The position numbers and the translations under genes were made by a program. The notes below the pieces were generated by a model, which was not told the DNA's origin, ran no database searches, and saw only the letters and a program-made list of their open reading frames with translations. Positions 1 through 24,000 of a stretch of DNA of 24,000 nt are shown here, in pieces. The DNA comes from Xylanimicrobium pachnodae JCM 13526 = NBRC 107786 (GTDB lineage: Bacteria; Actinomycetota; Actinomycetes; Actinomycetales; Cellulomonadaceae), in contig BCWJ01000020.1 in NCBI GenBank assembly GCA_001592145.1, positions 52,096 through 76,095 on the forward strand, written 5' to 3'. Position 1 is the first letter of the stretch, and each line of letters starts with the position of its first letter.

Positions 1-1
1 C

Positions 2-286
2 CGGCTGCGCCTGACCATGAACTTCGACATCGTTAACCGGGCGGACTCGGTGGTGCGCAGCGAAGTGTGGACCTCGAACGGGTGGACCGAGGCGGTGGTG
101 GTGTTCCCCCACGACAAGGTCCTGGACTCCATCTACATCGCGATCAAGTACGCGGACGCCACCGCGGAGGTGAAGCGGGCCAAGCAGATCCGCATGTCGG
201 ACGACGCCGCGTTCCACGCGCTGGCCGGGCTGCTGCGCACCACGACCCTCGCCGTGGCCACACCTTCGCCGAGGGCGGCCACCTAG
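2..286 (+). CDS. hypothetical protein, 5' end outside window; paralog of 1003..1365
   Basis: The frame is open from base 2. RLRLTMNFDIVNRADSVVRSEVWTSNGWTEAVVVF aligns with RLRVTVDIDTSYREQSRISAEAWTEHGWAEVVRLF of ORF 1003..1365. Third codon positions are GC-rich. Stop TAG at 284-286. Confidence 0.55.
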   Translation, partial: RLRLTMNFDIVNRADSVVRSEVWTSNGWTEAVVVFPHDKVLDSIYIAIKYADATAEVKRAKQIRMSDDAAFHALAGLLRTTTLAVATPSPRAAT

Positions 287-323
287 CGCCGCACCGCCTC
301 TGCTGTCGGGCATCCTTGTTCTC

Positions 324-959
324 GTGGTGGTGAGGGGCGTCGACCGGGTGCAGGACTATGTGACGTTCCGGACCGCGCATGGCCGCGAGCCGAGCGCCGC
401 CCGGACCGTTCCTGGTGCGGAGCGCACGCTCGCCTTGTGGATCGGGGCGGCCCGCCGCGGGCAGGTCTCCCGCGACGCCCTGGCCCTGCTGGACCGGACG
501 GTACCCGGCTGGCGCGACGCGGGCGTGCTCGGGTTGAACCCCGCCTTCCGCGACCTGGTGCGACGGGCAGCGACCGCACTCGACACCGGGGTGCGCGACA
601 TCGAGGCGGAGCGGTGGCTGGCGAACCAGCGTCGCCAGGCCCGGGCCGGGGTGCTGGGCGCGGCGCGGGCCGCCGAACTCGACAAGGCGCTGAGCCCCGC
701 GTGGCGCGCAGACCGGGACCCGAACCAGCCGGTCCGGGCGTGGGCGGTGCGGGTCGCCGCATTCCGGGAGCAGCACGGGCTCTTGCCCCGGCGACGCACC
801 CCCAAACCGCTGGCGCCGGACGAGCACCGGTTGGGCCACTGGCTCGCGAACACGGCTCTCGCGGCGCGCCAGGGCACGCTTCTCGCCGAGCGCCGGGCCA
901 TCATCGACACCGTGCTCGGTCCAGGCTGGGACACCGCGCGCCGCGGACGGCGCGGATAG
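324..959 (+). CDS. helicase-associated (HA) domain repeat protein
   Basis: 211-aa ORF with a GTG start. It has repeated units of the type x-F-x3-HG-x-P...L-x-W/L...R-x-G-x-L...R-x3-L...PGW, for example YVTFRTAHGREPS..TLALWIGAARRGQVSRDALALLDRTVPGW and VAAFREQHGLLPRR..HRLGHWLANTALAARQGTLLAERRAIIDTVLGPGW. This is the helicase-associated domain pattern common in Streptomyces. Codon bias supports this frame. Confidence 0.65.
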   Translation: MVVRGVDRVQDYVTFRTAHGREPSAARTVPGAERTLALWIGAARRGQVSRDALALLDRTVPGWRDAGVLGLNPAFRDLVRRAATALDTGVRDIEAERWLANQRRQARAGVLGAARAAELDKALSPAWRADRDPNQPVRAWAVRVAAFREQHGLLPRRRTPKPLAPDEHRLGHWLANTALAARQGTLLAERRAIIDTVLGPGWDTARRGRRG

Positions 960-1002
960 CGGAACGGCACTGCGCGCGGACCACGGCGGTCCCCCGCCCC
1001 AC

Positions 1003-1365
1003 ATGGCAGGCATGAACCTGATCGAGACCACCACCCGCCGCCAGGGGCAGCACCACGGCGTCGTCACCGTCGAGGAACACGGCGCCGCCCGCCTGCGGGT
1101 CACCGTCGACATCGATACCTCGTACCGCGAGCAGTCCCGGATCTCCGCCGAGGCGTGGACCGAGCACGGCTGGGCGGAGGTAGTGCGCCTGTTCGCGGGC
1201 GACCCGACCCTGGACGCCGACTACGACGCAATCCGGTTGGGGAACGCCGCCGAGCAGGTCAAGCGTGGTTATAACGTGCGGTGGAGCGCGCAGGACGCGT
1301 TCGAACGGATCGCGGACCGGTTGCGGCACGCCGCCCTCGCGGTTCTGCAGCCCACCAGCGCCTGA
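1003..1365 (+). CDS. hypothetical protein, paralog of 2..286
   Basis: 120-aa ORF with an ATG start and GC-rich third positions. It shares the SxEAWTxxGWxEVV core and a C-terminal helical segment (DAFERIADRLRHAALAVL versus AAFHALAGLLRTTTLAV) with the left-edge ORF. Confidence 0.6.
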   Translation: MAGMNLIETTTRRQGQHHGVVTVEEHGAARLRVTVDIDTSYREQSRISAEAWTEHGWAEVVRLFAGDPTLDADYDAIRLGNAAEQVKRGYNVRWSAQDAFERIADRLRHAALAVLQPTSA

Positions 1366-1421
1366 CCGGAACCCATCACCCCTTATCCTTAGTACATGCG
1401 TTCGAACAGGGGTGGGGGCCG

Positions 1422-1724
1422 GTGGGGCTGAGGCGACGCGAGCCGTGGGACGGGGACCGGTCTCGGATCGAACGCGTCCCGCTGCGCGACTCCCCCGAGC
1501 AAGCCCCGGCCAAGCAACGCGCCGCCACCCCGGCCACCCGGCCCGAGACCCCGCTCCCGGTGCGTGTGTGGGTCACCCAGCGGCAGACCGGCGAGTTCGA
1601 AGCCAACGGGGTCGCCGTCGCGTGGACCACGCGGCAGGTCGAGGTGCGCTACATCGACCCGCACGGGCGCGAAGGGTTCGCGTGGGTGTGGGCGTCCGCC
1701 GTGACCCGCCGCGACGCCGACTAA
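1422..1724 (+). CDS. hypothetical small protein (start uncertain)
   Basis: The track ORF 1281..1724 overlaps the previous gene, so I trimmed it to the in-frame GTG at 1422, which follows a G-rich stretch. The C-terminal part (VRVWVTQRQTGEFEANGVAVAWTTRQVEVRYIDPHGREGFAWVWASAV) looks protein-like. The stop TAA 1722-1724 overlaps the convergent stop of the gyrA-like gene. No homology recognised. Confidence 0.35.
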   Translation: MGLRRREPWDGDRSRIERVPLRDSPEQAPAKQRAATPATRPETPLPVRVWVTQRQTGEFEANGVAVAWTTRQVEVRYIDPHGREGFAWVWASAVTRRDAD

Positions 1725-4510
1725 CCTCGGGCGCCTTGGCGTGGCTTCTGCGCCTTGGTGAGCAACGGGAGGCCCCCGAGGTTGGTCAACTGGGTGATCT
1801 TCTCGATCTGATCGGTGTGGTTGAACGTGTTCGCGCCCGTACCGGCCTTGCCCTGGCGGCTGATCGCGTCCACCTGGATCGTCTTGACCGCGCCGTCCGC
1901 GTATACCGCCGAGATGTACGGCGACTCGACGTACGCGACGTAGACCAAGGGGTCTTCCTCGGGGACCTTTGTGCCCTGAATCTTCGTCCGTCGCGTGGCC
2001 ACGGCGAGGCCGTCACCGGGCATGATCTTCGCCGCGCCGGACGCGTACACCAGCACCAGGTCGCGCGTGATGACCTCGCTGTAGACGCCGGTGAACACCC
2101 CACCCTCGGCCTCGGCAGCACCCCAGAAGAACTCCAGGGTGCCGTCGGCGAGCATCTGTACTGCGGCGTCGTTCTTGTCACGCGGCGACGGTGTGGTGCC
2201 GCGCTTGGCGGTCCCGCTGGTCGGGTCGGTGACGTCCTGGAACCGCTGCGTCTCCTTGAGCACCGGAAGGTCCTGGATGTTGAACTTGACGTGCTCGCGT
2301 GTCAGGTACTCGCCCCGGGCGTCCTTGTCGATGACGTAGACGGCGTCCACTCGGTCGCCGTCCTTCTCGTAGAAGGTTTGCGCGCCAGCGCCGGACGCGC
2401 TGCCCTGGAACTTGATCGCGTCGAGCGGTAGCCGCTTGAACAGACTGCCCTTGACCACGACCACGTCCTGCTGCTCGAACGCCTCGGGGGCGTGGATGGA
2501 GACGTGCACCAGCGGGTCGGACTCGAACTTGGACGCATAGAAGTCGACCTGCTTGCGCAGCGTCTTGGTGATCAACTTCGACCCCGACGTGGCGAACCGC
2601 TTGGCCAGGCCGAGCGACGACACGGTGAACATCTGGGTGCCCTCAGCCTCGATGTGCTTCCGAGTCGTCATCAGCAGGACCGACTCGGATGCACTCAGAC
2701 CGTTCTCGGCGAACACCGAGACCATGTTGTCACCACGATCGGTCGACCTCGCGGAATGCTTGCGCAGCCGGGCGAACGGCACCTGGTACTGGTTCCCGGC
2801 GTCGGTGAAGAGCAGCAGCAGGTTGTCGTCCGTGGTGTCGAGCACCTCGATCACGTCGTCGTCAGACACGGTGCGGCGGTCGGTGTACTTGATGTACCCG
2901 TACTTGTCGCGGGTGACGGTCACGTCCGTGACGATCACCTGCTCCTTGAACGACCTGAGTGTGTCAGCACCGAGCAAGGTGGTCTTGCGCTCCCCGTACC
3001 CGGCCTTGGTGAGGTCCTTGATCGCCGCGCCGAGTCGGTCGGTCAGGACTCGCACCCGCTCGTCAGGGTCGGTGATCTTGATGTCGGCGTCAGCGATGGT
3101 CTGTTCGAGGTCTCGCCTCTCCTCGATCATCTTGGCCGCGTCGATCCGGTTCAACTGGTAGACGCGCATCATGGCCAGGGCGTCAGCCTGCGCCTCGGTG
3201 TACGAGAACTCGGCCTTCTGCCCGGGAACTCGCTTGCTGCCGCGCAGCACCTCGATGAGGTCGGCCTTGCCGTCGGTGTTCTGAGCCGCGTGGATCAGGG
3301 CATCCAGGTTCGCCGGGACGGTGACCAGGGCGTTGACGATCTCAAGTCGAGCGACCGCCTTGCGTCGGATCGCCTTGAACTCCCGCACGATCAGCGTGTG
3401 CTGGAACGCTGCGAACGACTCCAGGTACCCCATCAGGTTGAACACCCTGGGCGTCTTGCCGTCCAGGGCCATCCACTGCAACGAGTACGTCTGCCGCAGG
3501 TCGGTCTTGGTGAGCAGCATCAACCTGGCCTGCTCGTGGTCGAACCCCGGCTGCAAGGTCACTTCCAGCCGCACCCGGTTGGCCGCGATGTCTTCTGGGC
3601 CGGTGAAGTCGTCAATCTCCTTGATGCCACGCAGCCGGTTGTCAAAGATCATGTCCTTGACCTTCTCGACGTACCCGCTCACAGCCCCGGCCATGTTGTA
3701 CGGAACCTGGGTGATGACCAGGCCGTTGGGACTGTCCGGGCTGTCGATGATGACGCCTTCGTTCTGGAGCCGCCCCACTCCGGTGGAGTAGTACTCGTCC
3801 AGGTCCCCGATGAGAACCCCGCCCGTCGGCAGGTCAGGCCCCCCGAGGATGCCGAGTGCGGTCGCGAGGCGCATCTTCGGGTTCTTCAGGTACTCGCGCA
3901 GCAGCCTGGTGGCGTCGACCGGGTTGTGCGGGGCGATGGCGGAGGTGAACCCGACGGCGATGCCCGTCTTGACGCCGTTGATCAGCAGCATCGGCAACTG
4001 GACGGGGAACACCTTTGGCAGTTCAAGGGTGTTGTCGTAGTTCGCCTCGTAGGGCACCAGGTCCTTGGACAGCCGGTCCACGAACGCCTGCCCGTACTCG
4101 GACAGACGCACCTCGGTGTACCGAGGCGCAGCCGAAGCGTTGCCGGAGATGTCATGGAACGAGCCGCGACCGTCGATCATCGGTAGATGGAAGGTGAACG
4201 GTTCGGTCAGGTACACCATCGAGGAATACGACCCGGCGTGCGGGTGGTACTTGCCCATGACGTCACCCTCGACCTGCTGCGCCTTGCGATGTTTGGACGT
4301 CGGGGCCAGTTTCATCTGGTGCATCGCGAACAGGATGCGGCGCTGCACCGGCTTGAGACCGTCATCAAAGCGAGGGATCGCACGGTCGGTGGCGACAGCG
4401 ATGGCGTAGTCCAGGAACTCTTGCCTGTTGACCCCGACGATGTCGGTGTCCTCGACGTTGTCCAAGGTCAGGTCGATGACATGCTGGCTGGTCTTCGGCG
4501 TACGGGGCAT
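1721..4510 (-). CDS. type IIA DNA topoisomerase subunit A (GyrA/ParC-like), divergent
   Basis: GyrA/ParC hallmarks: DGLKPVQRRILFAM, GKYHPH, active-site tyrosine context AAPRYTEVRL, PDLPTGG, and a long C-terminal repeat region. I prefer the ATG at 4510 (1 nt after the gyrB-like stop) over the track's TTG at 4531. Confidence 0.9.
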   Translation of the reverse strand: MPRTPKTSQHVIDLTLDNVEDTDIVGVNRQEFLDYAIAVATDRAIPRFDDGLKPVQRRILFAMHQMKLAPTSKHRKAQQVEGDVMGKYHPHAGSYSSMVYLTEPFTFHLPMIDGRGSFHDISGNASAAPRYTEVRLSEYGQAFVDRLSKDLVPYEANYDNTLELPKVFPVQLPMLLINGVKTGIAVGFTSAIAPHNPVDATRLLREYLKNPKMRLATALGILGGPDLPTGGVLIGDLDEYYSTGVGRLQNEGVIIDSPDSPNGLVITQVPYNMAGAVSGYVEKVKDMIFDNRLRGIKEIDDFTGPEDIAANRVRLEVTLQPGFDHEQARLMLLTKTDLRQTYSLQWMALDGKTPRVFNLMGYLESFAAFQHTLIVREFKAIRRKAVARLEIVNALVTVPANLDALIHAAQNTDGKADLIEVLRGSKRVPGQKAEFSYTEAQADALAMMRVYQLNRIDAAKMIEERRDLEQTIADADIKITDPDERVRVLTDRLGAAIKDLTKAGYGERKTTLLGADTLRSFKEQVIVTDVTVTRDKYGYIKYTDRRTVSDDDVIEVLDTTDDNLLLLFTDAGNQYQVPFARLRKHSARSTDRGDNMVSVFAENGLSASESVLLMTTRKHIEAEGTQMFTVSSLGLAKRFATSGSKLITKTLRKQVDFYASKFESDPLVHVSIHAPEAFEQQDVVVVKGSLFKRLPLDAIKFQGSASGAGAQTFYEKDGDRVDAVYVIDKDARGEYLTREHVKFNIQDLPVLKETQRFQDVTDPTSGTAKRGTTPSPRDKNDAAVQMLADGTLEFFWGAAEAEGGVFTGVYSEVITRDLVLVYASGAAKIMPGDGLAVATRRTKIQGTKVPEEDPLVYVAYVESPYISAVYADGAVKTIQVDAISRQGKAGTGANTFNHTDQIEKITQLTNLGGLPLLTKAQKPRQGARG

Positions 4511-4511
4511 C

Positions 4512-6533
4512 TCAGTTCTCGACCTTTGCAAACTCGGCGTTCTCCATCAGGAACTCGCGGCGCTGTGGCACGTCGGTTCCCATGAGCAGTTGCATGTTCT
4601 CGGCGGCGTTGTCGAAGTCGTTGGCGACGTACCGGTACAGCCTGCGGGTGCCTGGGGTGTTCATCCACAGGCCGGTCTTCTCGTCACCGATCTCTCCGAG
4701 ACCCTTGTTACGCAACGTCTCGACGATGCTCTTGCCGTGCTTCTCGACGATCGCGTCCTGCTCGGCGTCGTTGTAGGCGAGTACCGTGCTCCCGCCCCTC
4801 AGGACGTTCTCGTACAGGGGTGTCATCACCCGGTACAGGTGTCCGTTCTGGATCAACTTCGGCATGTACTCGAAGAAGAACGCTTGCAGGAGCATCGAGA
4901 TGTTGGAGCCGTCAGGGTCGGCGTCGGTGGCGATGATGACCTTGTCGTACTTCAATTTGGCTTCGTCGTACTTGGCGCCGATCCCGCACCCGAGCGCGGT
5001 GACGATGGTGGCGATCTCGGCGTTCTTGAACAGCCGGTCAGGGGTGGTCTTGAGCGCGTTGATGATCTTGCCGCGCAGCGGGAACACCGCCTGGAACAGT
5101 CCGTCGCCGTTCAATCGCATGCGGACCAGCGAACCGGCGGCAGAGTCCCCCTCCACGATGAAGATTTCAGCGGACTGAACGCCGCGCTCGCCGCGCAGCC
5201 TCTTGGCTGGCTTCAACTTCTTGGAGACTGCCGCCTTGTTCTCCTTCGTCTCGACCTTGATGGACGACAGGTCGGAGAACTTCTTACGGTCGGCGGCACG
5301 CGCCAGTGCCTGCTTGATGATTTTCTCGACGTCGCCGATCGCCTTGTCGAAGCAGAACATGCCCTGCTCCTTGACGACCGCGGTCACAGCCTGCTTGGCG
5401 AACGTGTCCGACAGTTGGTCCTTGGTCTGCGAGGAGTACGTCGGGGCGGTGTGCAAGATGGATACCACGGCCAGCATGCCGGGCTTCAGGTCGCGCTGCT
5501 CGATGGTGTCCTTGGACAAGTTGAACTTGCGGGCGTAGTCATTCATCAACTTGGCGATGCCCGTGTTGAACCCATCTACGTGGGTGCCGCCCGCAGCGTT
5601 GTAGAGCACGTTCGTGAACCCGGTCTGAGCGATGTCGGGCCCGTTGGACCAAGCCACGGCAATCTTCGCCTGGACCGTCTTGTCGCCGTCAACGAATGAG
5701 CCGTCGAACTCGTGAATGTCCGTGATCAGCGAGTGACCGTCCGGCAAGTGTGTGGCCAGGTCGCAGATGTACTCGCGCAGCCCGCCAGCCTTGTGGATGG
5801 TGACGGTTTCCCCGGTGGCTTCATGCGTGACGTGGTAGGTCGCCTGGGAGTTGAGGTAAGCGAGCCGGGTCAGGTCGTGGACGATGAAGTCGTAGTCGAA
5901 GGTGGCGTTCTCGAAGCAGTCCTCGGAGGGGAGGAACCTGATCTCGGTGCCGTGGTAGCCGGGTTCGGCTCCGTCGGGCAGGTTCTTGCCAGTCTGCTCC
6001 TGGGCGCGGTATGCGCCCTTGGACGTCAGTGCAACCTCCGCAGTGCCCGGCTCGCCGGTCTTCTCGTCGAGCCCCAGCCGGTCGTGGAAGAACTTCCCGT
6101 CGGACCAGATGCGCAGTTCAACCCAGTCGGACAGTGCGGTGATCGCCTTGGCACCCACACCGTTGGTTCCGGCAGACACCGAGTGCGCGTCCTCGTAGTG
6201 GGAGCCAGTGTTGGGGATGGCGATGGCTGCGCGCGCCATCGGCATGAGGTAGTCATCCCCGCACTGAACACCTCGGTCCTTGTCCGCGGTCGCCATGACC
6301 TGGGTTGGCATGCCGCGACCGTTGTCACGAACCGACAAAGACCCGTCAGCGTGCAGGGTGAACCAGGCGTCGGTGGCGAACTGGTTGATGATCTCGTCGT
6401 TGGCGTTGTCTCGCGCCTCGCGGTACAGGTGGTAGGCGTTGGCGTTCGACCCGATGTACATGCCGTACCGGGTGCGGATGTGCCTGAGCCCGGAGAGGGT
6501 CTTGATCTCCTGGCTGGTCTGCGTGATGGACAA
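4512..6533 (-). CDS. type IIA DNA topoisomerase subunit B (GyrB/ParE-like)
   Basis: GHKL ATPase motifs (LSGLRHIRTRYGMYIG, RDNANDEI, DNGRGMP, GTNGVGAKA). TOPRIM motifs (FIVEGDSAAGS, PLRGKIINALK, IIATDADPDGSNIS). TTG start with GGAAG/AGGA 9-15 nt upstream. Sits directly upstream of the subunit A gene. Confidence 0.9.
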   Translation of the reverse strand: MSITQTSQEIKTLSGLRHIRTRYGMYIGSNANAYHLYREARDNANDEIINQFATDAWFTLHADGSLSVRDNGRGMPTQVMATADKDRGVQCGDDYLMPMARAAIAIPNTGSHYEDAHSVSAGTNGVGAKAITALSDWVELRIWSDGKFFHDRLGLDEKTGEPGTAEVALTSKGAYRAQEQTGKNLPDGAEPGYHGTEIRFLPSEDCFENATFDYDFIVHDLTRLAYLNSQATYHVTHEATGETVTIHKAGGLREYICDLATHLPDGHSLITDIHEFDGSFVDGDKTVQAKIAVAWSNGPDIAQTGFTNVLYNAAGGTHVDGFNTGIAKLMNDYARKFNLSKDTIEQRDLKPGMLAVVSILHTAPTYSSQTKDQLSDTFAKQAVTAVVKEQGMFCFDKAIGDVEKIIKQALARAADRKKFSDLSSIKVETKENKAAVSKKLKPAKRLRGERGVQSAEIFIVEGDSAAGSLVRMRLNGDGLFQAVFPLRGKIINALKTTPDRLFKNAEIATIVTALGCGIGAKYDEAKLKYDKVIIATDADPDGSNISMLLQAFFFEYMPKLIQNGHLYRVMTPLYENVLRGGSTVLAYNDAEQDAIVEKHGKSIVETLRNKGLGEIGDEKTGLWMNTPGTRRLYRYVANDFDNAAENMQLLMGTDVPQRREFLMENAEFAKVEN

Positions 6534-6623
6534 CAGGCGGGTCCTAACTTCCGAGGGACGAGGGCGAACGGTGCCGCACCTTTCGTATGTGGGTTGACGG
6601 CACCCGCCTGATCCGAAGCACCG

Positions 6624-7274
6624 TCATCGGCGCTCGCCCACGGCCAGGACCGGGGCGACCAGGGTGGCCGCCATCTCGCGGTCCTGGGCGGGGATCTTGC
6701 CCGCCTGTTCGTAGTCGGCGCTGATGTCTGCCGCGTCCCACGTCGGCAGCGGTGTGGCGTGAGGGGCGCACACGCAGCCGCGGGTTCGCCGGGTGCGCTC
6801 CGGGCAGCCGCACCCGGCGGCGGGCCACTGCGCGTCCAGGTCGGCCTGCAACGCGTCCACGCTGGCGTACGCGAGTCCGTCCACGTCCCATAGGCGCCCG
6901 TCTGGGGTGCGCCCGTACGCGTGGCTCCACTCCACCAACGGGTTCCCGTCCGCGTCGTCCTCCCCGTCGACCGGTTCGTAGCGCAGCACCACGTCCCCGC
7001 CGGTCGCGTCCGCGACCGCGAGAGCCAGGGCCAGGCAGTGACCGTTGCGGTACGCGTGCCGGGCGTTGTCGTCGAGCAGTCCGGGTGTCACGGTCACCGC
7101 GGTGATCGGGTCGCCGTCCTCGTCGCACACCGGGTCGAGCCAGTTGTCGATCAGGGCCAAGGACGCCGGACCGGTCACCTCCCCGCCCAGGTCGTACCCC
7201 GGCGCGGGACCGCCCCCGGTCGCGTACCGGCCTGCGCCGTCGTGCAGGGCCCCGCGGATGTCGATCGTGGTCAC
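6624..7274 (-). CDS. N-terminal-module family protein A (unknown C-terminal body)
   Basis: GTG start. N-terminus MTTIDIRGALHDGAGRYATGGGPAPGYDLGGE matches the 12-member module. The CCGGACAAG core ends 8 nt before the start, with no Shine-Dalgarno. Codon bias is good. Confidence 0.7.
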   Translation of the reverse strand: MTTIDIRGALHDGAGRYATGGGPAPGYDLGGEVTGPASLALIDNWLDPVCDEDGDPITAVTVTPGLLDDNARHAYRNGHCLALALAVADATGGDVVLRYEPVDGEDDADGNPLVEWSHAYGRTPDGRLWDVDGLAYASVDALQADLDAQWPAAGCGCPERTRRTRGCVCAPHATPLPTWDAADISADYEQAGKIPAQDREMAATLVAPVLAVGERR

Positions 7275-7278
7275 ACCG

Positions 7279-7291
7279 GGTACTTGTCCGG
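7279..7291 (-). promoter_or_regulatory. CCGGACAAGTACC motif, copy 1 (upstream of gene A)
   Basis: The plus strand reads GGTACTTGTCCGG. The core CCGGACAAG is exactly 8 nt from the GTG start at 7274. Confidence 0.6.
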
Positions 7292-7324
7292 CGAGCGGTC
7301 ACCTGCTTCGCCGAGCGGTGGAGG

Positions 7325-7344
7325 CCCCGTCCTTCAGGGCGGGG
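7325..7344. repeat. hairpin CCCCGTCC-TTCA-GGGCGGGG (putative right-end structure of the IscB element)
   Basis: 8-bp stem (one G-U/mismatch position) with a 4-nt loop, 50 nt downstream of the iscB stop. It is near-identical to the hairpin at 9108-9127. Confidence 0.5.
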
Positions 7345-7393
7345 AGGAAACCGCGTCGAGACGGTGTTCGGAACGTGGGTTGGTCGTTCTGGT

Positions 7394-8746
7394 TCACTTC
7401 TCGTCTCCGGTGAGGGTTGGTGTGGTCTGGTAGGTGTAGCCATCGCCGCGTTGGAGCAGCCGGACGTGTTTGTGGTTGATGCCCTGGATGGTGGTGTGGG
7501 CGGTGGTGATGTTGAAGGAGCCGGTGGCGCGTACCGCGACCCGGCCCACGTGGGTGCCTTGCTTCTTGCCGGTGGGGACGACGGCGCGTACGAGGTCGCC
7601 GGTGGCGTATCCGTGGTGGATCTTGGTGCGGTTGACCTTGGCTGGGGTGCCGTCTTTGGTGGTGCGGGGGAACCCGTACTTGTCGACGTTGACCCGCCGG
7701 TAGCGGCCCCGTCCGGCGCAGGTGACCACCAGGGTGGTGGCGGGCCACCCGGTGACACCTGTGACGTCTCCGACGCACAGGGCGTCCAACGCGTGCGTCT
7801 TTGGCACGGCGTGGACGGTGCGGTTGTACTTGGTGCGTCCGCCCGTGGACGTTTTGACCGGGAACCCGCGTGCTTCGATCGCGTGGGTTAGCGCCCACCT
7901 CGTGGAGTTGACGGCTGCCGCGTCCCGCAACGGGCGTTTGAGCCCGGCCTTGACCCGTGCCAGCCGGGCAGGGTCGCAGGCGAGGAACACCTCGACGGGT
8001 TGTGCGTCCTTGGCCTGGTTGCAGGTCACGCAGGCGAGCACGAGGTTGGAGACCCGGTTGGACCCGCCCTTCGACCGGGGTCGCACGTGGTCGATGTTCA
8101 GGGGCACGCCGGTGGCGTCGCAGTACACGCAGGTGTGTCGGTACTTGGTCAGAAGGTATTCGCGGGCTTCGAACCCGGCCAGGGTGCCTTGCTGGTACTC
8201 GACCCCGCCGATTTCGGGGTTCTCCATCGCTTGGGTGTCGAAGCGGACGGCTTCAACGTGCACGCCAGTAATGGGTGCCCATCTGGTGAGTCGGTCCACC
8301 CAGGACAGGGTCGTGACCACCCGGTGCCGGGTGGACGGTGCCAGCCACGTGTTGAGCCCGTCGACGGGGTGACGGCGTCGGTTGTCGAACCTCGGTGCGC
8401 GGTAGCGCAGGTTCCGCGACCGGCGGCCCCGGCGTAACTGTGCGCGGGAGGTCATCGCATTCTTGATGGTCAGGCCCCGGTGGACCAGGTCGATCAAGGT
8501 CACCGCTGTGCGTTCACCGTCCCGGGTGGTGGTGAACAGGGCCAGGCCGGAGTGTTTGCTGCCGGGGTCGATGCCGAGTTCCACACCATCGACATCGATC
8601 CCGGGGGTGGTCGCGTCCACGTCGACCAGGCGGATGATGAACGGGACGACCCGGTGGACTCGGGCGCGTCCTTTGCGCAGCAGTTCGCGTGCGCGGGCAG
8701 GACGGGTCGGCATCAAGGGCCGACCGTGACGGTCGAGCACGAACAC
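7394..8746 (-). CDS. iscB: IscB, RNA-guided RuvC/HNH nuclease (RRXRR-HNH family)
   Basis: PLMP domain (FVLDRHGRPLMPTRPARARELLRKGRA). RuvC-I (GIDPGSKHSGLALF). Arginine-rich bridge helix (RRGRRSRNLRYRAPRFDNRRR). HNH (CVYCDATGVPLNIDHVRPRSKGGSNRVSNLVLACVTCNQAKD). RuvC-III (HALDALCVG). C-terminal TAM-interaction-like region (GDLVRAVVPTGKKQGTHVGRVAVRATGSFNI...QGINHKHVRLLQRGDGYTY). Start placed at the GTG at 8746, just before the PLMP domain. The track's extension to 9079 is low-complexity and likely non-coding. Confidence 0.85.
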   Translation of the reverse strand: MFVLDRHGRPLMPTRPARARELLRKGRARVHRVVPFIIRLVDVDATTPGIDVDGVELGIDPGSKHSGLALFTTTRDGERTAVTLIDLVHRGLTIKNAMTSRAQLRRGRRSRNLRYRAPRFDNRRRHPVDGLNTWLAPSTRHRVVTTLSWVDRLTRWAPITGVHVEAVRFDTQAMENPEIGGVEYQQGTLAGFEAREYLLTKYRHTCVYCDATGVPLNIDHVRPRSKGGSNRVSNLVLACVTCNQAKDAQPVEVFLACDPARLARVKAGLKRPLRDAAAVNSTRWALTHAIEARGFPVKTSTGGRTKYNRTVHAVPKTHALDALCVGDVTGVTGWPATTLVVTCAGRGRYRRVNVDKYGFPRTTKDGTPAKVNRTKIHHGYATGDLVRAVVPTGKKQGTHVGRVAVRATGSFNITTAHTTIQGINHKHVRLLQRGDGYTYQTTPTLTGDEK

Positions 8747-9107
8747 GCGCCCGACAAGTAGGGGACGGTCACCCGTCCCGGCTCCCGCACCCACCGGGGA
8801 CCCGGCAGGTGCGGGGGTGACGCCGACAGCAGCAGGAGAACTGCTACCGGTCTCCCCTCGACCCTGTTGACCGCTGCGGTGCCCCGGCATAGCCGTGGCG
8901 CCCGTGCCCCGTTTCGTGGATACCCCATCCGTGTCTGCTGGCACAGGTTCGAGAGCGGCGGGCTGAGGAAGCACCCGACGGTCGATCTGCTGTCGTGCGG
9001 TCAACGCTGTCACCTCCATCTCCTTGTCTCTTGGTGACGTGGTCTGGTCAATCAACCCCTGAAGTTCTCCAGGGCTCAACGGTCAGCGAAACGCCTCCCG
9101 TGACAAG
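8747..9107 (-). ncRNA. candidate IscB omega RNA (scaffold) region
   Basis: The location directly 5' of iscB and abutting its start is where IscB omega RNAs are encoded. The in-frame translation is G/A/P-rich low complexity. Local stems are visible, for example GGGACGG-TCAC-CCGTCCC at 8762-8779 and CCCTG-N8-CAGGG at 9057-9074. The exact ends are unknown. Confidence 0.4.
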
Positions 9108-9127
9108 CCCCTCCCTTCAGGGAGGGG
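9108..9127. repeat. hairpin CCCCTCCC-TTCA-GGGAGGGG (putative left-end structure of the IscB element)
   Basis: Perfect 8-bp stem with a 4-nt loop. The loop contains the present stop codon of gene B (TGA at 9117-9119 on the minus strand). Partner of the hairpin at 7325-7344. Confidence 0.5.
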
Positions 9128-9968
9128 TGATTGACTCGTCCTCGTACAGGCGGGCGACCGGGACGCGGTACTTGCGCGCGTACAGGCTGTCCCCGTCGTC
9201 GTACTCGACAACCACATACCCGGCCTTCTGTGCGACGCCCACGACGGTGACGGACATGCCGTCGAGTTCGTCGTTGCCGGGCAGGTCGAGCCGGTAGTCC
9301 TTGCCGACCATCGACGCGCGCGGCGGGCGCCGGTGCACGGTCTGCGGGCGGGTCGGCGGCACGTAGTCCTCGTTGCGGGTCCAAGTGATCACGGACTCCG
9401 GGTCGAACCGGCCCGGCGAGCAGGCGTTGCAGGAGTACTGCCGGTTCGCGGTCCTGCGGTTGCGCCCCACCTGGTGCCCGTTGGGGCAGGTGCCGACCCA
9501 GCGGGCGGCGGGCTTGGGCTGGCCGTCGAAGCAGCGTTTCCCGTCCCCGCCCAGCCCGATGGCGGTGCGCCGCCACTCCTCGTCGTGCCCGTGCCCGGGA
9601 CCGGTCAGCGCGTGCGCGACCTCGTGGGCGATGGTGTCGCGCACCTTCGCGTCGTCGTGGAGCAGGGTTAGGTCGTGAGACATGGAGATCGTGCGGTCCC
9701 GGTACCGGGTCTGCCCGGCCCGGGCCACCGCCGCGTCCCACTCGAACCGCCACCCGGCCAGGCCCACGTCGGTCAGCAGCCGCTCCGCGTCGGCGCGTAC
9801 CGCGTCCAGGCGTCGCTGCGGGTCCTCCGCGGGCGGGTACCCGTCCACCACCCCGACTGGGGCGACCGGTGCGGGCGCCGACAGGTCGTACCCGGCGGAT
9901 GAGCCGCCGGTGGTCGCAAACCGGCCCGCCTGGTCGTGCACGGCCCCGTTGGTGTCGATCGTGGTCAT
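9117..9968 (-). CDS. N-terminal-module family protein B with SprT-like zinc metallopeptidase domain
   Basis: ATG at 9968. N-terminus MTTIDTNGAVHDQAGRFATTGGSSAGYDLSAP. SprT-like core WRFEWDAAVARAGQTRYRDRTISMSHDLTLLHDDAKVRDTIAHEVAHALTGPGHGHDEEWRR (HExxH), followed by a Cys-rich ribbon (CPNGH...CNACSPG). The track ORF extends upstream over gene C and was trimmed. The last codons (ITPP*) lie in the hairpin of the IscB element. Confidence 0.8.
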   Translation of the reverse strand: MTTIDTNGAVHDQAGRFATTGGSSAGYDLSAPAPVAPVGVVDGYPPAEDPQRRLDAVRADAERLLTDVGLAGWRFEWDAAVARAGQTRYRDRTISMSHDLTLLHDDAKVRDTIAHEVAHALTGPGHGHDEEWRRTAIGLGGDGKRCFDGQPKPAARWVGTCPNGHQVGRNRRTANRQYSCNACSPGRFDPESVITWTRNEDYVPPTRPQTVHRRPPRASMVGKDYRLDLPGNDELDGMSVTVVGVAQKAGYVVVEYDDGDSLYARKYRVPVARLYEDESITPP

Positions 9969-9972
9969 GCCT

Positions 9973-9985
9973 GGCACTTGTCCGG
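9973..9985 (-). promoter_or_regulatory. CCGGACAAGTGCC motif, copy 2 (upstream of gene B)
   Basis: The core CCGGACAAG is exactly 8 nt from the ATG at 9968 and 15 nt after the stop of gene C. No Shine-Dalgarno. Confidence 0.6.
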
Positions 9986-10000
9986 GAGGCGGGCGTCCGG

Positions 10001-10975
10001 TCAGGTGGCCGGTCTCTTGTGTTTGCGGTACTTCCCGAATCCGTTGCTGGTCACCGAGACCCAGGTGCCGCACACCGGGCAGATGGCCCCGTTCCCGGCG
10101 GCGAACCCGCGCCGTTCGGTGGGGTTCTTGCGCGGGTGCGGGCCACCCCACTGATGCTGCTGCCCCGAACCGGGGCAGGTGTCGTCAGAAGGGGCTTTCC
10201 CGATCGTCCACTCCACCGGCGCGGTGGGGAAGCATACCGAGCACAAGATCGCGCCCTCCTGGTCGACCGCGGCCTTCTCGGTGAGCCCAGACAGGGTGGG
10301 CAGCCACGCGTACTGGGTCGTCGGGAAGCACGTCGAGCAGTTCATGTCCTTGTGGATGTGCCCGCCGGAGGCTTGCACGAGGAAGAACCGCTGCCACGGG
10401 TTGGCGTCGTACCGCTCCTCGTATGGGGCCGCCTCCTCAACCAGTGCTGCACGCTGCTCACGCAACGCATCGATCTTCTCGACAGCGGCCCGCGCACGAG
10501 ACGCCTTGGAGTGCGGGTCCCGCTGGTTGTCGAACGCCGCCATCACTTCGGCGCGCTGCTCGCCGGTCAAGTCCCGGTCAGGAACCCTCCCCCACTTCTC
10601 GATCACCTCTTGAGCATGGCGCTCGCGGTCGGTCAGGGGTGGCTCACTTGCGGCGAGTTCACGGGCCTTGGTCTCGGCGTCCTGGTTGCTCATCTGCCAG
10701 GGGCCCTGTTTGGACCGCCCGCGTACGACGGTGAGTTTGAACGTGTCATCAGCGGCCCGGTGGATGGCGTCGAATGCGTGCGCCGACTCGGACTGGAGTC
10801 GGTTCAGTTCACCGAAAATGCGGGCCAGTTCGGTGTCGTTGGCTACCGCTTCGTCATGCGGGACCGGTGGCGGGGAGGCTGGCACCCCCAGATCGTAGCC
10901 AGCGGCCCCGCCCGTCTGGTGGGCGTACTGGCCGACCTGGTCGTGCAGGGCGCCGTTGCGGTCGATGGTCGTCAC
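10001..10975 (-). CDS. N-terminal-module family protein C (coiled-coil-like middle, Cys-rich C-terminus)
   Basis: The GTG start overlaps the TAG stop of gene D by 1 nt (TAGTG). N-terminus VTTIDRNGALHDQVGQYAHQTGGAAGYDLGVP. C-terminal CxxC pairs (CSTCF, CSVCF, CPVCG). It has no motif copy of its own and appears translationally coupled. Confidence 0.7.
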   Translation of the reverse strand: MTTIDRNGALHDQVGQYAHQTGGAAGYDLGVPASPPPVPHDEAVANDTELARIFGELNRLQSESAHAFDAIHRAADDTFKLTVVRGRSKQGPWQMSNQDAETKARELAASEPPLTDRERHAQEVIEKWGRVPDRDLTGEQRAEVMAAFDNQRDPHSKASRARAAVEKIDALREQRAALVEEAAPYEERYDANPWQRFFLVQASGGHIHKDMNCSTCFPTTQYAWLPTLSGLTEKAAVDQEGAILCSVCFPTAPVEWTIGKAPSDDTCPGSGQQHQWGGPHPRKNPTERRGFAAGNGAICPVCGTWVSVTSNGFGKYRKHKRPAT

Positions 10976-11214
10976 TACAGGTCTTCTCCGTTGCGTTCCG
11001 CTGCGTCCGCGCACCCGATGCACAGGTGGTCGCCTGCCGCGTCGTAGTACGCCACCGACGCCTCGGTGCGCCCACACCGGTCGCAGGTGTCGTACCCGCC
11101 AACGACGGAGACGAACAGGTCGGCGCGCAGGTCGAACCCGACGGTGGGGCGCGCCTGGGAGGCGAACTGCCCGTTCGCGCCGTGCAGGTTCCCGTACCGG
11201 TCCAAGGTGGCCAT
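10975..11214 (-). CDS. N-terminal-module family protein D (module plus zinc ribbon only, 79 aa)
   Basis: ATG preceded by ACGGAGGACACG (GGAGG Shine-Dalgarno), 12 nt after the gene E stop. N-terminus MATLDRYGNLHGANGQFASQARPTVGFDL, then CDRCGR...HLCIGC. Resembles the first ~75 aa of gene H. Confidence 0.65.
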   Translation of the reverse strand: MATLDRYGNLHGANGQFASQARPTVGFDLRADLFVSVVGGYDTCDRCGRTEASVAYYDAAGDHLCIGCADAAERNGEDL

Positions 11215-11226
11215 CGTGTCCTCCGT

Positions 11227-12435
11227 TCAGTCCATGTTGTTGGCGATCAGGTATTCGGTGCCGTACGCCTCGACGGGGTCGAGACGGTCGGTGATCTGCG
11301 TGGGCAGGTCTGCCCGAGTCACCTGCTCGGGGGTGGCGGTGTCCAGAAACTCGCGGATCTTCGCGCGGGCTGCGTTGCGCGCGTGCCGGTCGTCCGGGTA
11401 CGCGGTGGACGCCTTCGCGACCTTGAGCACGGTGGCGCGCATGTCGGTGCCGACGCGTGCTGGGTCCAGGCCCCGCATCACGACGGCCGCCGCGTTCTCC
11501 CGGCCCTTCTTGCACAAGGCGCGGATTTCGGCGCCGGTCAGGTCGTCCCGCCCGGCCAGCCCCTCCCACCCGCGCCGGTCGTTGCCGGTCAGGATGCGCT
11601 CCCTAACGTCGGGTGCCAGGTCGGGGTGCGCGGCCACCAACTCGACGGCTCGGCCACCGAACCGGAACCCCCACCGGTCGGTGTCCTCGGGCCGGTCCCC
11701 CAGAATGAACCGCTGCGTCTGGGGATGAAGCCGGATCGCGTCCTCGACGACGTGGGCGGCCATCAGAGACCCGCCAGGCCCGTACGGGTCCTCCGCCGCG
11801 GCCTGCTCGATGCTGGCGATCTGCGCGGTCGCGCCCTGCTGGTCGCGTTGGGTGTACTCGGCCTCCACCTGGGCGGCGAACCGGTCCAGGGTTGTGCCCG
11901 CAGGGTCGGACGAGGTGTGCAACCGGACCCCGGTGCGCCGGTCGGTCGCTTCCAGGTACGCACCGATGGACGCATACGGGCTGGTGATGACGGCGACATC
12001 GAAGCGGGCGTCTGGGTGGTCGGCGTTCCACGCGGTGGCGTCCTGCGCGGTGGGGGCGCAGTGCGCGGTGAGGCGACGTACCTGCGGCGCGGTGAACACC
12101 CCGGGTCCGACACCGTTGGCGCTCGCCTCGAACGCGTGCTCCAACCACGTCTCCTCGGCGGCGCGCTCCACGTCCTCGACCAGGCAGTGCGTGGACCCGG
12201 TACCGGTGTGGACCGTGCCGCTCACCGGGGCGAAGCAGTTGCCGCACACCCCGGCGCAGTCGTCGGCCTGGTAGTCGGCGGCGAGCATGTCGGCGGGCAC
12301 CGGTGGCACCGAGAGCACCGGCACCGGTGTCGGCGGCTGCGACGAGCCCAGGTCATACCCGGCGGCGGGTTGCCCCTTGGCGGAGTACTGCCCGAGCCGG
12401 TCGTGCAAAGCGCCGTTGGTGTCGATGGTGGCCAC
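11227..12435 (-). CDS. N-terminal-module family protein E (unknown body)
   Basis: Start placed at the GTG at 12435 (VATIDTNGALHDRLGQYSAKGQPAAGYDLGSS), with GGAG 8 nt upstream. The track start at 12471 would add 12 aa that no other family member has. Confidence 0.7.
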   Translation of the reverse strand: MATIDTNGALHDRLGQYSAKGQPAAGYDLGSSQPPTPVPVLSVPPVPADMLAADYQADDCAGVCGNCFAPVSGTVHTGTGSTHCLVEDVERAAEETWLEHAFEASANGVGPGVFTAPQVRRLTAHCAPTAQDATAWNADHPDARFDVAVITSPYASIGAYLEATDRRTGVRLHTSSDPAGTTLDRFAAQVEAEYTQRDQQGATAQIASIEQAAAEDPYGPGGSLMAAHVVEDAIRLHPQTQRFILGDRPEDTDRWGFRFGGRAVELVAAHPDLAPDVRERILTGNDRRGWEGLAGRDDLTGAEIRALCKKGRENAAAVVMRGLDPARVGTDMRATVLKVAKASTAYPDDRHARNAARAKIREFLDTATPEQVTRADLPTQITDRLDPVEAYGTEYLIANNMD

Positions 12436-12473
12436 GTGATGCTCCGGGGTCGAAGGAGAACGGTTCGTCACCG

Positions 12474-12486
12474 CCTACTTGTCCGG
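12474..12486 (-). promoter_or_regulatory. CCGGACAAGTAGG motif, copy 3 (upstream of gene E)
   Basis: Core lies 17 nt after the gene F stop and 42 nt before the GTG at 12435. The leader ends in CCGGAGCATCAC. Confidence 0.6.
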
Positions 12487-12503
12487 GGCCGCTAACACCT
12501 GCC

Positions 12504-12968
12504 TCACCGCCAAATCCGGGCCTCGATCGGGGCGCCCACCAGGCGGGCCGCGATCAGCCGGTGCGCCCCGTCGAGGTGCCACATCCGTCCGTCTCCGGGG
12601 CGGTCCGTTACCACGATTGGCTCGATCAGGTTCCCGCGTTCGAACGCCTCCACATACGCCAGCACCTGGGCCACCTTCACGCGAGCCTGCCGCACCACCA
12701 CCGGGTCGTCGGGGGCCACCTCGATGGCTTCGTGCGCGTACTGGAACGAGCCGCCGCCGAGTCTGCCCTGCTCCGCAGAGTGCACCGCAAGGAACCCGAG
12801 GTCCGTAATCGGCACCGTCGCCCTGCGGCCCGCCACGGCACGGAACCGCTCAATCGGGGACGGTGCGGGGGCCAGGTCAAATCCGGGAACCCCGCCGGGT
12901 TGCACGGCGAACCGTCCTGCTGCGTCGTGCAGGTTGCCGTGGTCGTCGAGCGTGCGTGCGGCGGTCAC
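12504..12968 (-). CDS. N-terminal-module family protein F with ParB/Srx-like N-terminal domain
   Basis: The GTG start overlaps the gene G stop (GTGA). N-terminus VTAARTLDDHGNLHDAAGRFAVQPGGVPGFDLAP. The C-terminal part LAYVEAFERGNLIEPIVVTDRPGDGRMWHLDGAHRLIAARLVGAPIEARIW resembles the ParB-like nuclease domain core (Pxxv...y.lvDGhHRl.Aa...G). Confidence 0.65.
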   Translation of the reverse strand: MTAARTLDDHGNLHDAAGRFAVQPGGVPGFDLAPAPSPIERFRAVAGRRATVPITDLGFLAVHSAEQGRLGGGSFQYAHEAIEVAPDDPVVVRQARVKVAQVLAYVEAFERGNLIEPIVVTDRPGDGRMWHLDGAHRLIAARLVGAPIEARIWR

Positions 12969-13768
12969 CGGCGCGACCCGCGGTCTCGGTGGTCCTGCTC
13001 GCAGGTGCCGCACAGGTGCGGGTCGTCCCCGTCGGACGGGTCGGACACCACGGACCCGCCGCACTCGTGGCAGCGGGTGGCCAGGTTCGGGACGAAGTCG
13101 ATCTGCTGGGCGGCGGGCACGTCGTAGAACCGGCCCATCGACGTGTCGACGGTGGTCCACGGGCGTCCGTCCGCCCCGATCGCCACCTCGATGTCGGTCA
13201 CGGTGAAGAAGTCGGCGCGCGACGAGTCCAGCAGGTCGGTGTACAGGCTGTCCTCCGCCGGGTGTGCGGGGTCTACGTCCGGGTCACACCATTCGCCGTC
13301 GGTGTGGACCAGCCCCGACTCGGTGACGGTCAGGCGGGCCAGGCATTCGTCGCAGGTCGGCCCGTAATGGTTGGTGACCAGCGGTGTCGCGACGATCTGG
13401 TCCCCGTCGCGTAGCCCGCCCGCGGACGCGCGCATGGTCAGTTGCGCGTCCTGGTACAGGGCGGCGCGCTGCGCGAACGACAGGTCGTTCGCGGCGGCGT
13501 ACCCGTCCAGGTAGGGGCGCGGGTCGGGGGCGGTCAGCACCGGGGCGGGTAGACGACCCGCGTTCACATGCCGGGTCAGCCACCGGGTGGTGTGCTCGGA
13601 GACGTAGTCGCCGTACGAGGTCACGTCCTGGTTCGCCGCGGTGAACAGCGTGTCCGGGACGACTTGCACTGCGGCAGGGGCCAGGTCGAACCCGGCTGCC
13701 GGGCCGGTCTTGGTCTCGAACAGCCCGGCACCGTCGTGCAGGTTTCCGCGCGCATCGATGACTGTCAT
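12965..13768 (-). CDS. N-terminal-module family protein G (unknown body, C-terminal zinc ribbon)
   Basis: ATG at 13768. N-terminus MTVIDARGNLHDGAGLFETKTGPAAGFDLAP. Cys motifs CDEC and CHECGG...HLCGTC. Motif core 8 nt upstream, no Shine-Dalgarno. Confidence 0.7.
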   Translation of the reverse strand: MTVIDARGNLHDGAGLFETKTGPAAGFDLAPAAVQVVPDTLFTAANQDVTSYGDYVSEHTTRWLTRHVNAGRLPAPVLTAPDPRPYLDGYAAANDLSFAQRAALYQDAQLTMRASAGGLRDGDQIVATPLVTNHYGPTCDECLARLTVTESGLVHTDGEWCDPDVDPAHPAEDSLYTDLLDSSRADFFTVTDIEVAIGADGRPWTTVDTSMGRFYDVPAAQQIDFVPNLATRCHECGGSVVSDPSDGDDPHLCGTCEQDHRDRGSRR

Positions 13769-13772
13769 GCGA

Positions 13773-13785
13773 GGTACTTGTCCGG
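13773..13785 (-). promoter_or_regulatory. CCGGACAAGTACC motif, copy 4 (upstream of gene G)
   Basis: Core is exactly 8 nt from the ATG at 13768 and 10 nt after the gene H stop. Confidence 0.6.
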
Positions 13786-13795
13786 CGGGTTCCGC

Positions 13796-15310
13796 TCAGC
13801 GTCGCCGCGCTCGGTGCACCAGGTCTTCTGGTCTCGTGTTCGGCTGCCATGCGGCGACGACACGGGCACGCATCTCGTCCCATTCCTGCTGGCGGGCGGA
13901 CGTCTTGGCCGCGGCTTCGGCGTTGATCCGGTCCACCATGTCCTGGGTGGCACCCATCTGGGGGTGGTAGTCGTCCACCGTGCGCACGGTGGCGTCGGCG
14001 GGGCGACGACTGGCCGAGACGGTCTGCCCGTCCACGAACCAGTAGGTGCGCTCGTTCGGATCGAACTCGTCCTCGTTGAAGGTGGCGCGCGGGAACTGCT
14101 CAGCGATCCGCTCGCGCACAACGATCGGGTCGGTCTGCGAGGCATGGACGGGGATGGTCGTCCCCGGCACGGTCTTGAACACCTCACCGTCCTTCCCGAC
14201 GTACTCGATCACGCCCGGCCCGGGCAGGAACCGCAGCCGGGTGCCGGGGTTGGTGCTGTTGCCCAGCGGCATCGTCAGCGTGACCACACCCTCGGGGCCG
14301 GTCTCGACGGAGAGCACCTTCCAGTTCCCGACCCCGTCGGACTCGATCCGGTCGCCCGCCTTGATCTCGGACGGCGCCACCGGGCGGATCTCGTCCGCGA
14401 GGCTGCCGGTGACGACCGGCTTCGCGAACGCCTTGACCCCGCCGCGCGTCGAGTTGTTCACCAACTCGTCGAAGTCGCCCCAGGGGTCTTTGCGGGCGAA
14501 GTTGGACGCGTACGAGAACGAGTCCGGGTCGTCGAACCAGCCCCGCTCCCCCGCCATCGCCACAGGCAGGCCGCGCTCCCACCGCTTGCGGGCCTCTCGC
14601 TTGTCGATCTTCTCGGTCGGGTACCGGGTGCGTCCGTCCCGTTCGTCCAAGGCGGCGGTGATGGCCCCGTTGAGCCAGGGCGAAATCTCGCCGCGCGCAT
14701 ACATGTCGTACTGGTCGCTGGGTGACAACTCCCCGGAGACGAACCGGGCCACCAGTGCGTCCTCGCGGGCCTGCTTCTCAGCCCGGAAGTCCTGGTGCTC
14801 GTCCGGGGTCTCCCCGATCTCGTCCTTGCCGAGGATGTCGAAGTCTTCAATGTCCAGCCGGATGTGGTTGCCGACCACGAATCGGTCGACCTCGCGGATG
14901 TCGGCGAACGGTCCGAACTTGCGCCCATCGGAGGTCAAGATCCACCTGGCCGTGTCGTCGGCGGCAGGCTCGCGCACCCCGGGCCGGTTGCGCGACCCGG
15001 ACAGGTGCGGGGTGTCGTCCGCTGGGTAGGAGCCGGTCGCGTTGAGCGCAAAGGTGCGGGCGTACGCGTCCGGGTCCTGCCGCATCTCCTCTAGGCGTCG
15101 TTCCTCGACGCAGGCCAGGCACCAGTGGTTCGCGCCGGACGGGCCGTACGCCTGCACGCCGCAGGTGCGGCGTCCGCAGCGGTCGCACGGGTCGCCGCGT
15201 TCGGCGCCGAGGTTCTCCGGGCTCAGGTCGTACCCGGGGGCACCTTTGTGCTGGTCGGCGTACCGGCCCAGGTTGTCGTGCAGGGCGCCGTTGTCGTCGA
15301 TGGTTGCCAC
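13796..15310 (-). CDS. N-terminal-module family protein H (module, zinc ribbon, large unknown body)
   Basis: GTG at 15310 with GGAG 8 nt upstream. N-terminus MATIDDNGALHDNLGRYADQHKGAPGYDLSPE, then CDRCGRR...HWCLACVEE. 504 aa. Confidence 0.7.
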   Translation of the reverse strand: MATIDDNGALHDNLGRYADQHKGAPGYDLSPENLGAERGDPCDRCGRRTCGVQAYGPSGANHWCLACVEERRLEEMRQDPDAYARTFALNATGSYPADDTPHLSGSRNRPGVREPAADDTARWILTSDGRKFGPFADIREVDRFVVGNHIRLDIEDFDILGKDEIGETPDEHQDFRAEKQAREDALVARFVSGELSPSDQYDMYARGEISPWLNGAITAALDERDGRTRYPTEKIDKREARKRWERGLPVAMAGERGWFDDPDSFSYASNFARKDPWGDFDELVNNSTRGGVKAFAKPVVTGSLADEIRPVAPSEIKAGDRIESDGVGNWKVLSVETGPEGVVTLTMPLGNSTNPGTRLRFLPGPGVIEYVGKDGEVFKTVPGTTIPVHASQTDPIVVRERIAEQFPRATFNEDEFDPNERTYWFVDGQTVSASRRPADATVRTVDDYHPQMGATQDMVDRINAEAAAKTSARQQEWDEMRARVVAAWQPNTRPEDLVHRARRR

Positions 15311-15347
15311 GGGTGTCTCCGGTCGGTGAGGTCTGCTGTGCTCTGTC

Positions 15348-15360
15348 GTCTCTTGTCCGG
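15348..15360 (-). promoter_or_regulatory. CCGGACAAGAGAC motif, copy 5 (upstream of gene H)
   Basis: Core lies 4 nt after the gene I stop and 41 nt before the GTG at 15310. The leader ends in CCGGAGACACCC. Confidence 0.6.
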
Positions 15361-15364
15361 CGGG

Positions 15365-16558
15365 TCAGCGCCCGAACCGGCGGCGCTGCCAGGCGGTCGG
15401 GGCCATGAGGTGCTTGCGGAACTGGTTGTCCGGGTCTTCGTACCCTTGCCACCGCTTCCCGCAGACCGCGCACGTGACCGTGTCACCGACATCGCCAACG
15501 GGCGCGCACTCGTGGGTGCGTTTGATCGCCTTGAGGCGGGCCTTACCGAGCGCCTGAAGGTGCTTGCCGATCAGGGCGTGCACGTTCACCTCGCGCGGCA
15601 TGTCGTAGCCGGTTTGTCCGACGACGGTGGCGGCGAAGGTGGCCTCTGCGCGCAGGTCGCCCACCGTCAGGTTGTCCAGTGAGCGGTCGAGACCGCCCTC
15701 ACCGTGCAGGGCGTCCTCGATCCCGTCCACAGTGACCGCGTTGTCGGGGTCGTCGTCGTGACGGTGCGGGACTCCGTGCTGGGCGAGCAGGGTCGTCAGC
15801 GGGGTGCTGTCTGCGTAGTCGTCCACGTCCGGGAACGCTGCCCGCATCCGTGCGAGCGGGGTCGCCTTCCGATCCCTCAGCGCTGCACCGGCCTCCCGCA
15901 TCTGGTACGGGGTCAGCGGGTGCGGCGGGACGGGTGCGATGCGGTCGGCGGCGGCGCGGGCGTTGGCCGCGGACCGTGGTTCTGTGTCCGCAATGTGAGC
16001 GGCGAACCGGCGCAACTCGCGGGCCGCCGACCTGTCGTCCAACAGCGCAGCGGGGTGACAGCGGAAACCGCTGCCATCCGTGTCGGTGACCCTGTCGGCG
16101 GGCAGGTGCATTCGGGCTAGGCGTTCGGTTGCGGAGACCTCATGCTGCGCCATGACCTCGTTCAACCACGCGTGCGCAGCCGGGTTCTCCGGGTCGGACT
16201 GGACTTGCTCGACGGCCTCGTTCAGTTCCAGGTTCCGGATCTGGGCGACCAGGTAGGCGTGGGTGCGGCTGTCCTCCGGGGCGGATCCCAGGGCGGTGCG
16301 CGCCTCCTCGATCCGCGCCGTCCACACCGTCTCGGTGGGCGGCGCCGCGGGCTCCGGGGTGGGGGTTGCGCCAGACGGGTTCCGCCGCGCCAGGTCGGCC
16401 TGGTAGTCGTCGTAGTCGGACACCACCCGGCGCAACGCGTTGACGAGCCGGTCCGCGCCGTCGGAGACGGACAGGTCGTAGCCCGCGGACGGGTGCGCCT
16501 TGTCGGTGAACTGTCCCAGGCCGTCGTGCAGGTTGCCGCGCGTGTCGATCGTCGTCAT
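15365..16558 (-). CDS. N-terminal-module family protein I (unknown body, C-terminal CxxC ribbon)
   Basis: ATG at 16558 (track ORF trimmed). N-terminus MTTIDTRGNLHDGLGQFTDKAHPSAGYDLSVS. C-terminus HECAP...CAVCGKRW. Confidence 0.7.
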   Translation of the reverse strand: MTTIDTRGNLHDGLGQFTDKAHPSAGYDLSVSDGADRLVNALRRVVSDYDDYQADLARRNPSGATPTPEPAAPPTETVWTARIEEARTALGSAPEDSRTHAYLVAQIRNLELNEAVEQVQSDPENPAAHAWLNEVMAQHEVSATERLARMHLPADRVTDTDGSGFRCHPAALLDDRSAARELRRFAAHIADTEPRSAANARAAADRIAPVPPHPLTPYQMREAGAALRDRKATPLARMRAAFPDVDDYADSTPLTTLLAQHGVPHRHDDDPDNAVTVDGIEDALHGEGGLDRSLDNLTVGDLRAEATFAATVVGQTGYDMPREVNVHALIGKHLQALGKARLKAIKRTHECAPVGDVGDTVTCAVCGKRWQGYEDPDNQFRKHLMAPTAWQRRRFGR

Positions 16559-16562
16559 GCCC

Positions 16563-16575
16563 GGTACTTGTCCGG
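16563..16575 (-). promoter_or_regulatory. CCGGACAAGTACC motif, copy 6 (upstream of gene I)
   Basis: Core is exactly 8 nt from the ATG at 16558 and 6 nt after the gene J stop. The whole gap is 23 nt with no Shine-Dalgarno. Confidence 0.6.
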
Positions 16576-16581
16576 TGACGC

Positions 16582-18297
16582 TCAGAACAGCGGGACGGCC
16601 CCAGCCCCGGCGGCCTGGTCGAGCACCCACGCGGTTTCGCCCTCGTCCACGGCGCCGGTCGCGGCCCGTTCCTGAAGGTATGTGGTGGGTGTGCGGCCCA
16701 TACCCGTCACCGCGACCTGTGCCGTGGCGTCGGTCAGGTCCCAGGTGGTGCCGTCGCGCAGCGCCAGGCGCCCGGAGTCACTGTGGAAGGTGCGCCCGGA
16801 CACGACCTCACCGTTCTTGCGGCGGCGCAGCACATCGTCGGGTGCGATGCCCGCGACGACGCGGGCCGTGTCGGTGTACGAGTCGGTGAACCTGACGAAC
16901 GTGTGTTCCTTGTCGGACAGCCGGTGCCAGCCGTCACTCCACCGTCCCCCTGAGATGGACGCGTTGTCCAGGTCGCTTGGCACGTGCGTGTCATCCTTGA
17001 ACGTGGCCACCACGGCGGGCACCCCTCGCTCGGTCAGCGCGTCCACCAGCATGTCGGCGCGCAACCCCTCCTGCCGACGGCGGGCCTCGTCCACCGCATA
17101 GTCGTGCGCGATCGAGCGCAGGTCGGCGCGGCTGACCGCCTCGGGGGCGATCCGCTTGTGCTCGGCGTACGCGTTGCGCAGTTCCAGCACGTCCTCGGGG
17201 GTCAGGGTGTTCGAGTCGACGGTGAACCCCAAATCCATCTCCGCAGCCGACGCCCCGTGACGCGCCTCGCGCTTCGCAGCGTCAAGCGCAGCGGTCGCGT
17301 CCTCGAACCCGCGCTCCACGTCCTGGACGTACGCCTTCTTCAGCGGCTCGGGCAGGGCGGCCACCTTCTCCTGAGCGCCTGTCAGCCAGCGCCGTGCCGT
17401 GTCTAGACCCTTCTTCGCCTTCATGACATCCGCAGCGCTGGCACGCAAGGGGTCGCCGTACGGAAACTCCGCCGTCGACTGCAGGTAAGCCAGGTTGGAC
17501 TCGCAGGTGGACACCTGCCGCTCCCGCTGCGCCAGCAGGCGCTCCGCCTTCTCGCGCTCCTCGCGGCGCTGCCGGACCGCGTAGTACTGCTCGGCCCAGT
17601 ACCGCTGGGTGTCGTCCGCGTCCCGCAGCACCTTCTGCGCCTCGACGGATAGGTCACTCCACTCGCCTGCCGGGGAGTCGGTCGTGCCGTCATCCTCGAT
17701 GGTGCCGGGCAGGGTGGCCTCGTCGATCTGGTCGCGCACCACCAGCAGGGCCGCCGTCTCGGGGTCCATCGTCGCCCCGTACGCGGACGCCAGTCCCTCG
17801 TTCTTGAACGCGTCCAGGCGGCGGGCCGGGTGATCGGCGGCTTCGGCGCGCAGGAAGTCGCCGACACACTGCGTCATGTCCTCGCTGGTCGCGGCGTCGA
17901 ACGCCCAGTCCCCGTCCGGGGACTCGTAGGTGACCTCACCGGTGGCGTCGTCCACGTTCGGGTCCACGTACATGATGTGCGGGCCGACCCGGACCTCCAT
18001 GAAGTCTCGGCCCCGGTTCGGGTCGTCCGACCAGTCGACCATGTTGTCGGAGTCCTGCTCGAAGGCCTCGCCGGTGTCCTTCAGGAAGACCGTCTCGCCG
18101 TCCACCGTGACGTTCAGGTCGGCGCCGGTGACCGCCTCGGTCACGTCGTTGGTGATCTGGCGGTGGGTGGCGATGTCGCGCAGGATCGTCGCGTGCACGT
18201 CCTCCCCGCCCAGGTCGTACCCGGCGGCGGGCTGGTTCTTGTTCGTGTACTGGCCCAGGCCGTCGTGCAGGGCGCCGCGGGTGTCGATGGTGGTCAC
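16582..18297 (-). CDS. N-terminal-module family protein J (571 aa, unknown body)
   Basis: GTG at 18297, 15 nt after the gene K stop. N-terminus VTTIDTRGALHDGLGQYTNKNQPAAGYDLGGE. No motif copy of its own. Confidence 0.7.
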   Translation of the reverse strand: MTTIDTRGALHDGLGQYTNKNQPAAGYDLGGEDVHATILRDIATHRQITNDVTEAVTGADLNVTVDGETVFLKDTGEAFEQDSDNMVDWSDDPNRGRDFMEVRVGPHIMYVDPNVDDATGEVTYESPDGDWAFDAATSEDMTQCVGDFLRAEAADHPARRLDAFKNEGLASAYGATMDPETAALLVVRDQIDEATLPGTIEDDGTTDSPAGEWSDLSVEAQKVLRDADDTQRYWAEQYYAVRQRREEREKAERLLAQRERQVSTCESNLAYLQSTAEFPYGDPLRASAADVMKAKKGLDTARRWLTGAQEKVAALPEPLKKAYVQDVERGFEDATAALDAAKREARHGASAAEMDLGFTVDSNTLTPEDVLELRNAYAEHKRIAPEAVSRADLRSIAHDYAVDEARRRQEGLRADMLVDALTERGVPAVVATFKDDTHVPSDLDNASISGGRWSDGWHRLSDKEHTFVRFTDSYTDTARVVAGIAPDDVLRRRKNGEVVSGRTFHSDSGRLALRDGTTWDLTDATAQVAVTGMGRTPTTYLQERAATGAVDEGETAWVLDQAAGAGAVPLF

Positions 18298-18312
18298 GGT
18301 GGGGTTTGCCTT

Positions 18313-19425
18313 TCAGTTTTGAGGGAGGGCGTGCATAGCGGTGCGGGTGGCGTGGGCGGCTTGGTCCAGTGCGGCGATCTTCTGCGCGCACGCCGCCGCG
18401 GTGTCCTCGTCGCCCAGCCCGACGGCGTGGAGGCGGGCCAGATCGAGCGCGTTCGTTTTCTGCGCGAGGAGGGCCAGGTGGGCGTCGGCATCCTGCTGGG
18501 TACGCAGCGACGCGACCGGGACGGCCAGCGCCTCGTCCGCGTACCGCTGGTGCTGGGTCACGCCCCGGTAGGCCAGGGTCCGGTGGGCAGCGTCATGGCG
18601 GAACTCCGCCTCAGCCAGCCGGTGCGCGGCGGCGTGGAACTCCTCGCTCTGCTCGTCCTCGATCTCGGTCCCGGCCAGGGCTGCACCCGGCAGAGCAGCG
18701 GCCTCGTTGTACTGGTCGCGCGCCTGGCGTAGTTCCTCGTCGGCGGCGGTTACCTCAGCCCACTCCTGGGCCTCGTCGTGCACGGCACGCCGCGCCCGGT
18801 AGGCGGACAGGACATCCTCGGGGGTGCCACCGAGCGCGGCCAGGATCGCGTCGTTGGTCGCCTGGCGGTGCTCCGGGTGCGCGTCCTGCCCGGAGTGGAC
18901 CAGTTCGACCAGGGCGGCGGCGTGCCCTTCGATCTTGCCGTCGAAGTAGCGGACGTCGCCGGTGGTAGCGTGATGCCGCTGTCGGTCCTTGGCGTAGGCG
19001 ATCTGCTCGGCATGATGCCGGGCGATGCGCTCACGCTGCTCGGGTGACACCTCGGCGCTGACCGCAAACGGGGGCCGCCCGCCGCGCAACTCCGCGACCA
19101 GATGCTCCGCCTGCCGGGGCACGTACCCATCGTCTGACTGGTACGCGTCGTCGAACGCGAGCCCGGGGTCACGCACCAGCGCAGCACCCTCCGCGAACGC
19201 GTACAGGCGGCCCTTGGCTGCGGGCGCCCCATCCTCGTCCCACCGCTCCGCGGCATCCGCCGCCTGGATCATCTCGGTGAGCAGCCGGTCGGACCGGGTC
19301 ACCTCGTCCCGCAGCGGGGCGTCCGGGACGGGGGCGTCCAGGTCGTACCCGGCAGCGGGCTGGTTCTGGTCGGCGTACCGGCCCCGGCTGTCGTGCAGGG
19401 CGCCGTTGTCGTCAATGGTGGACAT
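18313..19425 (-). CDS. N-terminal-module family protein K (helical, unknown body)
   Basis: ATG at 19425 with GGAG 9 nt upstream. N-terminus MSTIDDNGALHDSRGRYADQNQPAAGYDLDAP. Confidence 0.7.
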   Translation of the reverse strand: MSTIDDNGALHDSRGRYADQNQPAAGYDLDAPVPDAPLRDEVTRSDRLLTEMIQAADAAERWDEDGAPAAKGRLYAFAEGAALVRDPGLAFDDAYQSDDGYVPRQAEHLVAELRGGRPPFAVSAEVSPEQRERIARHHAEQIAYAKDRQRHHATTGDVRYFDGKIEGHAAALVELVHSGQDAHPEHRQATNDAILAALGGTPEDVLSAYRARRAVHDEAQEWAEVTAADEELRQARDQYNEAAALPGAALAGTEIEDEQSEEFHAAAHRLAEAEFRHDAAHRTLAYRGVTQHQRYADEALAVPVASLRTQQDADAHLALLAQKTNALDLARLHAVGLGDEDTAAACAQKIAALDQAAHATRTAMHALPQN

Positions 19426-19460
19426 GGTGATACTCCGGGTGAGAGGGCGATCCGTCGTTA

Positions 19461-19473
19461 CCTGCTTGTCCGG
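19461..19473 (-). promoter_or_regulatory. CCGGACAAGCAGG motif, copy 7 (upstream of gene K)
   Basis: Core lies 6 nt after the gene L stop and 39 nt before the ATG at 19425. The leader ends in CCCGGAGTATCACC. Confidence 0.6.
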
Positions 19474-19479
19474 GAACGG

Positions 19480-20553
19480 TCAGGACCCGATTTCGTAGTC
19501 CGCGCCGATGGCGGTGTGCCGGGCCAGCAGGATCTTCTGCCGGGTCGTCAGGTCGGCTTCCATCGAGAGCCGGAACCTGGCCTGCCCGTCCATCGAGTGC
19601 AGCGTGACCGACCTGTCATCGAACACGACGTCGACGCCGGACCGCCGCGCGTCCTCGATCGCGTCCGCCAGGTCATCCTTTGTGCCGCGCCCGTGCACCT
19701 CCGCGACCATGACCTCGCGGTACGGGTTCGTCTTCGCTTTGTCGGACAGGGTGGAGCCGAGCGCGAATGCGGATGCGAACGCCTGCGCCTCCCCGGTCGT
19801 CTTGCCGCGGATCGTGGCGGGCTGGCGGGAGTCCTGCGACGCAGCCGAGTCCAGCGTGGGGGCGGTGGTGAAGGACAGTGACGCGGGCGAGTTGTACCAG
19901 GCCCGGTCGTACCCGAACTCGGGGTCCCGGAACCCGAAGTCGTCGGCCAGACGCTCAGCCTGTTTCGGAGTGTCCTTGACCTTGAAGTTCCCGTTGATGC
20001 CTTTTGGCCACGGGCCGATGTTCCGGTTCGGGGTGTACCCCGCCCCGGCCTCACGGATGTCCGCCTCGGTCTGCTCCCGCCGCGACCGGCGCTTCGCCGC
20101 CGCATCCGGCCAAGACATCCGCAGCGGCTCAACACCAGGGTGCAGTGCGGCGAACTCATCGGCGGTCATGGCGCCACGCTCGACGTCGTAGCGATGGAAC
20201 TCGATCGCGTACTCGTCCGTCGCCTTGTCGTAGTCCCCACCAGCCTGTTCGCCGCAGAAGTTGCAGTAGCCGTCGTCGTCGCAGTCCTGGAGGTGATCTC
20301 CGGATGCGATGCAGTCCTCCAGGGTCACGTAGTCGCCACTAGCGGCAGCCGTGTCAGACCCTGGCCCGGACGAGACCTCGGTCTCGAAGCCATGCGTCTC
20401 GGCGAAGTCGGCAGCCATCTCGTGCGCGTCCTGCGCCGTCACAGGGTCGGGTTCTCGCAAGATGTACAGGTCGTATCCGGCGGCGGGCTGGTTCTTGTTC
20501 GTGTACTGGCCCCGGCTGTCGTGCAGGGCACCGTGGTCGTCGATGGTGGGCAC
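19480..20553 (-). CDS. N-terminal-module family protein L (unknown body)
   Basis: GTG at 20553 with GAGGAA 6 nt upstream. N-terminus (M)PTIDDHGALHDSRGQYTNKNQPAAGYDLYIL. First member of the array in transcription order. Confidence 0.7.
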   Translation of the reverse strand: MPTIDDHGALHDSRGQYTNKNQPAAGYDLYILREPDPVTAQDAHEMAADFAETHGFETEVSSGPGSDTAAASGDYVTLEDCIASGDHLQDCDDDGYCNFCGEQAGGDYDKATDEYAIEFHRYDVERGAMTADEFAALHPGVEPLRMSWPDAAAKRRSRREQTEADIREAGAGYTPNRNIGPWPKGINGNFKVKDTPKQAERLADDFGFRDPEFGYDRAWYNSPASLSFTTAPTLDSAASQDSRQPATIRGKTTGEAQAFASAFALGSTLSDKAKTNPYREVMVAEVHGRGTKDDLADAIEDARRSGVDVVFDDRSVTLHSMDGQARFRLSMEADLTTRQKILLARHTAIGADYEIGS

Positions 20554-20610
20554 CTGTGGTTCCTCGGATCGGGTCGGAGCGAGGGCACACCCCGGTGGGG
20601 GCGGCCTACC

Positions 20611-20623
20611 TGCACTTGTCCGG
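20611..20623 (-). promoter_or_regulatory. CCGGACAAGTGCA motif, copy 8 (upstream of gene L)
   Basis: Core lies 6 nt after the exonuclease stop and 61 nt before the GTG at 20553. Confidence 0.6.
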
Positions 20624-20629
20624 GGGCGT

Positions 20630-21184
20630 TCAGCGGCGCCGCGGCCCGGCGTACGTGTCGGCGTCGGTGGCGCGCAGCGCGGCGATCGCCGCCGTCATCA
20701 AGGCGTCGTCGGCGGCGTTGTGGTGGGCGAACGCACCCAGGTCCAGCGCGGCGGCCACGGTCGGCAGTTTGTGGTCGGGCAGGTCCGGCAGCGCGCGGCG
20801 GGCCGTCTTGACCGTGTCCACCCAGCGGTTCGCCGGGAACGGCAGCCCGTAGTGGGCGCACAGGGCGGCCAGCACCGAGTAGTCGAACGGGGCGTTGTGC
20901 GCGGCGAGCACGAACCGGTCGTCGCCCCACACGCCCGCCAGCGCGGCGTACACGTCTGGGAACTCCGGTGCCCCCGCCACGTCCTCGCGGTGGAGGCCGT
21001 GCACGGCGACGTTGACCGCCGCGAACTCGTCCGCGCCGGGCGGCGGGGTCAGCAGCAGGTGCCGGGCCCTGGTGTACCGCCCGGCGAGCCGACCTTCCGC
21101 GCGGGGCAACGCGATCCCGACCGAGCAGGCGGACAGGCGCTTGGCATTGGCGGTCTCGAAGTCGATGCCCACGAACAGGTCCAT
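20630..21184 (-). CDS. DEDDh 3'-5' exonuclease (DnaQ/epsilon-like)
   Basis: Trimmed to the ATG at 21184 (MDLFVGIDFETAN). Exo I GIDFETAN, Exo II AHNAPFDYSVL, Exo III HHNAADDALMTA (H-x4-D). The upstream part of the track ORF overlaps the FtsK-like gene and is P/R/T-rich junk. Confidence 0.8.
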   Translation of the reverse strand: MDLFVGIDFETANAKRLSACSVGIALPRAEGRLAGRYTRARHLLLTPPPGADEFAAVNVAVHGLHREDVAGAPEFPDVYAALAGVWGDDRFVLAAHNAPFDYSVLAALCAHYGLPFPANRWVDTVKTARRALPDLPDHKLPTVAAALDLGAFAHHNAADDALMTAAIAALRATDADTYAGPRRR

Positions 21185-21221
21185 GCCGGGTATGTGGGCC
21201 GGGTCGGGCGTCTGGTGCGGC

Positions 21222-24000
21222 TCAGAACACGAAGTCCTCGTAGTTGTCGTCCGGGTTACTGACCGGCGGGGCGGGCACCGGGGCGGCACGCGCGGCGTCA
21301 GTAGCCGGGGCGGGCCCGTCGGACGGTTCCTCGACGTCCCAGTCTGGTTCGCCGTAGCCGTCGTCCACGGGGGCGGGCGGCGGGGTGGCGTCGACCCCGA
21401 TCGTGTCCAGGAACGTGTCCAGGTCCGGTTCCGGTTCGACTGCTCGGGGAACCCCGCCCTCGATGCGTAGGTCGTCCAGGGCTTGCTCCGGGAACCCGGA
21501 CGGGTCATCGGAGGCGGTGGGGGCGTCGTCCAGGTCCAGGTCGGTCAGGTCCAGGCCCAGGTCGCCCAGGTCCAGGTCGCCCAGGTCCAGGTCGCCCAGG
21601 TCGAGCACCGTGTCGTCGGGAACGGGCTGTCCCTCCCCGCCGGATGTCTCAATGACGGTGCCCTCGGCCACCAACTCCTGCTCGGCGGCCTTCGCCCGCA
21701 CCTCTTCAACCATCGCAGGCAGGTCCAGGGCGTCCGCGCGAGGGCGCAGCCGCGCCGCCAACTCGGCGCCGAGCGTGTCCTGCATCGGGGCGACGAACCA
21801 GGACTGCACGGCGACCGCCCCGGCCTCGGACCGTTCGAAGATGGCGCGCCCCTTGGGGACCGCGTCCCCCAGTTCGGGGGCGTTGACGGCGTCCTTGAGC
21901 GCCACCTGCTTGTCCCCGAACGTGGCCTTCCCGACCAGCAGCCGCATCCCCAACGACGCCTTCATCGCCGACGCGTTCGGCAACGCCTTCATCATGTCGG
22001 CGGTCAGGCGCTGCGCACCGAGCAGGACGGAGAACCCGGCGGCGCGCGCCTTGGTCACCAGTTGGGTCACCGCGGACAGGATGTCCTGGCGGGCGATGAA
22101 GTCGGCCATCGCCTCGTTGAACACGGCCATCGACTCGGGGGTCTCGACCTGCGGTTTGCGCGGCTTGTCCGCGCCGATCAGACCGTTGAACTCGTCCAGG
22201 AACACGATCGCGTGCGGCGGGCGCAGGTCGGCGGGCAACTCGGTGTACTTCGACAGGCCGAGCCGCCCCATGAGCGACTGACGGCGCTCGTACTCGGCCA
22301 CGCACGCCTTGAGCATCACCGCGACCTGCTCGACGGTGGTGGCGAACCCCTTGACGAACGGGCGGGCGAACACGAAGTCGGCGGCCTGCTTCTGCGCGTC
22401 CCCGACATACACCTCACACCCCTTGACGATCGCCCCGTACAGGATGCCTTCGAGTGAAACCGAGTTGTGGGTGGGGATGAACCCCTCGACCAGGAACAGG
22501 TGCTCGGGGTGGTCCACCTTGATGCATCGCATCTCGACCGGTTCCCCGATGGTGATGTCGGTGATGTAGTTCCACTGCTGCGTCTCGCGCAGGGTGCCGG
22601 ACGGTGCCACCCGGGCGGCCTTGCGCGGCAGGCGGAAGACGGGCAGGTCGGTGGTGAACGTGAACCGGTGCTTGCCGGAGCACGGCACCCGGTTTCCGTT
22701 CGCGTCCAGGTAGTGGCTGGGCTCGTCGGACACCTCGGACGCCTTGATCCCCAGCGAGCGGACCAGTTCGAGCACCTGCACCGCCAGGTCGCGGTGCACC
22801 CCGCCCTGCGTGAACTCGGAGTGCCCCTGGCGGGTGTCGATGGTCCCGTCGGTGTCCATCAGGCCCTGCAGCAGGGCGAGTCGCTGCTCCGTGCTGGCGC
22901 GCAGGTAGACGGCGGGGATGTGCTTGTTGCGCAGGACCCCGGCGGCGCGCAACTGGCGGGTCAGGCCGGGTACCGCGATGACGTAGCCACAAGAGTCGAT
23001 GCGGTGGGGGTCGTATCCGCACGCCCGCAAGTTGGCCATCATGTCGGTCATGTCGTCGGTGCCGGGGTTGGCGGCGATCTGCCCGCCGTTCGTGGCACCG
23101 TCGCCGAGCCAGACGCCGAGGACGTACGGGTCGATCGGGAGGTCCGCGTCGGGGCCCTCGATCGGCGCGGTGACCCGGACCGCCCAGTTGGCGTGCGAAC
23201 CACCGCGGGCACGCAACGTCTCGAACATCTCCCGGGTCGTCACAACCCGTTCCGCCGCGCGACGCGTGTTGTGGTCGGCACCGGCCTGGGCCTCCAGCCG
23301 TTCGGCGAGCAGCACCAGCACCTCATCGACAGGGTACACGGTCATGGTGCACACGCTCGGGACCCGCTTGCGTTCGATGCCGTACTTCGTGGCCCGGTTG
23401 TTCAACCGGCCCGCGACCACATCCGGGGGCAGCGCGGTGATACCGAGCACCTCGGCAACCTCAGCACCCGCCAGCCACCGCCCGCGCAACACCTCGACCT
23501 GCGCGGCGGTCACGTCCACCCCCGCGAACCAGTTCCGTCGCCGTGACATGGCCAGCGACGCGATGAAGTCGTCCATGTTGTACGCCCACCGCTCGCCCTG
23601 CGGCACGCTCGCCCGCGTGCCCAGGTGCTTGATCGGCAGGTGGTACGCGTGCAGCGCCGTCTCGTGGTACCCCGCCAGGCGGGCGATCACCATCAGGGGG
23701 GCGCCGTGCCCGAAGTGCTGCGCGGCAACCTGGCGCAACCCCGCCGCCTTCTTCATCAGCATCTGCGCCTTCGGGGTCTTGACGCCGCGCCGGGATACGC
23801 GAGCGCGCCCGTCATAGTCGGACGCCTTCCACAGGTGCCCGGCGTCGGCGACGACCTGCTGCCCGTCGCTGAACGTGACCGTGTACCCCGGCGCGGTGAA
23901 CACCTCGGAGAACCCGCGCACCGTGGTCACGGAGCCGTCCGCCGCGTACACCGTGTCGCCTACCGCCAGGTCCCGGTTGCGGGCCCACCCGGTTGGGAAC
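21222..24000 (-). CDS. FtsK/SpoIIIE-family ATPase (TraB/EccC-like), intein-containing, 5' end outside window
   Basis: The frame stays open to the window edge (..FPTGWARNRDLAVGDTVYAADG). After the intein the extein resumes S-VSLEGILYGAIVKG, consistent with a split GKS P-loop. It then shows Walker B-like HAIVFLDEFNGL and ARAAGFSVLLGAQR, typical of FtsK/SpoIIIE, followed by a long acidic C-terminal tail. Confidence 0.85.
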   Translation of the reverse strand, partial: FPTGWARNRDLAVGDTVYAADGSVTTVRGFSEVFTAPGYTVTFSDGQQVVADAGHLWKASDYDGRARVSRRGVKTPKAQMLMKKAAGLRQVAAQHFGHGAPLMVIARLAGYHETALHAYHLPIKHLGTRASVPQGERWAYNMDDFIASLAMSRRRNWFAGVDVTAAQVEVLRGRWLAGAEVAEVLGITALPPDVVAGRLNNRATKYGIERKRVPSVCTMTVYPVDEVLVLLAERLEAQAGADHNTRRAAERVVTTREMFETLRARGGSHANWAVRVTAPIEGPDADLPIDPYVLGVWLGDGATNGGQIAANPGTDDMTDMMANLRACGYDPHRIDSCGYVIAVPGLTRQLRAAGVLRNKHIPAVYLRASTEQRLALLQGLMDTDGTIDTRQGHSEFTQGGVHRDLAVQVLELVRSLGIKASEVSDEPSHYLDANGNRVPCSGKHRFTFTTDLPVFRLPRKAARVAPSGTLRETQQWNYITDITIGEPVEMRCIKVDHPEHLFLVEGFIPTHNSVSLEGILYGAIVKGCEVYVGDAQKQAADFVFARPFVKGFATTVEQVAVMLKACVAEYERRQSLMGRLGLSKYTELPADLRPPHAIVFLDEFNGLIGADKPRKPQVETPESMAVFNEAMADFIARQDILSAVTQLVTKARAAGFSVLLGAQRLTADMMKALPNASAMKASLGMRLLVGKATFGDKQVALKDAVNAPELGDAVPKGRAIFERSEAGAVAVQSWFVAPMQDTLGAELAARLRPRADALDLPAMVEEVRAKAAEQELVAEGTVIETSGGEGQPVPDDTVLDLGDLDLGDLDLGDLGLDLTDLDLDDAPTASDDPSGFPEQALDDLRIEGGVPRAVEPEPDLDTFLDTIGVDATPPPAPVDDGYGEPDWDVEEPSDGPAPATDAARAAPVPAPPVSNPDDNYEDFVF
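21531..21605. repeat. tandem CAGGTC-based repeat (15-bp unit GTCGCCCAGGTCCAG x3 plus degenerate copies)
   Basis: Read directly from the sequence. It encodes LDLGDLDLGDLDLGDLGLDLTDLDLDD in the tail of the FtsK-like protein. Confidence 0.75.
22464..24000 (-). mobile_element. intein with LAGLIDADG homing-endonuclease domain (N-terminus outside window)
   Basis: Hint-like N-terminal segment (LAVGDTVYAADGSVTTVRGFSEVF). Two LAGLIDADG motifs (LGVWLGDGATNGG and LLQGLMDTDGTI). C-terminal splice junction FLVEGFIPTHN|S, with Asn codon at 22464-22466 and +1 Ser at 22461-22463. Confidence 0.8.

Follow-up and report, generated by a model that had tools for sequence, protein, structure and literature searches.

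A short N-terminal tag shared by twelve otherwise unrelated proteins of a plasmid-like element in Xylanimicrobium pachnodae, a possible docking or translocation signal

Twelve consecutive minus-strand genes in a 24,000-nt stretch of DNA from Xylanimicrobium pachnodae JCM 13526 (contig BCWJ01000020.1, positions 52,096-76,095; hereafter the window, to whose positions all coordinates refer) encode proteins that share an N-terminal module of about 29 residues and continue into unrelated bodies. We tentatively favor the reading that this module is a docking or translocation tag, loading effector-like proteins onto a single DNA-transfer machine. Of the roles proposed in the initial annotation (docking, translocation or packaging), the first two fit best. 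They are backed by the strictly N-terminal position of the tag, its recurrent arrays, its adjacency to an FtsK/TraB-like ATPase in three lineages, the interchange of two tag types, and a related internal motif in polyvalent proteins.

The tag and the genes that carry it

The module has the consensus [MV]-x-T-[IL]-D-x-x-G-[AN]-[LV]-H-D-x-x-G-[RQ]-[YF]-...-G-[YF]-D-L. The corresponding regular expression has exactly 12 matches in the window, which coincide with the minus-strand tag positions of Table 1, and none on the plus strand or in other frames; each copy is also recovered with a profile HMM, at 55-66 bits (E 1e-16 to 1e-19). Both searches agree with the twelve co-directional genes described initially. 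The start then implied for gene F had to be corrected, as there is no start codon at that site and a GTG two codons upstream (VTAARTLDD...), overlapping the stop of gene G, is needed. All 12 ORFs show a GC3 of 0.84-0.94 versus a GC2 of about 0.5, indicating that they are real genes.

The abrupt end of similarity past the module is evident at the DNA level, where the mean pairwise identity falls from 68% within the module to 34% on either side (60 nt upstream, 84 nt downstream). More than one synonymous codon is used in eight of the 11 conserved residue columns, which indicates selection on the peptide; the overall pN/pS of the module is about 0.73. The tag is thus genuine, sharply bounded and selected at the peptide level. 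It is very improbable that it has no role as a protein and that the common 5' end arose simply when genes were duplicated or recombined, or acts as a nucleic acid, for instance in leaderless translation or in binding a regulator. Such an origin would be consistent with the pN/pS value and with the conserved DNA element CCGGACAAG directly upstream of tagged genes, four of which appear to be leaderless. However, besides the synonymous variation, genes preceded by a Shine-Dalgarno (SD) sequence also keep the tag, the same DNA element precedes many untagged genes on plasmid pACHL01, and the peptide is retained across elements differing in DNA and occurs internally in polyproteins.

The module is polar and Gly-rich. 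Hydrophobic stretches, RR motifs and Cys residues are absent from its sequences, and the peptide is not represented in Pfam, NCBIfam, the PDB or the literature, in line with the earlier opinion that it is neither a Sec/Tat signal or lipobox nor a named domain. AlphaFold2 modeling, proposed at that stage as a check on the module, yields a hairpin for residues 1-20 (pLDDT 77-84) followed by a low-confidence tail. The first 20 or so residues are predicted to form a small beta-hairpin, and the extended tail, plus a Pro/Ala-rich linker in some proteins, joins the tag to the body.

Intergenic gaps in the array range from -1 to 68 nt, with the exception of 1842 nt at an insertion of an IscB element, identified by its RRXRR and HNH domains and correctly recognized before as the only interruption. 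BLASTP comparison of the 12 bodies with each other (E<1e-4) reveals no relatedness except between D and H, whose zinc ribbons match over 39 aa, as expected from their description as mutually unrelated apart from zinc ribbons. Eight bodies (B, C, D, E, G, H, I, and L) contain CxxC pairs. Genes of DNA metabolism, for topoisomerase II and an exonuclease, lie on either side of the array. No T4SS or relaxase gene is recognizable within the window.

Table 1. Tagged genes, start-proximal DNA elements and the FtsK/SpoIIIE-type ATPase gene of the window
Feature	Position	Strand	Length	Tag	Remarks
Gene A	7274-6624	-	216 aa	7274-7188	Body without known domain
Gene B	9968-9117	-	283 aa	9968-9882	SprT-like zincin body (PF10263, phrog_1006)
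Gene C	10975-10001	-	324 aa	10975-10889	Body = phrog_2433
Gene D	11214-10975	-	79 aa	11214-11128	Zinc-ribbon body
Gene E	12435-11227	-	402 aa	12435-12349	Body orthologue on contig L014
Gene F	12965-12504	-	153 aa	12965-12873	Weak ParB-like body (phrog_1033)
Gene G	13768-12965	-	267 aa	13768-13682	Zinc ribbons; orthologue on contig L014
Gene H	15310-13796	-	504 aa	15310-15224	Zinc ribbon resembling that of D
Gene I	16558-15365	-	397 aa	16558-16472	
Gene J	18297-16582	-	571 aa	18297-18211	Orthologue on contig L006
Gene K	19425-18313	-	370 aa	19425-19339	
Gene L	20553-19480	-	357 aa	20553-20467	
FtsK/SpoIIIE (TraB-like) ATPase gene	21222..24000	-			Head of block; candidate tag partner
CCGGACAAG	7283..7291	-			17 nt from first base to GTG of A; no SD
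CCGGACAAG	9977..9985	-			17 nt to ATG of B; no SD
CCGGACAAG	12478..12486	-			51 nt upstream of E; GGAG SD after
CCGGACAAG	13777..13785	-			17 nt to ATG of G; no SD
CCGGACAAG	15352..15360	-			50 nt upstream of H; GGAG SD after
CCGGACAAG	16567..16575	-			17 nt to ATG of I; no SD
CCGGACAAG	19465..19473	-			48 nt upstream of K; GGAG SD after
CCGGACAAG	20615..20623	-			70 nt upstream of L; GAGGA SD after

Occurrence of the tag in other elements

The HMM search envisaged in the initial annotation, performed exhaustively with HMMER against 1.84 billion proteins, yielded 95 matches to the tag. About 75 of them, representing about 75 protein clusters, begin at residue 1 (span 1-31). Instead of being scattered singly with no conserved neighbors, family members recur in co-directional arrays of 3-10 tagged genes on independent metagenome contigs: ten genes on L009, five each on L006 and L014, and three each on L001/L013 and L015. 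The bodies on L014 include relatives of G, E, and C, which keep the order found in the window. About 70 of 81 tagged bodies lack a Pfam domain, while BrnT, PDDEXK and ComM-type ATPase domains are present among other members of the family. Together with the SprT zincin and the weak ParB-like protein of the window, these recognizable bodies appear effector-like, as judged from their domain content.

The FtsK/TraB-like ATPase and a cousin tag on megaplasmids

The initial annotation placed an FtsK/SpoIIIE-type ATPase at the head of the strand block. The gene is indeed present there, but a DnaQ-type exonuclease gene separates it from gene L. Its ORF runs off the edge of the window, inside which only the LAGLIDADG intein and the C-extein lie. 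"Terminase" PHROG matches in the window are located on this intein.

The ATPase is about 40% identical to FtsK/SpoIIIE proteins of five Micrococcaceae megaplasmids, while no phage relatives were found by tblastn. Its best NCBIfam match is plasmid TraB (NF041214), a very weak one, with 23.6 bits for the window protein and 25.6 bits for that of pACHL01 against a family cut-off of 800 bits; the EccCa match is partial, with 18 bits against a cut-off of 509 bits. PF01580 is detected in the pACHL01 ATPase. These ATPases are distant members of the FtsK/SpoIIIE superfamily.

On each of the five Micrococcaceae megaplasmids, 22 to at least 40 genes downstream of the ATPase carry a cousin tag, RQPKGIPxGGQFA...L. 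Among 72,556 plasmids, strong matches to this tag occur only in these five, with one more, weak match in Curtobacterium. In pACHL01 and pYJN5-1 the gene order is T4SS coupling protein, nuclease-related protein and FtsK, followed by at least 17-19 tagged genes. In addition, a homologous 601-aa FtsK-family gene is located directly upstream of a tagged gene on contig L015, so that adjacency of ATPase and tag is observed in three lineages. This linkage is not obligatory, since no tags occur within 20 kb of the related ATPases on a Glaciihabitans plasmid and on Bifidobacterium pMP7017.

An hhalign comparison connects the two tag types (probability 61%, E 8e-5), although the alignments supporting their homology to each other and to an NPxHDxxGRF form are very short (A1 versus A4, 10% probability). 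Curtobacterium sequences are intermediates between the two types, and orthologous DUF2958 and DUF7007 bodies bear either of them.

A related internal motif in phage polyvalent proteins

In giant phage polyvalent proteins, every unrelated segment follows an internal, more distantly related form of the motif. It is located at each segment boundary in P0066, P0082, P0022, P0075, and P0087, the distant relatives that alone unite several unrelated domains in one polypeptide. In P0066 and P0082, the segments following the motif are unrelated and shuffled, and the first motif copy is at the extreme N terminus. P0087 is a Mu-type portal fusion with the motif ahead of each segment, P0066 has ADP-ribosyltransferase toxins and a protein with a weak MuF domain as neighbors, and a related motif is present in the Nitrososphaera Pro-Nvie1 portal. 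The internal motif also precedes an ADP-ribosyltransferase domain.

According to passages of the paper that deals with them (Iyer, Burroughs, Anand, de Souza, Aravind 2017; PMC5512222), polyvalent proteins are predicted to be delivered, typically contain zincin and ParB domains, and are tied to DNA-transfer machinery, portal/MuF in phages and T4SS in plasmids; a short motif is not described in its term-searched passages. The array may resemble them in that a mobile element deploys many unrelated domains that appear effector-like, among them SprT-like zincin and weak ParB-like domains, nucleases and toxins. Unlike the domains of a single polypeptide, each body of the window has its own ORF with its own start and stop. 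As for the neighbors, the window has an FtsK/TraB-like ATPase, and a T4SS coupling protein lies beside its homologue in pACHL01 and pYJN5-1.

The motif at each segment boundary, the proposed processing of polyvalent proteins by zincin peptidases (passages of PMC5512222) and the SprT-like zincin encoded by gene B could indicate a processing site or propeptide, where cleavage by this zincin or a prohead protease would split the polyprotein into segments and remove or activate N termini. This function is improbable: cleavage at residues 1-30 of already separate proteins has no obvious use, P0066 and P0082 begin with a motif as well, and constant length and a predicted hairpin point to recognition rather than to a scissile site. 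By analogy with T4, later cleavage of the tag would be compatible with docking or translocation.

The packaging part of the initial proposal implies a phage or phage-plasmid whose tag sends proteins into the procapsid for ejection with DNA. The motifs in P0087, P0066, and the Pro-Nvie1 portal are consistent with this, as are the matches of bodies B, C, and F to phage protein families and the sufficiency of the N-terminal 30 residues of P1 DarB for capsid targeting (PMC9024508). Nevertheless, we regard it as quite unlikely. Both N-terminal tag types are missing from 50,697 phage records and from IMG/VR, so the virion option is unsupported for stand-alone tags; capsid, portal and terminase genes are absent from the window and all tag-array contigs; relatives of the ATPase reside on plasmids; and homologues of body C in more than 300 actinophages all lack the tag.

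Proposed function of the tag

In the reading that we favor, the 29-residue module would be a portable tag on dozens of unrelated effector-like bodies (zincin peptidase, ParB-like protein, nucleases, RNase toxin, AAA+ ATPase, zinc-ribbon proteins and many unknowns), and its source element would be an actinobacterial plasmid-like replicon, probably conjugative. The tag would be recognized by one component of the DNA-transfer apparatus of the element. The prime candidate receptor is the FtsK/TraB-like ATPase at the array head, and a coupling protein or adaptor encoded next to the ATPase in related plasmids could act instead. The tagged proteins would be recruited to the transferred DNA, probably exported with it, and may serve establishment, anti-defense or antagonism in the recipient. 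The array could be regarded as a polyvalent protein split into one gene per domain, the related motif preceding every domain segment there. We infer both the binding of the tag to the ATPase and the movement of tagged proteins into another cell. Streptomyces-type TraB systems are known to move only double-stranded DNA and not proteins, which counts against docking and translocation.

Rather doubtful is the bolder version, according to which the tag is the secretion or translocation signal of an unrecognized actinobacterial protein-delivery route. Here a conjugative FtsK/TraB-like translocase, with or without a coupling protein of the VirD4 type, would deliver tagged effectors by the dozen from each element (12 in the window, 22 to more than 40 on Micrococcaceae megaplasmids) into recipients or competitors, and the same peptide logic would recur between the domains of phage polyvalent proteins.

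It is unlikely that the tag is an intracellular docking peptide gathering activities on one hub (a translocase, plasmid DNA or the replisome, or a Clp-N-type adaptor) without export. The position of the array between the genes for the FtsK-like ATPase and exonuclease and that for topoisomerase II would also fit an intracellular role, four Clp_N-domain paralogues are encoded directly upstream of the coupling protein and FtsK genes of pACHL01, and a short hairpin with an extended tail, as predicted, is the typical shape of a docking motif. However, BrnT, DUF4258, PDDEXK and the ADP-ribosyltransferase behind the internal motif suit exported effectors better, the link to polyvalent proteins, predicted to be delivered in passages of PMC5512222, favors export, and the hub itself is hypothetical.

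If the tag is a delivery or docking signal, the cargo repertoire of poorly understood actinobacterial megaplasmids becomes readable from sequence. It would comprise some 75 clusters of proteins bearing the TID-type tag, along with 22 to more than 40 genes per Micrococcaceae megaplasmid, most bodies being functionally uncharacterized. FtsK/TraB-type machinery of actinobacteria, or the associated T4SS, would then carry proteins besides DNA, and the tag could be a portable 29-residue device for protein delivery in Actinobacteria. The motif also gives a testable rule for domain borders in giant polyvalent proteins. Direct tests of the system are feasible, since pACHL01 resides in a cultured, completely sequenced strain, Pseudarthrobacter chlorophenolicus A6. 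Even without transfer, the tag would still mark a large co-regulated protein set converging on one partner.

Comparison with known targeting systems

The XVIPCD of Xanthomonas X-Tfes, through which diverse effectors bind the T4SS coupling ATPase VirD4 (PMC8740702), is likewise one conserved module common to many unrelated effector-like bodies. It is C-terminal, folded, about 120 residues long, Gram-negative and recognized by a secretion ATPase, whereas the tag is N-terminal, about 29 residues long and actinobacterial, its partner being a candidate; no homology between the two was found, the tag having no Pfam or PDB match. The capsid-targeting signals of T4 internal proteins and P1 DarB are, like the tag, short N-terminal peptides on unrelated cargo, that of P1 having 30 residues; they belong to phage head systems with prohead proteases and have no sequence similarity to the tag.

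In EssC-linked LXG clusters of T7SSb, an FtsK/SpoIIIE-family ATPase is followed by variable substrates with a common N-terminal region, and the PE/PPE proteins form large paralogous families with conserved N termini and variable C termini. The N-terminal domains of LXG and PE/PPE proteins are helical and comprise 100-200 residues. The tag differs from them in its length of 29 aa and its predicted beta-hairpin, the ATPase fails the EccC/EssC models, and no WXG100 partners were seen for the tag array. Streptomyces TraB differs from the ATPases by the family scores given above and by the relatives of the window ATPase, which are 1400 aa long and adjoin a VirD4-type coupling protein; it resembles them in being their best, though very weak, family match and in its actinobacterial plasmid context.

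The Tagged Genes and Their Common Module

Twelve genes of the window (A–L, Table) begin with a common module of about 29 residues, hereafter the tag. A regular expression for the module matched 12 times in the whole window, always on the minus strand, and 0 times in any other frame. The tagged genes are spaced by -1 to 68 nt, the sole exception being the 1842 nt between B and A, which result from an IscB insertion. All 12 ORFs have GC3 values of 0.84–0.94; the GC content of the window is 61–74%. The gene set listed in the initial annotation stands, except that F must start at a GTG located two codons further upstream than implied there.

Table. Features of the window. Tagged genes were defined by module pattern and ORF extraction.
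Feature	Coordinates	Strand	Remark
Small ORF, paralog 1	17-286	plus
Helicase-associated (HA) domain gene	324-959		between the two paralogs
Small ORF, paralog 2	1003-1365	plus
GyrB-like and GyrA-like topoisomerase II genes	1721-6533	minus	overlap 20 nt
Tagged gene A	7274-6624	minus
IscB gene (RRXRR + HNH)	7394-9079	minus	inserted between B and A
Tagged gene B	9968-9117	minus
Tagged gene C	10975-10001	minus
Tagged gene D	11214-10975	minus
Tagged gene E	12435-11227	minus
Tagged gene F	12965-12504	minus
Tagged gene G	13768-12965	minus
Tagged gene H	15310-13796	minus
Tagged gene I	16558-15365	minus
Tagged gene J	18297-16582	minus
Tagged gene K	19425-18313	minus
Tagged gene L	20553-19480	minus
CCGGACAAG copies	7283-7291, 9977-9985, 12478-12486, 13777-13785, 15352-15360, 16567-16575, 19465-19473, 20615-20623	minus
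DnaQ-type exonuclease	20630-21184	minus	most likely start MDLFVG (21184), not long-ORF ATG 21508
FtsK/TraB-like ATPase	21222-24000	minus	head of tagged block
ATPase C-terminal tail repeat	~21400-21560	minus
LAGLIDADG intein	22440-24000	minus	extends past window edge with gene

Residues D5, G8, H11, G15, G26, D28, and L29 are invariant among the 12 aligned modules. Mean pairwise DNA identity is 68% within the module versus 34% in its immediate upstream and downstream flanks, and several synonymous codons are used at 8 of the 11 conserved residue columns. The bodies, i.e. the parts of the proteins following the module, show no relatedness by BLASTP except for a zinc-ribbon match between D and H. 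The 12 minus-strand matches, the DNA identities and the BLASTP results confirm the initial description of a shared N-terminal module on unrelated bodies. Conservation of the module acts at the peptide level. A nucleic-acid or duplication artefact is extremely improbable.

The AlphaFold2 model of D, based on a 42-sequence module alignment, comprises a short hairpin with strands at residues 3-4 and 10-11; pLDDT is 84 for residues 1-10, 77 for residues 11-20, and 57 for residues 21-30. In several tagged proteins the module is followed by Pro/Ala-rich linkers. This prediction, of moderate confidence, suggests that the tag is not a domain but a small hairpin for recognition, attached by a flexible tether. 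Set against the predicted hairpin, a processing site or propeptide is a very unlikely reading. Sec, Tat, and lipoprotein signals are ruled out by the module sequences, as had been stated initially. Neither G[YF]DL nor [LV]SL seems to fit a beta-clamp-binding motif, since the usual Gln and a terminal aromatic residue are lacking and the invariant residues lie elsewhere.

Distribution of the Module

The earlier impression that the module is not recognizable as a named domain was borne out by profile searches of Pfam, PHROGs, NCBIfam, and PDB, none of which yielded a known domain; the sole PDB match (dUTPase 'AAGYDL', E 2.9) was attributed to chance. PHROG matches of B, C, and F start beyond the module, and homologues of body C without it are present in >300 actinophages. 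When 1.84 billion representative proteins were searched exhaustively with HMMER, 95 matches were obtained at E<=1e-3; in ~75 of them the module occupies residues 1-31 of proteins of 65-630 aa. The family is very rare, and its module strictly N-terminal. A word-indexed protein search with a 44-column module profile retrieved a single protein (P0001) and missed known members, and with the cousin tag of plasmids (see below) it retrieved short proteins only. Literature searches for either tag motif, DUF2958 plus conjugation, or the plasmid pACHL01 found nothing relevant; judging from these and the profile searches, neither tag appears to be covered by a database model or a paper.

The bodies of family members are highly diverse: a set of 155 sequences splits into 88 BLAST components, giving numerous clusters with no relation to one another. 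Eleven Pfam families were recognized among 81 members, each in one member only, including SprT-like, BrnT RNase toxin, DUF3799 (PDDEXK), Mg-chelatase/ComM AAA+, DUF2958, DUF7007, DUF4258, and double zinc ribbon.

Among 185,579 species-representative genomes (GTDB) the module was found only on two short contigs (one Cellulomonadaceae MAG). Genes J and K are also present on a 4.3 kb contig of GCA_001314005.1. When all retrieved loci were scanned with the module HMM, series of co-directional tagged genes appeared on independent metagenome contigs, with 10 genes in 10.7 kb on L009, five each on L006 and L014, and three each on L001/L013 and L015. The array first noted in the window thus recurs outside it, and on L014 G-, E-, and C-like bodies follow in the same order as in the window.

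Start-Proximal DNA Element

The sequence CCGGACAAG is present in the window in eight exact copies, all on the minus strand and upstream of tagged genes; allowing <=1 mismatch there are 21 matches, a number reached in 0 of 100 shuffles. Exactly 17 nt separate its first base from the start codons of A, B, G, and I, which have no Shine-Dalgarno sequence; for E, H, K, and L the distance is 48-70 nt, and the element is followed by GGAG. Both layouts occur upstream of tagged genes on L001, L004, and L006-L014; start-proximal elements also occur on L018 (pACHL01), L021, and L022. CCGGACAAG does not resemble a sigma-70 -10 box and is possibly a leaderless-type, element-specific promoter. A variant of it (CACATACCCGGC-ATG) is located just before the 21184 start of the DnaQ-type exonuclease gene.

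A start-proximal element of a different sequence, CCG[CT]ACAC[AG] (CCGCACACA), is found on plasmid pACHL01, where it lies 17 nt before the ATG of tagged genes and of many untagged genes. Since untagged genes have the same element, the DNA signal is element-wide and the peptide is not its by-product; the idea that leaderless translation produces the tag as a side effect was therefore rejected.

The FtsK/TraB-Like ATPase and the Type of Element

The ATPase ORF at the head of the tagged block is open at the window edge and is interrupted by the LAGLIDADG intein. The intein site is apparently the P-loop, as the C-extein restarts at 'SVSLEG', aligned after 'GAGKS' of the L015 homologue. PHROG 'terminase' matches of this gene fall on the intein only, and the extein had no tblastn match in 50,697 phage records. 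Proteins with an FtsK/SpoIIIE domain encoded on plasmids of Pseudarthrobacter, Arthrobacter, Paenarthrobacter, and Glaciihabitans share ~40% identity with the ATPase, and those on Bifidobacterium megaplasmids ~31%. In NCBIfam the ATPase scores best, though far below the cut-off, with plasmid TraB, not EccC, and assignment to T7SS EccC was rejected. The C-terminal tail contains the acidic repeat 'DLGDLDLGDLDLGDLGLDLTDLDLDD', similar to the terminal G[YF]DL of the tag; this may be coincidence or low complexity.

On L015, a tagged gene is directly preceded by a homologous gene for an FtsK-family protein of 601 aa (28-29% identity; E 6e-19 and 7e-22). Adjacency of ATPase and tag was found in three lineages and is absent from two related plasmids; no tags occur near the ATPase genes of the Glaciihabitans and Bifidobacterium plasmids. 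A role of the tag as an intracellular hub-docking peptide not involved in export appears unlikely.

Besides the ATPase, the window encodes two topoisomerase II subunits, a DnaQ-type exonuclease, and a protein with a helicase-associated domain, whose gene is flanked by the two paralogous ORFs (38% identity, E 8e-19). The topoisomerase is only distantly related to phage topoisomerases (<=34% identity). The topoisomerase II pair is an unusual cargo for a plasmid-like element. No relevant DNA nearly identical to the window was found in phages and plasmids. HA-domain proteins, ParA, and pilus or secretion genes are also present on pACHL01. We infer that the window is part of a plasmid-like, probably conjugative, actinobacterial element.

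The IscB ORF has ~110 extra N-terminal codons, which probably overlap an omega-RNA region; no Rfam match, to HEARO or otherwise, was obtained at gathering score.

A Cousin Tag on Plasmids

On pACHL01, genes for a T4SS coupling protein and a 1416-aa FtsK protein are followed by a co-directional array in which >=19 genes start with ...RQPKGIPxGGQFAATxHxEPxxxL. The same synteny, with 17 tagged genes, is found on pYJN5-1. In a tblastn search of 72,556 plasmids, this plasmid tag was strong in five Micrococcaceae megaplasmids only, at 22 to >=40 places each, with one further weak match in Curtobacterium. The five megaplasmids are exactly those carrying the ~40% identical ATPase.

Profile comparison of the 'SAPAG' subgroup of the window family with 18 plasmid tags gave a probability of 61% (E 8e-5) in the register G-[RQ]-F-[AS]-x4-[SA]-x-P-x3-L; for the full window family the match was weak (10% probability). 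Two adjacent genes of Curtobacterium plasmid pS16 combine a first half of the window (TID) type with a plasmid-type 'TVSL/DVTL' ending. Orthologous bodies carry either tag, as seen for two pACHL01 proteins: the one with DUF2958 is 43% identical to P0065 (E 1e-25), the one with DUF7007 matches P0080 (E 1e-14). The profile comparison, the Curtobacterium intermediates, and the orthologous bodies argue for homology of the two tag types, as judged from alignments of 20-30 columns. The pS16 pair (L023, 19552-20375) lies in a cluster encoding a prepilin peptidase, a TadB/C-like protein, and >=3 ATPases of the T2SS/T4P/T4SS family; here the same tag occurs in another machinery context.

Internal Form of the Motif in Giant Proteins

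Weak profile matches are giant proteins in which the motif core is repeated internally: FANPWHDEIGRFAPKGTG occurs in eight copies in P0066 and six in P0082, VVDxxGNxHDxxGRFxxK, corresponding to the first 22 residues of the tag, in 2-3 copies in P0022 and P0075, and NPxHDxLGRFASK in three copies in P0087. Within each giant protein the inter-motif segments are unrelated to each other. Between P0066 and P0082, five 'motif + body' segments are orthologous, at 62-75% identity, and permuted in order, indicating that 'motif + body' acts as a shuffling cassette. P0066 adjoins ADP-ribosyltransferase toxins and a protein with a weak MuF-domain match; on L017 an ADP-ribosyltransferase domain comes directly after the motif, with an LPD29 gene nearby.

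P0087 is a Mu-type portal whose C-terminal extension contains the motif-led segments. A large terminase was considered for the 583-aa product of the gene upstream and rejected for want of a Pfam match. In the phage database the portal-type motif had a sole match, again a portal (Nitrososphaera Pro-Nvie1). These portals could speak for a virion-packaging tag; the IMG/VR scan for the module gave 26 pattern matches, 0 confirmed, the plasmid tag is absent from phage records, and packaging into virions seems quite unlikely.

The giant motif-repeat proteins are 'polyvalent proteins', predicted to be delivered together with DNA (PMC5512222); the passages of that paper retrieved by term search contain no description of the internal motif. 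Relative to polyvalent proteins, the tagged array would be a split version.

Possible Role of the Tag

The simplest account, tentatively preferred, is that the DNA-transfer apparatus of the element reads the tag as a portable docking or translocation signal; we infer the steps beyond sequence and gene context. One component of this apparatus would recognize the tag; candidate receptors are the FtsK/TraB-like ATPase and, from genes next to it, the coupling protein or adaptors. Effector-like proteins bearing the tag would be brought to the DNA and probably exported together with it. Such a tag matters because it predicts a large testable cargo set and, possibly, export of proteins by an actinobacterial conjugation system.

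T7SSb EssC-linked effector arrays follow a logic similar to that proposed for the tag. So do T4SS effectors docking to VirD4 by XVIPCD tags (PMC8740702), the 30-residue N-terminal capsid-targeting signal of P1 DarB (PMC9024508), and the T4 capsid-targeting sequence (PMC3012670). The tag lies outside all these classes, being N-terminal and 29 aa long, with no sequence match and a different machinery context.

Genes for four paralogous proteins with a Clp protease N-terminal domain lie shortly before the coupling-protein and FtsK genes of pACHL01 (L018, 6364-9788); these proteins are possible adaptors or chaperones of tagged proteins.

Follow-up and report, generated by a model that had tools for sequence, protein, structure and literature searches.

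The DNA analysed here raises the question of what is signalled by a short sequence that recurs, in one orientation only, in front of many genes of a tightly packed array. The window, by which we mean the whole stretch of 24,000 nucleotides that was analysed, comes from an uncharacterised high-GC actinobacterial mobile element with relatives in metagenomic contigs, and GC3 frame analysis places all genes of positions 1721-24000 on the minus strand. The exact 9-mer CTTGTCCGG is present eight times on the plus strand, starting at 7283, 9977, 12478, 13777, 15352, 16567, 19465 and 20615 and thus recurring every 1.1-2.9 kb, and reads CCGGACAAG on the coding strand. An earlier note on this DNA had reported these eight one-strand copies and had seen no other, and our count confirmed exactly eight at those positions, as compared to a chance expectation of 0.29, a maximum of two in shuffled sequences and none of 100 shuffles with eight or more. 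Variants with one mismatch (13, against approximately 9.6 expected) are dispersed within genes on both strands. Each exact copy closely follows the preceding stop codon, at 7 nt for gene A, 17 nt for B, 17 nt for E, 11 nt for G, 4 nt for H and 6 nt for each of I, K and L, which corresponds to the 4-17 nt claimed previously; the stop ahead of gene A belongs to what is left of a reading frame on the left side of an IscB insertion. The motif was not found at the other junctions of the window, namely those of gyrB/gyrA and of the dnaQ-like, ftsK-like and iscB genes.

Judged from their sequences, all 12 genes of the array, A to L, are N-terminal paralogs, a relationship which the earlier note had overlooked. 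Their products have in common an N-terminal module of approximately 30 aa, here designated TID (M-T-T-I-D-x-N-G-A-L-H-D-x-x-G-R-Y...AAGYDL), behind which the C-terminal domains are mutually unrelated. By coordinate, and all on the minus strand, these genes are A (6624-7274, 216 aa), B (9117-9968, 283 aa, with a SprT-like/phrog_1006 domain), C (10001-10975, 324 aa, with a phrog_2433 domain), D (10975-11214, 79 aa, with a zinc-ribbon-like tail), E (11227-12435, 402 aa), F (12504-12968, 154 aa, with a ParB-like C-terminus), G (12965-13768, 267 aa), H (13796-15310, 504 aa), I (15365-16558, 397 aa), J (16582-18297, 571 aa), K (18313-19425, 370 aa) and L (19480-20553, 357 aa), the latter two each carrying an orphan C-terminal region. 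An IscB/omega-RNA element, likewise overlooked before, is located between B and A, and the last ~19 nt of gene B fall within the HEARO/omega-RNA match, while the other end of the array is adjoined by an FtsK-like gene (21222-24000), the product of which weakly resembles the TraB protein of plasmids. As the genes behind the motif are paralogs, the motif marks a gene-family module, consisting of a signal and an N-terminal domain, and not merely the units of an array.

The distance between motif and start codon was found to fall into two classes, both of which share the conserved M-T-T-I-D start. When the window and its relatives are taken together, the motif lies either exactly 8 nt from the start codon, in which case a Shine-Dalgarno sequence is absent (7/7), or 35-65 nt from it, with a Shine-Dalgarno sequence 6-9 nt before the start (19/19), and no distance in between was observed. 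The first class is represented in the window by the minus-strand motifs before A (7283-7291, GTG at 7274, spacer tacccggt), B (9977-9985, ATG at 9968, tgccaggc), G (13777-13785, ATG at 13768, tacctcgc) and I (16567-16575, ATG at 16558, taccgggc). To the second belong those before E (12478-12486, predicted transcription start 12469, 42 nt to GTG at 12435, GGAG 6 nt before the start codon), H (15352-15360, predicted start 15343, 41 nt to GTG at 15310, GGAG at 6 nt), K (19465-19473, predicted start 19456, 39 nt to ATG at 19425, GGAG at 7 nt) and L (20615-20623, predicted start 20606, 61 nt to GTG at 20553, GAGG at 8 nt). The four genes that have no motif are coupled to the gene upstream: C overlaps D through TAGTG, D has its own GGAGG and is separated from E by 12 nt, F overlaps G through GTGA, and J starts 15 nt past the stop codon of K. 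These measurements uphold the description given earlier of A, B, G and I as a class devoid of Shine-Dalgarno sequences, of E, H, K and L as genes with GGAG or GAGG and 39-61 nt to the start, and of C, D, F and J as coupled followers.

Relatives of the element were sought by protein or peptide pattern, the DNA motif being ignored, and nine distinct metagenomic contigs were recovered (L006-L009, L011, L012, L014 and L015, with L010 and L013 being duplicates of L006 and L012, respectively); none was found in viral collections. Approximately 45 kb of these relatives contain 24 further exact copies, which brings the total to 32 identical 9-mers in at least nine contigs, every one of them oriented with the genes. 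These sites are not fully independent, as several leaders show recognisable homology from one contig to another. Over the 24 kb window and these relatives the orientation of the motif is locked and it stands before TID genes only, with the exception of two of the 32 copies. Two copies fit less well, namely L008:128, where the predicted start is a T and the next 100 nt hold no gene, and L007:5828, which is followed by a hairpin and then the contig end. Gene G and its ortholog at L015:1344-2132, whose products are 52% identical, have both retained the motif at its 8-nt distance, although they differ in four of the eight spacer bases and throughout the upstream region. The element group looks more plasmid-like than phage-like, with no viral relatives in those collections, a ParA gene in L008 and the weakly TraB-like translocase, and the distant TID lineages L016 and L017 carry different upstream blocks.

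Such recurrence might reflect nothing but descent, the motif being a passive, functionless relic carried along by tandem gene duplication, and for eight paralogous downstream genes a common 5′ ancestry is indeed expected. In the 32 copies, however, which come from at least nine contigs, not one of the nine bases varies, while the identity of the flanking non-coding DNA is at background, and even the protein-constrained, TID-coding DNA that adjoins the motif is merely 63-84% identical among paralogs. The leaders between motif and gene are unrelated among sites, which argues against recent gene-conversion tracts, and since the region has not been homogenised by gene conversion the 9-mer must be maintained by selection at each site. 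The relic reading is thus very unlikely, and we leave it next to no probability.

The motif may instead act on the DNA itself, apart from expression, as a polar site for the FtsK/TraB-like translocase or as a cassette-boundary recombination site at which 3′ parts are exchanged. A strand-locked 9-mer at such intervals beside an FtsK-like gene with weak TraB similarity would suit the former, and a conserved 5′ module followed by unrelated 3′ domains fits the latter. Polar translocase motifs, however, are not tied to gene starts, whereas here the distance is exact or narrow and is accompanied by the base bias described below. The KOPS, SRS and TRS sequences of FtsK, SpoIIIE and the TraB of Streptomyces plasmids are strand-biased 8-mers that occur irrespective of gene starts or are clustered in the clt locus, and the present motif, which is unclustered and fixed relative to TID start codons, was rejected as a member of this type. 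Furthermore, no inverted repeat or second half-site was found around the motif, the window holds no recombinase besides the IscB insertion, and the unrelated leaders again speak against homogenisation by gene conversion, so that we accord a DNA-level role only a slight chance.

The bases downstream of the motif point to a role in transcription. Among 25 non-redundant sites the flanks of the motif are unconserved, with columns nearly without information, and the motif usually continues with T-A; the ninth base after it is a purine in 24 sites and the eighth a pyrimidine in 21. For the leadered sites alone the ninth base is a purine in 17/18 (binomial p = 7e-5), and a purine also occupies the predicted +2 position in 16/18. 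The bias at the eighth and ninth bases matches the mapped start sites of Streptomyces coelicolor, at which +1 is a purine in 87.9% and -1 is C in 55.5% and T in 22.7% of cases, where about 21% of transcripts are leaderless and the commonest leaders measure 30-39 nt, while the purine at predicted +2 runs opposite to the pyrimidine preferred there in that organism (PMC4895711).

On this evidence we consider it reasonably probable that CCGGACAAG is the core of a compact, non-canonical promoter of the TID family in these actinobacterial mobile elements. Counted from the transcription start, the promoter element would extend from about -17 to -7, comprising a G+C block, CCGG, followed by ACAAGTA, the only A+T-rich stretch of the region, where a -10 element would melt; no -35 would be used, and transcription would begin at the ninth base past the motif, a purine with a pyrimidine before it. 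The start codons of A, B, G and I would then lie at +1, giving a leaderless mRNA for which a Shine-Dalgarno sequence is unneeded, E, H, K and L would possess a leader of 31-53 nt bearing an ordinary Shine-Dalgarno sequence, and the motif-less genes C, D, F and J would be translated off the transcript of the gene upstream. The promoter or leaderless reading put forward in the earlier note gains support here, as motif, strand and both spacings recur in relatives that were found by protein, with a pyrimidine and a purine at 8 and 9 nt. By position, the predicted start sites have the purine +1 (24/25) and pyrimidine -1 (21/25) of a housekeeping promoter, and an element at a fixed short distance combined with a missing Shine-Dalgarno sequence, as in leaderless genes, was observed in 7/7 cases versus 19/19 leadered ones with such a sequence.

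By its sequence, such a promoter would not be of the housekeeping type. A search of both strands between 6400 and 21300 returned no sigma-70-type promoter. HrdB/SigA promoters carry TANNNT, minimally ANNNT, the end of which is approximately 6-7 nt ahead of the transcription start (PMC4895711, PMC6448022), and this box is absent from the motif region in any register; the predicted -12 to -7 positions read CAAGTA, T being present at -7 in 0/25 and at -3 in 3/25 sites, and a housekeeping -10 box was consequently rejected. This agrees with the earlier remark that the hexamer is not TANNNT and that no -35 is visible: across the 25 sites no -35 element was found and no information above 0.4 bit exists upstream of -18, and only stop codons are enriched among the k-mers upstream of the motif. 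ECF-type promoters possess a conserved AAC-containing -35 situated 16-18 bp upstream of a short -10, and a promoter of the ECF type was rejected given that no conserved element lies upstream of -18. To our knowledge the motif matches no sigma-factor consensus. As TANNNT and ANNNT are missing in any register, the motif is probably read by a sigma factor or polymerase that is alternative or encoded by the element, or else by an activator binding there; an element-specific sigma factor or RNA polymerase had been suggested in the earlier note. No candidate gene for a sigma factor or polymerase was found, either in the window of 24 kb or in the retrieved fragments of its relatives.

What counts against a promoter is that in the window the upstream stop codon lies only 4-17 nt before the motif and that no terminator is present; read-through transcripts must therefore exist, and an RNA or roadblock role is possible there. 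Directly upstream of the motif, L015, L006, L011 and L007 each have G+C hairpins that are strong (-26 to -36 kcal/mol), and the downstream gene accordingly needs a promoter of its own, for which the motif is the sole conserved sequence on offer.

Likely read-through would be compatible with an asymmetric operator or roadblock, at which an element protein binds and represses or stops TID transcription begun elsewhere, in the manner of the cluster A stoperators, where a bound immunity repressor blocks elongation. These are likewise short, asymmetric and orientation-locked, and they recur many times between the genes of actinobacterial mobile elements (PMC6550527, PMC9283540), and the earlier note had named them as an alternative; binding at -17 to -9 would overlap the proposed promoter, and the two functions can coexist. 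Cluster A stoperators number 20-30 per genome, are spread over junctions of many kinds and follow the direction of transcription (PMC6550527). Their 13-bp consensus is GGTGGMTGTCAAG (L5 type), to which, however, not one of the eight sites conforms within three mismatches (matches with two or three mismatches number 20 against 13 expected). The motif, moreover, is tied to one gene family in the 24 kb window and about 45 kb of relatives, being absent from the other junctions of the window. The exact 8-nt gap to the start codon (7/7) and the purine at the ninth base of leadered sites, part of a downstream bias resembling that of start sites, would serve no purpose in a roadblock, no alternative promoter was detected, the hairpins in the relatives speak against reliance on read-through, and a repressor candidate was not identified. 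The stoperator proposal is thus not supported, and an operator in the wider sense appears unlikely.

With regard to RNA, the motif could be an endoribonuclease site at which a cut at a fixed distance frees monocistronic, partly leaderless mRNAs, or else a stability or translation signal. The tight packing of genes on one strand in a window without terminators makes it probable that the motif is transcribed by read-through, and a fixed-distance cut would account for both the 8-nt class and the base bias. The predicted 5′ base, however, is a purine in 24/25 sites and C in 0/25, whereas in mycobacteria >90% of the cleavage sites that have been mapped show C at +1 (PMC6448022), and a processing site of this mycobacterial kind was rejected. 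The motif resides in no conserved or preferred RNA structure (its pairing in RNA folds was 0.49 as compared to 0.59 for control 9-mers, i.e. no preferential pairing), inspection revealed no meaningful anti-Shine-Dalgarno complementarity, and the variable 35-65 nt distance in leadered genes is not that of a ribosome-binding signal. A nuclease that would gauge a distance of 8 nt from a single-stranded site of 9 nt is not known to us, and we regard an RNA-level function as decidedly improbable.

The promoter proposed here can be compared with several described systems. It resembles the actinobacterial leaderless and short-leader promoters known from start-site maps of Streptomyces coelicolor and Mycobacterium in having a single element near -10, a -35 that is weak or missing, a start at a purine after a pyrimidine, and either a start codon at +1 without a Shine-Dalgarno sequence or a leader of ~30-50 nt with one (PMC4895711, PMC6448022). 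It differs in that its region is not TANNNT/ANNNT, its conservation reaches -17 and its 9-mer shows none of the variation of host promoters. The start-associated sequence (SAS) of cluster K mycobacteriophages is also a strand-locked repeat directly upstream of start codons, in this case of non-structural genes; it is the 13-bp GGGATAGGAGCCC, includes the core of the Shine-Dalgarno sequence and is separated from the start codon by 3-7 bp (PMC3203893), whereas our motif lacks a Shine-Dalgarno or AGGAG sequence and lies at 8 or 35-65 nt. Five matches to SAS with three mismatches were counted versus eight expected, none of them at motif sites. On sequence grounds, then, the motif belongs neither to the stoperators nor to the start-associated sequences, and it is no TANNNT box either. 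T4 late promoters are minus-10-only, with TATAAATA read by the phage sigma gp55, and similarly present a short conserved element near -10, without a -35, repeated before co-regulated genes of a mobile element; the TID motif is unrelated to them in sequence, has a G+C-rich 5′ half, and no sigma-like gene was found with it. In the hyperplastic loci of T4-like phage internal-protein genes, tandem genes have a common promoter and encode a short shared N-terminal segment, behind which the protein bodies are unrelated, an organisation like that of the TID array, although the sequences are unrelated and nothing was seen in the TID module that would mark it as a packaging or targeting signal.

More tentatively, it is possible that the element relies on a transcription specificity not described before, in which a sigma factor, polymerase or activator of its own would require only an 11-bp element, -17 to -7, and under which the TID genes would constitute one regulon. 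If true, this would be the regulon of a new protein family in which a common N-terminal tag of 30 residues is combined with interchangeable nuclease, protease, toxin or ParB-like bodies, and the other upstream blocks of L016 and L017 would mean that signal and reader have co-evolved. The TID proteins could then be deployed upon entry of the element into a new actinobacterial cell.

A scan of the 24 kb window for CTTGTCCGG established that the eight strand-locked copies described in an earlier note are all present, at positions 7283, 9977, 12478, 13777, 15352, 16567, 19465 and 20615 and on the + strand only, compared with an average of 0.29 copies and a maximum of two in dinucleotide-preserving shuffles of the window. 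The window covers 24 kb of an 85,355-bp NCBI contig, the proteins of which include UniParc UPI000826F422. One-mismatch variants occur in the window at near-chance number, inside genes and on both strands. Third-position G+C analysis of this 68.9% G+C sequence places all genes between 1721 and 24000 on the minus strand, so that the motif reads CCGGACAAG on the coding strand. The geometry previously described for the array of twelve genes (A to L) was found to be right in every detail checked: the motif lies 4-17 nt after the upstream stop codon; it precedes the start codons of A, B, G and I by exactly 8 nt, with no Shine-Dalgarno sequence, and those of E, H, K and L by 39-61 nt, with GGAG or GAGG 6-8 nt before the start; and C, D, F and J, which have no motif, are joined to the upstream gene via TAGTG or GTGA overlaps or gaps of 12 or 15 nt.

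The earlier note had missed that all twelve genes share an N-terminal module of approximately 30 residues, here named TID, of the form M-T-T-I-D-x-N-G-A-L-H-D-x-x-G-R-Y-A-x-x-x-x-P-A-A-G-Y-D-L, the corresponding DNA segment being independently recovered by a repeat finder as a 95-nt repeat in 11 copies with 63-84% identity. The parts of the proteins C-terminal to TID are unrelated among A to L, with a SprT-like/phrog_1006 domain in B, a phrog_2433 domain in C, a ParB-like C-terminus in F, a zinc-ribbon-like tail in D, and orphan regions in the remainder. A word-indexed homology search with the N-terminal alignment returned just two proteins, and an exhaustive profile search of 1.84 billion representatives was used instead, which yielded 96 proteins at E <= 1e-3; the family comprises approximately 90 clusters at 50% identity among 1.8 billion proteins. 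TID is almost always located at the extreme N-terminus, usually at residues 1-40, of proteins of 65-630 aa, the exceptions being a few low-complexity multi-stretch profile matches. A YD/RHS-type repeat was also considered for TID and was dropped because the top multi-stretch matches are of low complexity and carry no RHS domains. The unrelated, effector-like domains fused to TID include the BrnT ribonuclease toxin, PDDEXK, GmrSD_N (GmrSD_N/ParB-like), SprT, Mg-chelatase/MCM, DUF2958, DUF7007 and DUF4258, while the module itself corresponds to no Pfam, NCBIfam or PHROG model, either in the window (6624-20553) or in the family proteins P0006-P0097. TID may be a targeting or docking tag.

Relatives were sought among genome and metagenome contigs by peptide pattern only, and the DNA motif was therefore invisible to the search. 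The pattern picked up three false positives (L002, L004 and L018). Contigs L006-L015, of 65-67% G+C and originating from several samples with two duplicate pairs, encode close TID relatives and contain 24 further exact copies of CCGGACAAG, all 24 on the gene strand and none on the other, together with a variant, CCGGACAAA, at two sites. The motif copies lie upstream of a TID gene, save those at L008:128 and L007:5828, and where a TID gene has no motif it occupies an internal position in a tight operon, like C, D, F and J. Gene G and its L015 ortholog share 52% protein identity, and both the motif and the 8-nt gap are kept although half of the spacer bases and the entire upstream region differ. 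More distant TID relatives, on contigs of a Cellulomonadaceae MAG (L001, L003 and L005), on L016 and L017, and on the Curtobacterium plasmid pS16 (L019), do not have the motif; on the contigs compared it is thus specific to one element lineage, and invariant within that lineage. L016 and L017 have another conserved block directly upstream of the start codon, GCCCGC-S-C-W-CAT-K-TGGG-Y-ATG, which includes the conserved ATG and was observed at four sites from one sample (L016:2480-2520, L016:8660-8700, L016 near 6650 on the minus strand, and L017:530-580); it may be that lineage's own version of the signal. At L006:2474-2485 and L015:4262-4273 the motif is contained in the 3' end of the gene upstream, with the T-A that follows it forming that gene's stop codon (CCG GAC AAG TAG), and the signal can therefore overlap coding sequence.

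Alignment of 25 non-redundant sites gave the consensus c-c-CCGGACAAG-T(19/25)-A(16/25)-n-c-n-n-n-Y(21/25)-R(24/25), with less than 0.4 bit in columns further upstream. The sole enriched words in the 30 nt upstream of the motif are stop codons of the preceding gene, and consequently no -35 element was found by column information or k-mer enrichment, as the earlier note had remarked; its statement that the hexamer is not a TANNNT box likewise stands, as neither TANNNT nor ANNNT occurs in any register of the motif sites. The distances to the start codon form two separate classes with no intermediate values, the 8-nt class having no Shine-Dalgarno sequence at any of its seven sites and the 35-65 nt (leadered) class having one 6-9 nt before the start at all 19. 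The purine at the ninth base after the motif is not simply the A or G of a start codon, as it is present at 17 of 18 leadered sites (binomial p = 7e-5, the metagenomic sites being partly non-independent), and at 14 of these 18 the eighth base is a pyrimidine. These are the features that a promoter with a start 8 nt downstream would produce, and we therefore favour, with some reserve, the reading that CCGGACAAG, usually followed by T-A, is the core of a compact TID-family promoter with leaderless or short-leader output. If the ninth base is +1, the motif would occupy -17 to -9 and T-A would be at -8/-7, with the A+T-rich half (ACAAGTA) falling where a -10 element melts. The predicted +1 is a purine in 96% of cases, -1 is C in 64% and T in 20%, and the predicted leaders are of 0 nt or 27-57 nt. 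Mapped starts of Streptomyces coelicolor show 87.9% purine at +1, 55.5% C and 22.7% T at -1, approximately 21% of mRNAs leaderless and a commonest leader of 30-39 nt (PMC4895711).

Fixed-distance ends would likewise be generated if the motif were an endoribonuclease processing site, but an action in RNA, whether of this kind or as a stability or translation signal, we regard as improbable. More than 90% of mapped mycobacterial cleavage sites have C at the start (PMC6448022), whereas the predicted 5' base is never C at the motif sites, and RNA folds did not place the motif within a preferred structure. Furthermore, a -29 kcal/mol hairpin separates the upstream gene from the motif in L015, and similar hairpins ahead of the motif in L006, L007 and L011 favour re-initiation over processing. 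A stoperator-like roadblock or operator site, the alternative offered in the earlier note, is also unlikely, though less so: the stoperator consensus is unmatched, the motif stands only ahead of TID-family genes in the window and, with the two exceptions given above, in about 45 kb of relatives, and a roadblock explains neither the exact spacing nor the downstream base bias, although promoter control could involve a regulator bound to these bases. Thus, of the two proposals made previously, the promoter with leaderless output is supported by geometry and the fixed-distance purine, while the stoperator is not. A polar translocase motif or cassette recombination site leaves the tie to start codons unexplained and is very improbable, and passive inheritance by duplication can be practically dismissed because the 9-mer is invariant and its flanks are random. 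The start-associated sequences of cluster K phages are a formal analogue, but differ in including the Shine-Dalgarno core and in their distance of 3-7 bp to the start (PMC3203893), and their consensus is absent at the motif sites. On inspection, the DnaA box TTGTCCACA resembles + strand CTTGTCCGG, but this reading was rejected for want of the CACA end.

If the motif is a promoter, the factor that recognises it is probably not the housekeeping sigma factor, owing to the absence of TANNNT/ANNNT and of any sigma-70-type promoter in a scan of the array. Candidates would be a host alternative sigma factor, an element-encoded sigma factor or polymerase, or an activator, no gene for which was found in the window or in the related fragments retrieved.

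The genes flanking the array are an FtsK-like gene, one for a DEDD exonuclease, and a highly diverged gyrB/gyrA pair. A LAGLIDADG-type intein (PF14528, PF05204) interrupts the FtsK-like gene (21222-24000, minus strand), whose product ends in an acidic, repetitive (DLG)n tail and resembles plasmid TraB only weakly (NF041214, E 2e-5). No sequence of the phage and plasmid sets exceeds approximately 35% identity to the gyrB/gyrA-like pair (1721-6533, minus strand). Its closest relatives are found at 53% and 45% identity on metagenomic contigs of 35% GC (L020 and L021), and TID genes and the motif are absent from those carrying the GyrB relatives. Third-position G+C of the pair in the window is nevertheless 87-89%, which suggests that these genes were transferred long ago from a low-GC lineage and have since adjusted in composition. 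Genes on the + strand (1-1724), among them one with a helicase-associated domain (HA, PF03457; 324-959), converge on gyrA. Neither megablast with 6500-21000 nor tblastn with gene L found a match in phage and plasmid collections, and a viral origin was rejected when no relative turned up in IMG/VR, which was scanned once by peptide and twice by DNA pattern. L008:128-330 contains three GCTACCAA repeats and two CAGGTKGTGCARGTTAGAYCGAGAG copies between two motif copies, that at 128 having no TID gene behind it, and a ParA-type ATPase gene is located downstream (L008:5924-6754 region); this resembles a plasmid partition or replication region, which suggests that the elements are plasmid-like. On the 546 kb plasmid pS16 of Curtobacterium sp. 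MCSS17_016, two tandem distant TID-family genes without the motif (L019:11552-12375) sit in an operon with genes for T2SS/T4P/T4SS-family ATPases, a GspF-like protein and a prepilin peptidase.

Between B and A lies an IscB element (7394-9135, minus strand), the ORF of which, approximately 55% identical to annotated iscB genes, encodes a PLMP-like N-terminus together with RRXRR (E 1e-63) and HNH domains. Upstream of this ORF is a HEARO/omega-RNA match (8846-9135; E 1e-14) of 74.5 bits, just under the Rfam gathering score of 83; at gathering thresholds Rfam gave no match in the window. The final 19 nt or so of gene B are inside this match, and the 3' end of B seems to have been the insertion site of the element, because a residual frame (7299-7393) remains, ending in TGA 7 nt before the motif of A.

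As a mobile-element-specific promoter-like signal with leaderless output, the motif would belong to a known kind, but its sequence, its invariance, the lack of a -35 element and the exclusive link to a new N-terminally tagged, C-terminally variable protein family are all unusual, and a literature search with the 9-mer returned only unrelated primer matches and no description of the motif. If it is a promoter, it represents a compact, searchable type that standard TANNNT-based prediction misses in high-GC Actinobacteria, and it provides eight precise predicted start sites in the window, at minus-strand positions 7274, 9968, 12469, 13768, 15343, 16558, 19456 and 20606. Once its factor is found, the 11-bp element could offer actinomycete engineering a small orthogonal signal for expression. 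Motif and module together delimit a previously unnamed gene family, the predicted co-regulation of which suggests a common role for the mobile element, for example in establishment, in conflict with host defences or in transfer.

Follow-up and report, generated by a model that had tools for sequence, protein, structure and literature searches.

In IS605-family elements that encode IscB, the omega RNA is by convention bounded by the right end (RE), and the transposon-adjacent motif (TAM) adjoins the left end (LE), on the downstream side of the iscB gene (Meers et al., bioRxiv 10.1101/2023.03.14.532601). For GstIscB, the TAM next to the LE is TTCAT. According to the published rules, the TAM is distinguished from the transposon-encoded motif (TEM) by positions 3 and 5, and spacing is flexible. 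The elements tend to share the orientation of the upstream gene, and about 98.5 % of iscB genes have no tnpA nearby (10.1101/2023.03.14.532601).

Here, we analyzed a stretch of DNA of 24 kb (the window), in which an iscB gene lies between two genes of an array. Very probably, this gene belongs to an intact-looking, non-autonomous iscB/omega-RNA insertion sequence of the IS200/IS605 family, which would occupy positions 7303-9135 (1833 bp) at the last codon of the upstream gene, gene B. The evidence for the insertion and for its exact ends comes from relatives at 45-78 % identity and not from a before/after pair. An initial annotation of the same DNA had already proposed the kind of element and the native stop codon of gene B, both of which we retain; its element ends, guide and restored gene tail are revised below.

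Results

The iscB gene is located on the minus strand (7394-8746) and encodes a protein of 450 aa, the GTG at 8746 being the real start. Along the protein, a PLMP/RuvC-I segment is followed by an arginine-rich bridge, RuvC-II, an inserted HNH domain, RuvC-III and a C-terminal domain. Pfam searches identified RRXRR (6.4e-64, residues 3-189) and HNH (7.8e-12), and the top PDB matches of the protein were IscB structures (1e-26 to 1e-43), in agreement with the first identification of this gene. D60, E165, H220, N243, H318 and D321 are invariant in an alignment of 16 sequences including the window IscB (alignment A1). The domain order together with the presence of the catalytic residues places the protein in the IscB (OMEGA) family, with RNA-guided, TAM-dependent cutting of double-stranded DNA as the putative function. 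One protein (P0001) is 100 % identical to the window IscB, the nearest other IscB found has 78 % identity, and relatives are common in phages and plasmids.

A Y1 TnpA homologue was not found in the 24-kb window using tblastn and Pfam, as noted before, and the element is non-autonomous at best. Homology searches with gene B did not reveal an empty site, and searches for exact matches to IscB and to gene B led back to the same locus only. Nor did genome, viral and metagenome collections yield a second copy: the only other hit, L011, comes from a draft assembly and represents the same locus, a megablast search of 7250-9200 against phages and plasmids gave no match, the best match in a scan of the genome contigs reached 55 % identity, and a first viral scan with exact peptides gave no match. 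When metagenomes were scanned with a DNA pattern of the LE, the only real ends among the loci examined were L062 (on the same contig as L013) and L063; the other loci were discarded as chance G+C-rich matches to a pattern that is too degenerate. P0076, which is present on seven contigs, was also rejected as a multi-copy family, as it represents one orthologous place in seven genomes. The earlier description of the insertion as recent found no support; what can be said is that the element is intact in appearance.

The window as a whole looks plasmid- or phage-like: it has PHROG hits and carries gyrase-like genes as well as a terminase/FtsK-like gene with an intein. The host replicon is high in G+C and of actinobacterial type.

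It is conceivable, if somewhat unlikely, that the window holds a stranded, immobile copy in a genome with no cognate TnpA, and that IscB has been kept for a benefit to the carrying replicon, for example by cutting and converting related plasmids or phages without the insertion. The element is single-copy in all collections searched, there is no TnpA in the window, and the rarity of tnpA beside iscB genes in general points in the same direction, as do the plasmid- or phage-like surroundings and the frequency of IscB relatives in phages and plasmids. Against this, the ends, TAM, TEM and DNA-guide nucleotides are all intact and fit together, in contrast to decayed relatives such as L012. A stranded copy would also be compatible with our main explanation, as cut-and-copy homing needs no TnpA.

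Two near-identical hairpins with a TTCA loop flank the iscB gene, and the sequences first reported for them were confirmed: CCCCGTCC-TTCA-GGGCGGGG at 7325-7344, which is imperfect, and CCCCTCCC-TTCA-GGGAGGGG at 9108-9127. According to fold prediction, the LE hairpin forms its full 8 bp only on the plus strand, and the RE fold has a z of -3.4. Even as a degenerate pattern, the hairpin occurs at only two sites in 24 kb (0.26 expected), both of which fold as predicted. In L013 both hairpins have an identical stem, and the LE hairpin, with a TGAA/TAAA loop, is kept after iscB in elements of unrelated hosts. Both hairpins accompany iscB in unrelated host contexts, so they are neither host terminators nor REP elements. 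The initial view of an IS200/IS605-type element with subterminal hairpins, located in the 3' end of gene B, is upheld. Each end has a subterminal, imperfect hairpin, 22 nt (LE) and 8 nt (RE) inside the inferred element ends and both on the same strand.

Gene B as present (9117-9968, minus strand) encodes a SprT-like protein of 283 aa with the N-terminal module of the array and ends in ..YEDESITPP. Among 5.8 billion proteins, no full-length homologue of gene B was found; the next best match has 48 % identity and covers the SprT domain only. The stop codon, TGA 9117-9119, is located in the loop of the 9108-9127 hairpin, as annotated initially, and the final five codons and the stop (SITPP) come from the element. 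On the other side of the element, the next array gene (6624-7274, minus strand) is preceded by the junction motif CCGGACAAG at 7283-7291 (minus strand), one of eight exact copies in the window, all on the minus strand. At seven uninterrupted junctions, the stop codon of the upstream ORF lies 4-17 nt before the motif; for the copy at 7283-7291, the distance from TGA 7299-7301 is 7 nt, and the spacing reported earlier was reproduced. This TGA is most likely the native stop codon of gene B. Excision of 7303-9135 in silico is in frame and lets gene B end in ...ARLYEDE at TGA 7299-7301, with ..GAGGACGA/GTGACCGCTCG.. as the predicted empty junction of the main model. The frame agreement of the join is weak evidence, because only one of three frames keeps this TGA and a second frame also ends plausibly (GTGTGA, at the start of the next gene). 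The flanks of the element (..GAGCGGTCAC/ and /TCGTCCTCGT..) have no direct repeat in common, and its ends (CTGCTTCG.. and ..TGATTGAC) do not match as inverted repeats; there are neither terminal inverted repeats nor a target-site duplication at 7303/9135.

The LE (7303-7393, plus strand) consists of a variable linker (7303-7319), the DNA guide GGAGG (7320-7324), the hairpin and conserved sequence that extends to the stop codon of iscB. It adjoins the predicted TAM, GTCAC at 7298-7302 (plus strand), whose reverse complement GTGAC holds TGA 7299-7301. Relatives were scanned for this motif with the pattern RTGA, so part of the constancy of the TGA core follows from the search pattern itself. ATGA in the sense of iscB (NTCAT on the top strand) was present in 35 of 37 distinct LEs, 11-38 nt outside the hairpin and combined with an A adjoining the hairpin, and the window and L130 have GTGA (NTCAC) together with a G at this position; mixed combinations did not occur. 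Further ends were found after the scan, namely L208, a third LE of the G/C type, and L207 and L127, which also have the TCA core at the expected distance. All three NTCAC ends (window, L130, L208) finish with CAG/GTGA in the iscB sense. Three copies of one LE (L148 twice and L149) are identical through ATGA and diverge beyond. The nearest relatives of the window (72-73 % aa identity) are of the A/T type, so the NTCAC change arose independently. The exchange of T for C at TAM position 5 is compensated by G in place of A beside the hairpin. Each hairpin is immediately preceded by a G, which stands opposite C5 of TAM or TEM, and each motif seems to be matched to nucleotides at the foot of its hairpin; of the IS608 pairing rules, only the pairing at the last motif position was firm enough to be applied.

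Our first estimate for the start of the LE was 7312. With L013, L014 and L063, the closest relatives that keep the LE, the element shares a conserved sequence that starts at the iscB stop, includes the hairpin and reaches ..CCGCTCG; similarity to them ends at 7312/7311 and not at 7303. On the basis of the TAM motif in the 37 ends, the estimate was revised to 7303. That the same element starts at 7312 after all, with the off-consensus TAM TTCGC (7307-7311) and a gene B that ended in ..YEDERSR, is unlikely. Excision of 7312-9135 is also in frame and reaches the same TGA, and the G/C covariation does not separate the two starts, position 5 of TTCGC also being C. In addition, the junction at 12486 has GA-GCAGGTG in common with 7309-7300, which favors host sequence by 7309 and is not negligible. 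However, this match is offset by 1 nt, and the CAG/GTGA shared by the three NTCAC ends was weighed above it; the TCA core lies at the expected distance in the 35 of 37 LEs and in L207, L127 and L208. Furthermore, the linker between TAM and hairpin differs in length and sequence among relatives, so a loss of similarity in this region is expected. We keep 7303 as the preferred start.

In the RE (9103-9135, plus strand), the DNA guide ACAAG (9103-9107) is followed by the hairpin, TGA and the TEM TTGAC (9131-9135). Among 43 distinct relatives, the TEM is TTGAC in 27 and CTGAC in nine cases (36/43 either), and the five nucleotides outside of it (positions -1 to -5) show no conservation. The NTCAT motifs of the relatives differ from TTGAC at positions 3 and 5, the GTCAC of the window at positions 1 and 3. 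Positions 9135-9128 (minus strand) correspond to the 5' arm of P1, the outer helix of the omega RNA (GTCAATCA / GUCAAUCA), which covaries across 12 loci, with no conservation 5' of G1. The end of conservation in the 43 relatives and the covariation of P1 argue for 9135 as the right boundary.

The initial annotation had let the element end at the hairpin edges. Instead, the RE extends to 9135 by its P1 arm and the LE to about 7303 by its TAM, and in this narrow sense the boundaries do not coincide with the hairpins, an outcome that the initial annotation had itself named as speaking against its proposal. An element reaching only from hairpin to hairpin (7325-9127), in a gene B that ended in ..ESITSTARRSR, is highly improbable. 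Joining 9128 to 7324 is indeed in frame and continues to ..EDESITSTARRSR before the stop at 7299-7301, as stated in the initial annotation. However, 9128-9135 forms the covarying P1 arm that is conserved in every relative, and conservation of 7311-7324 extends to relatives from other hosts. Moreover, hairpins of IS200/IS605 elements are subterminal, with cleavage at TAM and TEM (10.1101/2023.03.14.532601). With the preferred ends, 21 nt of that joint are element sequence, and the restored tail would be ..YEDE (alternatively ..YEDERSR). Finally, that both hairpins are host terminators or REP-like repeats of the array with iscB merely lying between them, a reading already raised in the initial annotation, is scarcely credible: both are G+C-rich stem-loops at gene ends, but no such hairpin occurs at the other array junctions, the only two sites are tied to the iscB unit and keep their places around iscB in elements of Pseudomonadota, Nitrospirota, Thermodesulfobacteriota and viral contigs, neither has a T-tract, and there are no terminator-like sites in 7100-9400. 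A CRISPR-DR9 match at 7320-7351 (E 0.17) was rejected as a CRISPR repeat, as it is simply the LE hairpin.

The omega RNA scaffold (8747-9135, minus strand) lies just upstream of iscB and on the same strand. Rfam model RF02033 (HEARO) matches 9135-8846 over its full length (model positions 1-211) with 74.5 bits (E 1.2e-14), a score that is below the Rfam gathering score of 83 and inside the range of the relatives (57-145 bits), the closest of which reach 86-87. The match stops 100 nt short of the iscB start codon on the same strand, and in ten relatives it begins at the same G as in the window. Compared to the model, the second stem of the omega RNA is enlarged by an insertion of 40 nt, and there are insertions at other places as well. 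The hairpin at 9108-9127, initially regarded as a DNA end structure only, aligns with model positions 9-29 and is also part of the omega RNA. The predicted guide, GCCTGTACGAGGACGA, covers 9136-9151 (about 16 nt, minus strand) and adjoins scaffold position 1 on the 5' side, replacing the interval 9128-9147 suggested before; its length of 16 nt is the value from published IscB work, and its sequence derives from the final codons of gene B. A promoter-like site for the omega RNA was not found, so its transcription is probably read-through.

Discussion

The gene, its RNA, the two ends, the motif counts and the effects on the reading frame come from the analysis above. Based on the published model, from which all mechanistic steps are inferred, the TnpA top strand would be the plus strand of the window, with the order TAM GTCAC (7298-7302), LE hairpin, antisense iscB, antisense omega RNA, RE hairpin and TTGAC. 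The element would have inserted between bases 2 and 3 of the last sense codon of gene B (GA/G TGA), whereby its first G restores this codon and gene B then gains five residues. Because the omega RNA would be transcribed in the direction of gene B, probably by read-through, its 5' guide would consist of the last ~16 nt of gene B sequence (9151-9136). If a TnpA acted in trans, it could excise the element as ssDNA, with TAM and TTGAC pairing with the hairpin-foot nucleotides, and leave the scarless donor joint ..GCCTGTACGAGGACGA/GTGAC... The IscB-omega RNA complex may then recognize the guide match and the 3' motif GTGAC in this joint and cut it, and recombination with an element-bearing copy would restore the element at the cut donor site. 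The occupied site would escape cutting, because GTCAA and not GTGAC follows the guide match.

Tentatively, and with some doubt, we suggest that the window element is one of a few IscB elements whose TAM switched from NTCAT to NTCAC (GTGA for ATGA at the nuclease), with target motif, the DNA-guide nucleotide used by TnpA (A to G) and possibly IscB co-varying. At alignment column 348 (GRG-R-Y), Arg is present in all three NTCAC elements, Ser in about 33 NTCAT elements and Arg in two NTCAT elements. The simple rule that Arg348 reads the G of GTGA was rejected, as L207 and L127 combine Arg with ATGA, and the relation is one of association only. If such a switch is true, it would be a natural, repeatedly evolved and coordinated retargeting of transposase and nuclease, and column 348 would point to a TAM-determining residue.

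Taken on its own, the element is a further example of an already known type of system and leaves the current understanding unchanged. Its value is practical only: it provides a delimited high-G+C IscB element with coordinates for TAM, ends, omega RNA and guide, and it corrects the annotation of gene B, whose last five codons are foreign. The pairing rule of TAM and DNA guide known from Geobacillus extends far outside this genus, to about 40 elements including a compensated T-to-C variant, and this variant could help to choose compact editors with another motif requirement. The reverse complement of the TAM (ATGA/GTGA) is a start or stop codon context, which suggests a reason for the neat fit of these elements between co-directional genes.

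With IS608 and ISDra2 (TnpA and TnpB), the element has subterminal imperfect hairpins and the absence of terminal inverted repeats and target duplication in common and, by analogy, the use of sites 3' to a short motif and an RNA-guided nuclease directed against the donor joint. In contrast to these systems, the nuclease is IscB (RuvC and HNH) instead of TnpB, the guide RNA lies 5' of the gene and antisense to the transposase strand, and TnpA is absent from the window. The HEARO family (RF02033) resembles the omega RNA over its full length, with P1 and the CCCC..GGGG hairpin (TGAA-type loop) present and covarying, but the score stays below the gathering threshold and the window RNA carries the insertions described above. 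OgeuIscB (Altae-Tran et al. 2021; 7UTN, 7XHT) corresponds in protein family, domain order, an upstream omega RNA with a 5' guide and a 3' motif. However, the sequence alignment is limited to residues 111-326 (E about 1e-26), the C-terminal domain, which presumably reads the TAM, has diverged too far for alignment, and the omega RNA of the window is longer, with about 390 nt between 9135 and the start codon. The OgeuIscB motif is reportedly NWRRNA, and the TGA core of the window fits.

A close counterpart in architecture is ISGst5, an IscB-encoding IS605-family element of Geobacillus stearothermophilus (10.1101/2023.03.14.532601). Its host differs from that of the window, which is of the high-G+C actinobacterial type, and for the window element neither a cognate TnpA nor sister copies turned up in the searches above. 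The window TAM has C instead of T at position 5, with the compensating G in the LE guide; the TTCAT of ISGst5 is also found in relatives of the window element, against their TEM TTGAC, from which it differs at positions 3 and 5. Both elements are non-autonomous and codirectional with the upstream gene, both follow the order of TAM, LE hairpin, antisense iscB and omega RNA bounded by the RE, and in both a five-nucleotide TAM and TEM would be read by DNA-guide nucleotides beside the hairpins.

An IscB gene between co-directional array genes

The window has a G+C content of 65-75%, with nearly all of its real genes on the minus strand. There, a 450-aa ORF with a GTG start (7394-8746), flanked on either side by a member of an array of paralogous genes, matches the Pfam families RRXRR (6.4e-64) and HNH (7.8e-12). 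The solved structures that match it best are those of IscB proteins, and all motif residues invariant among 16 relatives are retained. Two hairpins bracket the gene exactly where the initial annotation had placed them (7325-7344 and 9108-9127), both fold as drawn, and the pattern does not recur in the 24 kb (expected 0.26); the original observation is thus confirmed. The motif CCGGACAAG occurs in eight exact copies, every one on the minus strand, and at 7/7 uninterrupted junctions the stop of the upstream ORF lies 4-17 nt ahead of it, in agreement with the reported spacing.

The omega RNA defines the right end

In published iscB elements, the transposon-adjacent motif (TAM; TTCAT for GstIscB) abuts the left end and differs from the transposon-encoded motif (TEM) at positions 3 and 5, the spacing between motif and DNA guide is flexible, and the orientation of the upstream gene is favoured (Meers et al., bioRxiv 10.1101/2023.03.14.532601). 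By these rules, the window's plus strand is the transposase strand and the hairpin at 7325-7344 is part of the left end; it pairs over the full 8 bp on the plus strand, including one G-T pair, while a C-A mismatch breaks the stem on the minus strand.

At the other end, the Rfam model HEARO, the RNA now named omega RNA, covers 9135-8846 of the minus strand over its full length (E 1.2e-14); the score of 74.5 bits is below the gathering score of 83, yet within the 57-145 bits of the relatives. The hairpin at 9108-9127 corresponds to model positions 9-29. The 5' arm of the outer helix, GUCAAUCA (9135-9128), pairs with UGAUUGAC near 9050, and this helix covaries over 12 loci (AAU/AUU, AAC/GUU, AGAC/GUCU, GUAACGG/CCGUUAC) with no conservation upstream of its first G. 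Likewise, positions -1 to -5 beyond the right end are unconserved in 43 distinct elements, 36 of which carry TTGAC or CTGAC as the right-end motif with a G before the hairpin. Since the helix covaries and nothing upstream is conserved, the element takes in 9128-9135, with its boundary between 9135 and 9136. The guide, previously expected near 9128-9147, is therefore shifted: 9128-9135 is the helix arm, and the predicted guide is GCCTGTACGAGGACGA, beginning at 9136.

A probable left end at 7303

Among the nearest relatives keeping the left end (L013 and L014, both 71% aa identity, and L063), the conserved stretch starts at the iscB stop, spans the hairpin and ends with ..CCGCTCG at 7312; past that point the sequences diverge. 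We collected further elements from species genomes, plasmids, phages and 80 viral contigs, giving 37 distinct left-end hairpins with a TGAA or TAAA loop and CCTC ahead. Of these, 35 have ATGA at a distance of 11-38 nt (mode 17-20) past the hairpin, which reads TTCAT (14), ATCAT (9), GTCAT (6) or CTCAT (6) on the transposase strand, where an A adjoins the hairpin. The remaining two (the window and L130) have GTGA (NTCAC) and an adjoining G; no mixed combination exists among the 37. L208 adds a third G/C case, L207 and L127 additional A/T cases. Since the closest relatives of the window element belong to the A/T type, the compensatory change arose independently. The same last-position pairing holds for the right-end motif and the G before its hairpin, and TTGAC and TTCAT mismatch at positions 3 and 5, in line with the published rule. 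All three NTCAC ends read CAG/GTGA, and three copies of a single left end (two in L148, one in L149) agree through ..caagactgATGA and diverge after it. We therefore place the putative TAM, GTCAC, at 7298-7302 and the first base of the left end at 7303.

A left end starting at 7312 keeps some weight: the similarity to L013, L014 and L063 ends there, junction 12486 shares GA-GCAGGTG with 7309-7300, and the position-5 covariation fits both models equally, but TTCGC would be required as TAM. The 7-mer CGAGCGG (minus strand: CCGCTCG) is present twice, 13 nt apart, within the conserved left-end block (7312-7318) and directly against the CCGGACAAG motif (7292-7298); this repeat and the GCAGGTG match of junction 12486 to 7300-7306 may be due to chance. 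A weak Rfam CRISPR-DR9 match at 7320-7351 (plus strand, 21 bits, E 0.17) was rejected as a CRISPR repeat, being the left-end hairpin without a repeat array.

In the IscB alignment, column 348 (GRG-x-Y; window codon 7703-7705) is Arg in all three GTGA-type elements; about 33 elements with ATGA have Ser there, while two of the ATGA type, L207 and L127, also have Arg. The window IscB and L130 have Arg at 350 in common.

In silico excision restores a probable native stop of gene B

Gene B (9117-9968, minus strand, SprT-like) ends in ..YEDESITPP*, and, as annotated, its TGA sits inside the 9108-9127 hairpin, within the loop. Excision of the preferred interval 7303-9135 (1833 nt, 611 x 3) yields ..CTG TAC GAG GAC GA/G TGA (..ARLYEDE*), that of 7312-9135 (1824 nt, 608 x 3) ..YEDERSR*. 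Joining 9128 to 7324, as initially proposed (7325-9127, 1803 nt), does give ..ESITSTARRSR*; however, 21 nt of this tail are element sequence, and neither the tail nor these ends are upheld. The predicted native stop, TGA 7299-7301, is robust, since all three options share it; other offsets lack a stop or end at the GTGTGA of the next gene's start. The sole effect of the insertion on gene B would be the addition of SITPP.

The restored gene B stop codon falls within the TAM reverse complement (ATGA/GTGA), which repeatedly serves as a host or element codon: the native gene B stop here (7299-7301), the ATG at which the downstream gene starts in L013 (2329) and L014 (2507), and iscB's own stop in L121 (4268-4270) and L122 (3908-3910). 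This role may help to explain the exact placement of elements between co-directional genes.

Following the published model, the omega RNA would be transcribed together with gene B or from it; a search for promoter-like sites gave none. A TnpA (Y1 transposase) acting in trans would excise the element and leave a joint of guide match plus GTGAC, which IscB would cut, with repair from a copy still carrying the element. The occupied site would be spared because there GTCAA succeeds the guide match.

Other genes of the window

At least ten consecutive minus-strand genes (6624-20553; starts near 7274, 9968, 10969, 12429, 12920, 13765, 15304, 16552, 18291, 19419 and 20547) open with a common module of about 30 residues (T-I-D-x-x-G-x-L-H-D-x-x-G-x-[YF]...AAGYDL); beyond it they are unrelated, and Pfam or PHROG matches are lacking for most. 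Exact CCGGACAAG precedes eight array genes. The 5' module and the upstream motif that these genes have in common resemble a shared leader or targeting signal, or else a cassette for recombination. A 909-aa ORF (21222-23951, minus) has LAGLIDADG/homing-endonuclease Pfam matches at residues 345-413, embedded in a protein matching PHROG large-terminase and FtsK/SpoIIIE families, and probably encodes a DNA translocase or packaging ATPase that carries an intein. The genes for a GyrB-like protein (673 aa) and its GyrA-like partner (936 aa), at 1721-6533 (minus), have a G+C of 0.61-0.65, clearly below the 0.69-0.75 of the rest, which suggests a type II topoisomerase acquired separately, on a plasmid- or phage-like replicon.

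Relatives and mobility

The reported absence of TnpA was borne out within the 24-kb window. Apart from the window, this IscB occurs only in L011, which is the same locus from a draft assembly (99.9% identical, same flanks), and no empty site was found in searchable data. A recent insertion and present mobility are therefore unproven.

The next closest IscB (78% aa identity, L012) lies within an element that has decayed although its ORF is intact: an internal deletion in the omega RNA (123-363; HEARO 56.7 bits) has taken out the conserved hairpin's 3' arm together with the stem that follows, and no left-end hairpin is present downstream of 1806. L013 also encodes an IS605-type TnpA (Y1_Tnp) and TnpB pair (3594-5234), 1.3 kb downstream of its 71%-identical IscB element, and this pair could supply transposase in trans there. 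Second, solo copies of the left-end hairpin with TAM are present in L122 (Ralstonia phage Adzire; 1300-1360) and L148 (450-510), in each case about 0.9-1 kb upstream of that element's omega RNA; they may be left over from a tandem or neighbouring element, or be PATE-like derivatives.

What can be stated is that the IscB gene and its RNA, the two ends and the two motifs are all intact and consistent with one another. The element is a new member of a kind already known, its compensated TAM variant being the only mildly unusual trait.
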